Below are positions 1-64,000 of a DNA stretch of 64,000 nt, one piece after another. Source of the stretch: an uncultured Actinomycetota bacterium (lineage in GTDB: Bacteria; Actinomycetota; Acidimicrobiia; Acidimicrobiales; Bog-793); NCBI GenBank assembly GCA_963764805.1, contig CAVXUB010000001.1, positions 331,840 through 395,839 of the forward strand, in the 5' to 3' direction. The notes beneath the pieces are model-generated. The model ran no database searches. It was given only the letters and a program-made list of their open reading frames with translations, and was not told the origin of the DNA. Made by a program: the position numbers and the translations under genes. Position 1 is the stretch's first letter. The number at the start of each line of letters is the position of its first letter.

Positions 1-86
1 CTTCTCGCCTACCGAGAGCGGCCGCAGCCGGGAAGTCTGCACACGGGTACGGTACCGGAGGCGGAGGTGCGTACGGAGGCGTTGCG

Positions 87-707
87 TCAGGGCGCCGGGC
101 GAGCTCCCAACTCTCGCAAGCCGAGTGAGTAGCCGCGGAGGAATGTGTCTGCCTCTGCCGCCCGCGGCAGTTGCTCCACCAGTCGGCGAAATCGCTGCGA
201 GTGATCGTCATGCACCAGATGCGCAAGCTCGTGCAGGATCACCGAGTCGAGCACCCAGCCGGGAACTGGGCGGAGTCTCGTCGAGATGCGGATGGTGCGC
301 GAAGAGACGGTGCAGGATCCCCAGAGCGTGGTCTGATTGTCCGTCCAGCGGATCGATGCTGGGCGCACACCGCCGAGATAGCGGTCCGACAGCGAGGACG
401 CCCGCGCCTCGAGGTCAGCGTCCGAAGCGCCGGCCCCCGGGCGGGTCCTGAGAAGCCTCGTTACGAGCCGGTCTGCCACCGCCGTGGTCGTGGCGCGGGA
501 CCAACGCTCCGGTGCGGTGATTACTATGACGTTGCCCTCCCAGTGACCGGAGGCCGTCTTCCGGCGCCGTGCCGAGCGGCGCACCTCGACACTCGGCACG
601 GCCGAAGCAGCGGCTGCATCGTTGTCCAGCTCACCGGCGGGCACCTCGACCGGAATGGAATCCAACTCCGAGACGAGCGCTTCGAAGCTGCCCTGGAACG
701 CTGTCAT
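87..707 (-). CDS. YgjP/DUF45-like zinc metallopeptidase
   Basis: Intact 206-aa ORF. C-terminal HELAH (HEXXH) motif in the context WGSC..ISTRL..VILHELAHLVHDDHS, typical of DUF45/M48-related hydrolases. Confidence 0.7.
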   Translation of the reverse strand: MTAFQGSFEALVSELDSIPVEVPAGELDNDAAAASAVPSVEVRRSARRRKTASGHWEGNVIVITAPERWSRATTTAVADRLVTRLLRTRPGAGASDADLEARASSLSDRYLGGVRPASIRWTDNQTTLWGSCTVSSRTIRISTRLRPVPGWVLDSVILHELAHLVHDDHSQRFRRLVEQLPRAAEADTFLRGYSLGLRELGARPAP

Positions 708-863
708 TCGCCCACGTTAGGGAGCCGAGTGCCGAGTTCGGCGGATGGTGCGCAGCGCCAATTGGCGGCCGCGGGCAGATGCACCCAGAGGTTCGAGCGC
801 CGCCACGGGCTGACTATCATGGCTGGCGCCCCTGGCGGCCGCTGGCCTCAGGCGCACCGACCG

Positions 864-937
864 GCGCTCGTAGCTCAACGGATTAGAGCATCTGACTACG
901 GATCAGAAGGTTGGGGGTTCGAATCCCTCCGAGCGCG
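864..937 (+). tRNA. tRNA-Arg (anticodon ACG)
   Basis: 74-nt cloverleaf folded by hand: acceptor GCGCTCG/CGAGCGC, D arm GCTC/GAGC, anticodon arm TCTGA-CTACGGA-TCAGA (anticodon ACG), T arm GGGGG-TTCGAAT-CCCTC. CCA is not encoded. Confidence 0.9.
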
Positions 938-938
938 C
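896..938. repeat. attL: 43-bp direct repeat (tRNA-Arg from anticodon loop to 3' end)
   Basis: ctacggatcagaaggttgggggttcgaatccctccgagcgcgc is identical base for base to 34977-35019. Confidence 0.85.
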
Positions 939-1007
939 TAGATATATCCAGTTCAGTACTCTTTCCGGCATGGTGTCACACCCCACAAGTAGGCTCTTGC
1001 TCTGTTG

Positions 1008-1028
1008 ACCCAACAGAAAACCCAACAG
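1008..1028 (+). promoter_or_regulatory. Paired ACCCAACAG motifs, candidate integrase/Xis arm-type sites (attL side)
   Basis: gACCCAACAG (1008-1017) and aACCCAACAG (1019-1028) are 11 nt apart. The same core recurs as 11-nt tandem pairs at 30557-30578 and 34831-34852. Confidence 0.4.
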
Positions 1029-1047
1029 TTCGGCAGGAAGGACAACC

Positions 1048-2236
1048 GTGGCAGGAAGCCTCCGGGCAGTGGCGGGACGTGCGGGAACATGGGAGCTCCG
1101 GGTGTATCTCGGCCGCGACTCGAACGGACGCGTCCGTCACCAGCACGTCACATTCAAGGGCTCACGCCGGCAGGCGGAGCGCGAACTTGCTCGACTAGTC
1201 GCGAATCACGACGCTAAGCCAGCCGCTGTCCCGGAGGAACCGACCCGGTTCGGGCCCACGTTCACGGTCAACGACGCCATCGCCGCGTGGCGCGACAACG
1301 GCTGGGCCGACCTCTCGCCGAAGACCACCCGTGGCTATGAGTCCACGTGGCGCGTCCACATCGAGGAGGCGATCGGCAAGCGTCGCATCGCATCGCTGAC
1401 GACCTATGACGTGGAGCATTTCTACCGTTCACTTAAGGCCGCGGGACAGGGGCCGGCTACCACAGGCCAGGTCAAGGCGCGTTCTCCATCGCTCACTCCG
1501 TCTGGCGCACAAGTGGAGCGGGGGAACGCTTCCGAACCCGGCCGCGGACGCAGAGCTCCCCAGCTGGGGCCTGGACGAGCGACGCCCTGAGGTGCGGGCA
1601 CCGGGTATCGACGAGATCGGTTCTCTGCTCCGGGCAGCGGACGACCGGGAGGACATCCGGTTCTCGACGTTCCTGCGACTTCTCGCAGCGACCGGGATGC
1701 GGAGGGGCGAGGCTTGCGCTCTCCGATGGTCCGACATTGACCTCAACGGCGCCACCGCCCATGTCGATGAGGCAGTCGTCAACGCGTCCGGCGGGGCGAT
1801 CGTAAAGGGACCGAAGACTCGGGCGAGCATCAGGACGTTGGCACTCGACCCTGAGACGGCAGAGCGCCTCAACGCCCTCCGAGTGGCTCAGACCGAGCTC
1901 GGAGCGGCGTGTGGGACTTCCTTAACGCCTGACAGCTTCGTGTTTTCGTTCGAGCCTGGCGGAAGCGTGCCACCACATCCGGACACCATGAGCCACACGC
2001 TGACCCGCCTCCGCGAACGCGCCGGTCTCGCGGCCGATATTCACCTCCACTCGCTCCGCCACTTCCATGCGACCGCAGTGGATTCAGTCGTGTCTGAGGC
2101 CCAGAAACAGGCCAGACTCGGGTGGTCGACCGTCCAGATGGCCCGCCACTACACCGACGGCGTCCCAGAGGAGGATCGTAGAGCTGCGGAGCACGTCGGC
2201 CGCCTGCTGACGGCCGCTCGGGCTGCGACGGGTTGA
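1048..2236 (+). pseudogene. int: Tyrosine recombinase / phage-type integrase, apparent frameshift near 1485
   Basis: The N-terminal SAM-like/core-binding part is in the frame of ORF 1048-1590. The catalytic part (RRGEACALRWSDID..HSLRHFHAT..ARHY) is in the frame of ORF 1406-2236. The gene lies directly downstream of the tRNA. Confidence 0.85.
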
Positions 2237-2472
2237 TACGCTGGTTCCTCGACCTGAAGAGGCGCCGCAGGGTCGAGCCCCTCGAGCAACCGCTCCACTG
2301 ATCGCCGTGGCACTCGCCAGCGACCACCAATCCGCCACACAGGCAGTGGAAAGGTGCCGCTACGCACGGCTCTATAGCAGGTGGCTCGACTCTCTCCGAG
2401 CAGAATGGCGGCCTCCTCAATGCTGAGCAGAGGTTTCGGAGCCGTACTTCGCCCGACGCCGGACCTCGTCAC
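2149..2472 (-). CDS. xis: Excisionase-family helix-turn-helix DNA-binding protein
   Basis: GTG start at 2472 preceded by GGAGGAGG. Sequence LLSIEEAAILLGESRATCYRAVRSGTFPLPVWRIGGRWRVPRRSVERLL matches the excisionase/MerR-like HTH pattern. The GTGA overlaps the stop of the upstream ATPase. Confidence 0.7.
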   Translation of the reverse strand: MTRSGVGRSTAPKPLLSIEEAAILLGESRATCYRAVRSGTFPLPVWRIGGRWRVPRRSVERLLEGLDPAAPLQVEEPAYQPVAARAAVSRRPTCSAALRSSSGTPSV

Positions 2473-3814
2473 GATGGTTCCTCCTCCGCTGAATCCGCTC
2501 CAGAGGCGCTGGTCGGAATCGGTAGGAACCCGGCACCTTTTCGGACCATTCGGCCGTCGGTGTTGAAGAGCTCCAACTCGCCGCTCGCGCAGATGTGACG
2601 GACGACGAAGGCCCGCTCGTTGACCCGCCAGAGCCCCTCGCCCTGGGCCAGCTCCGGTAGCTGCGCTACCTCGACGGAGGTGAGGCCGAGCAACTTGCCG
2701 GCAGCGTGGGCCTCGTCGAACGGCTCGTTGTAGAGGATGCGGGTGGCGGTGTCGCCGAGCAGGCCCTGAGCGAGCCCGCGTGCCTCTGAGCCGATGTCGC
2801 CGACGGCGTCGAGGTCGGAGAACCGGTGGACGACCATCAGGTTGGCGAGGCCGAACGCACGCGACAGCTTCCAATGCGCCTGCATCCGCGCGAGCAGGGC
2901 GGGTTGGGCGAGCAGCCGCCAGGCCTCGTCGTAGACGACCAGCCGCTGGCCGCCGTGCAGGGTCCGCCAAGGAGGCCTCCATCCAGGTGGAGGCGCAGGT
3001 CATGACGAGGCCGATCAGGGTGTCCGAGCCGGAGATGGCCGACAGGTCGAGCGAGAGCATCGGTAGCGACGGGTCGAACGCTACCGTGGAGGGGCCGTCG
3101 AAGAGCCCGGCCAGGTCACCCCGCACGAGGCGGGCGAGCGCGTGGGCGGCCTCGCGGCCGTCGGCCCGCAGCTGCTCGACACGTCGATCCCGCCGCCGGG
3201 CGTCTGCGGCTCAGCATGGCCTCGACCACCATGGGCAGGACGGGCGCCGAGCGTGCGCGGAAGCGCATCGCAGGGCGGCGTCGAGTGCCGAGCGCTCGGT
3301 CGGCGCAGAGGCGCGGCCGAGCGTCGACTCGGTCAGCGCCCCGAGCAGGCCGGGCCGGCGGCTCGCTGACCTGCGCCCGCCACGATGCGTCGTCCTCGCC
3401 AGCTGGGCGCGGCCCTTCGTCGAGCGGGTTGAGGCGCGCCGGGCTGCCGAACCCGAGCTGCGATCGCGTGGCCGCCGACCGCCTGGGCGACGACCGTCCA
3501 TTCGCCCTTCGGGTCTCCGGGGACGTACACCCGCCGACCAAACGCGATGCACCGGTCGGCCAGCGACTTGGCCAGCGTCGACTTGCCTCGCCCGATCTGT
3601 CCGGCCAGGAAGATGTTCGGGTTGGTCAGCGGCCTTGGCGGTAGAGCTCCCAAGGGTCGTAGCAGAAGGCCGTCCCCGACCAGGCGTCCTGGCCGATCAG
3701 CATCCCGGCCGAGCCGAGGCCCTCTTCGGCCAGGAACGGGTAGGCGCCGCCTAGGACCTCGGAGGTGGCCCGGTGCGGCGGGAGCCGCAGGCGCCGGTAG
3801 GAGCGCCCCGCCAT
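2469..3814 (-). pseudogene. VirB4/TraE-like conjugative ATPase, several frameshifts
   Basis: Pieces lie in three frames. The N-terminus is MAGRSYRRL..YPFLAEEGLG..CYDPWELY, Walker A is GQIGRGKST (ORF 3333-3653), and the C-terminal domain is ORF 2469-2885. Confidence 0.65.
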
Positions 3815-5574
3815 GGCGCCATTTTCACCCCCGGCAGGCAGGTACGGGCGATCGCGTCCTCGGCCCGCTGCCTCCAGCTCCGCTCGCCGGGCGGCCATTA
3901 GCTGCTTGCGGTGATCGGCCTCGGCCGGCGGGCAGCCTGCCTCGCCTTCCCTGCGGCGCGGCCGGCGGCGACCAGCCGTCATGCCGTAGAGGCGCGGGCG
4001 CCCGGCCTCGAGCGAGAGCCGGCGCGTAGCGGCGCGGCCTCGACCCGGCTCCGGAAGCCGACGGTGGTCGGACTCTGCGCCGCTCGCTGTCCAGCAGTCG
4101 GACCGCCGGCTGTCCTGGCCTCGCCGCAACTGGCATCAGAACGTGCTCCTCGCAAGGGGCAGGGCGGCGGCGACGAACGCCTGCAGCTGCCGGCCGTAGA
4201 GGGGGCGAACTTCGCAGCAGGCCTGGCGGCCGCCCGGCTGATAGTCGCCCGCGCGGCGTCGAGGTCGTCCGGCGTCGGCGCGTAACGGTGACGAGGCCGG
4301 TGAACTCGACGTCAGTGTGCCCGGAGATGATGGAGCGTTCCCGGGCTAGCAGGTCCTCGTACTCTTGTGCGTCCGAGAGGTCGGCGAGCTGGCCGAAGCT
4401 TGCTTTCTGTGCCTATCTGCGACTGCCTCTGTCTTCTCCCGGCGGATCTGGCGCAGCGCAGTGTCGGTCGGGAGCGGGCGGGCGAGAGATCGACAGCGTC
4501 CTGCGCACGCCGGAGCGAACACGAGCGGGTGCAGGAAGTCGGCGGGGACGGCGATGCGGGGCCACTCGCATACCCAGAGCACCTGGGACAGGCCGTGTCG
4601 TGGCGGAGGCGGTCCCAGCACTCCGCGACCGCCATCGGGCCGGCGTGGGCCAGGTTGGTGCCGGGGTCGCACGGCGGATCGACGCGCCTCGGGGTCGAAG
4701 ACGTCGCGGATGATGGCAGCCAGCTCGGCCTCGCGGAGCCAGCCGCCCGCCCGCAGCCCCGCCGGCGCGAGGGCGTCGGAAGCTGGCCATGTCGGCGCGC
4801 AGCACCTCGGCGGCGCCTCGCATCCCGCGGCCGGCCGCGCGCACGGCCCGGCCGGCGGCCTGCAGGTCGAGCGAAAGGCTGACCGTCGTGCGGTGGGTGG
4901 AGGAGTCGAGGGGGACCTGGTCCGAGCAGCGCGCTGGTACTGCGTGGCAGCCCAGCCCGCGTCCGGAGACCTTGCGCCTCCCACCACTCCCGCTGGCCGC
5001 GGGCCGGGTCCGGCACGGTGGCCTCGAGGACCTGCACCGCGGCGCAGGTGCCCGAGGGCGCCAGCCCGGCGAGGACCCGGCCCCAGCGCCCCACCCGAGC
5101 GCCCGGCTCGGCGTCGTCCAGTAGGGCGAAGGCCGGGTGGGTGACCAAAAGTGCCGCCGCCAGAGTCTGGCGGTGGGGGTCATGGACCATGGCCGCCCCG
5201 GAGGCCTCGTCGAGGTGCACCCGGAGAGAGGCGGCGTCGCCCGGAAGGGCCAGGGTTCCGGCCGGGCGGGGCTTGGAGGGCCGCGCCCGGAACTCGCGTC
5301 TGGCCGGCAGCCTTGCGGAACTGGAAGTGGGCGGCGGTGCCGCCCACTCTGCCGCCGGCCGCCCCGCGCAGCGAGCGAACGAAGCCGCAATCAGCGGTAC
5401 ACAGATGATCCCGCTGACGGCCGCGGCAGCGAGACCGCCGAGCGAACAGCGCCCCGATCGCAACGTCGCCCCGACGCCGAGCACGGCAACCCTCGGAGCG
5501 GAGAACCCGAGCAGGAGACCCCGGGTGGACGTGCGGGCGAAGCGTACCGTCGGCAGTGCCGTTGGCTGACTCAC
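3815..5574 (-). pseudogene. SCO6880-like conjugation membrane protein, frameshifted
   Basis: The N-terminus VRFARTSTRGLLLGFS is followed by TM segments (ORF 4312-5574). The later motif VLWVCEWPRIAVPADFLHPLVF lies in another frame (ORF 4346-4987). The 3' boundary is approximate. Confidence 0.5.
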
Positions 5575-5844
5575 GCCTGACCTCCCTCATGGCGCGTCGG
5601 GTTTAAGGTCGAGAAATGCGGGCCCTCCTCGGGTGCGTCCGAGGGTGACCTCGGCTCGGTTGCAGCGCTCCCATTCCGTACAGCGGCGGTCGGGTTGTCG
5701 AGGGACACCGCGGGGTCGCGGGACGTATCCAGGCCCGGCACGCCGGTCGGCGCATCCCCGACGATGGACGGGGTCCCCGCATGTGGCAGCGAGCCGGTCC
5801 CCTTGCCAAGGCTCGGATCGGAAGCGCTCGAGCCTGCAGTGGGT

Positions 5845-6867
5845 TTACCTCCGGCCACAGGTCCGTTGGCAGCGCCAGGGCGGCGTCGTCCCCATCCTCG
5901 TCGCCCCGCCGGCGACGTAGGGAGCCGCCCTGTGGGCCATGCGGGCCGTTGCCATCAGCCCGAGGGTGGCGCTGGAGCTCAGTCCCCGCAGTTGCTGGGC
6001 GTGGCCGCCGGTGAAGTGAACGAGCCTGAGGGCGACCCAAGGTGCGAAGCCGGCCAGAAGGAGGACGATCACCCCCGAGATCAGCTGTGTGACCTTCTGG
6101 CTGGCGCCGCTGCCGGACTGGCCGGCGCCCGCGACGAGGATCTCGTATCCGGTGACGAAGATCAGCACGAGGATCAGCTTCGAGACCACGAGCGCCACGG
6201 TCGTCTCGATCCAGCGCCTCGTCCACGAGATGGTGATGTCGGCCAGGGACCCGGCGAAGGCGACCGGGGCGAAAACGGCAGTGACGACGATCAGCACCTT
6301 GCGCACGACGAGCGAGCTGTAGACGACGACCGTCGCCGCGATGCATCCGAGCGACAGCAGCAGCAGCGAGGCGGACCCCGTGACGACCGACGTCAGAGCG
6401 GTCGCCCCGAGCACGAGCTTGCCGAGCCCCGCCACGTCGGTCCCCGTTGCCCAGCGCACGACCTCTCCGGAGAGAGCGTCGGTGGCGACGAGGAGCACGT
6501 TAACGACGGCGATCGCCAGGGCGCCGCCGATGAAGGCGACGATCAGTCCCCGGCAGGCGCGTGCCAGGCCGCTCCCGTCGCGCCGTAGGACGCTTTGGAT
6601 CAGCTGGATCAGGAACAGGCCGAGGCCGACCGTGCCGGCGATGGCAGTCACCATTGCCAGCTCGCGATCGAAGCCTGCGCCCCCGAGCCGCACTGCGGTG
6701 GCAGCACTCATCTGCGACCACAACCAGTTGACGGCGTGTTCGGCGGCGGTGCCGAAGCTCTCGGCGATGGCGTGGAAGGCGTCGCCGGCGACGGACTTGG
6801 CGACGGACTTGGCGGCGTCGGCGACGCAGCTCCCGTAGGTGGTCGGGTCGTACCATTCGCAGCTCAC
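5845..6867 (-). CDS. TrbL/VirB6-like polytopic membrane protein
   Basis: GTG at 6867 overlaps the upstream stop (GTGA). At least 6 hydrophobic segments are present. A Gly/Ser/Pro-rich tail may continue in ORF 5571-5858 after a frameshift. Confidence 0.55.
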   Translation of the reverse strand: MSCEWYDPTTYGSCVADAAKSVAKSVAGDAFHAIAESFGTAAEHAVNWLWSQMSAATAVRLGGAGFDRELAMVTAIAGTVGLGLFLIQLIQSVLRRDGSGLARACRGLIVAFIGGALAIAVVNVLLVATDALSGEVVRWATGTDVAGLGKLVLGATALTSVVTGSASLLLLSLGCIAATVVVYSSLVVRKVLIVVTAVFAPVAFAGSLADITISWTRRWIETTVALVVSKLILVLIFVTGYEILVAGAGQSGSGASQKVTQLISGVIVLLLAGFAPWVALRLVHFTGGHAQQLRGLSSSATLGLMATARMAHRAAPYVAGGATRMGTTPPWRCQRTCGRR

Positions 6868-7724
6868 AGCTCCGACTCCTTCCAGTCCGAGACGAGCGCC
6901 GCGCCGTAGCTGTCGGCAAAGCGCGCCGAGCCGACCTGCACGACGAGCCAGAAGCGTCGCCTCGTCACCGAACGTCCCCGCGTCACCGACAAGATCCCCG
7001 AGACGTCCTCGACAGCGGCGCGCAGGTCCTGCGGCTGCCAACCGGCGTCGACCATCGACTGCCACTCCGGGTCGAGCTGCACCTCGATGTCGCTGGCTGA
7101 GAACCGGACGTGTTCTCTCGCGTCGAGGGCCCAAGGTCCTGCGGAGGGCAGTGGGAATAGTCCACGTGCCAGGGACGGCTCCATCACTGAGACGTAGAGC
7201 GTCCTCTCGGCGAAGGCGGCCGGGATGCCGGGCATTAGGTCAGGCGCCGACTCCGCAACCAGCCAGGCTCCGAGCGCACTTCGCGTCTGGCGGGTGAAGT
7301 CGACGTCCAGGAGTGCAGTCACGAACCCGCGGACGAAGCCGTCGGGCGTGTCACTCGGTGCCAACGCCGGCCAGCCGCCGCCAATAGCCGGCCGCGGGAG
7401 CTCGAGACTCTCAGCCAGCTTGATCGTCGACTCGTCGGAAGACGAGGAGAGCCCCTGCGCCAAGCCGTCGTCGTATTGCCGTTGGACGGGCGTCTCTGCC
7501 GGCACAGTCGTGGCGGGGGCCACGGGCCTCCAGCGGCCGAACGGCGCCGTCGGGGGCGTCGTCGAGGTCCGGGTGGGGGATCCGGCGGTCGGCGATGCCG
7601 TCTGCCGCGGAAGCATCGTGCGACCTGGGTTCGCCGGGGAGACCAGGATCCTGATCGTCCCGAGGACGGCGAGCAGCGTCCCGACGATGACCGCCGCCCC
7701 GACGAGGATGCGGCGCCCCCTCAA
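6864..7724 (-). CDS. Single-pass membrane protein of the conjugation operon (possible VirB8/TcpC-like role)
   Basis: N-terminal TM segment (ILVGAAVIVGTLLAVLG), a Pro/Thr-rich linker and a globular C-terminal domain. Function is assigned by position only. Confidence 0.45.
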   Translation of the reverse strand: MRGRRILVGAAVIVGTLLAVLGTIRILVSPANPGRTMLPRQTASPTAGSPTRTSTTPPTAPFGRWRPVAPATTVPAETPVQRQYDDGLAQGLSSSSDESTIKLAESLELPRPAIGGGWPALAPSDTPDGFVRGFVTALLDVDFTRQTRSALGAWLVAESAPDLMPGIPAAFAERTLYVSVMEPSLARGLFPLPSAGPWALDAREHVRFSASDIEVQLDPEWQSMVDAGWQPQDLRAAVEDVSGILSVTRGRSVTRRRFWLVVQVGSARFADSYGAALVSDWKESEL

Positions 7725-8008
7725 AGCTGTGCTCCCGCAGAGGCGAAGAAGTTGACGAGGGCGACGGCCCCTCCCGTCAGTGCGGCCGCCACGAACGCCA
7801 CCAGCACACCGCTCTTTCCCTTGGCGGCGAGCGACGGGTTGGCCGAGTGGTTGCCGACGGCCCAGACGATGGCCGACATCACCAGGCCGGCCAGGCTGGC
7901 GACGAGGCCGATCGTGAGGAGCGCTCCGACGATGTTCTCGAGCTCGGAGATTCCCGGCAGGCCCGAACTGTTCGGCGTCACGCTGACGCCCGATGCGAGG
8001 ATGATCAT
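7721..8008 (-). CDS. Small two-TM hydrophobic protein (VirB2/VirB3-like position)
   Basis: ATG at 8008 is preceded by AAGGAGAG. The protein is 95 aa with two hydrophobic helices. The longer 159-aa ORF in the track has an implausible N-terminal extension. Confidence 0.5.
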   Translation of the reverse strand: MIILASGVSVTPNSSGLPGISELENIVGALLTIGLVASLAGLVMSAIVWAVGNHSANPSLAAKGKSGVLVAFVAAALTGGAVALVNFFASAGAQL

Positions 8009-8075
8009 GCTCTCTCCTTGTCGTTGGTGGTTGGTGTTGGTGGACTGCTGTCGAAGTCGTGATGCGGCTTGCTGG

Positions 8076-9109
8076 TCAGTCGCGGGCCGCCGGATCGCGA
8101 AGCGCGATGAGCCCTCTGGAGACGAAGCTCTGCACAGCGACGCCGTAGCGAGGGTCGATCGCCGACTCCACGAGCCCGTCGCCGAGGTAGATCCCGACAT
8201 GGCGGGCGAGCCCCGGCCCGGGCGAGTCGCGGTCCGGCACGAGCACCCGATCCCCGGCGACGAGTTGCGAGGCGCTCACCTCGACGCCTTCTTGCTGCTG
8301 GAGCTCGCGGCGTGCGCAGGGACGACGCCGACGCTCGCCCATGCCGCCATCGTCAGCCCCGAGCTGTCGTAGTGCGGGGTTCCCGAAGCACCCCAGAGGA
8401 AGGGCTTTCCGAGCTGCGCCAGGGCGAAGCGGACGACCGCCGCATCCTCGGGTGGCGTCGCCGGCGGGAGCACGTAACCGGGAGGGGGGCCATGCCCGCC
8501 TACGGACGGCGAACCGACACCCTGTCCACACTGGCCGGGGTGGTCTGCGTGGGCGAGGACGTGGGTCACGATCTTGGCCGCCTCGGGCCATGCACGGCGG
8601 AAACGCTCCATCTCCGATGGCGGTGCGCCCTCGACCTCCTGGGCGATCGTCCAGGGCGGGCGGGACCGCCATTGCGGCCGCGCCAGGACCCGCTCGGTGA
8701 ATTCCGCCGACGCGTAGGAGGAGACCATGAGCTGCGCAGGTGTTCCCCACGTCCCCGGGCGGAGTTGAAAGAGACCGAAGCGGCCACCTGCACGGTCCAA
8801 GTTCTCCAGGTCGCTCTCGACGAGCGTCGCCACGAGCACGATGCGAGCAGCCCTCGTGTCGAACCTGGATGCCGTCATCGCCACCGACACGATGTGGTCG
8901 GCGTTCGCCGCCTGCGCGCTGGTGAGCCCTCTCACCGGACCGGTGACCGAGCACGTCCGGGCTGCCAGCGCGCCCCCACTGATGACGGCATCCGAGGCCG
9001 ACCCGTCGTCTTCCCCGCCAGCGACGGCCAGCCCGACGACGAGCACGAACGTCAGAGCTAGAGCAGCCAGGGCGGCGCCAACCAGTCCACGTGACGGGCG
9101 ATGGCTCAC
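8076..9109 (-). pseudogene. Secreted cell-wall hydrolase with C-terminal NlpC/P60 domain, frameshift near 8290
   Basis: GTG at 9109 overlaps the RepSA stop. An N-terminal TM/signal segment and a transglycosylase-like region lie in ORF 8276-9385. The NlpC/P60-like end (GKPFLWGASGTPHYDSSGL..HVGIYLGDG) continues in ORF 8076-9305. Confidence 0.65.
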
Positions 9110-10428
9110 GACGCCTCCTCGAAGCGTCCCTCGAGTCGCAACGCCAGCCACGCCTCGAGGCGTTGTTCCTGCCGGCGCTGCTCGATGCCCCGCGCCAGGC
9201 GCCTGTCGATCTCGAGGCGGAGCCCCATTCCCTCGAAGCGCCACTCGGTCGAGCCCACCTGCTCGGGATCGCCGTCCGCTTGTGCTCTCCAGGCCCGGCG
9301 GGCACGGCGCAGCGCCCCGAAGGTCGTCGAGTAGTGGCGGCTTTTCGTCAATACATGGCCTGCGAACCCGAACATATGTGCCCATCGGCCGCAGGATGCG
9401 TTCTCCTCGGACCTGCCGAGGGCGAGGGCCGTCTCGACGAGGCGGCGCACGTGGTCGGGCAGCTGCATCACCGCCAGGTGCCCTTCTCGGATGCGCCGGT
9501 CTAGCGCACCGGTCTCCTCGACGGTCTTGACCGTGTACTTGCTGACATACGAAGAAATTCTTCTGGCGTCGGCACCGGTGATCGGGTCAACTTTCAGCTG
9601 GCTGCCGAACGCCAGCACGACGTCGCCCTCTCCCACGGTCTTGCGCACGCGCACGGCCCGCACCGCCGACACGAGTGCCTGGGCGAGCAGCGCGGCGTCG
9701 ATGCCTTCGGGCGCCCCCACCTCTTCGTCGACCGAGTCAGCTCGCAGCACGCCGTGCAGGTGCACGACTCCCCGGCGCTGGAACTCGACGCACTTCACAT
9801 ACGAGAGCCGGACGCTCTTTCGAAGCTCGGACTCGCTCGTCCCCATGGCGTAGGCGAGCTGGCGGAAGGAGTAGATGGTGACCCGTCGCCACAGCTCGCT
9901 AGCCGTGGCGTTGAACAGGACACAGCCCTCGTAGTCGAAGCAGTCCGCGCAGATCGGCGTGCCGACCACGTCGTCCTCGTCGCCGTGGCCTCCGCGGCAG
10001 TGGCGCTGCCGGCCGTGCGGGCACCTGCCGGGAACACCGAGCTGGCAGGTACCGCCCCGCGCACTGTGGACAGCCCCGAAGCTCGGGCCTGTCAGTGTGA
10101 AGAACACCGCCGGGTGCTCGGTCACCGACTCGGGTACTCCCTTTCCGCCCACGAGGCCCGCGCCGACCACCTGGCGGGCGTCGCCCCGGTAGAGGGCTGC
10201 ACAGGAGGGACAGCGGCTCTTCCGCCTAGTTCCGCAGGCGACGAGCAGCACTCCGTCGGGCTCGCCACGGGTGTCGTAGCCGCCGTCACGGCCGTGCCCG
10301 ACGAGGCGGATCGGCTGGCGGCACCCGCCGGTGCGCTCGAGCCTCCACCAGAGCGAATCGAGCTCTCCCGCCCGCTCGGCGAGAAGGTCTCCCTCATCGC
10401 GCGTATCGCGATGCGTCTGGGCGATCAC
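9106..10428 (-). CDS. RepSA-type replication initiator protein
   Basis: About 440 aa from the GTG at 10428. Motifs FFTLTGPSFGAVH, a Cys-rich segment and VEFQRRGVVHLHGVLR match pSAM2 RepSA-family initiators. The N-terminal part of the 650-aa ORF in the track is read-through into the ftsK-like gene. Confidence 0.75.
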   Translation of the reverse strand: MIAQTHRDTRDEGDLLAERAGELDSLWWRLERTGGCRQPIRLVGHGRDGGYDTRGEPDGVLLVACGTRRKSRCPSCAALYRGDARQVVGAGLVGGKGVPESVTEHPAVFFTLTGPSFGAVHSARGGTCQLGVPGRCPHGRQRHCRGGHGDEDDVVGTPICADCFDYEGCVLFNATASELWRRVTIYSFRQLAYAMGTSESELRKSVRLSYVKCVEFQRRGVVHLHGVLRADSVDEEVGAPEGIDAALLAQALVSAVRAVRVRKTVGEGDVVLAFGSQLKVDPITGADARRISSYVSKYTVKTVEETGALDRRIREGHLAVMQLPDHVRRLVETALALGRSEENASCGRWAHMFGFAGHVLTKSRHYSTTFGALRRARRAWRAQADGDPEQVGSTEWRFEGMGLRLEIDRRLARGIEQRRQEQRLEAWLALRLEGRFEEAS

Positions 10429-11816
10429 TGAGCACCGCCCTCGCGGAGATGCACTGCCCGGCTGGCGATCGCCGCGATCTCGTCGTCTTCGAGGCGGAAG
10501 GTCCGGAACCGGCGCGGCACGCCGCCCTCGGCGAGGAGGTAGCCGACTCCGCGGAGAGCCGGGTCGATGTCCGCCGCGCTGGCGCCCTTGGACGCCCAGC
10601 CGCCGCCGAGGATCGTGTCTGACGCCTCCCGTGTGGTGCAGCGATGGGCAAGTCGGAACCCGAACAGATCGCGAAGAGCCGACGGGACGAGGTCGGCGGA
10701 CGGCTTCTGGGTGGCAGCCACCACGACGATGCCCGCCGCACGCGCCGCGCCACCAGGTCGCGGAGGCGCTCGGTGAAGGCCTGAGCGGCCTTCTTGTCGG
10801 GACTCGCCACGTAGAACGCGAGCTCGTCGATGACGATGAGGACCAGCCGCTCGCCGTCGCCGGGCACAACCTTGCGAGCAGAGCGCTGGCGCAGCCGCTC
10901 GTAGCGGGCCTCCATCTCTGCCTGCAGCTCGCGCAGTGCTGCGGTCGCTTCCTCCATGTCGGGCCCGACGAAGCGCGTGGCGACCGGGCGCCAGGCGTCG
11001 AGCTCGACGAGCTTGCCGTCGAAGAGCCAGATGTCGGTGTCCGGGGAGAGGGCGCCATGGGCGAGGATCACCGACAGTGACACGGACTTCCCAGAGCCGG
11101 GCTCGCCGCCAACCAGCAGATGGGTGCCCACGAGGCCGACCTCCGCCGGCTCGGCGCGCTCGTCGAGGCCGATCCTCACCGGTTGGTGGAGGGTGAAAGG
11201 TCCGGACACGGTTGGCGCAAGGGCCGGGCCGGCGAGCAGGTGCACGGGACGGATTGCCGAGCGGAGCGGCTCGGCGCGGCACCACCACCAGCTCGGCGAG
11301 GGCGGCGTCGGCCGGATCGGGGCGCAGCTGCACCGATCGCGCCCGGAGGTAGGCGGCGATCGCCCCGAGGTGCGCCTCGATCGAGGCGACGTCGCCGCCG
11401 GGCCTCACCTGCACGTGTATCGACTCGCCGTTCGGGCCTCCGGTGATCCTCCGCACGACCGGGGCGTGCAGCTCCATTGCCGCCAGCAGTGCCAGCTCCG
11501 CGCCGCGGCGCTTGTAAGAGAGCCGGACGAGGCGCCAGAGAGCACGGCGCAAGGGAGACGCGACCGATAGTGCGAGTGCAGCGGTGCAGACGAGCACCGA
11601 GCCCCGGACTGCGCCTAGGAAGTGGACGGCGCCCGCCGCCACCGCGACCGCTCCGAGCAACGGCCCGAGCGCCGGGAGACAGGTGCGGCGCCGCTTGCGG
11701 GCGAGCTCGGCCCGATCGGTGCCCGGCCGGCCGGCGGTCTGAATCGTGACGGCCGCGGTGCCCCCCCACACGAGGAGGAGCACCGCGACCGCCAACGAAA
11801 GGCGACTGTCGTGCAT
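10425..11816 (-). pseudogene. FtsK/SpoIIIE-family DNA translocase (Tra/coupling protein), frameshifted
   Basis: N-terminal TM segments. Walker A GEPGSGKS and Walker B LVLIVIDELA lie in ORF 10394-11245. The C-terminal part (IVVVAATQKPSADLVPSALRDLFGFRLAHRC) lies in the frame of ORF 10425-12410. Confidence 0.8.
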
Positions 11817-12140
11817 TACTTCTGCGCCGGCCCTTCGGGCTCGATCGCCGCCACCCAGTAGCTGAGACCGGCGCTGGAGTTGTCGCGCATCGTCCAGGGA
11901 CGGACCTCGAGGCCGACGACGCGCGACCGGAGAGTGCGGCTGCAGGCCCTTCGGCTGGCCGAGCACCTTCACCGGCAGGATCTCGGCCGCGCCGCCGACG
12001 GGAAAGGCGACGACGGGGACCAGGTAGATCGGCTGGCCGTCGCGGGTCGTCTTCTGCTCGCCCGTCTCGTAGACGATCTGCGGCTTGACGTCGTCGCCCG
12101 TCAGGAACTTGACCTTGGACGTGTCGATGGGGAGGCTCAT
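11816..12140 (-). pseudogene. SCO3933/Pra-like small regulatory protein, 1 frameshift near 11925
   Basis: MSLPIDTSKVKFL..TGEQKTTRDGQPIYLVPVVAF..VKVLGQPKGL is followed, after a shift, by VVGLEVRPWTMRDNSSAGLSYWVAAIEP. The stop overlaps the ftsK-like ATG (TAATG). Confidence 0.55.
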
Positions 12141-12315
12141 TGCTGTTCCTTTCTGTTGGAGATGACGGCCGGGGTTCCCGGTCGTCCCCGTGGCGGTGCC
12201 ACGAGACCTTTTGCATTGCCGGCGAGCGATTGCTGGCGGGAGGGTGCGCTGCGCGGCGAAGCTCTCGGCCGTGCGGGGAACGCGGACGGCGGGAGGATGT
12301 GTCGCGGCCCTCCTC

Positions 12316-14452
12316 ATGAACGCCATGGCGCTCGGACTTTTGGCCGTGCCGGCCGGCGCAACGACGGTGGTGGCACCCGACGAGGTGGCGCTCGTCTTCG
12401 CGTCCCGCACAGGCGCTGCCCACCCTCCCGGTGCCCGCTGACGGCCGGCTCGCCGGCTACGGCTTCACGGCGGGGGTCACCGGAGACGAGTGCGGGGCGA
12501 GCGTGGGAGGAGGAGGTGCCGAGATAGTCGCCGGCACCGACGAGGACGTCTGCGTCTTCTCGCTCAGCATCACCCTCGACCAGCCGGACACGACCGGGAT
12601 CTCGTCCTCTGATCCCGCGGAACAGGGTGGGGTGGTATCGGCGGCCGATCGAGTGAGCGGCTCGGTGACAGAAGGTTCGAATACCGTAGTGATCTCGCCG
12701 AACCAGCTCGCCGACGCCGGACACGGAGTCGACTACGCCGTCGGCGTCCCTTCCGGCCAGCCTGCGGTCCTCGCGCTCTCCGCCGAAGGCTTCTCGCAGT
12801 CCTTCTCGCTCACGGCCGGGCGTACCGTCGGGACAGCTCCGCAGGCTCTCTACCGCTCTCGGGGCGCTTACGAGCTGGCGCTCTGGCCGGAGGTCACGGA
12901 GCCGCTCGACGAGAGCTACATCGCGGCCAACTCGGCGCCTGGCCGCGCCGCCGCGATGGAGGTCACGCTCACCGAGGTCGAGCTCGACTACTTCTTCCCA
13001 GGTGACCCGAGCGTGCAGGCTCCGGGGGCTGACGAGGCCTATCTCGGGATCGTCTTCTCGACCGCGCAGGAGACCACCCCTTCGGACGTCGACCTGGCGG
13101 GCTTCGAACCCGCAGCGCTCTCCGACGTCACCCTCCACCTGCCCGACGGGAGGGTCATCCCGGCCGAGGCCGTCGTGCAGGACAACATGGACCTGCTGGC
13201 GGGCACCTGGGTCTTCGCCGTCCCCGCCGACCTCACGAACGCTGAGATCGTCGTCAGCCCTGCTCCCCAGCAGGCCGGCGTGGACGTCTTCTCCCGGACC
13301 AACGACTACGGACCGGCCGAGGTCAGCTTCGGCCATGCCAGCTGGCGCATTGAGCTCCCAGGTGGCGTCTCCGGGAGCGCCGGCCAGCCTGCCGCCGAGA
13401 GCGGTACCTCTACAGAAGGGCCTTCCCCCAGCCAGACGACGACCAGCTCCACGACGATCCTGCTCAAGTCGCGCTCGCCCGGTACGGGCGGAGGCGGCTT
13501 GTCCGTCCCGGCCAAGGTCGCCGCCGGTGGGGGCGGTTTCGTGGTGGTGGTCTGCCTGATCGTGCTCCCCATCCGCCGACGCCGGCATACCCGCAAGGGA
13601 CTGGCGACGACGGTCGCATTCCCGTCGCCACAGGTCCCCCAGCCGCTCGGAGCGCCCACCAACGAGCAGCCCCCGCCGGACATGCGAGCCGCCGCGCCGC
13701 CCGCGGAGGAACCTTCCGCCGAGCAGAGTGAGCCTTCGACCGCGGCGGCTACGGCGAGCCCGCCTCGCCTCTCGGTAAAGGTCCTCGGGCCCGTTCAGGT
13801 CGACGGCTTCGTCCGTCCACCGGCGCGTCCCACTACGACGGAGCTCGCTGTGTACCTCGCCCTGGCGGCGCCGGCGACTGTTTCCTCCGCCACTTTGAGG
13901 GCAGCCTTCGGCAAAGACGGCCGCGACCTGAAGCCGGCCACTGTCCACAACTACATGTCGGCTCTGCGTGTGGCGCTCGGATCCGAACGCCTCGTCACCA
14001 ACGGCCACGAGGGCTTCCGCCTTGAGGGCGAGCTCGACTGTGACTGGGCGACCTTCCAGGCTCTCCGCGAGCGTCGCGTCGGCGACCGCGTGGCGACCCT
14101 GGAGGAAGCGCTCTCGCTCGTTCGGGGCGCCCCCTTCGAGGGGATCCGGTCCAGCCGCTACCGCTGGGCGGACGACTACATGGAGTCGACGGCCGCCGGA
14201 ATCGAGGCGGTCGCCCACGAGCTCGTCGAGCTGCACCGGGCGGCCGGGCGGCGGGAGGAAGCGGCGGCCGCTGCCACTAAGGGCCTCGTCGCGGTTCCCT
14301 CCTCGCTCGTACTGCACGAAGACCGCTTGCGGGCGACCGCCGGCGACCTGCCCCGCTTCCAGCGGGCCTGGCGCCACAGCGTCGCGGCGCTGCCCGACGA
14401 GCGGTACCTCAAGGAGGTATACGCGGAACTGGCGCGCCGACCGGGCGGGTGA
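12316..14452 (+). CDS. Membrane-tethered SARP-like regulator (extracytoplasmic domain, TM, winged-helix + BTAD)
   Basis: ORF 12431-14452 (673 aa) has a ~340-aa N-terminal domain, a Ser/Thr-rich linker, the TM segment GGGFVVVVCLIVLPI-RRRRH, a Pro-rich linker, then LSVKVLGPVQVDG..NYMSALRVAL.. and a BTAD-like helical region. A signal-peptide-like start (MNAMALGLLAVPAGA, from 12316) lies in another frame, so a shift near 12420 is implied. Confidence 0.6.
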
Positions 14453-15034
14453 GGTCCCCACCGCCCGTGTCTGGTCGCCGATCGATCTCCGCATGGAGCG
14501 GGATCATGCGGGATCGATCTTTGCGCAAACCTCGACGAAGACCTTTGCGAAAACCTTTGCAGTGAGCCGACGCACCGCCCTCGAGCTGGAACCATCCGGC
14601 ATCGAAGAAATTCTCAGCGGGTGGTCCACGAAGCGCCAACGGGGGCCTGATCGGCGATCTCGCGGGTGCTCGCGATGGTTGCCCTTGCCCCGAAGACCTC
14701 TCCTGGGGGGCCCGCGAATGGCGTGGGTGCCACGCATTCGGGGGCGCGGTTGGCAACCGAGGACGGTAGGTCCGCGATGCTCCCTTGGCCGGCGGCGTCA
14801 CTGGGATGTACGCGATTGCGGCCGGCACGGTGGACGCGACCCGGCATCTGCGTCGCCCTCTCCGAGGGCTCCGGCCAGCCTTCGCTCGCTCCGCTCGCTC
14901 GTCTGATCTGGGAGGGGCTGCCAGTCGGCTGCGCCTGAGATGGACTTCGACGGGCACGAGGGCGACAGAGCGGGCTCGCGAGCGGGGAGGGTGGCTGCGA
15001 TGTTGACGGCCGGGGGTTGGTTCACAGTCAGCTG

Positions 15035-15310
15035 TCATGCGGCTCCGGCTTCGTCGCCCGAAGGGCGGGGCCAGTCAACGGCGCTCGGCCAAGAGAGCGG
15101 GGATACCTGCCGCACGTTGCAGACCTTGCCGTGCTCGATTACCTCGTCGGTCCCCACGCTCATGTTGCAGAGGCAGCAGACGTGGATGGCCGTCCAGCGG
15201 CTGGGCGCAGCTCCCGAAGGTGACGGTGCCAGCGGGAAGGCCAAGGTCTTGAACTGGGCGGTCAGCTTGAAGAAGTCGTTCGAGTCGTCTCGGTGCGCTC
15301 GGTCGTTCAT
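15035..15310 (-). CDS. Small Cys-containing hypothetical protein (91 aa)
   Basis: ATG is preceded by GAGAGGA at 8 nt. Third-position GC is high when codons are read by hand. The Cys cluster is HVCCLCNMSVGTDEVIEHGKVCNV. Confidence 0.4.
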   Translation of the reverse strand: MNDRAHRDDSNDFFKLTAQFKTLAFPLAPSPSGAAPSRWTAIHVCCLCNMSVGTDEVIEHGKVCNVRQVSPLSWPSAVDWPRPSGDEAGAA

Positions 15311-15322
15311 CAGGCAGTCCTC

Positions 15323-16015
15323 TCACGGTGTGCCGGGGCTCTCCACGGCGGATCCGTTGTAGGGGACGGGCGTACCGATTGACTTACCGATGGCCCTACC
15401 GACCGAGCTCTTTCCTGCCCGATCGGACCCTTTTCCGCCGGAGTGCCTTGGGGTGCGGTAACGGCACCGATAGGACCAAGCTCGCTGGCGGAACGTGGCG
15501 CGGCGAGTCAGGCGCGTTCCTCGGAGAGGTTGAGGCAGCTGAGAAGAAGAGGGGGGATGGGCGGGGTGACCGGGCGCCGGCTCGCCGGCGACGAGGGATC
15601 CGTGGTCTCTCTGCTGAGGATCTCGCTGAGAGTTGTCCCGCCGCTGAGAATCTCGCTGAGAGGTGCGAAGGTTTCGCTGACGGTCGTGGACGGGCACGGT
15701 GTCGAGAGCGAGCGCAGCGTCCCCGCGACTAGGTCGCTTACCGGCCCCCACGAGGTGCTGCAGGCGCTTTGCCCGCGCTCCCGAGTCAGCACTCGACATC
15801 TCGGAACAGCGGAGGCGGGTACCGGCTTCGTCGCTGCTCTTCGCGTCGGCCACTCGCCCGGCGCCGACCGCTACTCGATCGCCGGTGCGGAGTCGTCCCT
15901 CCCCAGCCCGCACGACGAGCCCGTTCATCGCGAAGACCGTGACCCTGTGCGTCACAGCCGATGAGAGATCTGACCTCGACGGTCCGAGTGCCCCTCGGAT
16001 GGGGTCTCCCTCCAC
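15323..16015 (-). CDS. Hypothetical protein (beta-rich N-terminus, low-complexity middle)
   Basis: 230-aa ORF that ends 12 nt before the RBS/ATG of the next minus-strand ORF. No family recognised. An equally open antisense frame exists, so coding status is uncertain. Confidence 0.3.
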   Translation of the reverse strand: MEGDPIRGALGPSRSDLSSAVTHRVTVFAMNGLVVRAGEGRLRTGDRVAVGAGRVADAKSSDEAGTRLRCSEMSSADSGARAKRLQHLVGAGKRPSRGDAALALDTVPVHDRQRNLRTSQRDSQRRDNSQRDPQQRDHGSLVAGEPAPGHPAHPPSSSQLPQPLRGTRLTRRATFRQRAWSYRCRYRTPRHSGGKGSDRAGKSSVGRAIGKSIGTPVPYNGSAVESPGTP

Positions 16016-16115
16016 ACGCAGGACTTGGGCGGCGGGGCCACCCCTCCTTCGTCGGGGCGCCCCGCCGCCTCTTCACACAAACACGCAGGTCAGGAGGCTG
16101 TGAGGACTTTCCTTA

Positions 16116-16140
16116 CTAGCGATCTAGCGATCTAGCGATC
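16116..16140. repeat. 3 x 8-bp tandem CTAGCGAT repeat (TAG in all three frames)
   Basis: ctagcgatctagcgatctagcgatc lies immediately upstream of the istB start. Confidence 0.9.
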
Positions 16141-16142
16141 GA

Positions 16143-16972
16143 GTGCAGCGGGCAGCTGCCGTGAACGACTCCGTCTCGCCATACGAGCAGCTGGAAGAGG
16201 ACCTCGGCTACCTGCAGCTCGGCCGTGCCGCCGAGTGCTTCGCCACCCTCTCAGAACAGGCCAGGGACCAGGGCTGGAGCCACGTCGAGTACCTGGCGGC
16301 GGTGATGGCAGAGCAGTTCCTCTGCCACCTCCAACAGACGCCTGCAGGCGCGACTCCGCTACGCCCGCTTCCCCTACCGGCGCACGATCGACTTCGACTT
16401 CTCGTTCCAGCCGAGCGTCGACGGCAAGCTCGTCGAGGATCTCGCCACCCTGCGCTTCGTCTAGAGGGCCGATCGATCTGCCTGTTGGGCCAGCCTGGCT
16501 GCGGCAAGACGCACCTCGCCGTGGCGCTCGCCACCCGTGCTGTCGAGGCTGGCTACCGCGGCTACTTCACCACCGCCGAGGACATGGTGCGGACCCTGGC
16601 ACGGGCCAGGGTGGAGGGGAACTTCACACACAAGCTCCGCAACTACACAGCACCGAGCGTCCTTGTGATCGACGACGTCGGGCCCCTGCCGATGGCCGTG
16701 AGGCGGCCGGCGCGTTCTTCCAGGTCGTCAGCCACCGCTACGACAAGCAGGCACCCACTCTGATGACGACCAACAGGGGCTTGCCCTCGTGGGGCGAGCT
16801 GTTCGGCGACGACGTCGTGGCCGCCGCCGTCCTCGACCGTCTCTTGCACCGCGCCGTCGTGTTCAACATCCGAGGTCTGACGCGGCGCGTCCGTGAGCAC
16901 GGGCCGCTCGCCGAGGCGGTGCTCACTGTCGACAAGCCACAGGACCAGACGGGCAAAGGGGGTGGTCGCTAG
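16143..16972 (+). pseudogene. istB: IS21-family IstB ATP-binding helper protein, frameshifted; no istA upstream
   Basis: LLGQPGCGKTHLAVALA (Walker A), VLVIDDVG (Walker B) and a C-terminus FFQVVSHRYDKQAPTLMTTNRGLPSWGELFGDDVVAAAVLDRLLH are spread over at least 3 frames. Confidence 0.85.
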
Positions 16973-17000
16973 CCTCTGCCCCCGAGAGTGCCAGCGACCC

Positions 17001-17062
17001 TCGATCGCGACTTTCGCTGATCGCGGATCGCGACTTCGTGTGATCACAGATCGCGATTTTCA
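17001..17062. repeat. IS21-type terminal multi-repeat region (right end)
   Basis: Three copies of gatcgcga(c/t)tt at 17003, 17026 and 17048, directly after istB and abutting the IS3 fragment. Confidence 0.5.
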
Positions 17063-17412
17063 GTGATCGCCAAGGGCGACGACCTCTCTCGGCTCGTGCA
17101 TCACTCCGAAGGGGCATCCAGTACGTGTCGATCCGCTACACCGAGCGGCTGGCCGATGCCGGCGCGGTGGCGTCGGTCGGCTCCAAGGGCGACTCGTTCG
17201 ACAACCCTCCTGCCGAGACGATCAACGGTCTCTACAAGGCCGAGCTGATCCACCCCCGAGCGCCCTGGCGGACCGTCGAGGAGGTCGAGCTCGCCACCCT
17301 CGAGTGGGTCCACTGGTTCAATACCGTCCGCCTGCTCGAGCCGATCGGCTACGTCTCCCCGGCTGAGTTCGAGGGCAACTACTACCGTGAGAAGGCCACA
17401 TCCGTGGCATGA
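17063..17412 (+). pseudogene. IS3-family transposase, C-terminal (rve) fragment
   Basis: HSEG/GIQYVSIRYTERLADAG..GDSFDNPPAETINGLYKAELI..LATLEWVHWFNTVRLLEPIGYVSPAEFE. The 5' part is missing and the fragment begins at the IS21 end. Confidence 0.75.
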
Positions 17413-17476
17413 ACACTCAAACCACGGAGCTTTCGCGAAAGTCGGGGCGGTTCACTTCCTTTACCGCAAGTTTGCG

Positions 17477-19400
17477 CTATGGTCCAAGCGACAAACCCGC
17501 GACATACTGACGCAAAGCGATCACATCCTGGGGAATCGATGTTTGGCCCTCCCACAACTTCACAACGTGCTGCTCCAATACCGGACCGGAACTGAGTCCA
17601 ATTGCCGGAGCCATGCTCGAGAGTGTCTGTTTCCCTAGACAACGACGCCACCACTCCGACCCCGATCGCAACAAGGCGAGCTCAGCTCTGGCGGTTTCTA
17701 ACGTCTCCCCCCATGTCGACTGTTCGACCGGATCAAATGCCGCAAGCGACTGAGCTTTCAGAGAAGTCCAATAAGTCGATAGCTCGCTCCACGTCCTGCT
17801 AGCGATCGGAACCCTACCGGCTCGAGGCATCTGGCCGGTGTGACGCGAAGCAGCATAATCGACAATCCACAGACCAGCGTACCTATCACTCACGTCCCTA
17901 ATCAACGTCAGGGCCTCGCTTGGATCTCCCCCCGCCCTCTGGAGCAATACAGCAATCGACGCCGGGTCAAGAAAGACGTTCTCGATCTCATGACAACCCA
18001 GCACATGAACACCAGCACGGGCCTCGAGCTGCAGTACATCTTCATCGCTTCGGAAGTCTCGGTCAATAACGCCGCCAACCCGAAGCTGTTCTTCCGTCTC
18101 GCCAGCTAATTCAGCGATCATCGTCAGCCGCCGCAGCACTTCGTCACAACCCCCGCCTTCCAAGAAGCGATTAGTCTCCGCTTCGCCGCACACGGCATAG
18201 AAGCGCTCCCGCTCCCGCGTCTGTCTATCTCCCTCAACGAACACAAACCTTAACCTCGCCAACGAGAAAGCGGGAGATCCAATCGCGGCCGACAGGGCAG
18301 ACAACACTGGTCTCCCGGCAAGGCGGCGAGGCCTGATAACGAGGCGAGTATCAGGCTGTCTCTCGAAAACGAAGGTTGATTCAGGGCCAGTAACCTCGAC
18401 TGCCTCCAAGGAGTGAGTCGCGAACCACACTTGGCCCTCACGTATCGTGTCGCGGCAGGAATGCCAGCCACGCTCGCAATAGGTCTGGGTTCAGGTGCAA
18501 CTCTGGTTCGTCAACGAGTAGGAGCCCTCTTTGGAGACGAAAGCGATCTACCTGACCAGTCAAAAACGCGTATCTCCCGTTCGCCACCGCTGAGGCGTGC
18601 AAAAGCCAGATCCAGGCCGGCACTGTTGAACTTCACGGTTCGTTGCGTGCCAGAGGTTTCTACGCCAACGAACATCAGGTGGGGAAGCGTCCGCTGCAGG
18701 AGGGCCCGATATTCTTCGAAAGGGTCGACGAAGACGGGGTCCGGCCCGCCGGCGGCTCGAGCAGACCGAGTATCAGCAATGAGTTGAGCGCCGGTTCGTT
18801 CTTCGATTCCTACAAGGTACTTCGTCCACTCCTCGTAGAGGGTGCGCGATGGGCGGAACGACCATTGCCTATTGAACCCCGGTGCACGATAGTCCTGGCT
18901 CCAGATCTCGACGAGTTGCTGCGGCTGGAACTGAGTCGGAGGATAGGCTCTATCAGCGTCAAGAAACAGATGCTGCGTCTCGTTGCGTGAGCGCAGCTCG
19001 TTGATCGCAGCCTGAGCTACCATCAGCGACTCGGCCTCTTCTACAAATCCTTCTGCGGTGACGCGTGCCGCCCTTCTCCGTACCTGCTGACAAGACGCAT
19101 GCGTCCGTCCCAAGACCGCCCAAGCTCATCTAGGCGTTGCTTCGTGGCGGGAAGATCGCCGATCGGTACCCGAACCGTCAATGAGAGATCGTGTGGTTCG
19201 GCGAACGGATTACCGCGATTCGTCTCGACGCCCTGCGCGATCCCAAGACCATGAGCCGCGGCCGACAGGAGTTCGAGTATTGCGCTTTTCCCGGTTCCAT
19301 TCTCGCCGACTAGACATACCAATGGCGCGTCCTCGGGAATTTCGAGATTGACGGCGCGAAGGTTTCGCCAGTTATCAATCGTAAGACGTAGCACTCGCAT
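17477..19400 (-). pseudogene. ABC/AAA ATPase fused to a DUF4435 (Toprim-like) domain; PARIS/OLD-like candidate defence gene with about 3 frameshifts
   Basis: In order: MRVLRLTIDNWRNL..LVGENGTGKSAILE (Walker A, ORF 19041-19400), LSGGEREI (ORF 18511-19113), LLLVDEPELHLNP (ORF 18438-18623), then ATHS followed by FVEGDRQTRERERFY..IDRDF..CHEIENVFLDP (ORF 17477-18430). Confidence 0.65.
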
Positions 19401-19744
19401 TGCGAGAGAAGGATAGCCGAACGGAGATCCGTGCTGCCACTAGCCAAATCTAGGCGCCGCGGCGCCGGCTTCCAATTCGGGACAGCCGATCAAGAAACTC
19501 GATGTTCCATCTCCTGCGACACGCAAGTTCAATCTCTTCACTGGAGCCAACTGGCTGACTGCGGAGACACGGCCAGGATCCTTCTCACCAAAGCAGCGAC
19601 TCGCGGCGCGCTCGGGCACTACTGACCATGAAGCGGCTCCGCAGGCCAGCAGCTCTCGAACTTCGACAGGTTCCGTCGCACCCACCCGCCCCGGTTGCGG
19701 TTCCTAGTTCATTGCGCTCGCCGTCCTCGGACGTTGACGACACT

Positions 19745-20921
19745 TAGTGGTCCGTCGCTAAAATAGCTACGTAGGCTAGAATGTGGGCATGCCGACTATC
19801 ATCGCTCCCCCGCTGGAGGTGACGGCCGAGCAGCTGTCGGAGCTTCAGGTGCTTGCCAACTCGACGGGTATGGCTTTCCGCACGGTGCGCCAGGCCAAGG
19901 CGCTGCTCGATGCGGCCGGCGGAGTGGCGAACGAGGAGATCGCCAGGCGGGCAGGCGCGTCGTCCGACACGGTGCGCTCGTGGCGCCGGCGCTTCGCCGA
20001 CAAGGGTGTGAGCGGTGTCGGCCGGATCGCAAAGGGCAGGGGCCGTAAGCCTTTTCTCCCCGATGGCACCGTGGCCGAGATAGTCCGGGTGACCCAGCAC
20101 GAACTGCCGGAGGACGGCACGACGCATTGGACCACACGGACATTGGCCGCGCGTTTCGGCGTCGGCAAGGACACGATCGCCCGCACCTGGCGGGACAACA
20201 GCCTGAAGCCCTGGCAACAGGCCACCTTCAAGCTCTCCGACGACCCGGAGTTCGAGGACAAGCTCGTCGATGTCGTCGGGCTCTATATGGACCCGCCCAA
20301 ACGGGCGGTCGTGTTCTCCTTCGACGAGAAGACCCAGGTGCCAGGCGATGGACCGCACCCAGCCGTCGCTGCCGATAAGCCCGGCCGGGCCGGCACCATG
20401 ACCCATGACTACAAGCGCAACGGCACGATCGACTTGTTCGCCGCGCTCAACGTCGGAACCGGCGAGGTGATCACCCACACCCGCAAGAGCCATACGGCGC
20501 GACGTTCTGGCCTTCTTCAAGCTCGTCGACCAATCTGTGCCCCGTCACTTGCAGATACACGTCGTGCTCGACAACCTCTCGGCCCACAAGGCGCCGGAGA
20601 TCCGGGAGTGGCTCGCCAAGCCCGCCAGAAGGGCCGCTGGCACCTCCACTACACGCCCACGTCGAGCTCGTGGGTCAACCTCGTCGAGCGATGGTTCAGG
20701 GAGCTGACGGACAAGCGCCTCCGACGGGCCGCTTCTCAAGCGTCGCATCGCTCGTCGCTGCCATCGAGCTGTGGGCGACCCACTGGAACACCGGCCCCAA
20801 GCCCTTCGTCTGGCACAAGACCGCCGAAGAGATCATCGAGAAAGTGTCTCGGGCTCGGGCGGCACTTTATGATGCCAAGGCGAGCGGCGAGGTCCTAAGT
20901 CAAATCCGCGACGCACCACTA
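19745..20921 (+). mobile_element. IS630-family insertion sequence (1177 bp)
   Basis: The ends TAGTGGTCCGTCGCTAAAATAGC (left) and GTCAAATCCGCGACGCACCACTA (right) form imperfect inverted repeats flanked by TA. The transposase gene lies inside. Confidence 0.85.
19789..20921 (+). pseudogene. IS630-family DDE transposase, frameshifted
   Basis: N-terminal HTH region, DEKTQV..THDYKRNGTIDLFAALNVGTGEV, then HLHYTPTSSSWVNLVERWFRELTDKRLRR and FVWHKTAEEIIEKV in shifted frames. Confidence 0.8.
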
Positions 20922-20927
20922 GCTAGG

Positions 20928-21884
20928 CTAACCCCCGGTAGGCGTATCGATCCCTGACCAGAGCACGTAGCGGCTCTTGCGGTCCGCTGCCATGCTTAGC
21001 AGTGACTTTAACATGGCCTTTGCGTCGTCGATGCTGTGGTCGTCATCGCTAAAAGTCACGTCGACGAACTCACCGAGCAGGGTAGTCTGTCCTCTGCGAA
21101 CATGTGACATCAGAAGAGCGTTGTCGAACAACACAATTGGCTGATACGACTCCGAGCTAAGCAGGGCCTTATTCAGTGCGAGCGTGTAGATGCCAGCGTT
21201 CTTATGCACCTGGAGCAGCTCAAGCATGTCGTTATCCGCGACTTCTTCGGCTGTCACCAGGAACACTCGGGTATGGCTGACACCAGGATGCTCTCGGGCA
21301 TGGTCGACGTATCGCATGAAGTATCCCCACCACTCCGGCTGACGCCAGTGAGCTAGGCCGAGTGCAGCCACGGCGGTCACGGCGGCTTGAGAGGTATCGA
21401 GAGCGCTGTTGACGAGGCGGAACTCCTCCTGGCGGTTCCGACAACGGAAGTGCCCGTTTCCGATGGCTATTGTCGCGGTGGTTTCTTCGTGGAGCCTCGC
21501 CACAACTTGCTGATACATGAACGGCTGACGATGTTGTCGAGCTGCACGTGCCGAAGCGAGAGCACGTTGGACAGAAGACATCAGTTCTGGGTGGTCAGCG
21601 AGCTCGAGAGCAGTTGGCAGCAGTTCCTGCTCGAGACGGTCCAAGCGAGTCTGTAGTAACCGGCTGGCGCGATCCGAGTGGCTTCTCACCGCAATGACCA
21701 GTGCGGCAACGACGCTAACGAGTGCGGCCAGTATACGTAGGCGGACGCTATCGCTCGGAAAGAGTGCTCCGGTGACGCCCACCGCGAGGGACAGGCCAAT
21801 CGCCATTAGTTCGACGCGACTAAATCCCTGAGGCGGGTCGCCGGCCACTCGGGCTGACTTGGCTGTCGCAAGGTTATGGTTCAT
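20928..21884 (-). CDS. Two-TM protein with uncharacterised C-terminal alpha/beta-like domain
   Basis: ATG at 21884, 13 nt after the DUF4392 stop. TM1 is VELMAIGLSLAVGVTGALF and TM2 is LRILAALVSVVAALVIAV, followed by a coiled segment and an unassigned domain. GC is lower than the background. Confidence 0.5.
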   Translation of the reverse strand: MNHNLATAKSARVAGDPPQGFSRVELMAIGLSLAVGVTGALFPSDSVRLRILAALVSVVAALVIAVRSHSDRASRLLQTRLDRLEQELLPTALELADHPELMSSVQRALASARAARQHRQPFMYQQVVARLHEETTATIAIGNGHFRCRNRQEEFRLVNSALDTSQAAVTAVAALGLAHWRQPEWWGYFMRYVDHAREHPGVSHTRVFLVTAEEVADNDMLELLQVHKNAGIYTLALNKALLSSESYQPIVLFDNALLMSHVRRGQTTLLGEFVDVTFSDDDHSIDDAKAMLKSLLSMAADRKSRYVLWSGIDTPTGG

Positions 21885-21897
21885 TGGTGGCCTCGCT

Positions 21898-22818
21898 TTA
21901 CTGGGGGCTGCTGGTTGCCAAGGCTCGGACATCACGAAGCACCGCCTCATGAATATCCTCGGAGAGGCCGTCGACCGAGCGTGTCGGCTGTCGGGTGATG
22001 CCATCGACCGCAGGACCTTCGGTCAGAAGGGCTGAAAGGACCATCTCATGCATCGTCGGTTCAAGTGCGGTGAGAATCGGCGTGATCCACCGTGGCTTGG
22101 CCACGGCGAGGGCGGCTAGCAGGCCGAAGGCCCCCCAGTTGGAGCAACCGGCAACGATCAGCGCATCACACGAAACACGGCAGTGGATGACCTCGCCCAA
22201 TGGGACACTGGAAGCCACAAGATTATGAGGCAGATTGCCCATTCCAATTTCATTGCCGCCGTCGCCCACCGAGATGCGACACCACGCGAGCTGCTCAAAG
22301 AGAACGTGCAGCAGCCCGGTCACTGCGGTCCGATCTGTTCCCCGCATGCTGCGAACGACACCATCGGCCGCAGGACCCAACCGTTCGATCGAAATAACGT
22401 GACTTGTTTGCCTCAGCGGAACGACCGGTAGTCTGTTCCAAACGACCTCATCAGTTTGTGCCGCTCCAGGCGGAAGATACCCCACTGGTGCGTCAGCGCG
22501 CGACGCGGTAACGGCGGCCTCCGCGGCGTGAAAGGTCAGGTCGTCGGTCAAAACGACGGTCGGCACGCCTATGGCACTGAGTGCGAATGCCAGCAGAGCC
22601 GCTCCTATGGGACCGTCGGTCTCTGCCGCAGGCGGCTCGCCTTCAGGAATAAAGCAACCGGTCATGATCGCGACGGATACCTCGTCGCTCTGCGTCAGAG
22701 CCTCAACGGCGCGGACGAGGCTTCCGCGAGCGAACTTCGCCATTGCCGCTATTCCCCGTCCCGGATCTCGAGCGCAACGACTTTCAATCGCCATAATTGC
22801 GTCACTCTGATCAGCCAT
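21898..22818 (-). CDS. DUF4392 (D-glutamate cyclase-like) domain protein
   Basis: About 306 aa from the ATG at 22818. Motifs TGCFIP..ETDGPIGA and SVGDGGNEIGMGN are characteristic of the DUF4392 family as I recall it. Confidence 0.6.
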   Translation of the reverse strand: MADQSDAIMAIESRCARDPGRGIAAMAKFARGSLVRAVEALTQSDEVSVAIMTGCFIPEGEPPAAETDGPIGAALLAFALSAIGVPTVVLTDDLTFHAAEAAVTASRADAPVGYLPPGAAQTDEVVWNRLPVVPLRQTSHVISIERLGPAADGVVRSMRGTDRTAVTGLLHVLFEQLAWCRISVGDGGNEIGMGNLPHNLVASSVPLGEVIHCRVSCDALIVAGCSNWGAFGLLAALAVAKPRWITPILTALEPTMHEMVLSALLTEGPAVDGITRQPTRSVDGLSEDIHEAVLRDVRALATSSPQ

Positions 22819-22833
22819 CTCAGCGCGATACTC

Positions 22834-23028
22834 AGTGGTGCGTCGCGGATTTGACTTGGGACCTCGCCGCTCGCTTGGCCTGGCGCACCGTGCGGAAAGC
22901 CATACCCGTCGAGTTGGCAAGCACCTGAAGCTCCGACAGCTGCTCGGCCGTCACCCCCAGCGGGGGAGCGATGATCATCGGCATACCCACATTCTAGCCT
23001 ACACAGCTATTTTAGCGACGGACCACTA
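22834..23028 (-). mobile_element. 195-bp MITE-like internal-deletion derivative of the neighbouring IS630, inverted
   Basis: 22834-22873 matches the reverse complement of about 20881-20921. The remainder matches the reverse complement of about 19745-19897 with a few mismatches. The outer end is ..GGACCACTA. Confidence 0.85.
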
Positions 23029-23294
23029 GCGGGCGACGATCCCATCCAGGCCAACCAGGTCCTTCAGGACTTATGGGAGACTAGTCTCCATCGGCAGGGT
23101 CGGACACCTTGCCGTCCAGCACAGCGATCTGCATAGCCGGGTGGGGGCGAGCTGGCAGAGCCACCACCGTTGCAGCGACGGTCAGCCCGTACTCCTCGCC
23201 GGGCACTCGGTTCTTCTACCGATGGCCCCGGCAGTTCCACGGGCGTCTAGCGGAGTGCCTGGGTAACCGCGGGCTCGTGACGGGCTACCGACCG

Positions 23295-24471
23295 CTACCT
23301 GTTGCCCTTGGCGCGGTTGTGCGTCTGGCAGAGCATCGTCAGGTTCGACAGGTCCGTGCCTCCGCCCTTCGACCAGGCGGTGACGTGGTCGGCGTCCATC
23401 TCGTTCAGCTTGTAGATCCGGGTCTTGTTGCTGTCGGTCGCCGAGCGCGCACAGCGGGCAGTTCGAGACGCCCTTGGCCTTCGCCTTCTGGGTCTGCTGC
23501 TCGTACGCCGGCGCGCTTGGTCTTCTCGTCGAACAGCCGGACGTCGAGCAGTTGCGGTGCGGTCTTGCCGCCAAGCAGGTACTCGTAGATGCCTTTGGCG
23601 CTCGTGGACGTCGGGATCAGCGCGGAGCTCGTCGACGGCCTTGTCGATCTCAGCGGCGTTGTAGGACGTTCGAGTGGTAGGTCTCGTAGAGCCGCCCCCA
23701 CTCCAGGCCGCGCATCTCCTTGTCAGGGGTCGGGTGAAGACGCTGCCGATCCAGTCGATGACCGAGGTGAAGTAGGTCTTTAAAGCCGGCGATGTCGGTG
23801 TCGCCGCGGTGCTGCGCAAGGTAGGCGTCGATGCTGATTCCCTGGATGACGCGACCCAGTCGAGCGCCACCTCGAGGATCTCCTGGCGCTTCGGGTCGCC
23901 TTTGATGATACGACGGACCACTTCTGCATGTTGGCGTTGCTCGAGTTCGAGTACTCGGCCTTCGCCTTGGTGACGAACGGGCCGGAGTAGATCGCGTTGA
24001 GCAGCTCCTGCTTGTTGAGCGGTACGCCGGCGATGTTGATGGTCTGGAACCACTCCTTGATCTCGGTCTCGGTGCCCTCGCATTCGTAGATGTCAAGCTT
24101 GCTGGCGAGGATCTTCTGCTGGTCGTCCTTCGGCAGCGACGAGAAGATCTGCTCCTTGCCCGACGACTTTGATGGCGAACTTGCCGGTGACGAACCGGCC
24201 GAAGCTGGTGATGCGCTGCTGGCCGTCGAGGACCTCGAGAGCGCGCCGCCCTTTCGACGTTGAAGTAGATCAGCCCGAGCGGGTAGCCCTTGAGCAGTGA
24301 GTCGATGACGGCGACGTCCCGCTTGCCGTCGCCGTAGATGTAGTGGCGCTGGAACTCCGGCTGGATGACGAGCCTCCCGCCGAGGCCGAACAGCCCCTTG
24401 CCTTCAAGCTCGTTGTAGACGAAGCCGTCGAGGACCTGCTCGACGGTGTAGTGCTGCAGGTTGGTCTTCAC
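23295..24471 (-). pseudogene. DUF262 (ParB-like) + HNH nuclease, GmrSD-like, multiply frameshifted
   Basis: The N-terminus has [38 protein letters not shown] (ORF 23650-24471). The C-terminus has EMDADHVTAWSKGGGTDLSNLTMLCQTHNRAKGN (ORF 23295-24083). Middle parts lie in other frames. Confidence 0.7.
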
Positions 24472-24495
24472 TAGTCGTCCTTCCGGGCCGGATCG

Positions 24496-25701
24496 CTAGA
24501 TGCGCTTGAAGGGAACGTATGGCCGTGGGTGGTAGAGAAAGAGCTTTCGACGCCCGGACTGTTCGCAGCGGTACCACCGGCCGCGTAGTAGTCGAGCGAC
24601 ACGCTTTTGACGCCAAGGGCTCAACCCCATACGCTTCGGTCTGCTCCATGTCTTCCGTGTTGCCGAGATCTCGAACTGGTCTGGGTTGTACTTGTCGAGG
24701 AACGAGATCGGAACACCCATCACACCGTCGTAGTCGCTCGGGATGGCATCGGTACGAACGGCACCTCGATAGCGTCGTAGTTGTCGTACTTCTGGTAGCT
24801 CGACGCCGCCGAGCTGCCTTGATGAGTCTTGTTGAACTTGATGTTGTCGGCCATGGTCATCAGCTGAAGGGGCTCGTGCCGGCGTCCATGGTCGATGTTC
24901 GTGAACCAACGAATTCCCTTGACTCGGATGTACTTGTTCCCGTGCTCGTCGACGGATAGCCGAGCCTGCTGCGTCCAGCGGGCATAATGCGAGGGAACCC
25001 TCGGAACGCGCGGACACCAGCGTTGAGATGCTCGGCCCTTACCACAGCGGTTGGCCTTGATGTGCGGGAAGATCTCGTTGTAGGTGATGGCGTTCATGTT
25101 GCCGATCACGGAGAACTGGCAGTCGGCGTCGAACAGCCAGTTCATGAAGGGCCGGAACAAGCTGAACGGCGGGTTGGTGATGACGATGTCGGCCTCGTCG
25201 CGCAGCGCCGTCACCTCGGCGCTGCGGAAGTCGCCGTCGCCTTCGAGGTAGTCCCACTGGAGGTCGTCGATGTTGACGACGCCGTCGCCGTTGATGTCCT
25301 GCGCTTCCAGGACGAACTTCTTGCCGTTGGCACGCGGTCCTTGGTGCCGTCGAACGCCGGGCTTCTGGTCTCGAAGAGGGTCGGCTGGTAGTCGAGCGAC
25401 CGGAGTTGCTGTCAGGGGCGTACGACGTCGAGATCAGCTTCTTGAGGCCGTAGTCCGTGAAGTGCAGCGCGAAGAACTTGGTGAAGTTGCACCACTCGGG
25501 GTCGTCACACGGCAGCAGGATTACCTTGTCGCGGAACACGTCGGGGTCGTACTCGAGGTAGGCGTTCATCTCGCGCTCGATGTCCGCCCACTGCGTGTAG
25601 AACTCGTCGTTCTTGGCCGCCTTCGCCGCGACCAGGTCGGTGTTCTTAACCCCCGCCCGTGCGGTCTTCGGGATTGGGTCGTTCTCCAGGGTCTCCGTCA
25701 C
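24496..25701 (-). pseudogene. EcoRI-methylase-like N6-adenine DNA methyltransferase, multiply frameshifted
   Basis: AAKNDEFYTQWADIEREMNAYLEYDPDVFRDKVILLPCDDPEWCNFTKFF (ORF 25039-25752), DIVITNPPFSLFRPFMNWL (ORF 24720-25214) and the C-terminus in ORF 24496-25017. The start could be the GTG at 25701 or the ATG at 25752. Confidence 0.75.
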
Positions 25702-26293
25702 TATGCTTCGCTCGCTGCTCTCCAACGCCGCCGACGGAAGGAGTCGGCGCAACTCACACTAGACCGTCGGTGCCTTGCCAGCAGGATACCGGCGTGCCGG
25801 ACTGTCGTCACGCTCCGAGCGGGCGAGGATCGAGAACCGAGATGCAGACGATCACACGTTATCGGTCACCTCCCATCGGTGTCAGAGCCTGGCCCACCCC
25901 ACAGCCGGAAACCGAACAAGGCACCCAACACACCAGTCGCACGCGCCGCGCTGCGCTATGCCAGACCCGCTCGCTGAGGGGTTGCGGCGTCGCTGTGGCC
26001 AGGGAAAGCGGCACGACTCGAGATGCGGTCGGAAGCCGCGGGAGGTTCCCGGACTGACCTATGGCTTCGATGTTCAAGATCGGTTTGTCCATCCCGCGTC
26101 GATCCCGCGGACGCCGCCGATCGCCAGCGGACGTATACCCCTTCTGACGTGGGACAACGTGGCGGAATCAGGCGGCGAAAGTCAGAGGAGCAGCACTGAT
26201 AATGCTGAGCTGGCTGGCTCGATTCCCGCTATCCCCAGCTAGGCGGACCCGACCCGGTCGAGGGAGCGTGCTCACGCCCGGTAGCCTTACGGC

Positions 26294-26584
26294 ATGCCCG
26301 TCACGGAGGAAGAAATCGTCGCACGAGCCAGAGCATTCATCGCTTCGTCGGCAGTTACGGTGGAGGAACAGTACTTGAAAGAGGCCTGCCGCCGGTCACT
26401 GACATTTCTCGAGGTCGGTCCTGCAGCCGTCGAGCTGGAGCTGGAGCATGCCGCTCGGGTGGCGGTCGCCGTCGAGGGAGTCGCGGACCTCCTCCGAGCG
26501 GGTCGCAGCGCGGAGGACATCGTCACCTCTGTCCCCTCTGAGCAACTCGCCCTCGTCAAGCAGGTTCTGTCGGCAGCGGGCTGA
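26294..26584 (+). CDS. Small acidic hypothetical protein (96 aa)
   Basis: Intact ORF with moderately high third-position GC. No family recognised. Confidence 0.35.
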   Translation: MPVTEEEIVARARAFIASSAVTVEEQYLKEACRRSLTFLEVGPAAVELELEHAARVAVAVEGVADLLRAGRSAEDIVTSVPSEQLALVKQVLSAAG

Positions 26585-27678
26585 TCCGTCAGAATCCGAA
26601 GTCTCCACAACATCCCCGCCCTCGCCGGATCATGGTTCCGCAGCCGGTGACCTGGCCACTGTTAGCCACCTCGCCGGAAACGCACAACCACGGACGCCAC
26701 TGATTCGCGCACGGCTCGCGGACGGCACCTTTCGCGAGGACCGGTCGAGCCGCTGCTGTAGCTCGACGAACGTGTCCTGAGCTGGCAGGTAGGTCGAGAG
26801 CGGGCGACGAGAATCCAACTCGCGTCCTCAGCTTGGGAAGCCGCCCAAGAGTGTTCCTTCGACGTGGGACTTCTCAAGAACCAGAAGCTCAGCGGGCCTT
26901 CCGACCGACCGCCAGCGACCGGTCGTGCCCGTCCCTGATCTGCTTTTCGGGTACGGATCGCGCACGCCGAGGAGGTTCTGCTACAGCGACCGGGGCCGCT
27001 TTGCGCGGCGGATCGCGGTGCTCTACCTTCCTGACTGCTTTGGCCGCGCACGCACGAACGCGGCGATCAGCATTCGTCTCGCCAATGGCTTCATCACGAC
27101 GATCATGCTCGATCGGGTAGGGATCGCTCCGGATCTTCCCTGGGAGGACAGGGCGACCTGAATGGCCGGCCTCCTTCAAGCGAGGAGACGAGCCAAGAAC
27201 AAAGGGGACAAGAGACTCAGGCGCCATGACGCGCCAGCGGCCGTCCCCTCGCTTGTCCAATGGTGCCTGCTGCCACTGACCGGGCCGTCAAGGCGCTCCG
27301 CTCGCACCCCCGGTCCGTGCCGCTGACGCCAACTCGGCGCACTGCTCGCTCCGACCTATGACTGCCCTGTCGAGTTCTTGCACGCGACTGCCTCGTCAGA
27401 GCCGGCGACCGGCCCAACGACCCACCCAAGGAAGAGAAGCTCCCAAGAAAGGCGATCTGGGGCTGACGGGCCGAGGCGACGATCTGGCGGCGGAGAGGGG
27501 GATACCTCATCCGCCTGCGGCTGGGGTAAGCGGGGCAGAATCTTGGGGTCAGCCCTGACTAAGGAGGCCGCTGACGATGCCGCTACCAGCCCCTACCCGT
27601 TTCGCTAGACCCTCCTAGTGGTCCGTCTGTGCAATGGGATGGGTATCCGCAGATCGCGATCGCTGACGGTAGCGTCAG

Positions 27679-28413
27679 TTGCGCATGGACGAGCCATTCC
27701 CCACGAGCGCTCACACCCTCGAGGCACGCGCCCACGGACGAGCCAACGAGATTGTCGAAGGGGTGCTGCGCTGCCTGGTCGGCGAAGCGCTCCGTGCGGT
27801 CACGCGCGCTACGGACATGATCGTCCTCGGGTTCGGGGAAGACGTGTTGCCGACGGCGATCGTGTACAAGGGTGCCGACCCTGAGCGGGCAGCTGACACT
27901 GAACGCCGAAACCAGACACCGATCGCCCGCATCAGGCTCCACGTTCAATGCCCGTTCCGTCTCGACTCGTCGTCAGGGCCGTTCGTGGGCGGCCATGACG
28001 TCTACAACGGCGCCGAACCGCCCCACGGGCGGCTTGACGATGACTCGTGGGACCCCATCGGAAGTAGCGCCTCGCGCTCGTCGGTCATGGGAGTGGGTAT
28101 CTTCTTCGTGAGGTCATGCATACACCACGGCACTCGGGCCGGTTTTCGTTCCGAGGACTCTCTGACTGGGAGTTCACATCGACGCCTTGGCATCGCCCTG
28201 TCGCAGGACACCGTTCCAAATCACGAGGTGAGCCGACTGCTCGGTCGGCACAGCCACGCGCGGCCATCGGACCATGCCCCTAGGCTCGGGCCAGATTCGG
28301 ACGAGGTGGTTCTTGAGCGCAGGCGAGATCCGTGCGTTCCACGCCCTTGCAGGCCGGGGCTCGGCAGCGACGAAGTCGATCGTGAAGATCTGGAATCCGA
28401 CATACCCCAGTGA
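27679..28413 (+). CDS. Hypothetical protein, possibly frameshifted
   Basis: Only the N-terminal ~110 aa look protein-like (IVEGVLRCLVGEALRAVTRATDMIVLGFGEDV..ARIRLHVQCPFRLDSSSGPFVGGHDVY). The rest is low quality. Confidence 0.25.
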   Translation: MRMDEPFPTSAHTLEARAHGRANEIVEGVLRCLVGEALRAVTRATDMIVLGFGEDVLPTAIVYKGADPERAADTERRNQTPIARIRLHVQCPFRLDSSSGPFVGGHDVYNGAEPPHGRLDDDSWDPIGSSASRSSVMGVGIFFVRSCIHHGTRAGFRSEDSLTGSSHRRLGIALSQDTVPNHEVSRLLGRHSHARPSDHAPRLGPDSDEVVLERRRDPCVPRPCRPGLGSDEVDREDLESDIPQ

Positions 28414-28433
28414 GAGGGTCGTGAAGTGCCCAT

Positions 28434-28450
28434 CTAGGCTAGCTAGCTAG
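28434..28450. repeat. CTAG-rich element ctaggctagctagctag (TAG in every frame on both strands)
   Basis: Read directly. It lies between two convergent ORFs. Confidence 0.9.
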
Positions 28451-28510
28451 TTCCACCAGACGTGAAGGCACTACCCGCGACGCCAACGGCGAGACAGAAG
28501 GTTCGCCACC

Positions 28511-29749
28511 TCAAGACGCGTCAACTACTGCGACATTGCCGCCGCTTGTTGTACCAACGGCGACGCACAGCTGAACAGTAGGACAGCTGACAGAGGTAAG
28601 CGGCGGCAAAGCCGGTGCGCTTAACACCGACCATGAGGAGCCTCGATAATGAAACACCACGTCGCCTGATCCACTCGTATTGTTGGCCAGATATGCATCG
28701 AAACCGAGCGCGACACAGTCTGTTGAGGTAGGACACGACACTCCAGTCATAGTCGTATCCTGGCTAACTGCCGAGGTGTCAGTGCCCATAAATACAGCTC
28801 CGGTCCACTGAGATCCGTCGAACATGAGATTGTCCATACCAGGTTGAGTTTGAATAAAACTTCCGACTGCTGCACAGAAATTAAGAGCTGGACAGCTTAC
28901 CGAGTTCATTTCATCGTAAGTACTCAGGGTGCCATTCGATGATGGAGTGGGATACGAAAGCGACCAGGTATCTCCAGAGTATTGAAGAATTACACCGATA
29001 CTGATGACGCCGACTGCTACGCATGTTGTGGCGCTTGAGCACGACACGCCAGACAACCTATTTGGAGTCACTCCGTCGAAGAGAGAGGGTAGTGCCATAG
29101 GAGTCCAGGATGATCCATTGAATTGGAACACGTCATCGGAGTTGGTGCCTGCTGGCGTTCCCACGGCAATGCAATTTGCTTGATCTGTACACGAGACAGA
29201 GTTGAGATGAGACTCGTCTGATATTGCCCACCGCTGTACCCAACGCGAGCTCAGCAGTTGCACCGCTACTCCGCCCTGCGGGCCTGATCCAACGGCTAAA
29301 CAGTCGGCGCTTGAAATGCACGAGATGCCAGTGAGACTCGTTACGCCAGCGGGCACGGGGAGCACGTTCCAGTTTCCGTCTTCGTCCGCTAGCGCTACTG
29401 GTGTCGAACCGTTCTCGTTTTGCCCTACCGCGACGCACGTCGTCGCGCTGGCGCACGAGACGGCAAGCAAGGTACCCGTGAGGTGGGGTACCGACTGAGT
29501 CTCCCACTTATAGATCACAGGAGAGCTGGTCATAGTCGTTGTAACCTGCCCTGGAATTGTCGAAGTAGAGGGAGACCCAGACTGACCAGATGGGGTTGCT
29601 GAGAGAGGCGTCGAGCTGCTGGCTGTCGTGGAGGAAGCCGCCGTAGAGGGGGAAGTGGTCCCGCCGCACCCGGCGGCGCCGGTGACCACACCCAACACAG
29701 CGATGGTTCGTAGTCGAGCAATGGTGATGGTTTTTCCCCAACGTGGCAT
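28511..29749 (-). CDS. Lipoprotein with about 8-9 beta-propeller-like repeats, each carrying a Cys pair (VSCxSxxxCxAVG)
   Basis: Lipobox-like VTGAAGC followed by a Ser/Thr-rich linker. Repeats include SCASATTCVAVG, SCISSADCLAVG, SCTDQANCIAVG, SCSSATTCVAVG, SCPALNFCAAVG, SCPTSTDCVALG and SCPTVQLCVAVG. GC is clearly lower (about 50% by eye). Confidence 0.7.
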   Translation of the reverse strand: MPRWGKTITIARLRTIAVLGVVTGAAGCGGTTSPSTAASSTTASSSTPLSATPSGQSGSPSTSTIPGQVTTTMTSSPVIYKWETQSVPHLTGTLLAVSCASATTCVAVGQNENGSTPVALADEDGNWNVLPVPAGVTSLTGISCISSADCLAVGSGPQGGVAVQLLSSRWVQRWAISDESHLNSVSCTDQANCIAVGTPAGTNSDDVFQFNGSSWTPMALPSLFDGVTPNRLSGVSCSSATTCVAVGVISIGVILQYSGDTWSLSYPTPSSNGTLSTYDEMNSVSCPALNFCAAVGSFIQTQPGMDNLMFDGSQWTGAVFMGTDTSAVSQDTTMTGVSCPTSTDCVALGFDAYLANNTSGSGDVVFHYRGSSWSVLSAPALPPLTSVSCPTVQLCVAVGTTSGGNVAVVDAS

Positions 29750-29879
29750 CGTCCGTTCCTCCCATGGTGCGACCACTACTCCTGGTCACGGGCACTCTAT
29801 CAGGACGTACTTAGTTGGGACGTATTTTCTCTGGACCGAATGAGTTGGGACGGATGTGGTTGGGAGGTCATGCCCGCCC

Positions 29880-30040
29880 CAACCACTGTCCGAAGCCACT
29901 GCCGAGTTCGGCGCCCGCGTGCGTTCCCGCCGCCAGGTGCTCGGCAAGAGTCAGGAGCAGCTTGCTGACGACGCTGGGCTGCATTGGACATTCGTCGGGC
30001 CAAGTCGAGGGCGGCCAGCGGAACTTGTCTCTAGCTAGAG
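29880..30040 (+). pseudogene. XRE-family HTH fragment, frameshifted
   Basis: FGARVRSRRQVLGKSQEQLADDAGLHWTFVG is followed in another frame by QVEGGQRNLSL. Confidence 0.45.
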
Positions 30041-30272
30041 AGGTGGCCACCGTCCGCAGCCGGAACCGGCGCGGTGGACTCCTCGAAGGCGAGCCGAATC
30101 AAGCTGAGGCGGTCCCAACAGCCGAGCCCAGACCAATGACCGGGGCGGCGGCGGCCGCTTTGCGTGCCGCCAGGCGGGATCCTGCTCTGTCGCCACATAG
30201 ACGGAGATGAGCCGGCGATTCGGGTAGTGCGGGCGGACGGATACCTCAAGAAGCAGGATCGTCTTTACGACC

Positions 30273-30644
30273 CCGTCTGTGGAGAGTCCCTGAGCTGCCA
30301 GGTCCCCTAACACGGCCATGTGCACAGGTGGTTGTGGGCGGCTGTCCGGTCGGATCAGCCCCGGGCTACGTCTTTCGCCGCAGGCAACTCACCCGCGACC
30401 GGACCCGCTTGCCAGCGGTCCGACATGGCATCGACCGACGCCGACCAGGACGCGAGTGCCGACCATGTCGCGCGCTGAAGTCCCACTGCCCGCTTCGGCA
30501 TCTGACGCGAAGTCAGATTTCGCCCAGGCCGCGGCTCCTGGTCGCGAGCCACGGACGACCCAACAACGACCCAACAAGGGCGTCTCACGGCGTCTCCCGG
30601 CGTCACTCCCGTCGGCGAAGACGTCGCGGCGGTCCCCTGCGACC
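30273..30644. repeat. 372-bp direct repeat, copy 1
   Basis: Aligns by eye with 34547-34919, with about 15 differences. The first ~200 bp are nearly identical. It contains the tandem cgacccaacaa x2 at 30557-30578. Confidence 0.9.
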
Positions 30645-31099
30645 GAGGCGCAGTTCGGTGCCTTCGGGGGGCAACCCTGGTACATCCCGGGTGTCCCAGG
30701 CGCTACCTACGTCGCGAGGGATAAGGAATCCTTGCCGTTCGTGGCGAAGATGATCCTGCCGGCGACGGTCACGTCGGACCTCACCACATGTTGGCCTTCG
30801 ATGAGGCGGCCGGAGGCTTTCGCGTGGTCGACGTCGGCGACGCTGGGCCGGCGGAGGGCTCCGATGAGGAGTTCGCAGCGCTGCGCGCAGCGTTCCTTGA
30901 CAGGCCGTCGCCTGCCGGCAGCGCCTGAAGTGAGGTAGCGGGGCCTGGTGCCATCCCTAATCCATCCCTACTATCCGCTCGGAATGCGCCGCCGACGAAT
31001 CCCAGCCCTCAAGCGGCATCGCAACAAAACACCACGTCAGGACCCTAATCGGGACTCACACCCGAAGGTCGCGGCAACCGCTCGGTGCGAATCACCGTC

Positions 31100-31939
31100 T
31101 CAGCGAAGGCCGCCGACGCGGCGGATCATGGCGTCGAACGCCCGGTCCGGGAGCCAACGCCGCAGGAAGAGGAGGGGCTTGGCGCCCATACCGACGGCAT
31201 AGCGGGTCTTCGGTCGGCGAGCGGTTGCGGCCTTGGTAACTGCCTTCGCGATGACCTCGGGAGGCGAGGAGCGCTTGGCGGTCGCCTCGGATTCGAACAC
31301 CTCGGCGACCGCTCGGGCTTGATCGGCGTAGGCGCCGTTGCCCGAGGTCTCCCGGAGGTGGTCGGCGGCGATCCCGCTCCACTCGGTACGGATGCCACCC
31401 GGTTCGATGATGACGACGTCGACCCCGAACGGCTTGGTCTCGATACGCAGGCTGTCGCTGAAGCCTTCCAAGGCGAACTTGGTGCCGTGGTACCAGGCGC
31501 CGAACGGTGTGTGGATCTTGCCGCCCATCGACGTGATGTTGATGATGGTGCCGCTGCGCTGTGATCGCATCGAAGGGAGGACAAGTTGGATCAGCCGGGC
31601 AGCACCGAAGACGTTGACCTCGAACTGACGCCGGGCCTCGGCGAGCGGAACGTCCTCGACAGCACCGTAGGAGCCGTACCCAGCGTTGTTGACCAGCACG
31701 TCGATGCGACCCGCTTCGGCCAAGATCTGCTTGACACCGAGCGCTGTCGATTCATCGTCGGTGACATCCATGACGAGCGTCTTCATGCCGCGGTCCCGCA
31801 GTGTCTGCATGCGGTCGCTCCGGCGAGCGACGCCGTACACCACGAAGCCAGCTTCGTGGAGCCGTAGGGCGGTGGCTTGCCCGATTCCCGACGATGCGCC
31901 GGTGACGAGAGCGACCTTCTGAGGCATCTTGGTGGTCAT
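31100..31939 (-). CDS. Short-chain dehydrogenase/reductase (SDR)
   Basis: Intact 279 aa with TGASSGIG, NNAG and YHGTK motifs. Confidence 0.9.
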   Translation of the reverse strand: MTTKMPQKVALVTGASSGIGQATALRLHEAGFVVYGVARRSDRMQTLRDRGMKTLVMDVTDDESTALGVKQILAEAGRIDVLVNNAGYGSYGAVEDVPLAEARRQFEVNVFGAARLIQLVLPSMRSQRSGTIINITSMGGKIHTPFGAWYHGTKFALEGFSDSLRIETKPFGVDVVIIEPGGIRTEWSGIAADHLRETSGNGAYADQARAVAEVFESEATAKRSSPPEVIAKAVTKAATARRPKTRYAVGMGAKPLLFLRRWLPDRAFDAMIRRVGGLR

Positions 31940-31954
31940 TAGCGACTCCTTGCT

Positions 31955-31980
31955 GTAAGGTGATTAATGGTTCACCTTAC
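31955..31980. promoter_or_regulatory. Inverted repeat GTAAGGTGA-N8-TCACCTTAC, candidate TetR operator
   Basis: Perfect 9-bp arms in the 97-bp divergent SDR/TetR intergenic region. Confidence 0.45.
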
Positions 31981-32036
31981 ATACTGAACCAAGATTCATG
32001 TTTTGGCAAGTGATCTGACAAGGAAGGGGACAACAG

Positions 32037-32603
32037 GTGGCGCAGGTCCGGCCTCGTCAGGGGCGAGCTGACGCCGTTCGAAACCGCGTGAGCATCCTCG
32101 ATGCGGCACGGGCGCAGATCACTGCGCACGGGCCTGAGGTGGGCATGGTTGAGATAGCCCGCTCTGCCGGCATTGCCGTCGGCACGCTCTACCGTCACTT
32201 TCCAACCAAAATGGACTTGGTTGCTGCCGTCGTGAGCGGGTTCGTCGAACAAGTTGCCGACGAAGCTGACGCAGCGGTAGCTCGTTTGAACCAGGGCAGC
32301 CCGGCGTTCGTCGAGCTGTCAGGACTCTTGCGGTACATCGTCCGGGAGTCTGCGACGAACCACGCCGCGAAGGCGGCCGCCCTTGATCTAAACGCCGACG
32401 TCGATGACGCAGGGGATGTCCAGCGGGCAGCGGCGGCAGTCCAAACGTTGATCGACGCGGCTCGTGGCGACCGAGAAGTGCGGGACGACCTCGCGATCGA
32501 CGACTTCTACCTGCTGGTAGCCAACGTGCCACACCAGCCGCCAGCCGACCTCGATCGTTTGGTGGACCTGCTCCTGTTCGGTATCGCAGGCCCGCATTCG
32601 TAG
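32037..32603 (+). CDS. TetR/AcrR-family transcriptional regulator
   Basis: Intact 188 aa. N-terminal HTH: VRNRVSILDAARAQI..VEIARSAGIAVGTLYRHFPTK. Confidence 0.9.
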   Translation: MAQVRPRQGRADAVRNRVSILDAARAQITAHGPEVGMVEIARSAGIAVGTLYRHFPTKMDLVAAVVSGFVEQVADEADAAVARLNQGSPAFVELSGLLRYIVRESATNHAAKAAALDLNADVDDAGDVQRAAAAVQTLIDAARGDREVRDDLAIDDFYLLVANVPHQPPADLDRLVDLLLFGIAGPHS

Positions 32604-32936
32604 TCGGCGCCTGCCACTGACAGCAGATCCCAAGCACAACTCGCAGCGGCAGCAACCAACGAGGACACGTCGTGCCTGGCGGACGCTCGGAACCCCCGTA
32701 AACGTTGACGACGCACATCAGACCACACGGGCTCACGGGGGAAGGTAGCGGGTGGAACACCCGGGAATCTTCTCGACACACTGCCATCGCGCCACGACGA
32801 GAGGGGTGTTCCGAGGGGGACGGCCCTGAGGGGGTCTGTCCGGCCCTCCCACAACGGGTGCACAGGGAGTTCACTTGGTACAGACCGGACCGAGCGGCCG
32901 CCCGACAGGAGGTTGCATGACCGAGGAGAACAGCAC

Positions 32937-33963
32937 GTGCGTGGAGTAGTGATGGAGGCACCGGGGATCATTCATGTCGAGAGGCGCGAAGACCCGAAGA
33001 TCATCGATTCGACGGATGCGGTCATCCGCCTGACGGCGACGTGCATCTGCGGTTCGGATCTGTGGCCATACCGAGGGGTCGAGCACGTCGACCACATGCC
33101 GATGGGCCACGAGTACGTCGGTGTGGTCGAGGAGATCGGGTCCGCCGTGAAGACCCTGAAGGTCGGCGACTTCGTCGTCGGCTCCTTCGTGATCTCCGAC
33201 AACACCTGCGAGATCTGCCAGGCCGGGTACCCGTCGAAGTGCGTGAACGCTGAGTTCGTGTCGATGACGATCGGAACCCAGGCGGAGCGCGCCCGCATCC
33301 CGCACGCCGACGGCACCCTCGTCGCCACCCCCGGCCAGCCGGGCGCCGGATCTCATCCCCTCCCTGCTGGCCGCTTCTGACGTGCTCGGTACCGGCTGGT
33401 TCGCCGCCGAGGCCGCCGAGGTCGGCCCCGGCAAGACCGTTGGCGTCGTCGGTGACGGTGCCGTCGGCCTGATGGCCGTCCTCGCCTCGAAGCAGCTCGG
33501 GGCCGAGCGGATCGTCGCCATGTCTCGCCACGCCGACCGTCAGAAGTTCGCCATCGAGTTCGGCGCCACCGACATCGTCGAGGAGCGCGGCGAGGCGGGT
33601 GTGGCCAAGATCAAGGAGATGACCGGTGGGCTGGGAGCCCACAGCGTCATCGAAGCCGTGGGGACGGACGAGTCGATGCGGCAAGCGATCGCATCGACTC
33701 GCGGTGGGGGGCATGTCGGGTACGTCGGGGTCTCCCATGAAGGCTCCACGATTGCCGCCGACGAGCTGTTCTTCGCTGAGGTCCACCTGTTCGGTGGCCC
33801 AGCCCCCGTTCGGCGGCTGCTCCCGAAGCTGATCCAGCTCATATGGGACCGCAAGATGGACCCAGGAAGGGTCTTCGACCTCACCCTGCCGCTCGAAGAG
33901 GCCGCCGAGGGCTACCGAGCAATGGACGAGCGGCGAGCCATCAAGGTCCTGCTCACCCTGTAG
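32937..33963 (+). pseudogene. Zinc-dependent alcohol dehydrogenase (MDR family), 1 frameshift near 33340
   Basis: GTG at 32937 lies 8 nt after GAGGAG. CGSDLWPYRG..GHEYVGVVEEIG and GVVGDGAVGL are split between ORFs 32913-33380 and 33382-33963. Confidence 0.85.
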
Positions 33964-34029
33964 ATCCGCCCGGCCAGCCTGTCCGTGTCGGCGTCGCCCG
34001 ACAGGACGCGGCCCTAGCCTGGAGAGGCC

Positions 34030-34265
34030 ATGACAACCAAGGATGAGATCCGGGAGTTCCTGGTCTCCCGCCGAGCCAACATCACCCCCGAGCGGGCGGG
34101 CATTCCTCGATTCGGCGAGCAGCGGCGTGTTCCCGGGCTGCGCCGTGAGGAGGCAGCCGAGCTGGCTGGCGTCAGCCTCGACTACTACACCCGACTCGAG
34201 CGGGGAAACCTCAGCGGCGCATCCGACAGTGTCCTCGCCGCGATCGCCGACGCCCTCCAACTCAG
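34030..34265 (+). pseudogene. MmyB/XRE-like HTH regulator, N-terminal fragment only
   Basis: IREFLVSRRANITPERAGIPRFGEQRRVPGLRREEAAELAGVSLDYYTRLERGN..VLAAIADALQL. The family-typical C-terminal domain is absent and the sequence changes character after about 34265. Confidence 0.6.
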
Positions 34266-34546
34266 AGGAGGGTGCCCAGGAGCGGGCGCTTGCGCTCGCC
34301 CGCCTCGACAGCGGCGCGAGCGCCGGCGAGCCCGAGGCGCACTTTCGCCTGGCGACCACGGCGCTGACCGCGGGCCTGGTCGAGGAGGCCCTGGCGGCGG
34401 CTCGGGACACCGCCGAACACGCGGCACCGTTCGAACGACTCGACTTCCGGCGCCGGCTCGATCAGCTCGTGGCGGATTGCCCGGAACTCCAGGCTGACGC
34501 AACGGCCGTCGGTCTAGTTCTGCTCGGTGAGTCCCGGGCCGAGGCG

Positions 34547-34919
34547 CCGTCTGCGGAGAGTCCCTGAGCTGCCAGGTCCCCTAACACGGCCATGTGCACA
34601 GGTGGTTGTGGGCGGCTGTCCGGTCGGATCAGCCCCGGGCTACGTCTTTCGCCGCAGGCAACTCACCCGCGACCGGACCCGCTTGCCAGCGGTCCGACAT
34701 GGCATCGACCGACGCCGACCAGGACGCGAGTGCCGACCATGTCGCGCGGTTGAAGTCCCACTGCCCGCATCGGCATCTGACGCGAAGTCAGATTGCGCCC
34801 AGGCCGCGGCTCCTGGTCGCGAGCCAGGGACGACCCAACAGCGACCCAACAAGTGCGTCTCACGGCGTCTCACGGCGTCACTACCCGTCGGCGAAGACGG
34901 CACGGTAGTCCCTGCGACC
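34547..34919. repeat. 372-bp direct repeat, copy 2 (57 bp before attR)
   Basis: See copy 1. It contains cgacccaacag cgacccaacaag at 34831-34852. Confidence 0.9.
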
Positions 34920-34976
34920 AGCGGAAATGAGACGTCATCGCTCGGCGTGAGACTCGGCGGGACATGCCTGAGCCGC

Positions 34977-35019
34977 CTACGGATCAGAAGGTTGGGGGTT
35001 CGAATCCCTCCGAGCGCGC
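34977..35019. repeat. attR: 43-bp copy of the tRNA-Arg 3' part
   Basis: Identical to 896-938. The tRNA 5' half is not present here. Confidence 0.85.
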
Positions 35020-35443
35020 CACCCAGCCAGCCAGAAGCGTCCAGGCCACAAGCCTGATTGGTGAAGTCGAAGCCAATCGAACACGCCCCTGAGAAGGTTT
35101 TGAGAACAAAGACGTTCTCCCTTGACACGTTCTCCCTTGGAGAGGGAGCCTCATCCAATCGATGCGGGAGGACGAGCCGCGCTGGCGAGCGCCGTTCCGG
35201 AGACAGCTCGCCGCGGTCGCGTGCATAGGTACTGCCTGGGCGACACGGGCCAACCAGGCTCGCACGTCTGCCTCGTCGGCAGGATCGTTCAGCCCGGCGA
35301 TGTCGAGCGAGATGAGCCGCAGCTTTGCGGGGCGCGGACGATCGAGCATGCGAACGACATCGCATACACCCCCAAGAGGGGGCCCCAGAACTGGGGCGCA
35401 AGGTCCGTCCCTTCCGTTTCCGACGGAGGGTGGGGCGGAGCGG

Positions 35444-36832
35444 TCAAGCTGCCGGTGCCGGCATCGGTTCCGTCGTCCAGGTCGAACCACTGTCGGTGGA
35501 CCGGAGGATCACCCCGGTCGAGCCCTTGCCCGTGCCGACGGCCACACAATCGGTCGTCCCGGTTGCGCACGACACGCCATTGAGGTCGGACGTCTCATAC
35601 TCGGCCGTCTCGGCGATGACCCGCCACGTGTTCCCTGAGTAGAGAGACTGAACGACGAACCCATAGAACGATCCCTGGCTGTAAGCACCGCCGACTGACA
35701 GGCACAGATCCGGCGTCGGGCAGGACAGGCTCCGCAACACACCGACACCGCTGCCCTCAAAGGTCGGCACGTGGGTCCAGGTGACGCCCCCGTCAGACGA
35801 CCCGGCGACCTTCGTGCTCTCGTTCGCGGGGACTGCCGACGTGACGTCCTCCTCTGCTATGCACCGGCTCTCGCTCAGGCAGGCGACGACGTTCAGCTCG
35901 CCGGGCACCGAATGCTTGGTCCATGTTGCGCCCCCATCGGTGGTGGTCAGGGCGCCTATGCCGACGACCACGCAGTCCGAGGCGGAAATGCAGGAGATGC
36001 CGTAGCTCACACCCATGCTGACGGTGATCGAGGACCGGTCCTGCACGACCCAGGAGACTCCCCCGTCGGTGGTCCTCATGATGATGTCGTTCTCGTTCTC
36101 GGGCTGGGCACCGACGAGCCAGCAGTCGGCGTCGTTGGCACAAGAGATGCCATCCAGCTCGTAGAACTGGCTCGACATGGGCTGGCTGGCCCAGCTGGCA
36201 CCTCCGTCGGTGGTCGAGAGAAGGAGCGGCGGCTGCTGGGACACGACGCGATTGCCGGCGATCATGCAGTGGGTGGAGGAGGGGCACTCGATCGGGCCGA
36301 TGGAGTCGAGGCCGGAGATCAGATCCTGTACCTGCCAGGTCTGCCCCCCGTCAGTGGATGCCAGGATGGCGCTCTCGTGGCCGCTCGTTCCGGCTCCGGC
36401 CCAGCAATGCGTGGCGTCGGCGCAGATGACGCTCTCGACCGGACCCAACTTAGGTCCCTTGTAGGGAATGGTCGTTGTGGTCATGCCGGGACGGGTCATC
36501 GTCGTTGTCGGCGCCAAGGAGCTGGGGACTGACGAGGTGGGCACCACCGAGGTAGGCACCGACGTCGAGGCATGCGACGGCGCCACCGTGCGGTCATTGC
36601 GCACAAGGGCCGCCGTGCCGGCGGCGACGAGCACCGCTAGGGCGAAGGTCATCGCGGCGAGTCTCGGCCATGCCACTCGCCTCCGGGAATGCCCTCGGCC
36701 CGCACTCGGTGATCGGAGTTGTTCCTGCCGCTTGCTCATCACGTCTCGCGCCGTGAAGGATCTCGGCATCGCGTCAGCGACCGCAGCAGTTGCGCGCAAC
36801 CGGGCACGCCATTTCTCATCATCGCTCGGCAT
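35444..36832 (-). CDS. Membrane-anchored BNR/Asp-box beta-propeller protein (anti-sigma-like partner of the upstream ECF sigma)
   Basis: ATG at 36832 follows GGAGG and overlaps the sigma gene end by 14 nt. It has a cytoplasmic N-terminus, the TM segment MTFALAVLVAAGTAALV, and repeated S/TTDGGxTW motifs together with Cys pairs (ISCANDADCWLVG and others). Confidence 0.7.
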   Translation of the reverse strand: MPSDDEKWRARLRATAAVADAMPRSFTARDVMSKRQEQLRSPSAGRGHSRRRVAWPRLAAMTFALAVLVAAGTAALVRNDRTVAPSHASTSVPTSVVPTSSVPSSLAPTTTMTRPGMTTTTIPYKGPKLGPVESVICADATHCWAGAGTSGHESAILASTDGGQTWQVQDLISGLDSIGPIECPSSTHCMIAGNRVVSQQPPLLLSTTDGGASWASQPMSSQFYELDGISCANDADCWLVGAQPENENDIIMRTTDGGVSWVVQDRSSITVSMGVSYGISCISASDCVVVGIGALTTTDGGATWTKHSVPGELNVVACLSESRCIAEEDVTSAVPANESTKVAGSSDGGVTWTHVPTFEGSGVGVLRSLSCPTPDLCLSVGGAYSQGSFYGFVVQSLYSGNTWRVIAETAEYETSDLNGVSCATGTTDCVAVGTGKGSTGVILRSTDSGSTWTTEPMPAPAA

Positions 36833-37367
36833 CTTCGCCTCCTGAAATCCCCGATCCACCCTCTTCGAGCACGGCAGCCAGCCGGCTACGACCCCGGCGC
36901 AGCCACTGGCGCACCGTCCCCGGCCTCGCCCCGATCTGGCGACCGATCTCGACCGCATCCAGCCCTATGAGGTCGTGCAACACGATGGCGCTGCGCTGCC
37001 GTGGCGGCAGGCTCGCGAGCGCCGCAAGCACGTCGAGGTGCTCGACGCTCGGTGCCGGCACGTACGCCGGAATCTCCGGCCGCGGTGCCCCCGCCTGCTT
37101 GCGCCAGCGACCGATCACGAGGTTGTGCAGCACTCGCCTGGCGAACGCCTCGGGCTGGTCGTAGGTCGAGACCCTCGCCCACTTCCGCCAGACCCGCACG
37201 AGCGCCTCCTGTGCGAGGTCCTGCGCGTCGGCGAGATCACCCGTCATCAGGTAGGCGATCCTCACCAACTCGTCCGCGTAGCGCGAGAAGAAGTCCTCGT
37301 ATGTGGCCTCCAGGCCGTTGGCACTCCTCGGACGAGCCAGCCGCACCGCCTCCCCTACGTCCCTCAC
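36819..37367 (-). CDS. ECF-type sigma-70 family RNA polymerase sigma factor
   Basis: Region 2 (DLAQEALVRVWRKW) and region 4 (LPPRQRSAIVLHDLIGLDAVEIGRQIGARPGTVRQWLRRGR). The start is approximate. Confidence 0.85.
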   Translation of the reverse strand: MRDVGEAVRLARPRSANGLEATYEDFFSRYADELVRIAYLMTGDLADAQDLAQEALVRVWRKWARVSTYDQPEAFARRVLHNLVIGRWRKQAGAPRPEIPAYVPAPSVEHLDVLAALASLPPRQRSAIVLHDLIGLDAVEIGRQIGARPGTVRQWLRRGRSRLAAVLEEGGSGISGGEDAER

Positions 37368-37500
37368 GCCATACAACACGCGCCGCGACCACGGCGTGTT
37401 ACAGGGAGCGGAGAATTTGTCCGTACAGCGACCTTCTCCGAGGGGTCCGTGACATCCCGGCTCATCCGGCCACCGTCGTCCACATCCGAAGGGAAGCCAA

Positions 37501-37833
37501 TTGACCACCGCCGTCTCAGAGATCATCGTCACCGCCGACAACCCCGACTGGGTCGCCGCCATGGCCCGCCGCCTCGTCGAGGAGCGGTGGTGCGCCTGCG
37601 CCCAGCTGATCACCCCCGTCCGATCGATCTATCGCTGGGAGGGCACGGTCCACGACGACGCCGAGGTCAGGGTGGCGCTCCATACACGGGCGGTGCTCGT
37701 CCCCGACCTCGTCCAGCGGATCAAGAGCGAGCACCCCTACGAGGTCCCCTGCATCCTCGCCATACCGGTGGAGGACGCCAACCCGGATTATGTTGCATGG
37801 GTCGAGGCCGAGACGGCGAGGGCGGATGGGTAG
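37501..37833 (+). CDS. cutA: Divalent-cation tolerance protein CutA
   Basis: 110 aa. CAQLITPVRSIYRWEGTVHDDAEV..HPYEVPCILAIPV matches the CutA1 pattern. Confidence 0.85.
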   Translation: MTTAVSEIIVTADNPDWVAAMARRLVEERWCACAQLITPVRSIYRWEGTVHDDAEVRVALHTRAVLVPDLVQRIKSEHPYEVPCILAIPVEDANPDYVAWVEAETARADG

Positions 37834-38217
37834 CACCGCGATCCTGGTCGCCATCTAACCGGAGCGACGCCCCGGGGAGCAAAGGCAGGGGGCCGGCGAT
37901 GGCTGACGCCGAGGCGCTCGACGCCTTCTCGCCGCGCCGGCTAGGTTCGGTGGTGTTCGTGCTGCGCCCAACTAGCGAGCCATGCTGCTGGCAGTCGGAG
38001 GCTAGTGCCGTGCCCGCTGCCGCACGAGAGCATCGAGGCTCTGCTCCGCGAGGCGGAGGCTCGCATCGCCCTCGGCGATGGACGCTCGGCGAGCTTGCGT
38101 GTTCGGCACGGCGGACCTCGGACCTCTTCTCCTGGCGCTGGCGAGCGAGCATCGGAGCACTTCTCCCACGGCTAGGCCACTGCGGCCGAGTAGCGCAGAA
38201 GGGCGACGTACAGTCGG

Positions 38218-38802
38218 ATGGTGAGATCGCCGCAAACGCTCAGCGAAGGCGACCGGCGACTCGTCGCCGCCTGGGCAGCCGACTGCGCGGAGCGCGTCTT
38301 GGGCCTGTTCGAGGCCGAGGCTCCAGGAGACGATCGCCCTCGCGCTGCGATATCTCGCACTCGGGCTTTCGCCCGGGGGGAGCTGAACACCTCCGAGGAG
38401 ATTCGTCGCCGCTTCGTCGGCGGTGTGTCTGCCGGCGAGGTCAACGCTCCTGCAGCCGCCTCGGCTGCACGAGCCGCCGGTCAAGCAGTGGCCATCTGCC
38501 ACATGGGCGCTCATGCGCTCGGCGCCGCCGCCTATGCCGCCAAAGCGGCCGGGCTGGCGGGGCCGGACGGGCCAGAAGCCGTCAAAGATGAGATCCGCTG
38601 GCAGCTCAGCCACATGACGGCAGAGGTTCGAGCTGCCCTTCGAGCAATCCCGCCAGTCGGGGCAGACCGGTCAGGCCCTCTTGGGCCAGGGCGCCTCGCG
38701 TCCGGTGAGCTCGGCGCGATCATCCGTGACCTGCAGGTTGGTCTCTCCGAACCCCATACGCACGTCCGCGGGAATACGCACTCGAACTCTGCCGCCCACT
38801 AG
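38218..38802 (+). CDS. Helical hypothetical protein (resembles actinobacterial putative immunity proteins often mislabelled SbcC)
   Basis: Intact 194 aa, Ala-rich and helical. The assignment is from memory of similar sequences only. Confidence 0.4.
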   Translation: MVRSPQTLSEGDRRLVAAWAADCAERVLGLFEAEAPGDDRPRAAISRTRAFARGELNTSEEIRRRFVGGVSAGEVNAPAAASAARAAGQAVAICHMGAHALGAAAYAAKAAGLAGPDGPEAVKDEIRWQLSHMTAEVRAALRAIPPVGADRSGPLGPGRLASGELGAIIRDLQVGLSEPHTHVRGNTHSNSAAH

Positions 38803-38857
38803 ACAGCTACGGCTCGGCGGCTTGACTAGCCTTGCGTGACACGACACCATGTGAAAC

Positions 38858-39220
38858 ATGACCAGGCGGGAGCAGGCGAGACTGACCCCTCTCACCGAGT
38901 TGCGCCGGGGGGTGCTTGCTCCGTGCGTGCTGGCATTGCTGGCGGAGCGGCCGCGTTTCGGCCTCGAGGTCGTGAGAGACCTCACCGCTGCAGGGAGCCT
39001 CCTCACGAGTGAGGGAACCGTCTACCCGCTCCTCAACCGCCTTCGAGACTCGGGATACGTGACGAGTGACTGGCAGGACGTCGCCGGCGAGCGCGCCCGG
39101 CGGTATTACACGATCACAGCGGCAGGACGTGAGCGTCTGGCGACGTTCAGGGACGAGTGGGCGCTGTTCACAAAGACCGTAGCTGGGGTCCTCTACTGCA
39201 AGGGGAGGGGGTCACGATGA
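38858..39220 (+). CDS. PadR-family transcriptional regulator
   Basis: VLAPCVLALLAERPRFGLEVVRDL..SEGTVYPLLNRLRDSGYV..RRYYTITAAGRE. Confidence 0.85.
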   Translation: MTRREQARLTPLTELRRGVLAPCVLALLAERPRFGLEVVRDLTAAGSLLTSEGTVYPLLNRLRDSGYVTSDWQDVAGERARRYYTITAAGRERLATFRDEWALFTKTVAGVLYCKGRGSR

Positions 39221-40056
39221 AGGCGGACACGCCCTTTGCTGAGCAGGCGGTGAAGCAGTACTTGTCTGAGTTGGACCGGGCACTTGCCGTGCTTCCGTCG
39301 AGACAGGCAGCAGAGCTGCGCGAGCAGATCGAAGCCCACGTCGAAGACACCTTGGCGGCGGGTGCCGGCGCCGGCGAAGTCGCCCGCATGCTCGCAAGGT
39401 TGGGTCCGCCTGATGTCGTGGTTCGCGAGGCGTCAGCAGATCATCAGCCGTCGGCGTGGCGACGACTCCGCCGTGTCCCGTGGTGGGGCTGGGTGCTGGT
39501 GGCGCTCACACTCGCCATCGCCGGGTCGTCGATCGGGTTGTTCGAGTACATCGACGCGCAGCGCACCGCTCCCCCGCTCACCTTCGCCGGTACGTCCGGC
39601 TGGTTGTACCCGCAGGATTGGAGTCATGCCGTGGACACCCAAGCCGACGGCGCCAGTCAGTCCACCGCGCCGATCCGGTCGGGGCAGGTGCAGGGCTTCC
39701 TGATCTCGATCCGGAACCCGAGCAGCTGGAACGAGACGGTGCTCGGGTTGGAGTACGACTTCGGGCCCGGTGGGCCTGGCATGACAGTTCGGGTCGGCGA
39801 CTCCGCGAGCATCGAGCGGGGAGGCAGCGCCATGCCTGGGACGAAGTTCATACTCCCGGCGACGATCCCGCCGGGCGGCATCCGAATGCTCCGGCTCGTG
39901 TGGAAGTCCACGACGTGCCTCGAGGGCGGCGGTGCACAGGGGATCAACCAGATCTACTTGGAGGTGAAAGTCGGCTGGGTCACGCGCACGGAGGTGATCC
40001 AGCTGCCCACTGAGTTCGCGCTCTCGGGGCCGAGCCGTTCGGGCTCGTGCATTTAG
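39217..40056 (+). CDS. Membrane protein partner of PadR (DUF1700/HAAS-like N-terminus)
   Basis: The ATG overlaps the PadR stop (ATGA). The N-terminus VKQYLSELDRALAVLPSRQAAELREQIEAHVED is followed by a TM segment and an extracytoplasmic domain. Confidence 0.55.
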   Translation: MKADTPFAEQAVKQYLSELDRALAVLPSRQAAELREQIEAHVEDTLAAGAGAGEVARMLARLGPPDVVVREASADHQPSAWRRLRRVPWWGWVLVALTLAIAGSSIGLFEYIDAQRTAPPLTFAGTSGWLYPQDWSHAVDTQADGASQSTAPIRSGQVQGFLISIRNPSSWNETVLGLEYDFGPGGPGMTVRVGDSASIERGGSAMPGTKFILPATIPPGGIRMLRLVWKSTTCLEGGGAQGINQIYLEVKVGWVTRTEVIQLPTEFALSGPSRSGSCI

Positions 40057-40529
40057 TCGCCCTCATCGCTGCGCCACGGCGGCTGGGGCGGCGCTGAGAC
40101 CAGCGCTCGGCGCAGCAATGCGAGCAACTGGCGGCGCTCGGTCACGGTCAGGCCGCCGAGGATCTCGTCCTCGACCCGGCCGGCCGCTCGCTTGGCTTGA
40201 TCGAGTGCCCGGCGCCCCTTCGGCGTGATCGTGACCTCCCAGGCGCGTCGGTCGCCGGGCCGCCGCCGGCGCTCGGCGAGCCCGCCTGACTCGAGCTCGT
40301 TGACGAGGCTGACCATGGCGCTCGGATCGATGGCCATATCGGCGCTGAGCTGCTGCTGGATCACGCCCTCTCGAGCGCCCAGCACGTTCAGGACGCCAAA
40401 CGTCGCGGTGGTGAGGCCCATCGTCTTCAGCGCTTCTGCTGTCCGGGTGTGGCAAGCCCGCCAGAGTCGGAAGAACAGCTGCCCGGCGAACTCCGTCACT
40501 TCAGCGTCGTGCGACAGTGCGGCGGCCAT
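40053..40529 (-). CDS. MarR-family transcriptional regulator
   Basis: 158 aa with a winged-helix region: LTTATFGVLNVLGAREGVIQQQLSADMAIDPSAMVSLVNELESGGLAERRRRPGDRR. Confidence 0.85.
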   Translation of the reverse strand: MAAALSHDAEVTEFAGQLFFRLWRACHTRTAEALKTMGLTTATFGVLNVLGAREGVIQQQLSADMAIDPSAMVSLVNELESGGLAERRRRPGDRRAWEVTITPKGRRALDQAKRAAGRVEDEILGGLTVTERRQLLALLRRALVSAPPQPPWRSDEGD

Positions 40530-40600
40530 GCCGAGAGGTTACCACGGATTCATGGCTCCCATCTATGATGGCTTGACAGGATCATTGCCAGTGACTATTA

Positions 40601-41117
40601 TTGGAGTTCATCAACAATATCCGAGCCCTCAACCTGAAGGGAGGATTCGTGAGCACCACCACCCAGCGCTCTACGAGGTCCGTGGCAGGCGATCGCTCCG
40701 ATCGGTTCACGGACGACGAACGGGCAGCCATGAGAGACCGCGCCCGGGAGCTGAAGGCGACTGCGCGCCGAGGCGGCGCGAAGCCGGACCTGGAGGCCGA
40801 CCTGCTGGCCAAGATCGCCGAGATGCCGGAGGATGATCGGATCATGGCCGAGCGGCTCCACGTCATCATCAGGGAGGTCGCTCCAGAGCTCTCGCCACGC
40901 ACCTGGTACGGGATGCCTGCCTATGCCAACGACGGCAACGTCGTCTGCTTCTTCCAGAGCGCGCACAAGTTCAAGACGCGCTGACGCGACGCTCGGTTTC
41001 AGCGACAAGGCGGCCCTCGACGAGGACGGGATGTGGCCAGTCACGTACGCGCTGCACCGGCTGTCGCCTCGCGAGGAAGGCAGGATCCGAGACCTCGTGA
41101 AGCAAGCGGTCCGCTGA
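40601..41117 (+). pseudogene. YdhG/DUF1801-like protein, 1 frameshift near 40980
   Basis: [48 protein letters not shown] is followed, in the frame of ORF 40833-41117, by ATLGFSDKAALDEDGMWPVTYAL. The true start is probably downstream of 40601. Confidence 0.55.
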
Positions 41118-41224
41118 TCGCTCCCACGATTTCTTAGGCCAACTTGTCGATTCTGGCGCCAGCCGTTCGACGCTCTTACGAGTGAGGCGATCGGCGCCTC
41201 GCCAGTGACAAGGAGAGCCACACC

Positions 41225-41566
41225 ATGCGTTTCCTCGGATACACGTTGGCCAACGAGTCGGAACTGCCGACCGAGCCTCCGTCACCGGAGCTGTACGAGC
41301 AGATGGGGCGTTTCGTGGAGGAGGCCACGAGGGCCGGAGTGATCGTCGCCACGGGCGGGATCGCCCCGACCGCGGCAGGTGCCCGCATCGCCCTGAAGGA
41401 AGGCGAGTACACCGTCATCGACGGCCCGTTCGTCGAGGCGAAGGAGCTTGTCGGCGGTTGGGCCCTGATGGAGTGCCGTGACCTGGCCGAAGCCGTCGAG
41501 TGGTCGAAGCGGTTTCTCGCAGTGCTCGGCGAGGGAGAGGTCAGGGTCCGGCCCGTCTCGGGCTGA
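41225..41566 (+). CDS. YciI-like (DGPF) domain protein
   Basis: 113 aa: GVIVATGGIAP..YTVIDGPFVEAKELVGGWALMECRDLAEAVEW. Confidence 0.8.
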   Translation: MRFLGYTLANESELPTEPPSPELYEQMGRFVEEATRAGVIVATGGIAPTAAGARIALKEGEYTVIDGPFVEAKELVGGWALMECRDLAEAVEWSKRFLAVLGEGEVRVRPVSG

Positions 41567-41602
41567 AGCCAAGCGTCTCATGGCGGTGGTTGAATCGGGT
41601 GC

Positions 41603-42877
41603 GTGCCGGTAGCCGATCCGACCACCGCCGTTGAGACCGTTTTCCGGATGGAGTTCCCGCGCGTCGTCGCCACGTTGACGCGGATGACCGGTGACATCGA
41701 CCTTGCCGAGGAGCTGGCACAGGAGGCGCTCGTCGACGCCCTCCGTCAGTGGCCACGCGACGGCGTGCCGGGCAATCCCGGCGCCTGGCTCACCGCGGTC
41801 GGTAAGCGCAAGGCGGTCGACCGCTTCCGGCGCGATCGGAAGTTGGCCGAGAAGTACACCCTGCTCATGAACACCCTCGAGCGAGACAGCACGAGCCCCG
41901 AAACGCTTCCCGAGATAGGCGAGGACACGCTCGACGACGACCGGCTGCGCCTCATCTTCGTCGCCTGCCACCCCCTCCTGCCGGTCGTATCGCGGGTTGC
42001 GCTCACGCTGCGGCTCGTGGCCGGCCTCACGACGGCCGAGATCGCCCGTGCCTACGTCGTCCCCGAACCGACGATCGCCCAGCGCATCGTCCGCGCCAAG
42101 CGGACGATCGCCGACGCAGCCGTCCCCTTCGAAGTCCCCGAACCCGAGGAGCGCGCGGCGCGCCTCGGTTCGGTACTCGAAGTCATCTACCTGATCTTCA
42201 ACGAGGGCTACTCGGCCACCGGAGGCGACGACTGGACGCGTCCCGAGCTGTGCGCCGAGGCACTCCGACTGGGCCGGGTTCTCGCCGCCACCGTCCCCTC
42301 CGAGCCGGAGGTGCAGGGGCTCGTGGCGCTGATGGAGTTCAACTCCTCGCGACTCGGCGCCCGTGCCGGCCCCGGAGGCGCCGTCGTGGTGCTCGCCAAG
42401 CAGGATCGGCGTCGATGGGACCGCTTGCTGATCTCCCGGGGCGAGGCGGCGCTGCGACGGGCCTTCGACCTGTCCCCTCGACGAGGCCCGTACACGCTGC
42501 AGGCGGCCATCGCCGGTTGCCACGCCCGTTGCTTCCGTTCCGAGGAGACAGACTGGGGCGAGGTAGTCGCCCTCTACGAGGAGCTCGTCTCGGTCATGCC
42601 GTCCCCCATCGTCGAGCTCAACCGGGCCGTGGCGATCTCGATGGCATCCGGCGCCGCCGCCGCGCTGCCGTTGGTCGAGCAGCTCCTCGAGCTCGGCGCC
42701 ATCGAGCGCTACCACCTCCTACATGCCGTACGGGGCGATCTTCTCGAGAAGCTCGGACAGCACGCCGAAGCAGCCGCCGCCTTCGAGCGGGCGGCAGGGC
42801 TCGTGCAGAACGCCGCCGAGAAGGCCTTCTTGAGCCAGCGAGCCGCCGAGAATGCTGCACTGTCCGCCGTCCCATGA
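41603..42877 (+). CDS. ECF-like sigma factor with extended C-terminal helical domain (type commonly paired with YciI)
   Basis: 424 aa. Sigma regions 2 and 4 (DLAEELAQEALVDALRQW; LTTAEIARAYVVPEPTIAQRIVRAKR) plus a ~230-aa C-terminal extension. Confidence 0.8.
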   Translation: MPVADPTTAVETVFRMEFPRVVATLTRMTGDIDLAEELAQEALVDALRQWPRDGVPGNPGAWLTAVGKRKAVDRFRRDRKLAEKYTLLMNTLERDSTSPETLPEIGEDTLDDDRLRLIFVACHPLLPVVSRVALTLRLVAGLTTAEIARAYVVPEPTIAQRIVRAKRTIADAAVPFEVPEPEERAARLGSVLEVIYLIFNEGYSATGGDDWTRPELCAEALRLGRVLAATVPSEPEVQGLVALMEFNSSRLGARAGPGGAVVVLAKQDRRRWDRLLISRGEAALRRAFDLSPRRGPYTLQAAIAGCHARCFRSEETDWGEVVALYEELVSVMPSPIVELNRAVAISMASGAAAALPLVEQLLELGAIERYHLLHAVRGDLLEKLGQHAEAAAAFERAAGLVQNAAEKAFLSQRAAENAALSAVP

Positions 42878-42915
42878 TGCGCTCTCGTGATCCACTCGGG
42901 CGACGCGCTCGGCTG

Positions 42916-43848
42916 TCAGGGGACGTGCGGCAACACCGCTTCGGCCACGAACCTCAGGTGTTCAAGGTCTGAGAGATCGAGCACCTGCAGGTAAAGCCTG
43001 GTCGCCCCCGCCTCGACGAAGGTCGACACCTTCTCGAGCACCTCGGCCGGGGTGCCGGCGAGCCCGTTCTGACGCAGCTCGCCGACCTCTCGACCGATGG
43101 CGGCAGCCCTGCGCCCCACCTCCGCCTCGTCCTTGCCGCAGCAGAGCACTTGGGCGACCGACCAGACGAGCCCCGCCGGGTCACGACCCTTTTCGTCGCA
43201 CGCCCGGCGCACTGAGTCATGGACGGTGCGCATCCGGTCGACCGGGACGAAGGCCACGTTGTACTCGTCGGCATAGGTGGCGGCCAGGCGAGCGTTGCGT
43301 GGACCTCCGCCCCCGCCGATGATGATCGGCGGGTGGGGTCGCTGCACGGGACGGAGCGAATCCGCCTGCAGCCGGACTGCGATCGTGCGACCCTGATGTT
43401 CGAAACTCGACCCCGGCTCGGCCGACCAGGCCCCGTGCAACACGGCCAGCTGATCCTCGAGCCTGTCGTAGCGCTCCGTCGTCGGAGGGAACGGGATGCC
43501 GTACGCCTCGTGCTCCTCGCCGTACCACCCTGCGCCGAGCCCGATCTCGACCCTGCCGCCGCTCATGTGATCAACCTGTGACACCACAACCGGCAGCGAT
43601 CCGACCTGACGGAACGTCACCGGCGACACCAGGGTCCCCAATCTGATCGTCGACGTGTCCCTCGCCAGTCCGGCAAGGGTCGTCCAGGCGTCGGTGTAGG
43701 CGGGAAGGCCGGTTGCCGATCCCATCTTCAGGTAGTGGTCGGACCGGAAGAAGGCGTTGTAGCCGCACTCCTCCGCCACCCGTGCCACCGCCAGCAGATC
43801 GTCATAGGAAGCACCCTGCTGAGGCTCGGTAAAGATGCGGAAGTCCAT
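42916..43848 (-). CDS. LLM-class (luciferase-like) F420-dependent oxidoreductase
   Basis: 310 aa. MDFRIFTEPQQGASYDDLLAVARVAEECGYNAFFRSDHY matches this family's N-terminus. Confidence 0.8.
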   Translation of the reverse strand: MDFRIFTEPQQGASYDDLLAVARVAEECGYNAFFRSDHYLKMGSATGLPAYTDAWTTLAGLARDTSTIRLGTLVSPVTFRQVGSLPVVVSQVDHMSGGRVEIGLGAGWYGEEHEAYGIPFPPTTERYDRLEDQLAVLHGAWSAEPGSSFEHQGRTIAVRLQADSLRPVQRPHPPIIIGGGGGPRNARLAATYADEYNVAFVPVDRMRTVHDSVRRACDEKGRDPAGLVWSVAQVLCCGKDEAEVGRRAAAIGREVGELRQNGLAGTPAEVLEKVSTFVEAGATRLYLQVLDLSDLEHLRFVAEAVLPHVP

Positions 43849-43865
43849 GAGGCGCCAGGCTAACG

Positions 43866-44254
43866 GTGCATGCTTGGTGCATGTCCGAGCCTGTTCGAGT
43901 CATCACCGACACCGACCTAATGGACGCCGACCCGACTCCGGGCATGCGCCGACGTGTCGCCATCGAGACGCCGGGGCTGTGGTCCGGCACCGTCCACACC
44001 GAGCCGGGCGCAGCGTCCGGATGGCATCATCACGGCGATCACGAGACGGCGCTCTACGTGGTTGCTGGGACGATGCGGCTGGAGTTCGGCCCCGGCGGCA
44101 ACAGCCTTGTCGAGGCCGCACCTGGCGACTTCGTCCGTGTGCCGCCGCACGCCATCCACCGTGAGTCGAACCCCGGCGAGGTCACCAGTCTCGCCGTCAT
44201 CGTCCGCTCCGGGCAGGGGGCACCAACGGTGAATGTCGACAGGCCCGAGCCCGC

Positions 44255-44258
<4 letters not shown>
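43866..44258 (+). CDS. Cupin-domain protein
   Basis: 130 aa with GWHHHGDHETALYVVAGT..FVRVPPHAIHRESN. The stop overlaps the next start. Confidence 0.7.
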
Positions 44259-46606
<2,348 letters not shown>

Positions 46607-46670
46607 CAGGCTCCGGCGGTGCGTAATATTGTCCGCATGGCCCATCCGAGCGGCCCTCACCGGCTGCGGA

Positions 46671-46738
46671 GAACCAAGGTGCGCAAGCACTTGCTTGGTT
46701 CCCGCCGCTTCCACCACATGCGTCGGAGGAAGCGGCGG
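46671..46738 (+). terminator. Two adjacent GC-rich hairpins downstream of the uvrA-like gene
   Basis: Hairpin 1 is GAACCAAG..GTGC-GCAA-GCAC..CTTGGTTC (46671-46701). Hairpin 2 is CCGCCGCTTCC-N15-GGAAGCGGCGG (46702-46738). No U-tract follows. Confidence 0.35.
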
Positions 46739-46912
46739 GAGGAAACGGCGCGCCCTTTCAGCTCGGGGGATCCGTCCTGAGCTGATTTGCTGCGCAGCCC
46801 GACTTCCTGCCTGGATCAGGAGGAGGTCGGGCGATGCACAAGCATCGCGGAGCAGCCGGAGCATGCGGGCTCCACGAGATCGGGTCGGAGGCCGGATCTG
46901 CACACCCGCAGG

Positions 46913-47683
46913 TGCACCGTTACCTCGCCGCGAGGCGTCGGCCGGCCGGAGACCCGCTCGGTGACTGAGCGCGGCGGTCGCACTGGAGGGTCTGTGGGCG
47001 GTCGGTGCAGCTGAGGCGGCAAGCGCTCGAATAGAGGTCGCCTTCGTCTGCTCGGCGCTCGTCCGTAGCGAGGCGGCGACCGGTCTGTTGGTCCGCCTCT
47101 CGGATGCAGGCGTACCGGTGCTCCAGGTCGCCGAGAAGCTCTTCCGGCGGATGGCGGAACGCGACGGTCCCGACGGCATCGCCGCTCTGGCCAACAGCCC
47201 ACCGCAGTCCTGAGCGACATCCAGGTCGGGGTGGGATGCCGCGTGGTCGTCGCGGACCGTTTCGAGCTGGTCGGGAACCTCGGGACGGTGGTGCGATGCG
47301 CCGACGGCGCTGGAGCGGCCGGCGTGCTGGCAGTCGACACGCCGTTCCGCCTGAGCCATCCCCTGCTGGTGAAGGCCAGCATGGGCACGATCTTCTCGAC
47401 CCCGGTCGTGTCGGTCGGGCTGGAGGAGGCCCTTGAATGGCTGAACCGCAACGGCTTCCGCCTGCTCGCAGCGGATCCGGGGGCATCGGTTCCCTATGAC
47501 CGCGCCGACTACAGAGGCCCTCTGGCGATCGTGCTCGGCAACGAGCGCACGGGCCTCTCCCCCGCCTGGGCCAAAGCTGCCGGCACCCTTGTCTCGATCC
47601 CGATGCTCGGTGTTGCCGACTCGCTCAACGTCGGCCACGCCGCTGCCCTCTTGCTGTACGAGGCGCTCAGGCATCAGCACTAG
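46913..47683 (+). pseudogene. SpoU/TrmH-family RNA 2'-O-methyltransferase, about 2 frameshifts
   Basis: The C-terminal domain is intact in ORF 47231-47683 (GNLGTVVRCADGAG..IVLGNERTGLS..IPMLGVADSLNVGHAAALLLYE). N-terminal parts lie in two other frames and the start is approximate. Confidence 0.7.
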
Positions 47684-47785
47684 AGGCTCTTGGAGGAGGA
47701 AGCCAGTCTGCACGCGCCAGGGGCGGCGACCGGGCCGGCCGAAGCCGATCCAGCCGCCGCCCCGAAGCAGCGAGTTGCTAAAAGC

Positions 47786-48944
47786 TCAGGAGCACGCCTT
47801 CGCGTAGGTCTTGAACTTGCCATGGCTGGAATACCAGCCGTTGACGCTTCCGCTCGGCGTCTCGTGGTAGAACCAGCCGTAGAAGGCAAGCTCCTGCAGG
47901 TGATAGGTGAAGCCGTTCAACGTGTCGGTGATCTCGGTCCCGCTCAGCGGGTCGCCCACCTCGAAGTTGCTCTGGCAACCGGACACCTGGCCGATGTTGC
48001 CCCAAGGGGCAGTCGGGTTGGAGGTGTTGGGGTCGTTCAGCCACTCGGCCACTTCGTGGGTCATACGCCGCCACGTCGCCGAGGTTGGTGAAGTCACCGC
48101 TGGTGTCGTAGTCGCCGATCCCGTAGCTCTGGAAGTTACCGGCGTTGGTCATCGCATTGTGGTAGCCGATGACGCAGCACTGCGACGTCGTCGTCTGGTA
48201 CATCACCACGTCCTGGGTGATGAAGAACGGGAAGGTGGTGCTGGCGCTGGCGCCGAGGGTCTTTGTGATGTAGCTCTGCGCCTGGCTGTCGAACCAGTTG
48301 ATCTCCATGCCGCCGAGGAAGCCGTTACCGCAACCGGTCGTCGTGAGGATCGCGCTGTCGGCGGCCGGAACTGTCAGGTGCCAGGCAGCGTGAGTGGAGA
48401 CCGACAGGTTGACCCCGTAGGTCGGGTTGATCCCGGTCGACTGTGCCTGGTTCCAGAACTCGGCCCGCATGTACGAGTCCTCGTACGAGTGCGTGCCGAC
48501 GCTCACCGAACCGAACTTCCAGGCCTGGGACTTGAAGATGGGCGAGTTCTGCGTCCGCTCCAGCGCCGATTGGGAGTTGCAGGAGTTCACCTTCGTCGGG
48601 TCCCAAGTCGTGGCACTGAACGTGACGACGATCGGGATGATGTCGACCTTGATCGTCGCCGCCCCACCCTTGCTGGTGAAGGGGCTCTTGCCGACGAGCG
48701 TGTCGCAGTAGCTCTTCTTCTTGACCGGATCGCTGAAGCAGTGGTTGTAGGTGGTGATCGCCGACGCTGATGCCTGAGGAGAGGCGATGATCCCGGCGTG
48801 AGTCGGGTGCCAGTCCAGGATCGCCTTCAAGTGGTGAGCAGCGGCGGGCTTCGGCGTTGCCAGCGCCGCCGGAGCGCCCATTGCTACGACGGTGCCGCCG
48901 CCAAGTGCCAGCGCACTGGCGACGGCGATGAACGTTCTGCGCAT
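47786..48944 (-). pseudogene. Secreted hypothetical protein, 1 frameshift near 48080
   Basis: Signal peptide MRRTFIAVASALALGGGTVVAMGAPAALA. The body is in ORF 47778-49019 and the C-terminal ~100 aa in ORF 47786-48097. Confidence 0.5.
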
Positions 48945-49122
48945 GTTGCCCCTTTCGGGCGTCACGATTTGACGCCCATTGACCAGAATCACCCAGCAGT
49001 CGGTGATCTTGACAGCCAATGGTGGCGCCGGTCCAGCCCCAAATTCCGGCCGGTCCCGCCACTAAGAGTCACAATGTTTGCAATGAGCACTCGATCCGGG
49101 TGACGAAGAAGGGGGAAATGCA

Positions 49123-49716
49123 ATGACAATTGTTCAGGACGTACCAGAGGCGCCAGAAGTGCTCGCCGCTGCCGAGGACGAACAGCGCCACGACCAACCG
49201 GCGCACGGCTTCACCAAGCGGGGCCAGGCAGTGCACAAGAAGACCCTCGACCACCTGCCCACCCGCACCGGCTACCAACGCTTCAACAAGAAGCTGGCGG
49301 TGGGGATCACGTCGACCGTGGGCACGATGACTTCCGCCTACATCTTCACGGTCCTGTCGCTCGTCTCCCTGCCGGCGGTCTTGAGCGACGTCTCGCCGAA
49401 GACATTCGGTTCGATCTTCCCGCACTGGCTGGTCAGCGCCTCGTTGATCCTGCTCATCGCGTGGATCGCCCAGACCTTCCTCCAGCTCGTCCTGCTGCCG
49501 GTGATCATCGTCGGGCAGAACGTGCAGGCGGAGGCATCCGACGCACGCGCCGGCAAGACCTTCGAGGACGTCGAGGATGCCAAGACCTGCATCCGCCAGG
49601 CGCTCAACCTGCTCGACATCCACACCGAAGGCGGGCTCAAGGACGTCCTCGACGCCATCGAGGCGCTGAAGGGGTCCCTCACGGCCGCCGCACCGGGCAC
49701 TACGGCGCCGGCGTAG
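49123..49716 (+). CDS. DUF1003-like membrane protein
   Basis: Two TM helices followed by IIVGQNVQAEASDARAGKTFEDVEDAK, resembling the DUF1003 pattern. Confidence 0.55.
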   Translation: MTIVQDVPEAPEVLAAAEDEQRHDQPAHGFTKRGQAVHKKTLDHLPTRTGYQRFNKKLAVGITSTVGTMTSAYIFTVLSLVSLPAVLSDVSPKTFGSIFPHWLVSASLILLIAWIAQTFLQLVLLPVIIVGQNVQAEASDARAGKTFEDVEDAKTCIRQALNLLDIHTEGGLKDVLDAIEALKGSLTAAAPGTTAPA

Positions 49717-49857
49717 GCGACCAGTAGTTCTCAGGCGGCAGCCCGCGCACTGCTCGAGCGCGTGAGCAGTTCAGCTGCTCCTCGTCGAAGCGCCACACCT
49801 CCACGACGCGAGCCTCGCACGCCTCGCCTCGAGCCGCAGTCCTTATGATCGGGCACC

Positions 49858-50526
49858 GTGGAGCTCGACCTCGAGGAAGGGCGGGTGATCGGCTGCCTCA
49901 TCGAGAAGCAGCTGACGACGCCGCAGCAGTATCCGCTGTCGCTGAACGCCCTCGCGCTTGCCTGCAACCAGCAGTCGAACCGTGACCCGGTTGTCGCTTA
50001 CGAGGAGAGCACGGTGCAGGCGGCCTTGGTGAGGCTGAAGGAGGCGGGACTGGTGCGTTTCGTCCATCCTTCCCATGGGCGTTCGGTGACCCGCTACCGC
50101 CACGTTCTCGACGAGCATCTGGGACTGGACCCACAGGGACTTGCGCTCGTCGCCGTGCTCCTGCTGCGGGGGCCGCAGACTGCCGGTGAGCTGCGGATCC
50201 GCACCGAACGGATGGCTCAGTTCGACGGCCTCGGCGGTGTCGACTCAGAGCTCGCCCGGCTGGCCGACCGCACCGAGCCGATCGTGCGCCGATTGCCGCG
50301 GCGATCCGGGCACAAGGAGGATCGTTGGGTGCAGCTGCTGACCCCGGCAGTGGCGCCAGATGTGGTGGCTGCGGATGCGGCTGACCCTGGCTACCGCCCG
50401 CCGGCAGCAGCGGGCGCCCTCGCTTCGCGGGTGGAGGCGCAGGGCGTGGAGCTCGCCGAGCTGAGGGCCGAGGTCGACCTGCTGCGCCGGGCGCTTGAAG
50501 AGCTACGCCGGGAGATCGGGGCATGA
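49858..50526 (+). CDS. YceH/DUF480-family protein
   Basis: EGRVIGCLIEKQLTTPQQYPLSLNALALACNQQSNRDPVV..LLLRGPQTAGELR. Confidence 0.8.
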   Translation: MELDLEEGRVIGCLIEKQLTTPQQYPLSLNALALACNQQSNRDPVVAYEESTVQAALVRLKEAGLVRFVHPSHGRSVTRYRHVLDEHLGLDPQGLALVAVLLLRGPQTAGELRIRTERMAQFDGLGGVDSELARLADRTEPIVRRLPRRSGHKEDRWVQLLTPAVAPDVVAADAADPGYRPPAAAGALASRVEAQGVELAELRAEVDLLRRALEELRREIGA

Positions 50527-50672
50527 GCAAGTCCCGCCCCTCCGTAGACAGGCAGCCCGTTCCGCTATTGACAGAACGACTGTCGATTCTCTAGCCTTGG
50601 CTCGCAGTCCCGACGCCGCCGCCGGCGATCCGCGAGCGGCCGGCGTGGCGAGGACGGGCGAGGAGCGGCCCG

Positions 50673-52956
50673 ATGGACCAGTACCAGCCCTTCGAGGGCG
50701 TCATCGGCCGGACCCTCGCGGATTCGACGCCATGGTGGCCGGAGCCCTCACGTCCCCTCGCCGGCGCCCCCAACGTCCTGCTGATCCTCATCGACGACCT
50801 GGGATTCTCACATTTCGGCTGCTACGGCTCGGAGATCTCCACCCCGAACGTCGACGCGCTGGCGGCGGGTGGGCTGCGCTACACCAACTTCCACGTCACG
50901 CCGCTCTGCTCCCCGACTCGCGCCGCACTGCTCACCGGGCGCAACCACCACGAGGTCGGGATGCGCTCGCTCTCCAACTTCGACACCGGCTTCCCCAACA
51001 TGAGAGGCGAGGTGTCGCTGCATGCCGCGACGCTGGCCGAGGTGTTGCGCGACGAGGGCTACGCCACGTTCGCGCTCGGCAAGTGGCATCTCTGCCAGAT
51101 GCAGTCCGCCTCGGCGGCGGGGCCGTTCGAGCAGTGGCCCCTGCAGCGGGGATTCGACCGCTTCTACGGCTTCCTCGACGGCGAGACTGACCAGTTCCAC
51201 CCCGAGCTCGTCTGCGACAACCACCTGAGCGAACCGCCGGCAACCGCCGCCGAGGGCTACCACCTGAGCGAGGACCTCGTCGACCAGGCGATCCGGATGC
51301 TGAACGACACGAAGTCGATCCGCCCCGACCGGCCGTTGTTCATGTACTTCGCCTTTGGTGCGACTCACGCCCCGCACCAGGCTCCTGCCGCGTTCATCAG
51401 CAAGTACGAGGGGGCCTTCGACCGCGGCTGGGACGAGGCGAGGGACGCCTGGTTCGCGCCGGCAGCACGAGATGGGCCTGCTCCCTCGATCCACGCAGCT
51501 CGCCCCTCGCAACCCCGGTGTGGAGGCGTGGAAGGACCTGAGCGGGAACGAGCGCCGGCTGGCAGCCAGATTGCAGGAGGCGTTCGCCGGATTCCTCGAG
51601 CACACCGACGCCCAGATCGGCCGCTTGGTGGCGGCACTCGAGAGGCTCGGCGAGCTGGACAACACCTTGATCCTGCTGCTCTCCGACAACGGTGCCAGCC
51701 AGGAGGGCGGCCCGTTCGGGGTGCTCAACGAGTTGAAGTACTTCAACTTCGTGCTCGAGGACCCAGACGAGGCGGTCGAACATCTCGGCGACATCGGCGG
51801 CCCACGCTCGCACACCAACTACCCCTGGGGCTGGGCGCAGGCCGGCAACACCCCCTTCAAGTGGTACAAGCAGAACACCCACGAGGGAGGGGTCCACGTC
51901 CCCCTGGTGGTGCACTGGCCGCAGCGGATTCCGCAAGGCGGCGGCGTGCGCGACCAGTTCCATCATGTGAACGATGTCGCCCCGACGATCTACGAGGCGC
52001 TGGGCGTCGTCCCGCCGTCGAGCTATCGAGGGCGGGCGCAGATGCCGGTGACCGGCACGTCGATGCTCTACACGCTCGACGCGCCCACCGCGTCGAGCAC
52101 CAAGAGCGTCCAGTACTTCGAGATGATGGGCCACCGCGCCATCTACAAGGACGGCTGGAAGGCGGTCACCCGCCATCGGCCTGGCGCTCGCTTCGACGAC
52201 GACCGATGGGAGCTCTACCACCTCGACGACGACAGGTCCGAGTGCGTGGACCTCGCCTCCGCGATGCCGGAGAAGGTGGCGGAGCTGGTGGCTCTATGGT
52301 GGGAGGAGGCCGACAGACATGGCGTGCTTCCTCTCGACGATCGGACGATAGAGCTCTTCCGACCGCGGCGAGGCCAGTGGGCGCCTCACCGACCGGACGA
52401 GCGCTACACCTACTACCCGCCCCTGTCGCCGCTCCCCGCCAGCGTCGCTGCGGCGATCGGGGGGAGGAGCTTCGATCTGCGGGCAGCGGTGGAACGCCGG
52501 GCGGGCGACGGTGGTGTGATCTACTCGACGGGCAGTGCGTCCTCGGGGATGTCGCTCTTCGTGCAGGAGGAGCGGTTGGTGCTGGACTACAACTGCTTCG
52601 GCGAGCATCTCCTGGTGGAGTCCGATATCGCGGTTCCAGAGGGGCCGTCCACGCTCGGGATCCGCTTCCGCAGGCTCGGAGTGGAGGAGCTCGGCACTGA
52701 CGGGCTCGGCACCGAAGGGCAGGCAACGCTCGTCGTCGACGGCAGCGATTGCGGGACGCTCCGCATCCCCTTCGTGATGCGCATCATCTCGAGCCTCGGC
52801 CCGAGCGTGGGTGCCGACCACGGCTCGCCGGTGAGCAACCGCTACGCCGGATCGTTCCCCTTCCGGGGCGTGATCCACCGCGTCGACATCGAGCTCCTGC
52901 CGACGCGGGGCTCTACGTCGTCCGAGGAGGCAAGGGCGATCGTCGGTCGCCAGTGA
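50673..52956 (+). pseudogene. Arylsulfatase (formylglycine type), 1 frameshift near 51450
   Basis: LILIDDLGFS..TPLCSPTRAALLTGR is in ORF 50673-52700. The continuation LLLSDNGASQEGG..NTHEGGVHVP is in ORF 51355-52956. Confidence 0.85.
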
Positions 52957-52984
52957 GCGGGGACTGCCTTCGGCGCAGGGGGGC

Positions 52985-53968
52985 TCAGGCCGAGAGGACT
53001 TCGCGGTGCCAGCAGTCGCGTCCCGCTTGCTTGGCCCGGTACAGGGCGAGGTCGGCTCTCTGGATGGTGGCGTCGGCCGGTCCGTGGTCGTGCACTGCGA
53101 CACCGGCCGAGAAGGTGGGTCGTACAGGCGACCGCCAGCATCCGCGCAGCCGTGCGAGCATCACCTCTGCGCCGTCGACGCCCGATCTCGGGAGCAGGAG
53201 GAGGATCTCCTCGCCTCCGTAACGCACCGCCATGTCTCCGCCCCGGATGACGGCTCGCAGGACCGCTCCGAACTCGGCGAGGACTCGGTCGCCGGCGGCG
53301 TGCCCGTGCACGTCGTTGATCTGCTTGAAGTGGTCGAGGTCGACGAGCACCACGCCGTCGCCCGGCTGTAGCGCCGAGAGCATCGACGGCAGGTCGCGCC
53401 GGTTGCGCAGCCCGGTGAGCGAATCGGTGGAGGCGGCAGTGGTCAGTTGCACATCCCTCCGGCGGGTGTGAGCGGAACGGGAGGCAAGGAGCTCGCCCAC
53501 GAGCAGCCAGATGCCGATGGCGATGGGGAGCTTGACCTCGACCTGAGGCGTGAGCTTGCCGCCGCAGAGGATGTAAGCCGGGACTGCGATCGGCAGGCAG
53601 GCGAGCGGGACCCCGCGCGACTGCGTCAAGCCCACGTAGATGAACACGAGCACGAAGAGCCCGTTGTACGAGGAGCTGACGCTCGTCGCCCCGAGCGCTC
53701 CGCAGCCGAGAGCACCGACGGCGAGGGCCGGGTAGACGAGCAGAGCAAGGCGGGGCAGCCGCTCCCAGGGCAGCATCGTCACCATCAGCCCGATCAGCGT
53801 GGCCACGGCGAAAGCACCCACCAGGCTCTCGATGGCGCGTGGCGATGGCGCGAGCAACCAGATCGTGCAGATGACAAGCAGCAGGAAGCAGATCAGCAAC
53901 CCGGCGCCGAGGTAGGCGCTGCGGCGATTCTCTGCCATCGGTGCCACCGGACGGGCGATGCTGTGCAC
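52985..53968 (-). CDS. Membrane-bound diguanylate cyclase (GGDEF domain, GGEEI variant)
   Basis: About 5-6 N-terminal TM segments, then DSLTGLRNRR..VDLDHFKQINDVHGHAAGD..RYGGEEILLLL. Confidence 0.85.
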   Translation of the reverse strand: MHSIARPVAPMAENRRSAYLGAGLLICFLLLVICTIWLLAPSPRAIESLVGAFAVATLIGLMVTMLPWERLPRLALLVYPALAVGALGCGALGATSVSSSYNGLFVLVFIYVGLTQSRGVPLACLPIAVPAYILCGGKLTPQVEVKLPIAIGIWLLVGELLASRSAHTRRRDVQLTTAASTDSLTGLRNRRDLPSMLSALQPGDGVVLVDLDHFKQINDVHGHAAGDRVLAEFGAVLRAVIRGGDMAVRYGGEEILLLLPRSGVDGAEVMLARLRGCWRSPVRPTFSAGVAVHDHGPADATIQRADLALYRAKQAGRDCWHREVLSA

Positions 53969-54026
53969 GAATCTCTATCGGCGGAGCGGCGTCCGAAGTT
54001 GAGCACCGGTCCTGCGTGCGGCGCTC

Positions 54027-54965
54027 GTGACCTCGTATACGGCGGGGCGTCGCCGGGTAGCGTCGTCTCCGATGGTGCTGCACCTCATCGCTGCCCTCGG
54101 GGCGGCGCTCTGCTACGGGGTGGGCACGATCCTGCAGGCGCGTGGCGCCCGGCGGGTGGCGGCATCGGCAGGGCTCGACATGGGCCTTTTCATCCGCCTG
54201 GCTCGCTCGCTCCCCTACCTGCTCGGCTTGGCGATCGACTTGATCGGGTTCGTCCTCGCCCTCATCGCGGTACGCAGGCTTCCGCTCTTCGTCGTGCAGG
54301 CGGCGCTGGCGGCAAGCCTGGCGGTGACGGCCGTGCTGGCGCAGATCTTCCTCCGGGTGCGCCTCGCTGCGATGGAGTGGGCAGGGGTGGTCGCCGCCTG
54401 CATCGGCCTGCTGCTGCTCGGCCTGTCGGCAGGCGCTGAGAAGCCCTCGCACGTCGCCTTCATGGGGCGGATGTCGCTCGTGGTCATCGCCGTGGTACTG
54501 GTTGCTGTCGGCTTCCTGGTGGCCGCCTTCACCGCCGAGGCAGGAGCGTTGCTGCTCGGCGCATTGGCCGGCCTCGGGTTCGGGCTGGTGGGATTCGCGA
54601 CGAGGGTGTTGCGGCACCCGGGGTCGTTTCGAGGTCTGTACGCCGATCCGGCCACCTATGCCGTGCTGCTCGGAGGAGCGCTCGGTCTGCTGGCCTTCGC
54701 CACGGCCCTACAGCGGGGCTCGGTGACGCGGGCCACGGCGGCCACCGTCCTCTGCGAGACGCTGATCCCGGCGGTGGCGGGGATCATCGTGCTCGGGGAC
54801 CGGCCGCGGGCGGGGCTCTGGGCCGTTGCCGGCGCCGGCTTCGCTCTCACCGTTGCCGGGGCGACGATGCTCGCCTTCTTTGAGCACGAGGAGCTGGCGG
54901 TGCCGCCACCCACGGGCCGTCACCGGCGCTCCGCCAGCGAGGCGAGCGCAGCCACCCCGTCGTAG
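54027..54965 (+). CDS. Polytopic membrane protein (DMT/EamA-like topology)
   Basis: 312 aa with about 9-10 hydrophobic segments. Family not resolved. Confidence 0.5.
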   Translation: MTSYTAGRRRVASSPMVLHLIAALGAALCYGVGTILQARGARRVAASAGLDMGLFIRLARSLPYLLGLAIDLIGFVLALIAVRRLPLFVVQAALAASLAVTAVLAQIFLRVRLAAMEWAGVVAACIGLLLLGLSAGAEKPSHVAFMGRMSLVVIAVVLVAVGFLVAAFTAEAGALLLGALAGLGFGLVGFATRVLRHPGSFRGLYADPATYAVLLGGALGLLAFATALQRGSVTRATAATVLCETLIPAVAGIIVLGDRPRAGLWAVAGAGFALTVAGATMLAFFEHEELAVPPPTGRHRRSASEASAATPS

Positions 54966-56173
54966 ACATCCACGAAACGAGTAGTCAGCGGCGACATGCC
55001 CGCCCTGATGACATCGGGCATGCGGAAGTCGCAGACCACGCCTGCGGCCGCAAGCTCGAAGACCAACCGCTTGCCGTCGGCATGGCAGAAGGCGACGTGG
55101 GCGCCTCGGCGTGCCGGATCCCGTGGCGAGCCGAGGGCGAAGCCGAGCGGCTCCAGCAGCTCGTCGAACAGCTCGATGGCGTACTGGGTGAGGGCGATGC
55201 CCTTCTGCCTGACCGCTTCGATGCCGTAGCCGGCGACAAGCCTGGCACCCTCCTCGGCGGCGGCGAGGCCGAGCATCGAAGGCGTCCCGCCGAGGAAACC
55301 CGGCATCCCCTTCGCACGCACGAAGAGCGGCCCCATCTCGAACATCTCCGCCCTCGCCCACCAGCCCCACACCGGGGGATCGAGCTCATCGTGCAGAGCG
55401 GAGCGGACGTACAGGAACGCCGGCGACCCCGGCCCGCCGCAGAGGTACTTGTAGGTGCAGCCGACGGCCATGTCGACGCCCCACTCGTCGAGCGCGATCG
55501 GCACCGAGCCCACCGAGTGGCAGCAGTCGAGCAGCATCAGGGCACCGGCCCGGTGCGTCATGTCCGTGGCGGAACGCGCATCGACGATCGCCGCCGACTT
55601 GTAACCGACATGCGACAGAGAGACGAGCGCGACGTCGTCGGCGAGGGCGGCGGCCAGCTGATCGAGTGACGGCCCCTCCACGGGATCGGACTCGATCCAG
55701 CGGATCTCGCCGCCGGCCGCCGCCGCCACTCCCTCGAGGACGTAGCGGTCCGTCGGGAAGTTCTCGGTGTCGGTGACGATCACCCTGCGGCCGGGCCGGG
55801 CATGCAGCGCCGCCGAGGAGAGGCGGTAGAGGCAGTTCGTGGTCGAATCGGCGACCACGGTCTGGCCGGCGGCTGCACCGAGCATCGAGCCGGCGATCAG
55901 CTCCCCCGCCCGCACGGGGAGGGCCACCCACTCGCGCTCGAAAGAGGAGATGAGGTCCACTCCCCATTGCTCCTCGACCACCTTGCGGACTCGCCCCACC
56001 GTCGCCAGCGGCAACCGGCCGAGCGAATTGCCGTCCAGGTAGACGAGCCTGTCGTCGGCGATCGCGAAGCGCGACCGAGCATCCGAGAGGCCGTCCCGCG
56101 CATCCAGCTCGAGGGCCCGTGAGCGAGGCTGCCCGCTCAGATCGTGCCCTTCTCCACCGCGTCCACGATCCAA
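54920..56173 (-). CDS. kynU: Kynureninase-like PLP-dependent hydrolase
   Basis: VYLDGNSLGRLP near the N-terminus and GCTYKYLCGGPGSPAF around the expected PLP lysine. The start is possibly internal. Confidence 0.75.
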   Translation of the reverse strand: MDRGRGGEGHDLSGQPRSRALELDARDGLSDARSRFAIADDRLVYLDGNSLGRLPLATVGRVRKVVEEQWGVDLISSFEREWVALPVRAGELIAGSMLGAAAGQTVVADSTTNCLYRLSSAALHARPGRRVIVTDTENFPTDRYVLEGVAAAAGGEIRWIESDPVEGPSLDQLAAALADDVALVSLSHVGYKSAAIVDARSATDMTHRAGALMLLDCCHSVGSVPIALDEWGVDMAVGCTYKYLCGGPGSPAFLYVRSALHDELDPPVWGWWARAEMFEMGPLFVRAKGMPGFLGGTPSMLGLAAAEEGARLVAGYGIEAVRQKGIALTQYAIELFDELLEPLGFALGSPRDPARRGAHVAFCHADGKRLVFELAAAGVVCDFRMPDVIRAGMSPLTTRFVDVYDGVAALASLAERR

Positions 56174-57186
56174 GGGATCACCTCGTCCAGCATCTCCTCG
56201 AGCGATGTCGTCGCCTCGAAACCGAGAACGTCACGCGCCTTGTCGACTGCCGGCACTCGCTTCTGCACGTCGTGGTCGAAGGGGGTGTCGTGCACCAGCT
56301 CGAGGGGGACATCGCTTCCCTTCACCTTGCGCCAGATGATCTCCGCCAGCTCGGTCACCGTCGTCGACTGGGCGGTCGAGAGGTTGAAGTCGTCGTTGAG
56401 CGCCGCAGGGTGCTCCATGGCGACGACGATCCCCCGCGCCAGGTCGCCGCCGTAGGTGTAGTGCCGCACCTGGTTGCCGTCTCCGAGGATGTGGAGCGGA
56501 TCCTGCCCTTTGACGACCTTCTGCACGAGATCCGGTACGACGTGGCTCATCGCCAGCTCGACGTTGCCGGACAGCACCTCGACGTCGCCGAGGGCCCGCT
56601 GCTCGCCGATGCCGACGCAGTTGAAGGGACGCACGATCGTGTACGGCACCTCGTACTGGTCCCAGGCGGCGCGGGCAAAGTACTCGCAGGCAAGCTTCTG
56701 GAAGCCGTAGGACGACAGTGGCGGCGCCACCTTGCGCTCGTCACCCTCGCGCGAGGGCCAACGGTCGGTCGACTCGAAGACCATTGACGAGCTCATGTAG
56801 GTGACCTTCTGCAGCCTGCCTCCGGCCCTGCGAGAGGCGATCGCCGCGTCGCAGGAGGCGGCGATTATCCGCTCGTTGGTGGCGAGCAGGTCATAGGCGT
56901 AGGTGTGGAAATAGGAGATGCCGCCGATCATCGCCGCACCGGCGATGAAGTGGTCGCAGTCGCCGAGCAGTTCGGTGAGAGCCTTCACGTCCTGCACGTC
57001 CATCTGCACGAAGCGATAGCGGGGATCGTCGTCGTACGAGCGCTTCACCGGGCCGTACTTCGAGTAGTTGTCGAGGCCGATCACCTCGTACCCCTGGCGG
57101 AGCAGCTCCTCCACCAGGTATCCGCCGATGAAGCCGGCAGATCCGGTGACGAGCACGCGGCCTCGCTCGGGTGTCGTGTCGCTCAT
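56137..57186 (-). CDS. NAD-dependent sugar-nucleotide epimerase/dehydratase
   Basis: VLVTGSAGFIGGYL and SSYGFQK (YxxxK), 350 aa from the ATG at 57186. Confidence 0.85.
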   Translation of the reverse strand: MSDTTPERGRVLVTGSAGFIGGYLVEELLRQGYEVIGLDNYSKYGPVKRSYDDDPRYRFVQMDVQDVKALTELLGDCDHFIAGAAMIGGISYFHTYAYDLLATNERIIAASCDAAIASRRAGGRLQKVTYMSSSMVFESTDRWPSREGDERKVAPPLSSYGFQKLACEYFARAAWDQYEVPYTIVRPFNCVGIGEQRALGDVEVLSGNVELAMSHVVPDLVQKVVKGQDPLHILGDGNQVRHYTYGGDLARGIVVAMEHPAALNDDFNLSTAQSTTVTELAEIIWRKVKGSDVPLELVHDTPFDHDVQKRVPAVDKARDVLGFEATTSLEEMLDEVIPWIVDAVEKGTI

Positions 57187-57956
57187 CAAGTCGTCTCTAC
57201 CTTCGTCTCTGTGGGGGTGGCGGTGGCGGACGCCTGCGCTCCCAGCTCGTCCGTGCTGACATGGCGCCCGAAGGCGAACAGGTACCAGCGCAGGTACTTG
57301 GGGATCCAGCCGGCGACCTTGAAGTTCGAGACGCCCGATTGGCGCTCCAGCCAGATCGTCGGTATCTCGGCGACGGCGTGACCGGTGCGGCGCGCCTTGG
57401 CCGTCAGCTCGATGCCGATCTCGAACCCGGCCCTCGACTCGATCCCCACGGCCTGCACGAACTGGACCGAGTAGGCCTTGAAGGAGTTGGTGGCGTCGCG
57501 TGTCCCGACACGGGCGAGGATGTGCAGGGAGCGACCCGCAAGGCGGGAGAGGATCCCCTTCACGACCGGGCCGCCGACCTGCTGGCCGCCCGGCATGTAG
57601 CGAGAGGCGGCGGCCACCACGACACCACGTTCCACGAGCCGCGCCAGCTCGTCGATCTGGCGGGCGTCGTCGCTGCCGTCCGCCATCGTCACCACCGCTA
57701 CGGGCGCCGCGACGTGGTCGATGCCGTAGCGGATGGCGTTGGCGGGCCCCGGGCCGTACGTGTTGACGAGCAACCGCAGCCGCGGTTCCTTGTCGGCGTA
57801 GGCGTGCACCACCGGGATGGTCGAGTCGTCGGGGGTGTCCACCACGATGGCTACTTCGCAGGGGAGGTGAACCGACTCGAAGATGCGGTCGAGCACTGCG
57901 CAGATCTCTTGCCCCTCCTGATAGGCGGGGATGACGATGGAGACGCGCGGGTTCAC
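57186..57956 (-). CDS. Family-2 glycosyltransferase (polyprenol-phosphate sugar transferase-like)
   Basis: VSIVIPAYQE..VVDTPDDST..MADGSDD, 256 aa. Confidence 0.85.
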   Translation of the reverse strand: MNPRVSIVIPAYQEGQEICAVLDRIFESVHLPCEVAIVVDTPDDSTIPVVHAYADKEPRLRLLVNTYGPGPANAIRYGIDHVAAPVAVVTMADGSDDARQIDELARLVERGVVVAAASRYMPGGQQVGGPVVKGILSRLAGRSLHILARVGTRDATNSFKAYSVQFVQAVGIESRAGFEIGIELTAKARRTGHAVAEIPTIWLERQSGVSNFKVAGWIPKYLRWYLFAFGRHVSTDELGAQASATATPTETKVETT

Positions 57957-59164
57957 GCGAGGGCGCCTTGGCCGAGCAGGTTCCAGACATCGACCACTGG
58001 CTTGTCGGTCACGATCGAGGCGTACTCGGGGTGCGGTGCGGCCACCACGAGGATGTCCGCCTTCTCGATCACTGCATCGAGCGGCACGAGGTCGGCATCG
58101 CCCGTGACGTACGGATCAGTGCAGAGGACGCCAGCCGCCCGGAACTGGAGGATCTTCTTCAGCTTGTAGGACAGGCTCGAGCGGACGTCGTCCGAGCCGC
58201 CCTTGAACGCCATGCCGAGGATGCCGACCGTGCTCGCAGCGAGATCGAAGCGGGCCGCCAGCCGCCCGGTCAGGTACAGAGGGAGTCCCTCGTTGACGAG
58301 CATGGCGGAGTGCCCGAGGACGAACGAGTTGTCCGTGAACGACGCCAGCTGCATGGTGTCCTTCAGCAGGCAGGGGCCGGCGGCGAAGCCGGCACCGGGC
58401 ATGTCGGCGGCCCGCGGGTAGTCCTCGGTGATCGCCGCATGGATGCGGGCGAAGTCGAGGCCGTGGTCGTTGGCCATGATGTAGAACTGGTTGGCCGCCG
58501 CGAACTTGATGTAACGCCAGGCGTTCGTGAAGAGCTTGGCGAGCTCCGCCTCCTCCGGCTGCAGGTACACGATCTTCTCGGTGAGGTGCGAGAAGAGGGT
58601 GCCGGCTCGCTGCGCCGCCCGCTCGCTGCGAGCGGCCACGATCTGGGGGAGCGTGAACAGCTCGGTCATCGCACGCCCTTCGGCCAGCCGCTCCGGGCAG
58701 AAGGTGACGTCCATGTCGATCCCGAGGTCGGCGACCACAGACTCCACCCTGGCCGTCACGCCCGGGTAGACGGTGCTGCGCAGTACGAGCACCTGGCGGT
58801 CGCGAAAGAACGGGGCGCACTGGCCGAGGGCCCGCGGCACGGCCCGCGGGTCCGGGTTCATGTACTCGTCGACCGGCGTGCCGATGACGACGATCACGTG
58901 CTCGGCGGTGCTCACGATCTCGGGCTCGGTCGACACCGTCAGCCGCCCGGCGGCGAGTGCGCCCTCCAGACGGGCCGGCGCTCCTTCCTCCAGGAAGGGC
59001 ATGACGCCCGCCTGTACGGTTGCAACGGCATCGGCGTTGATGTCGTAGATCCCGACGTTCAAACCTCTATCAGCGAATGCGATCGCCAGCGGGAGGCCGA
59101 CGTGGCCGCAACCTCCGACCACCACGAGATCCCGCTCGAAACCCTGCACAACCGATCTTCCCAT
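57953..59164 (-). CDS. Nucleotide-sugar (UDP-glucose/GDP-mannose family) dehydrogenase
   Basis: VVVGGCGHVGLPLA, catalytic region GFAAGPCLLKD, and GMAFKGGSDDVR. The start is approximate. Confidence 0.85.
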   Translation of the reverse strand: MGRSVVQGFERDLVVVGGCGHVGLPLAIAFADRGLNVGIYDINADAVATVQAGVMPFLEEGAPARLEGALAAGRLTVSTEPEIVSTAEHVIVVIGTPVDEYMNPDPRAVPRALGQCAPFFRDRQVLVLRSTVYPGVTARVESVVADLGIDMDVTFCPERLAEGRAMTELFTLPQIVAARSERAAQRAGTLFSHLTEKIVYLQPEEAELAKLFTNAWRYIKFAAANQFYIMANDHGLDFARIHAAITEDYPRAADMPGAGFAAGPCLLKDTMQLASFTDNSFVLGHSAMLVNEGLPLYLTGRLAARFDLAASTVGILGMAFKGGSDDVRSSLSYKLKKILQFRAAGVLCTDPYVTGDADLVPLDAVIEKADILVVAAPHPEYASIVTDKPVVDVWNLLGQGALA

Positions 59165-59509
59165 CCCCTCGGCGCGCACGTTGAGCTCATTTCGGGGATC
59201 GGGAGTCACGGTTTCCTCCACCGGGGGATGAGCGGCGCGTCGCTCGCGACTGACGCGGCGCCGGGTCTGGTCGTGGCAGGTCATTCTAGCGGTCAGCCCT
59301 GGTGGTCCCGGAGCACGCCTCCTGCGGCGACGCCGACCGAGGGGCGAGCCGCCGGGGTGTGGACAGCCTGGGGAGCATGTGGGGACCCAGTGGGGACGAG
59401 GTGGGGGTTGGGTGAGATTCCTGTCGACAAGCAGTGGATTTCGCGAAACCCTCTTGACCTCGGCGTCCCCCGCAGTGCACTCTGTCGGCGCAAGGTTCAA
59501 TGCCGGTTG

Positions 59510-59881
59510 ATGCAACGGCAGCAGGTGCTGGAGACGAGGAGCGGCTCAGGTAGCGCCCGAAAGGGAGTTGCAGGGGAAGCCCGAGGAGAAGGCATCGAGT
59601 GTGATCCGCAAGGTGAGCACGGAAGCGCCGGTGTGGACGGTGTTGAACCGAGCAGGTTGAGTTTGGTGTTCGTGGACGTGCCGCCCCCCCGGGGGCACGC
59701 ACCGAAGCTGCAGCCGAAGGGTCGCCGCAAGGTGGTCCGGAGGCAGCCGAGAGGTCGCCGCAAGGTGACAACGAGGCAGCAGGACGCCAGGCTCCGCCAG
59801 GGGCAGGACCCCGGGGAGTACGGAAGGCTCCGGCCGACCGGCTACCCGGGGTCGCCTCGCGTCCGGGCCCGGCTCGCGTGA
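59510..59881 (+). other. G/A-rich, hairpin-dense leader or basic upstream ORF preceding the MFS gene
   Basis: CCGCAAGGTG occurs 3 times (59606, 59715, 59748). A 33-nt unit is tandemly duplicated (59711-59743 and 59744-59776). A hairpin lies at 59678-59698. An open frame of 123 codons ends in a GTGA overlap with the MFS start. Confidence 0.3.
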
Positions 59882-61149
59882 GCGCTCTCTCGGCTCCCGA
59901 CGTCGACCGGCGCTACCTGCGGCGGATGATGTGGCTGCTCTGGCCGGCGGCCTTCTTCAACGGGTTCGACGCCTCCCTTCGCGCTCTGCTGCTCCCCCAG
60001 CTTCAGGACGCCTTCCACGTGGGCGTCGCCACCCTCGGCGTCGCCAGCGTACCGATCACGGCCGGCCAGTTCGTCGCCTTCTTCGCCGTTCAGGCAGCGG
60101 ATCGGGTCGGACGCCGGCCACTGCTCCTCGTGTCGCTGCTCGGCTACACCCTCTTCACCGGGCTCACGGCTCTCTCCTGGTCGGTCGTCTCGTTCGCCAC
60201 CTTCCAGTTCTTCGCCCAAGTCTTCCTCGGCACCGAGTTCGCGATGGCGGTGATCGTGGTGAGCGAGGAGCTGCCGCCGGCCTCTCGCGGCCGGGCCCTC
60301 GGCCGCCTCCTCATCTCGGGGCCGCTCGGCGCCGTCATCGCGGCGGTCCTGCTCGCTGCGGGCCTCGGTCACACGACGCTCCACTGGCGCGCCTTCTACC
60401 TCGTCGGCCTCGTCCCGTTGCTGCTGATCGCCTACGCCCGGCGGCTGCTGCAGGAGACCCGTGCATACCAGGTGAGCGCCGCCGCCCGGGCCGAGGCGGG
60501 GTCGGCAGGAGGGATGCTTCCGGGAGGCCTGCGGCGCCTCGTGGTGGCATGGCGCAAGCCGTGGCGGTCGAACGTGATCGCCCTCGGGCTCGTCTCGTTC
60601 CTGCAGAAGGTCCCCACGTCGGCGGGCGCCGGCTGGTGGGTGTACTACGCCGAGAAGCAGCGGCACTGGTCGTCGACGCTCGTCTCGATCTTCCTCGTCT
60701 GCGCCTACGGCCTGGGCACGACCGGCTACTACTTCTGCGGCCGCGCGATGGACCGCTTCGGCCGGAGACCGACGGCGGCCGTCTACCTGACCCTCGGCAT
60801 CGTGCTCGGCGCGCTCGCCTTCCAGGTCGACTACAAGCCCGCTGCTTTCGTTCTCATCATCGGCGCTGTCTTCTTCGGGCTGGGGATCGGTCCCGCGCTG
60901 TCGGCGTTCGGAGCAGAGCTGTTCCCGACGAGGATCAGGGCGGAGGCCAACGCATGGGTGGGGAACGGCTTTGCCAACGCAGGGTCGGTGCTGGGGCCGG
61001 CGCTAGTGGGGATCCTGGGCGACAAGAACGGCCTGGTCGGCAACGTGGGCGACACCGTGAGCCTCCTCTGCGTCGTCGGCCTCCCGGCGATCCCGATCAT
61101 CTGGTTCAAGCTCCGCGAGACCAGAGGCGTGTCGCTCCTAGAGCCCTAG
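59878..61149 (+). CDS. MFS transporter
   Basis: 423 aa with 12 predicted TM segments and the MFS loop motif DRVGRRPLL. Confidence 0.85.
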   Translation: MSALSAPDVDRRYLRRMMWLLWPAAFFNGFDASLRALLLPQLQDAFHVGVATLGVASVPITAGQFVAFFAVQAADRVGRRPLLLVSLLGYTLFTGLTALSWSVVSFATFQFFAQVFLGTEFAMAVIVVSEELPPASRGRALGRLLISGPLGAVIAAVLLAAGLGHTTLHWRAFYLVGLVPLLLIAYARRLLQETRAYQVSAAARAEAGSAGGMLPGGLRRLVVAWRKPWRSNVIALGLVSFLQKVPTSAGAGWWVYYAEKQRHWSSTLVSIFLVCAYGLGTTGYYFCGRAMDRFGRRPTAAVYLTLGIVLGALAFQVDYKPAAFVLIIGAVFFGLGIGPALSAFGAELFPTRIRAEANAWVGNGFANAGSVLGPALVGILGDKNGLVGNVGDTVSLLCVVGLPAIPIIWFKLRETRGVSLLEP

Positions 61150-61254
61150 GCGCGCCTCGGCGTGTCGCTCCTCGAGCCTTGTGCGCGTCCGGGCGTGTCG
61201 CTCCTCGAGCCTTGCGCGCGGCCCGTCGCTCCTCGAGCCCTGTACGCGCATCGG
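61127..61254. repeat. 4 x ~31-33-bp tandem repeat (core GTCGCTCCTCGAGCC)
   Basis: Units start at about 61127, 61160, 61193 and 61224. The first unit overlaps the MFS stop codon. Confidence 0.85.
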
Positions 61255-61487
61255 TAGGAAGATTTTGCCAAAACTAATGTGACTCACTTAATTCGGCCGC
61301 GAACATACCTTCGGGTGTGCATCGGCACCACGAGGCGCATCGGCACAGCGAGGCGGCCTCGATCAGCGCCCAGGCCCTCGGCCGGCCATGCGGCGATGGC
61401 TAGGCTTCAAACTTAACACGTTCTAGCATGCTGTCCGCCGGGCTCCCTGCGCCGGGGAGGCCGAAGGGACGCCAGGTCGGGGCACAG

Positions 61488-62760
61488 ATGGAGCTGAACG
61501 ACGTCAACCTGCAGGACCAGGACCAGTTCGTAAGCGGCGTCCCCCACGAGGCCTTCGCTCTGCTGCGACGCGAGGCGCCATGCTTCTGGCAGTCCGAGAC
61601 CGACGGGCCGCTCGGCCCCGGCAGCGGCCCCGGCTACTGGGCGATCACGCGCTACGCCGACGTCGTGCGCGTGAACAGGGACGTCGAGACCTTCTCGTCG
61701 GGCCTCAAGGGATCGCTGATGGTCGAGCCTCCCGACGAGGCGGGCATCGAGACGATGCGCCTGCTGATGGTCAACATGGATCCCCCGGTGCACACCCGCT
61801 ACCGCCGGCTCGTAAACCGCGGCTTCACCCCCCGTACCATCGCCCGGCTGGAGGACCGCATCCGCTGGCGCGCCAACCGCATCATCGACCGCATCTGCGA
61901 GCAGGGAAGCTGTGATCTCGTAAGCGAGGTCTCGTCCGAACTTCCGCTGCAGGTGATCGCCGAACTGCTCGGCGTTCCGGAGGAGGACCGGCACCTGGTG
62001 TTCGACTGGTCCAACAGGATGGTCGGCCGCGACGACCCGGAGTACCAGCTGACCGAGGAGATGGCGACGAACGCGGCGATGGAGCTCTACGCCTACGCCG
62101 ACCAACTCGCCGAGCAGAAGCGGGCCGACCCTCACGAGGACGTGCTGAGCATCCTCACCAAGGCCGAAATCGAGGGCGACGTGCTATCGCAGATGGAGAT
62201 CGACGTCTTCTTCCTCCTGCTCGCGGTCGCCGGCAACGAGACGACCCGCAACCTCATCTCCCACGGCACCCTCGCTCTGATCGAGAACCCCGACCAGCGC
62301 AAGTTGCTGATCGAGGACCCGGCGCTGCTCGGCTCGGCGGTGGAGGAGATGCTCCGCTATGGCACGCCCGTGATGCACTTCCGCCGCACCGCCCGCCACG
62401 ACACCGAGATCGGCGGGGCAGCAGATCGAGGCAGGGGACAAGGTCGTCTTCTGGTACATGTCGGCCAACCGGGACGAGAGCGTGTTCGACGGACCCGATG
62501 AGTTTCGACATCCGGAGGCGTCCCAACCCCCATGTGGCCTTCGGCGGCGGCGGCCCGCACTTCTGCCTCGGCGCCAACCTCGCCCGCATGGAGATCACGG
62601 TGATGTTCGAGGAGATGCTGAGACGGATTCCCGACTTCGAGCTCGCCGGTCCGGTCTACCGGCTGCGATCCAACTTCATCAACGGGATCAAGCACCTCCC
62701 GGTCGCCTTCACCCCGAGCTCACCGGAGAACCACCCGGCGCCCGAAGAGCTCTGGCCGAC
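61488..62760 (+). pseudogene. Cytochrome P450, about 2 frameshifts (62410-62500); 3' end uncertain
   Basis: AGNETTRN (I-helix), EEMLRYGTPV (ExxR) and the heme loop FGGGGPHFCLGANLAR in ORF 62498-63100. No in-frame stop occurs before the thiolase ATG. Confidence 0.85.
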
Positions 62761-62842
62761 CTCTGCAAGGCAAAGCTATAACCTGTTCTACTCTCATCCA
62801 CGTTCTGCTCGCCCCCGGGCACGGCGTCGGTACGATCCCCAC

Positions 62843-64000
<1,158 letters not shown>

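Follow-up and report, generated by a model that had tools for sequence, protein, structure and literature searches.

A 34-kb genomic island of the actinomycete conjugative type at a tRNA-Arg(ACG) gene of an uncultured Acidimicrobiales bacterium

The window, by which we mean the whole 64-kb stretch of DNA that was analyzed, contains a single tRNA gene according to ARAGORN, namely tRNA-Arg(ACG); Rfam places the same tRNA at 864-937 and finds no other RNA families in the window. The last 43 nt of this gene, which start in the anticodon loop and end with the first C past the discriminator base, recur at 34977-35019 with 100% identity, and the neighboring bases differ at both copies, thus the repeat is exactly 43 nt long; by our own estimate, about 1e-17 perfect 43-mers are expected by chance in 64 kb. 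The repeat search and direct reading of both copies confirm the original prediction of a perfect 43-bp repeat at this tRNA gene, including its proposed base-for-base alignment with 896-938. The right copy had been said to lack a tRNA 5' half; blastn-short detected none there, and no second tRNA was found by ARAGORN, Rfam, or blastn-short. The features between and around the repeats are collected in Table 1. To the right of 35.0 kb, the window encodes an ECF sigma factor, CutA, a UvrA paralog, a sulfatase, a P450, and a thiolase, i.e., gene types in line with the predicted return to ordinary chromosome. The GC content is 57-65% over 17-30 kb and 74% over 3-6 kb, and 66-70% in the flanks.

Table 1. 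Features of the integrated element and its target site (positions within the window).
Feature	Coordinates	Strand	Evidence
tRNA-Arg(ACG), intact, integration target, 3' part = attL	864..938	+	ARAGORN; Rfam RF00005, 69.4 bits
attL core, left copy of 43-bp direct repeat	896..938	+	direct-repeat search, 100% identity
Tandem ACCCAACA pair in P' arm, directly before int; candidate arm-type sites of the integrase	1008..1027	+	
Tyrosine integrase, ~396 aa, broken by 1-nt insertion near 1480	1048..2236	+	Pfam Phage_int_SAM_3 and Phage_integrase in two ORFs
Excisionase, HTH_17, 'excise' family	2149..2466	-	Pfam HTH_17 E 3.5e-11; TIGR01764
VirB4/CmdB-like ATPase, several reading frames	2469..3814	-	PDB 4AG5; AAA_10 (weak); NCBIfam VirB4 (weak)
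SCO6880-family (CmdC-like) protein, frameshifted	4150..5574	-	NF042935 positions 4-200 in one frame, 260-476 in another
SCO6881-family (CmdD-like) polytopic membrane protein	5845..6867	-	NF047967 E 1e-24; 78% identical to L015 homolog
Conserved transfer-block protein	6864..7724	-	61% identical to 274-aa L015 gene, same position
DUF6112 small membrane protein	7721..8008	-	Pfam DUF6112 E 1.4e-19; 90% identical to L015 homolog
NlpC/P60 cell-wall hydrolase, frameshift near 8315	8076..9106	-	tblastn with 353-aa L015 protein, two frames; RipC-like match
RepSA rolling-circle replication initiator, 440 aa, intact	9106..10428	-	Pfam RepSA E 2.4e-121; NF041486 E 4e-92
TraB-like FtsK/SpoIIIE DNA translocase, frameshifts about 11260 and about 10745	10428..11816	-	Pfam FtsK_SpoIIIE
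SCO3933-family small regulatory protein, frameshifted	11819..12140	-	tblastn with 107-aa L015 gene
Membrane-anchored BTAD-domain regulator, conserved beside tra, frameshift near 12406	12232..14452	+	49% identical to 711-aa L015 protein, two frames
IS21 IstB remnant, frameshifted	16143..16972	+	IstB_IS21 positions 3-167 and 169-234 in two ORFs
IS3-family transposase C-terminal fragment	17125..17412	+	rve_2, rve_3 matches
PARIS-like AAA ATPase + DUF4435 (AriA/AriB-like) defense gene, frameshifted	17477..19400	-	DUF4435; PADLOC AriB, AriAB, AriA
IS630-family insertion sequence, terminal inverted repeats, TA flanks	19745..20920	+	HTH and DDE_3 domains; ends read
Pair of cargo genes flanked by the IS630 copy and the miniature derivative: a D-glutamate cyclase-like gene and an unknown one	20928..22833	-	GLUCM-like_C E 1.5e-61
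195-bp MITE-like internal-deletion derivative of the IS630 element, inverted orientation	22834..23028	-	adjoining inverted repeats I1 and I2; ends read
Type II restriction-modification pair, both frameshifted	23295..25752	-	PADLOC REase_II, MTase_II
Secreted Cys-repeat protein, cargo	28511..29776	-	translation
DR-A, second copy of right (P) arm, no core after it	30273..30644	+	96% identical to 34547-34919; ACCCAACA pair 30558/30569
3.9-kb block separating the arm copies	30645..34546	.	Pfam matches; SDR, TetR, Zn-ADH, HTH_31
SDR	31100-31939	-	Pfam
TetR	32037-32603	+	Pfam
Zn-ADH, frameshifted	32913-33963	+	Pfam
HTH_31 regulator	34030-34567	+	Pfam
P arm of attachment site	34547..34976	+	DR-B = 34547-34919; ACCCAACA pair 34833/34844
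attR core, right copy of 43-bp repeat	34977..35019	+	direct-repeat search; sequence read directly

The integrase gene starts with a GTG codon at a distance of 109 nt from the tRNA (110 bp in the original prediction), and its homologs align from residue 1; the frame changes between QVKA and VLHR, as located by tblastn with homologs of 387-398 aa and about 70% identity. The expected excisionase-type gene converging on the integrase 3' end is indeed present: it runs from 2466 to 2149, overlaps the end of int at 2236, scores 36.9 against the TIGR01764 cut-off of 28.8, and is 62% identical to the excisionase of the related locus L010. Related integrases (57-71% identical) follow tRNA genes for Arg, Lys, and Thr at a distance of about 90-115 bp, with homologous int-xis modules just past tRNA-Arg(ACG) in L010 and L012, tRNA-Lys in L005-L008, and tRNA-Thr in L009 and L013. 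The L013/L014 locus is a complete, independent 9.2-kb relative, in which RepSA and Int are 65 and 57-59% identical to those of the window, respectively, and which is bounded by a 44-bp tRNA-Thr repeat that likewise begins in the anticodon loop and ends at the acceptor end. The motif ACCCAACA occurs 8 times versus 0.74 expected, always on the plus strand and within the island. In the P' arm, its two copies follow the core at distances of 70 and 82 bp, and a pair with the same 12-bp spacing precedes int in every related locus (L005-L012 and L013). In the right arm, the pair precedes the core by 133-144 bp in the window and by 131-143 bp in L013. The pairs in both arms are likely integrase arm sites.

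The replication and transfer genes are collinear with those of another related locus, L015, at 74.5% nucleotide identity, and all of them are intact in L015. The L015 copies revealed the NLPC_P60 domain of the hydrolase, the BTAD domain of the membrane regulator, and the SCO3933-family assignment of the small gene (NF051478, E 5e-16). The translocase of the window aligns with the intact 464-aa L015 protein in three pieces and two frames (tblastn). The Walker A and Walker B segments of the VirB4-like gene are in different frames, with at least four frame changes in total; the hand-joined protein matches PDB 4AG5 (VirB4) with E 1e-8, and AAA_10 and the NCBIfam VirB4 model weakly. The protein encoded at 6864-7724 has no Pfam match. 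The gene order tra-rep-xis-int is of the pSAM2 type; however, a 6.6-kb block of VirB4/CmdB, SCO6880, SCO6881, DUF6112, and NlpC/P60 genes is inserted between rep and xis, whereas a classical pSAM2-like plasmid has the same order without this T4SS-like block. We classify the element as AICE/pSAM2-like with an extra VirB4-type block.

The right two-thirds of the element is cargo. Both the IS21 and the IS3 sequences are genuine remnants. There is no IstA upstream of the IstB remnant, Pfam searches of the plus-strand frames of 14400-16200 having given no match. The restriction-modification pair consists of a restriction endonuclease (24471 to 23295) and an EcoRI-like methyltransferase (25752 to 24496), the latter with the Pfam EcoRI_methylase model spread across three ORFs. 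The secreted Cys-repeat protein has no Pfam match, and redox genes are also among the cargo. Homology searches uphold the predicted content of the region between the repeats (genes for conjugation and replication, IS elements, and cargo of odd composition), as well as the tRNA-int...DR layout of genomic islands and ICEs, each structural element of which is present. Altogether, we are confident that positions 896-35019 constitute one integrated mobile element of ~34.1 kb.

Among known systems, pSAM2-type AICEs, such as pSAM2 of Streptomyces ambofaciens, share with this element the tyrosine integrase and excisionase at a tRNA 3' end, the tRNA-derived direct repeat, the RepSA rolling-circle initiator, the TraB-like FtsK/SpoIIIE translocase, the SCO3933-like small gene, and the order regulator-tra-rep-xis-int, which is also that of Streptomyces plasmid NZ_CP109278. 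However, the element is 34 kb in size compared with the usual 9-24 kb, the BTAD membrane regulator replaces the GntR regulator KorSA, its RepSA is less than 40% identical to any plasmid copy, and it carries the VirB4-type block in the rep/xis interval, whereas AICEs by definition lack T4SS genes (PMC10484663). Moreover, the nearest relatives are found in Acidimicrobiales metagenome bins rather than in Actinomycetales. VirB4-like (CmdB/SCO6878), SCO6880, and SCO6881 family proteins also occur together in the Streptomyces cmdABCDEF/SCO6871-6884 clusters and in SLP2.21-23, the SLP2 homologs being required for plasmid transfer (PMC2782261); here, however, the block is located in an integrative element beside RepSA and tra, and the chromosomal cmd operon of Streptomyces has a role in sporulation rather than transfer.

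The extra block raises the question of transfer mode. Instead of the double-stranded TraB mode of AICEs, the element might transfer single-stranded DNA through a T4SS, as do Tn916, ICEBs1, and pCW3, with RepSA as a nicking relaxase, the FtsK-like protein in the coupling role, and the channel formed by the VirB4-SCO6880-SCO6881-DUF6112-NlpC/P60 block. Its genes parallel the MPF_FA class in content and order. In that class, the MPF region includes a relaxase related to rolling-circle replicases, and the set further comprises VirB4, an FtsK-like coupling protein, a VirB6-like membrane protein, and an NlpC/P60 hydrolase; in the element, the FtsK-like ATPase and the rolling-circle-type initiator likewise form a single operon-like block with VirB4, the polytopic membrane protein, and the hydrolase, and int and xis are at one end. 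Furthermore, as noted in PMC4027160, actinobacterial relaxases are probably being missed, the 4AG5 match backs VirB4, and the block is kept and intact in L015. The element differs from Tn916, ICEBs1, and pCW3 in that its initiator is RepSA (PF20199) and not Rep_trans/MOBT, its translocase scores best against TraB and not TcpA, and none of the Tn916 Orf13-23 families were detected. We consider this transfer mode unlikely: no Rep_trans, TrwC, or VirD4 domains were found in the regions scanned, the translocase matches Streptomyces plasmid TraB best (for the L015 protein, TraB is the best NCBIfam match, far below the cut-off), the SCO3933-family gene and pSAM2 gene order indicate an AICE lineage, and CmdB/C/D-type genes are also present on TraB-type Streptomyces plasmids, e.g., SLP2 (PMC2782261). 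That the island is a prophage is highly improbable: prophages, too, are laid out with integrase and excisionase genes beside a tRNA and with direct repeats, and the NlpC/P60 hydrolase might serve as a lysin, but capsid, terminase, portal, and tail families were absent from all Pfam, NCBIfam, and PADLOC scans, RepSA, the TraB-like translocase, and VirB4 are plasmid/ICE genes, and the viral contig collection gave no relative.

Two further readings concern the history of the AICE-like element. The integrase, translocase, VirB4-like ATPase, SCO6880-like gene, hydrolase, and many other genes are frameshifted, and the island could be a decayed, immobilized remnant with real mutations, its repeats marking a past, irreversible insertion. 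Apart from the 1-nt insertion in int and the multiple breaks in the VirB4-like gene, comparison with the intact L015 genes shows that the translocase is broken by two frameshifts, whilst the hydrolase, the regulator, and the small SCO3933-like gene have a single one apiece; the IS21 and IS3 fragments lack partner genes, and located frameshifts appear denser in the island than in the flank (about 0.65 versus about 0.3 per kb in an uneven survey). This reading is nonetheless doubtful, since chromosomal genes outside the island are split likewise (the sulfatase model into 1-200 and 201-301, P450 into two or three frames, Thiolase_N and Thiolase_C into three frames), so that the island frameshifts carry no island-specific message. 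The amino acid sequence is well conserved on either side of the breaks without internal stops or deletions, which fits indel errors of long-read assembly, the 43-bp repeats remain identical, and RepSA, the SCO6881-like gene, DUF6112, and a 286-aa gene are intact. The frameshifts are thus probably assembly errors and allow no judgement on the activity of the element. A composite origin has a better, though less than even, chance: the 34 kb would stem from tandem accretion of two related elements at one tRNA, of which one is complete and ends at DR-A and the other is a 4.3-kb remnant (30645-35019) that retained its own P arm and core, with the internal core and the second integrase deleted. The 372-bp right arm is present twice (30273-30644 and 34547-34919) with sharp borders and a ACCCAACA pair in both copies; their first 200 nt are identical and the rest about 92% identical, as expected of related arms that were partly homogenized, and the core follows only DR-B, 57 bp on. 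There are published cases of tandem AICEs and of elements with three repeats, for example Sav3708/Sav3728 in a tRNA-Arg gene and Fean6303 (PMC3218068), which similarly have more than one attachment-arm copy at one tRNA site, implying accretion; in the window, however, the internal copy has lost its core, thus recombination is possible for the outer pair only. On the other hand, blastn-short found no third core copy in the window (the tRNA and core gave 8-10-nt chance matches elsewhere) and no integrase remnant, only redox and regulator genes lie between the arm copies, and single-crossover capture or local duplication predicts the same picture. The duplication of the P arm points to the final 4.3 kb being what is left of a second, related element that accreted at this site, and because DR-A has no core, the single-element picture is a simplified one.

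Since neither an empty attB nor an attP junction was found in the searched collections, which hold no close relative of the window, excision and insertion are inferred from anatomy only. In the proposed mechanism, Int and Xis, bound to the core and to the arm pairs, would release the element as a circle, which RepSA would replicate in the rolling-circle mode; the FtsK-like motor would drive the DNA into a recipient, with the VirB4-type membrane complex and the wall hydrolase presumably assisting, and Int would put the element back into tRNA-Arg. If the frameshifts were real, the element would be dead. It is a well-supported but fairly ordinary genomic island of the actinomycete conjugative type.

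An integrative element occupies the tRNA-Arg(ACG) gene, which is the sole tRNA gene found in the window by ARAGORN and, as Rfam confirms, the only RNA family matched across the window at the gathering threshold. The original prediction of a tRNA-int-DR layout is supported by the tRNA repeat, the adjacent int gene and xis. The perfect 43-bp repeat proposed to bound the element was recovered by a repeat search and by direct reading (43 of 43 positions identical), and its length is exact because the bases flanking each copy differ. It begins in the anticodon loop and ends at the first base past the discriminator of tRNA-Arg, and by our estimate such a match has a chance expectation of about 1e-17 in 64 kb. 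The right-hand copy does not belong to a second tRNA gene, as the 5' tRNA half is absent there; the 3' segment of the tRNA is directly repeated at the two ends of the element, and only one of these ends has an intact tRNA. A sensitive search that allowed for degenerate copies detected no third core in the window. The tyrosine recombinase expected beside the tRNA aligns over its full length with integrases of 387-398 aa at ~70% identity, and the excisionase-type HTH gene expected at the 3' end of int is convergent with it and overlaps it. The remaining content foreseen between the repeats, namely conjugation and replication genes, IS elements and odd cargo, was found by homology and composition. 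Both flanks have a GC content of 66-70%; the values are 74% at 3-6 kb and 57-65% at 17-30 kb.

The bases CA follow the core at attR, giving GCGCG-CCA (35018-35022), therefore the original tRNA gene encoded its own CCA end. The tRNA gene at attL now reads GCGCG-CTA (937-941) versus CCA at attR, thus insertion of the element replaced the encoded CCA, and the tRNA-Arg at attL is predicted to depend now on the CCA-adding enzyme.

Features of the element, with positions in the window (minus-strand genes are listed from start to end)
Feature	Position	Strand	Remarks
tRNA-Arg(ACG)	864-938		
attL core	896-938		
ACCCAACA pair	1008/1020	+	70 and 82 bp past the core, directly upstream of int
Tyrosine integrase	1048 (GTG)-2236	+	Phage_integrase, E 1e-19; adjoins attL
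Excisionase, 105 aa	2466-2149	-	HTH_17; TIGR01764, 36.9 bits (cut-off 28.8)
VirB4/CmdB-like ATPase	3814-2469	-	several frame changes; PDB 4AG5, E 1e-8
SCO6880-family	5574-4150	-	frameshifted
SCO6881-family	6867-5845	-	intact
Conserved protein without assigned function	7724-6864	-	intact
DUF6112	8008-7721	-	intact
NlpC/P60 hydrolase	9106-8076	-	one frameshift
RepSA, 440 aa	10428-9106	-	intact; PF20199, E 2e-121, 406 bits (cut-off 34)
TraB-like FtsK/SpoIIIE translocase	11816-10428	-	two frameshifts, two frames; PF01580 match
SCO3933-family small gene	12140-11819	-	frameshifted
BTAD membrane regulator	12232-14452		divergent from the minus-strand transfer block
IS21 IstB remnant	16143-16972		without IstA; none found upstream
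IS3 fragment	17125-17412		
PARIS-like AAA-DUF4435 gene	19400-17477	-	
IS630-family copy	19745-20920		TA flanks, GTGGTCCGTCGC terminal repeats
195-bp internal-deletion IS630 derivative	22834-23028		inverted orientation
Type II restriction-modification pair	25752-23295	-	
Secreted Cys-repeat protein	28511-29776	-	
Right-arm copy DR-A	30273-30644		
ACCCAACA pair	30558/30569	+	in DR-A
SDR-TetR-ADH-HTH block	31.1-34.6 kb		
Right-arm copy DR-B	34547-34919		
ACCCAACA pair	34833/34844	+	133-144 bp before the right-hand core
attR core	34977-35019		

The replication and transfer genes form a minus-strand block. Its translocase is 62-80% identical to an intact 464-aa protein whose best NCBIfam match is TraB and which is encoded by L015, a 9.7-kb contig from another sample. 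This contig is collinear with positions 6187-14274 at 74.5% nucleotide identity and its genes are intact, so the rep-transfer block represents a conserved, functional architecture. A pSAM2-like plasmid of Streptomyces, with the gene order GntR-FtsK-spd-RepSA-xis-int, has the same backbone, whereas the window element has an additional 6.6 kb of VirB4-type genes between rep and xis. No plasmid relatives of the SCO6881-like protein were found. In the cargo, the IS630 copy and its shortened derivative (19745-23028) enclose two genes, including a D-glutamate cyclase-like one, an arrangement that resembles a composite transposon. The secreted Cys-repeat protein and the product of the first chromosomal gene past attR (35444-36958, minus strand), also secreted, have similar Cys-containing repeats (...VSC...C.AVG...); the chromosomal gene matches BNR/Ycf48-like families.

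In unrelated contigs, overlapping int-xis pairs of the same kind lie downstream of tRNA genes at a distance of 90-115 bp; the target is tRNA-Arg(ACG) in L010 (an Acidimicrobiales bin) and L012, tRNA-Lys in L005-L008, and tRNA-Thr in L009 and L013. A complete 9.2-kb relative, present in L013 and L014, encodes RepSA and Int proteins 65% and 57-59% identical to those of the window, respectively; its ends are marked by a perfect 44-bp repeat of tRNA-Thr(TGT), which likewise spans the stretch between the acceptor end and the anticodon loop. No second tRNA copy was seen within 10 kb in L005-L012, where the elements exceed the stretch examined. The int-xis family of L005-L009, L010, and L013 is 57-71% identical to window positions 1048-2466 and is joined to different transfer modules, including a TrwC relaxase (L005-L007), a PF03432 Relaxase (L009), RepSA with FtsK (L010), and RepSA without a translocase (L013). 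This looks like modular shuffling, and the L013 element may be mobilisable rather than self-transmissible.

The octamer ACCCAACA occurs eight times in the window against 0.74 copies expected; all copies are on the plus strand and within the island, and six of them constitute three tandem pairs with 11-12-bp spacing. Every related locus, regardless of the target tRNA, has a CCCAACA pair spaced by 12 bp ahead of int (in L012 the variant is GCCAACA), and in L013 the motif pairs are located 60/72 bp past one core and 131/143 bp before the other. Based on this conservation, we infer that the ACCCAACA pairs are putative arm-type integrase sites; if so, then the right end of the window element would be a genuine-looking attP arm. 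A short motif, GTCTCACGGCG, forms a tandem pair plus one inverted copy between the arm sites and the core (34857-34877, 34943-34953) and also occurs at 30582-30602. It is not enriched across the window when one mismatch is allowed, and could be a candidate site for Xis or a host factor, or nothing.

The right arm is duplicated: DR-A and DR-B are 96% identical with sharp borders, their first 200 nt are identical, and no similarity around them extends past 372 bp. The arm motif pair is present in each copy, while the core follows the second copy only, 57 bp on; no RNA family was detected within the duplicated segment. As the simplest history, we hypothesize that two related elements accreted at one tRNA and that the internal core and the second integrase were then lost, which would resemble the tandem and three-repeat AICEs (actinomycete integrative and conjugative elements) of Streptomyces and Frankia (PMC3218068).

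A prophage was rejected, as no structural phage genes were found in the Pfam, NCBIfam and PADLOC scans. AICEs, with a replication initiator and an FtsK-like motor, and T4SS ICEs, with relaxase, VirD4 and VirB4, are treated as separate classes (PMC3218068, PMC3429521, PMC10484663), and the absence of T4SS genes is part of the AICE definition (PMC10484663). The element encodes a RepSA-type initiator and a single FtsK/SpoIIIE-domain transfer protein, as expected for an AICE; however, a VirB4-like ATPase, SCO6880, SCO6881, DUF6112 and NlpC/P60 proteins are all present. The VirB4-like ATPase is among the criteria of PMC3218068 for T4SS-type ICEs of Actinobacteria, and its gene is fragmented in this assembly. 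On the other hand, no VirD4-type coupling protein (PF02534) was found among the ORFs and frames scanned at 0.9-16 kb and in the cargo (all but some small ORFs), and no MOB relaxase, TrwC or of another recognised family, was matched in the window. A third candidate is the MPF_FA class of Tn916 and ICEBs1, in which an FtsK-like coupling protein is paired with a relaxase related to rolling-circle replicases (PMC4027160). The window element is similar to this class in layout but not in protein family: its initiator is RepSA instead of a MOBT (Rep_trans) relaxase, and its translocase matches TraB/FtsK models only, not TcpA. On the Streptomyces plasmid SLP2, genes of the CmdB/C/D type are found together with transfer functions (PMC2782261), and the VirB4-type accessory block is unusual but not unprecedented. 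We therefore file the element as AICE-like. Overall, the evidence supports a tRNA-integrating actinomycete conjugative element.

Many genes in the window are broken, and the cause bears on how the element is read. Island genes were called by homology and three-frame scans, since calling by GC3, codon score and frame-plot HMM was too noisy there. Within the island, the integrase, translocase, IstB, methylase, and ADH genes are split; the integrase alignment switches frame once, at QVKA / VLHR, equivalent to one extra base near 1480. Decay specific to the island was rejected as the cause of the split integrase because chromosomal genes are split likewise: the sulfatase right of attR matches its model in two frames (1-200 and 201-301), a P450 extends over two or three frames, and Thiolase_N with Thiolase_C over three. 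Chromosomal breaks within 46600-64000 include those at ~47200, ~48000, ~51450, 62400-62500, and 62700-63900, and the broken genes include those for a TrmH-like methyltransferase, a secreted protein, the sulfatase, the P450 and the thiolase. Across the breaks, amino acid conservation is maintained residue by residue. The best explanation for the window is an indel-rich, probably long-read, assembly; alternatively, the genome contains a great many very recent pseudogenes. Some island genes may have truly decayed, and in an uneven survey the density of the located breaks was roughly double in the island relative to the flank. Frame changes are densest (approximately one per 200-300 nt) at 2900-3850, in the VirB4-like gene, where GC is highest (74%); this density fits a composition-dependent sequencing error. 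With an indel-rich assembly as the preferred explanation, pseudogene calls throughout the window, the split integrase included, should be given biological meaning only after the assembly has been polished.

Neither an empty site nor a close relative of the host emerged from the genome, metagenome and viral collections searched. In GTDB genomes, the YgjP-like protein of the left flank gave only 40-46% matches in unrelated taxa; an exact metagenome search did not find the attR/attB junction, scanning metagenomes with the flank protein gave no match, and no relative of the integrase was found in the viral contig collection. Exact look-ups of an integrase fragment, RepSA, and the chromosomal protein 41603-42877 found nothing, and the proteins of the source contig are all singletons. 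The exact look-up of the left-flank protein returned only the 1.4-kb Logan contig ERR11594400, which ends at the tRNA. The contig, assembled from short reads of another run, encodes an identical protein, thus the same organism is present in that sample; it terminates ~29 nt into the tRNA gene (~892 in the window). The nearest named homologs of Int and RepSA are from Acidimicrobiales bins; the window has no marker gene, its GC content of 67-70% was also considered in placing the host, and its UvrA paralog is ~83% identical to those of many Actinomycetota.

Combining these observations, we put forward, as a speculative and rather unlikely reading, that the element represents an undescribed lineage conserved in uncultured Actinomycetota, with an intact representative in L015 and relatives in L010 and L013. 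Its AICE backbone of RepSA, TraB-like motor, SCO3933-like gene and int/xis would cooperate with a VirB4-type channel, uniting two supposedly separate actinobacterial transfer systems, with RepSA doubling as relaxase and the FtsK-like motor as coupling protein. The integrases would share one paired-ACCCAACA arm code and target different tRNA genes via their cores.

The analysis cleanly and fully delimits an integrative conjugative element from an actinobacterial lineage that has been poorly sampled, and provides a predicted attP layout in which the core is accompanied by paired arm motifs at conserved distances. Double-stranded transfer by a single motor in AICEs and single-stranded transfer by T4SS constitute the textbook division of transfer in Actinobacteria. 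Cooperation of the VirB4-type block with the RepSA and TraB-like genes, if real, would blur this split between AICE and T4SS systems.

What the first reader, a model, noticed from the sequence alone, without database searches (positions are those of the whole stretch)
17477..19400. Single-polypeptide ABC-ATPase + DUF4435/Toprim-like gene (fused PARIS/OLD-like defence candidate), flanked by IS elements
Joining four ORF fragments gives a ~640-aa protein. It has an N-terminal ABC/SMC-type ATPase (Walker A GENGTGKS, signature LSGGE, Walker B LLLVDEPELHLNP, H-loop ATHS). The C-terminal domain carries FVEGDxxxxERxFY, IDRDF and HEIENVFLDP, which are the DUF4435 signatures as I recall them. In PARIS, the ATPase (AriA) and the DUF4435 nuclease (AriB) are usually separate genes, with fusions reported. 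OLD-family nucleases have the analogous ATPase-Toprim order. The gene has lower GC than its surroundings and sits between an IS3/IS21 remnant and an IS630. It carries about 3 frameshifts, so it may be inactive, or the assembly may be wrong.
Basis: partly seen in the sequence, partly recalled or inferred. Interest (0 to 1): 0.65.

Follow-up and report, generated by a model that had tools for sequence, protein, structure and literature searches.

The report
Frameshifted fused PARIS-type antiphage gene
This is a copy of an already-known kind of one-protein bacterial antiviral gene (an ATP-driven sensor fused to a Toprim nuclease, the "fused PARIS/AriAB" type), sitting among insertion sequences on a mobile island and broken in this assembly by three tiny insertions; it is an ordinary find, not a new system.

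Summary
On the minus strand, 19400..17477, four ORF pieces join into a 640-aa protein that aligns end to end with more than 110 intact 615-700-aa homologues. The homologues all have an N-terminal ABC ATPase (AAA_15/AAA_21) and a C-terminal DUF4435/Toprim domain.

The repaired protein passes the published PARIS detection thresholds. Its best PADLOC model is fused AriAB. It aligns with a core fused AriAB across the domain junction (HHalign 98.9%), and the acidic Toprim motifs match. Fused PARIS is already in the literature, so the kind is known. This clade is a divergent, uncharacterised branch, with an ATPase closest in structure to PtuA.

The three lesions are insertions (+2, +1, +1 nt). All 109 strongly conserved residues are kept and there is no in-frame stop. 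So this is either a very recent pseudogene or a set of consensus errors. A sulfatase and an alcohol dehydrogenase elsewhere in the window are also split, and all three insertions lie within 2 nt of a CGCG. Reads are needed to decide.

IS21 and IS3 remnants and an IS630 do flank the gene, and its GC is low (0.57-0.59). Interest is low.

The parts
17477..19400 (-). Whole disrupted fused ABC-ATPase + DUF4435/Toprim gene (ariAB-like). It encodes 640 aa once three frame corrections are made. The range includes the stop codon.
19041..19400 (-). ORF piece 1 (119 aa): N-terminus of the ATPase. Walker A GENGTGKS lies at 19284-19307.
   Evidence: AAA_23 36 bits and AAA_15 32.5 bits; coordinates
19061..19083 (-). 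Junction J1. The window carries 2 nt more than relatives L001 and L003, in a variable linker. It overlaps one of the gene's only two ACGCGT sites (19061).
18572..19062 (-). Coding part of ORF piece 2 (the ORF itself is 18511-19113): the helical insertion of the ATPase and the ABC signature LSGGE (18580-18594).
18571..18571 (-). Junction J2: a single inserted A. The window reads GAGAT[A]CGCGTT where the three relatives have GAGAT-CGC or GAGAT-TGC. The inserted base itself creates an ACGCGT site.
18457..18570 (-). Coding part of ORF piece 3 (the ORF itself is 18438-18623): Walker B LLLVDEPE (18501-18524) and the D-loop region.
   Evidence: AAA_21 20.8 bits
18456..18456 (-). Junction J3: a single inserted G. 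The window reads TTCCT[G]CCGCGAC where the three relatives have T(T/C)CCT-(C/T)CG.
17477..18430 (-). ORF piece 4 (317 aa). [quoted passage not shown] The Toprim core motifs are E389-G-D at 18197-18247, D446-x-D448 at 18053-18070 and H-E471-x-E473-N at 17975-17995.
   Evidence: DUF4435 34.7 bits. PADLOC AriB 4.9e-8. AlphaFold2 pLDDT 91.1 with strand-E, strand-DxD and strand-HExEN in Toprim order. Motifs align with a core AriAB.
19401..19744 (-). 344-nt upstream non-coding stretch between the gene's ATG and the end of IS630. No sigma-70-like promoter was found on the gene's strand.
19745..20920 (+). IS630-family element, upstream of and divergent from the gene. It has terminal inverted repeats and a TA duplication. 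Its transposase is spread over several frames, with at least 4 frame switches.
   Evidence: HTH_32/DDE_3 hits
17044..17412 (+). Truncated IS3-family transposase tail (rve_2/rve_3), ending 65 nt from the gene's stop codon.
   Evidence: 75-80% nucleotide identity to IS3 transposases
16128..16972 (+). IS21 IstB helper-ATPase remnant, in two frames. No IstA lies upstream.
   Evidence: IstB_IS21 91.5 bits

Best explanation
[quoted passage not shown] It belongs to a divergent, mostly actinobacterial clade that databases label only 'AAA family ATPase'. It lies in a low-GC mosaic of mobile DNA next to a pSAM2-type integrative element.

How it would work is inferred from the two-gene E. coli PARIS system. 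The ATPase module senses a phage-encoded trigger, such as an anti-restriction protein, in an ATP-dependent way. It then licenses the two-metal Toprim nuclease to cut host tRNAs, which stops translation and aborts the infection. Because the two modules are covalently joined here, activation must be a conformational or oligomeric switch within the same protein, not release of a free AriB. That step is inference only.

As written in this assembly, the gene is interrupted by three small insertions (+2, +1 and +1 nt) and cannot make the full protein. I put about 55% on a real, very recent inactivation and about 45% on consensus or sequencing indels.
For: Identity as one gene:
- 579 homologues at E <= 1e-5. 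The top 120 nearly all carry AAA_15/AAA_21 plus DUF4435 in a single 615-700-aa protein.
- Full-length collinear alignment, with J2 and J3 repaired exactly into invariant columns.
- All 109 positions that are >=97% conserved in 112 intact homologues are kept in the window copy.

Family assignment:
- Pfam: AAA_21 50.9, AAA_15 42.6 and DUF4435 33.0 bits, all above the thresholds used to define PARIS (PMC9122126).
- The PADLOC top hit is AriAB at 5.7e-27, and the match spans the inter-domain junction.
- The nuclease half alone hits only AriB and AriAB.
- HHalign against a core fused AriAB (itself 729 bits on PADLOC AriAB) gives 98.9% probability and E = 3.4e-17 over 277 columns. LSGGERE, DEPELHL, VEG, IDRD and E-x-EN line up.

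Defence context of intact relatives:
- One sits inside a type I R-M operon beside SIR2, Mrr and a Schlafen-like helicase.
- One sits beside DarT-NADAR, an integrase and RepSA.

Structure: confident models, with pLDDT 91-92.

Disruption:
- The insertions were mapped against three relatives.
- Indel density is about 1.6 per kb here, against about 0.14 per kb in Pfam-verified chromosomal genes. Poisson P = 0.003.
- The neighbouring IS3 and IS21 elements are truly truncated, which shows real decay in this neighbourhood.
Against: - No antiphage activity, trigger or tRNA target has been shown for this clade. The mechanism is borrowed from E. coli PARIS.
- The DUF4435 score is only modestly above its cut-off.
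- Foldseek found no solved or viral structure matching the nuclease domain at E <= 1e-3.
- PDB sequence searches did not return AriA or AriB.
- By structure the ATPase is closest to PtuA.

Against real pseudogenisation:
- There is no missense change at conserved sites and no in-frame stop, despite three indels.
- All three lesions are insertions.
- All three lie <=2 nt from a CGCG (post hoc P about 4e-4).
- Single-copy metabolic genes, a sulfatase and a Zn-ADH, are also split.
Confidence: 0.85

Rival explanations
1. The gene is intact and functional in the organism. The three frameshifts are consensus or sequencing errors in the assembly, for example motif- or methylation-linked indels in long-read data, or an unpolished stretch among repeats.
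For: - All three lesions are insertions of 1-2 nt.
- 0 of 109 conserved residues are changed, and there is no in-frame stop. That is unexpected if indels had built up by neutral decay alongside substitutions.
- All three lie <=2 nt from a CGCG. Two coincide with the only ACGCGT sites in the gene.
- A sulfatase (50673-52956) and a Zn-ADH (32709-33963) are also split between frames. The sulfatase lesion is also a +1 next to a CGCG.
Against: - Indel density here is about 11 times that of verified chromosomal genes in the same window (P = 0.003).
- None of the sites is a long homopolymer.
- The CGCG link does not generalise. Only 1 of 4 mapped IS630 frame switches is at a CGCG, and the ACGCGT at 42236 lies in an intact gene.
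- The adjacent IS3 and IS21 elements are truly truncated, so the neighbourhood is really decaying.
Confidence: 0.42
2. It is not PARIS. It is a separate ABC-ATPase + Toprim defence family, akin to PtuA, OLD, Gabija or AbiL/RloAB, that merely shares Pfam domains with PARIS. Its trigger, target and activation mode would be its own.
For: - It scores only 93-108 bits on the PADLOC AriAB profile, where a core member scores 729 bits.
- The best solved relatives of the ATPase are PtuA chains: Foldseek 5e-12 and profile E = 3e-10.
- AriA and AriB were not recovered from PDB.
- The ATPase is compact, about 345 aa with one long helix, where AriA is 55 kDa with a coiled coil (PMC11464382).
Against: - The nuclease half hits only AriB and AriAB among the defence models, and only DUF4435 in Pfam.
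- HHalign ties it to a core AriAB across both domains at 98.9%.
- The core AriAB itself also fails to hit AriB in PDB by sequence, so those misses say little.
- PARIS is defined operationally by exactly this domain pair.
Confidence: 0.12
3. The four fragments are parts of two or more unrelated genes, or they are deliberately expressed through programmed frameshifting.
For: None beyond the presence of separate ORFs.
Against: - More than 110 intact homologues cover all four pieces in order.
- Each relative has a continuous frame at J2 and J3.
- Three shifts of mixed sign with no slippery heptamers do not look like programmed frameshifting.
Confidence: 0.01

Closest known systems
Fused single-gene PARIS (AriAB; AAA_15/AAA_21 + DUF4435 fusion; Rousset et al. 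2022, PMC9122126)
   Same: - Same domain order in one polypeptide.
- Passes the published Pfam thresholds.
- Best PADLOC model.
- HHalign 98.9% to a core member, with the signature, Walker B, VEG, IDRD and E-x-EN motifs aligned.
- Found in defence-island and mobile-element contexts.
   Different: - A divergent branch: 93-108 bits, against 729 bits for a core member.
- About 25% identity to plasmid-borne AriAB proteins.
- This particular copy is frameshifted.
- No fused PARIS protein has had its mechanism characterised, as far as the papers read here show.
Two-gene E. coli B185 PARIS (AriA hexamer + AriB; PMC11464382, PMC10802264, PMC12409363)
   Same: An ABC ATPase paired with a DUF4435 Toprim nuclease. 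An acidic set comparable to AriB E26, D88, E90 and E122 is present in the same order and with similar spacing: E389, D446, D448 and E471/E473.
   Different: - The two modules are covalently fused, so the 'release of AriB from an AriA scaffold' step cannot apply.
- The ATPase is about 345 aa, without the large coiled-coil insertions.
- No direct sequence or Foldseek match to the solved chains was obtained.
Septu and retron PtuA ABC ATPases
   Same: They are the closest solved structures and sequences for the ATPase half: Foldseek E = 5e-12 and profile E = 3e-10.
   Different: PtuA works with a separate HNH nuclease, PtuB. Here the effector is a fused DUF4435/Toprim domain with no HNH.
OLD-family nucleases, Gabija GajA and the retron Eco8 effector (ATPase-Toprim fusions)
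   Same: The same ATPase-then-Toprim order in a single chain, so they are the likely mechanistic analogues for activation within one protein.
   Different: Their PADLOC models match only the ATPase part (Old 39 bits, GajA 34 bits). The nuclease half does not hit the OLD or GajA Toprim models.
RloAB / AbiL-type ATPase + Toprim pairs embedded in type I R-M loci
   Same: One intact relative (P0076) lies between hsdS and hsdM of a type I R-M operon. This echoes the R-M-embedded RloAB noted in PMC10802264.
   Different: RloB/AbiLii is a different Toprim-like family. Pfam returned only DUF4435 for this domain, and the BFVD RloB-like hit was not significant.

Membership tests
PARIS (fused AriAB) | ABC ATPase domain reaching AAA_15 >= 32 bits or AAA_21 >= 27 bits (detection rule of Rousset et al. 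2022) | tested here: met
   The repaired protein scores AAA_21 50.9 bits and AAA_15 42.6 bits. The rule is quoted.
PARIS (fused AriAB) | DUF4435 (PF14491) domain at >= 27 bits | tested here: met
   34.7 bits on the exact window ORF 17477-18430. 33.0 bits on the repaired protein. PADLOC AriB 31.4 bits on the nuclease half alone.
PARIS (fused AriAB) | Both domains in one polypeptide, collinear with known fused AriAB proteins | tested here: met
   PADLOC AriAB PDLC02981 at 92.7 bits, spanning residues 219-494. HHalign 98.9% and E = 3.4e-17 against the B. gladioli AriAB across the junction. More than 110 intact fused homologues.
PARIS (fused AriAB) | Toprim metal-binding acidic residues conserved (AriB E26, D30, D88, E90, E122 equivalents) | tested here: met
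   E389, D446, D448, E471 and E473 are invariant in 76 sequences and present in the window copy. They align with E, DxD and ExE of a core AriAB. They follow strands 1, 3 and 4 in the AlphaFold2 model. The residue-by-residue match to E. coli AriB itself is inferred from order and spacing only.
PARIS (fused AriAB) | Fold matches the solved AriA and AriB structures | tested here: inconclusive
PARIS (fused AriAB) | Uninterrupted reading frame, so a functional gene | tested here: not met
   Three frame-breaking insertions, at 19061-19083, 18571 and 18456. Whether they are real needs the reads.
PARIS (fused AriAB) | Phage defence triggered by an anti-restriction protein, with tRNA cleavage and translation arrest | not testable with these tools
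   This is experimental. It has been shown only for two-gene E. coli PARIS (PMC11464382, PMC12409363).
OLD / Gabija GajA (ATPase-Toprim) | OLD-type Toprim nuclease domain | tested here: not met
   The Old and GajA models match only the ATPase region. The nuclease half alone hits neither. The only OLD-family chain in PDB aligns with residues 277-358.
Septu (PtuAB) | PtuA ATPase together with an HNH nuclease, PtuB | tested here: not met
   The ATPase resembles PtuA. But the effector is a fused DUF4435 domain, and no adjacent HNH partner is conserved in the relatives' loci.

The most novel reading that the evidence does not exclude
This compact, PtuA-like-ATPase + DUF4435 clade is a mechanistically distinct single-chain system. 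It is abundant in Actinomycetota, Chloroflexota and some Gammaproteobacteria, and is annotated only as 'AAA family ATPase'. It would be activated within one protein, by a conformational or oligomeric switch rather than by release of AriB. It might have its own trigger and RNA target, so it would not simply be 'PARIS in one piece'. Secondarily, the three insertions next to CGCG, two of which create ACGCGT sites, could reflect a real site-linked mutational process that silences a toxic defence gene, rather than sequencing error.
Probability: 0.15. Interest if true: 0.45.

Novelty: new member of a known kind. Interest (0 to 1): 0.2.

Why it matters
Taken at face value, this adds one more, probably dead, copy of a known defence gene type to a mobile island. 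That matters mainly for annotation. Gene callers split it into fragments, and fragment 1 (AAA_15 32.5 bits) plus fragment 4 (DUF4435 34.7 bits) could be miscalled as an intact two-gene PARIS.

The broader point is modest. A large, intact, uncharacterised clade of fused PARIS-like proteins exists in actinomycetes, including Mycobacterium. It would be a good test case for how a fused ATPase-Toprim system is switched on without releasing its nuclease.

The pattern of insertions only, no missense decay and a CGCG association is also a useful flag for assembly quality in this record.

Tried and rejected
I modelled the exact C-terminal ORF and an intact homologue instead.
- **PDB sequence and profile searches** never returned AriA or AriB. 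I therefore could not align directly to the solved AriB. I used a core fused AriAB from a B. gladioli plasmid as a bridge.
- **The genome-contig scan** found only two relatives and not the source genome.
- **Exact-protein look-ups.** They showed that three window proteins are on record from a 1.04-Mb NCBI contig, but the contig could not be fetched. The organism remains 'a high-GC actinomycete with a pSAM2-type element'.
- **tblastn against phage records** found nothing.
- **The idea that all frameshifts in the window follow a CGCG/ACGCGT motif** was tested and rejected as a general rule. It holds for ariAB and the sulfatase only.
- **Two unrelated genes, or programmed frameshifting,** were rejected on the homologue alignments.

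Full report
**1. What is in the sequence**

On the minus strand between 19400 and 17477 there are four ORFs in three frames: 19400-19041, 19113-18511, 18623-18438 and 18430-17477.
- Walker A GENGTGKS
- ABC signature LSGGE
- Walker B LLLVDEPELHLNP
- H-loop ATHS
- FVFVEGDRQTRERERFY
- IDRDF
- CHEIENVFLDP

Joining the pieces with one added base and two removed bases gives a 640-aa protein with no internal stop.

**2. It is one gene**

The best was 70% identical over 100% of the query (E = 7e-291), and a partial one was 85% identical. Nearly all of the top 120 are 615-700-aa single polypeptides with precomputed AAA_15/AAA_21 plus DUF4435 domains.

In the multiple alignment the repaired junctions J2 (LSGGEREIAFLTGQ) and J3 (LAFLRDTI.EGQVWFATHS) fall in invariant columns. 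J1 falls in a variable linker.

**3. The lesions**

I aligned the gene at the nucleotide level to three relatives, L004, L003 and L001.

| Junction | Window position | Change | Local sequence |
|---|---|---|---|
| J1 | 19061-19083 | +2 nt relative to L001 and L003 | variable linker |
| J2 | 18571 | +A | GAGAT[A]CGC |
| J3 | 18456 | +G | TTCCT[G]CCG |

None of the three is in a long homopolymer.

**4. Family assignment**

*Pfam.* On the repaired protein AAA_21 scores 50.9 bits, AAA_15 42.6 bits and DUF4435 33.0 bits, against a gathering cut-off of 27. The exact window C-terminal ORF alone gives DUF4435 at 34.7 bits and nothing else.

*PADLOC.* The best of 5027 defence models is fused AriAB (PDLC02981, 5.7e-27, 92.7 bits). 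The matched stretch, residues 219-494, crosses the inter-domain junction. The nuclease half alone, 277 aa of exact window sequence, hits only AriB (4.9e-8) and AriAB. It does not hit OLD, GajA or any other Toprim model.

*Published definition.* Rousset et al. 2022 define PARIS operationally as AAA_15 >= 32 bits or AAA_21 >= 27 bits, plus DUF4435 >= 27 bits. [quoted passage not shown] Later papers repeat that AriA and AriB are 'occasionally' or 'sometimes' fused (PMC11464382; PMC12409363). The repaired protein satisfies that rule.

*Calibration.* A plasmid-borne B. gladioli protein annotated 'DUF4435 domain-containing protein' scores 729 bits end to end on PADLOC AriAB PDLC02982. The window's family scores only 93-108 bits on PDLC02981 and 52-79 bits on PDLC02982. 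It is therefore a divergent branch, not a core member.

*Direct comparison.* An HHalign comparison of the family alignment with that core AriAB gives 98.9% probability and E = 3.4e-17 over 277 columns, running from the ABC signature through the linker into the nuclease. The motifs pair up as follows:

| This family | Core AriAB |
|---|---|
| LSGGERE | MSDGERV |
| VDEPELHL | IDEPELHL |
| FVFVEG | VVFVEG |
| GGC | GSC |
| GGVIDRDFR | YGLIDRDRR |
| HEIENVF | AEVENLF |

**5. Structure**

The window's own 317-aa ORF, modelled with a 76-sequence alignment, gives pLDDT 91.1 and pTM 0.87. The order of elements is:
- strand 61-65, followed by E66-G-D68
- helix, strand, helix
- strand 117-122, followed by D123-x-D125
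- helix, strand
- H147-E148-x-E150-N
- a helical bundle

That is the Toprim arrangement of a Glu after strand 1 and DxD after strand 3. This assignment rests on established knowledge of the fold (Aravind et al. 1998, cited in the PARIS papers). It mirrors the order of AriB's E26, D88, E90 and E122.

An intact homologue, P0004, models at pLDDT 92.4. Its ATPase half is closest to the PtuA chains of Septu and of retrons Ec78, Ec83 and Eco7 (Foldseek E = 5e-12), and no AriA appears in the top 50.

**6. Context**

*The window.* To the left is a pSAM2-type RepSA gene (9106-11067, 406 bits). This marks an actinomycete integrative element. It is followed by a two-frame IstB remnant without IstA (16128-16972) and a truncated IS3 tail (17044-17412). 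The gene's stop codon is 65 nt from that tail.

A complete IS630 lies 345 nt upstream of the ATG, at 19745-20920, with inverted ends and a TA duplication. Its transposase is scattered over frames.

GC is 0.57-0.59 across the gene, against 0.66-0.73 in the element to the left. Further right lie a gene for a D-glutamate-cyclase-like protein, an HNH/DUF262 gene and an EcoRI-family methyltransferase gene.

*Intact relatives sit in defence or mobile contexts:*
- P0076 lies between hsdS and hsdM of a type I R-M operon, next to SIR2, Mrr and a Schlafen-like helicase.
- P0005 lies beside an IS3, DarT-NADAR, an integrase and RepSA.
- P0001 lies near an integrase.
- P0028 lies in a tract of small hypothetical genes in Mycobacterium sp. 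Aquia_213.

No partner gene is conserved, which fits a self-contained single-gene system.

**7. Is the gene really broken?**

*Evidence for real inactivation.* The indel density in the gene is about 1.6 per kb. Pfam-verified chromosomal genes of the same window carry 2 indels in about 14 kb. Poisson P(>=3) = 0.003. The adjacent IS elements are truly truncated.

*Evidence for artefact:*
- The window copy keeps 109 of 109 positions that are >=97% conserved in 112 intact homologues.
- It has no in-frame stop.
- All three lesions are insertions.
- Each lies <=2 nt from one of only 14 CGCG sites in the gene (7.3% of positions qualify; post hoc P about 4e-4).
- J1 and J2 coincide with the only two ACGCGT sites in the gene. 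In J2 the inserted A itself creates the site.
- A sulfatase (Pfam positions 1-200 in one frame, 201-301 in another) and a Zn-dependent alcohol dehydrogenase (ADH_N and ADH_zinc_N in different frames) are also split. The sulfatase lesion looks like a +1 next to a CGCG.

*Limits of the motif link.* It is not general. Only one of four mapped IS630 frame switches is at a CGCG, those switches include deletions, and the ACGCGT at 42236 lies in an intact sigma-factor gene.

I cannot settle this without reads. I put about 55% on a real, very recent pseudogene and about 45% on an artefact.

**8. Mechanism (inferred)**

In two-gene PARIS, an AriA hexamer holds AriB inactive. Binding of a phage anti-restriction protein such as Ocr, together with ATP, releases AriB. 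AriB then dimerises and cleaves tRNA-Lys(UUU), tRNA-Thr and tRNA-Asn, which arrests translation (PMC11464382, PMC10802264, PMC12409363).

For the fused protein, three things are shown here:
- The ATPase catalytic motifs are conserved.
- The Toprim acidic set is conserved.
- Relatives sit in defence-island contexts.

What is inferred is that trigger sensing by the ATPase licenses the nuclease within the same protein, since release is impossible. OLD and GajA are the nearest analogues in architecture.

**9. Verdict**

Both the observation and the interpretation are correct. The kind is already known. This is a divergent, uncharacterised member that is broken in the assembly. Interest is low. The practical value lies in annotation hygiene and in flagging assembly quality.

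Noticed in passing
window 19745-23028: A full IS630 (19745-20920) and a 195-nt internally deleted, inverted derivative of it (22834-23028, made of the left 155 nt plus the right 41 nt, 96-98% identical) bracket two genes. One is a 358-aa ORF with no Pfam hit (20928-22004, minus strand). The other is a D-glutamate-cyclase-like (GLUCM-like_C) ORF (21898-22950, minus strand). The arrangement looks like a composite transposon.
   Followed up: partly
window 23295-25433: An HNH/DUF262-type gene and an EcoRI-family adenine methyltransferase gene, a second defence or R-M-like module. They are 78-81% identical at the nucleotide level to Pseudarthrobacter, Rhodococcus and Gordonia plasmids. The methylase ORF covers only Pfam positions 96-269 of 345, so it may also be frameshifted.
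   Followed up: partly
window 50673-52956 and 32709-33963: Two apparently single-copy metabolic genes are each split over two frames: a sulfatase, with the break near 51455 at TTCGCG[C]CGG, and a Zn-dependent alcohol dehydrogenase, with the break near 33300. This suggests either residual indel errors in the assembly or a pseudogene-rich genome.
   Followed up: partly
window 18456, 18571, 19061-19083 (also 51455): All three ariAB insertions lie <=2 nt from a CGCG. Two coincide with the only ACGCGT sites in the gene. ACGCGT occurs 7 times in the window, against about 22 expected from base composition. This is unexplained, and it does not hold for the IS630 frame switches.
   Followed up: yes
window 9106-11067: A pSAM2-type replication initiator, RepSA (406 bits). 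The left part of the window is an actinomycete integrative and conjugative element. An intact relative of the target gene (P0005) also lies next to a RepSA/integrase element.
   Followed up: partly
window 30273-30610 and 34547-34885: A 338-nt direct repeat (100% identical over 202 nt, then one 1-nt indel, then 95% over 135 nt) brackets a 4.3-kb segment that carries the SDR, TetR and split ADH genes.
   Followed up: no
window 17003-17071: Three tandem copies of a 23-nt unit (GATCGCGACTTTCGCTGATCGCG) lie between the IstB remnant and the IS3 tail.
   Followed up: no
L004 1768-1793: The closest relative (P0010, 85% identical, on a 1975-nt metagenome contig) is itself cut at 464 aa. The rest continues in another frame, with a 5-nt length difference from the window, so broken copies of this gene may be common.
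   Followed up: no
window 19041-19400 and 17477-18430: As separate gene calls, fragment 1 reaches AAA_15 at 32.5 bits (cut-off 32.1) and fragment 4 reaches DUF4435 at 34.7 bits. Rule-based defence finders could therefore report a false intact two-gene PARIS here.
   Followed up: partly
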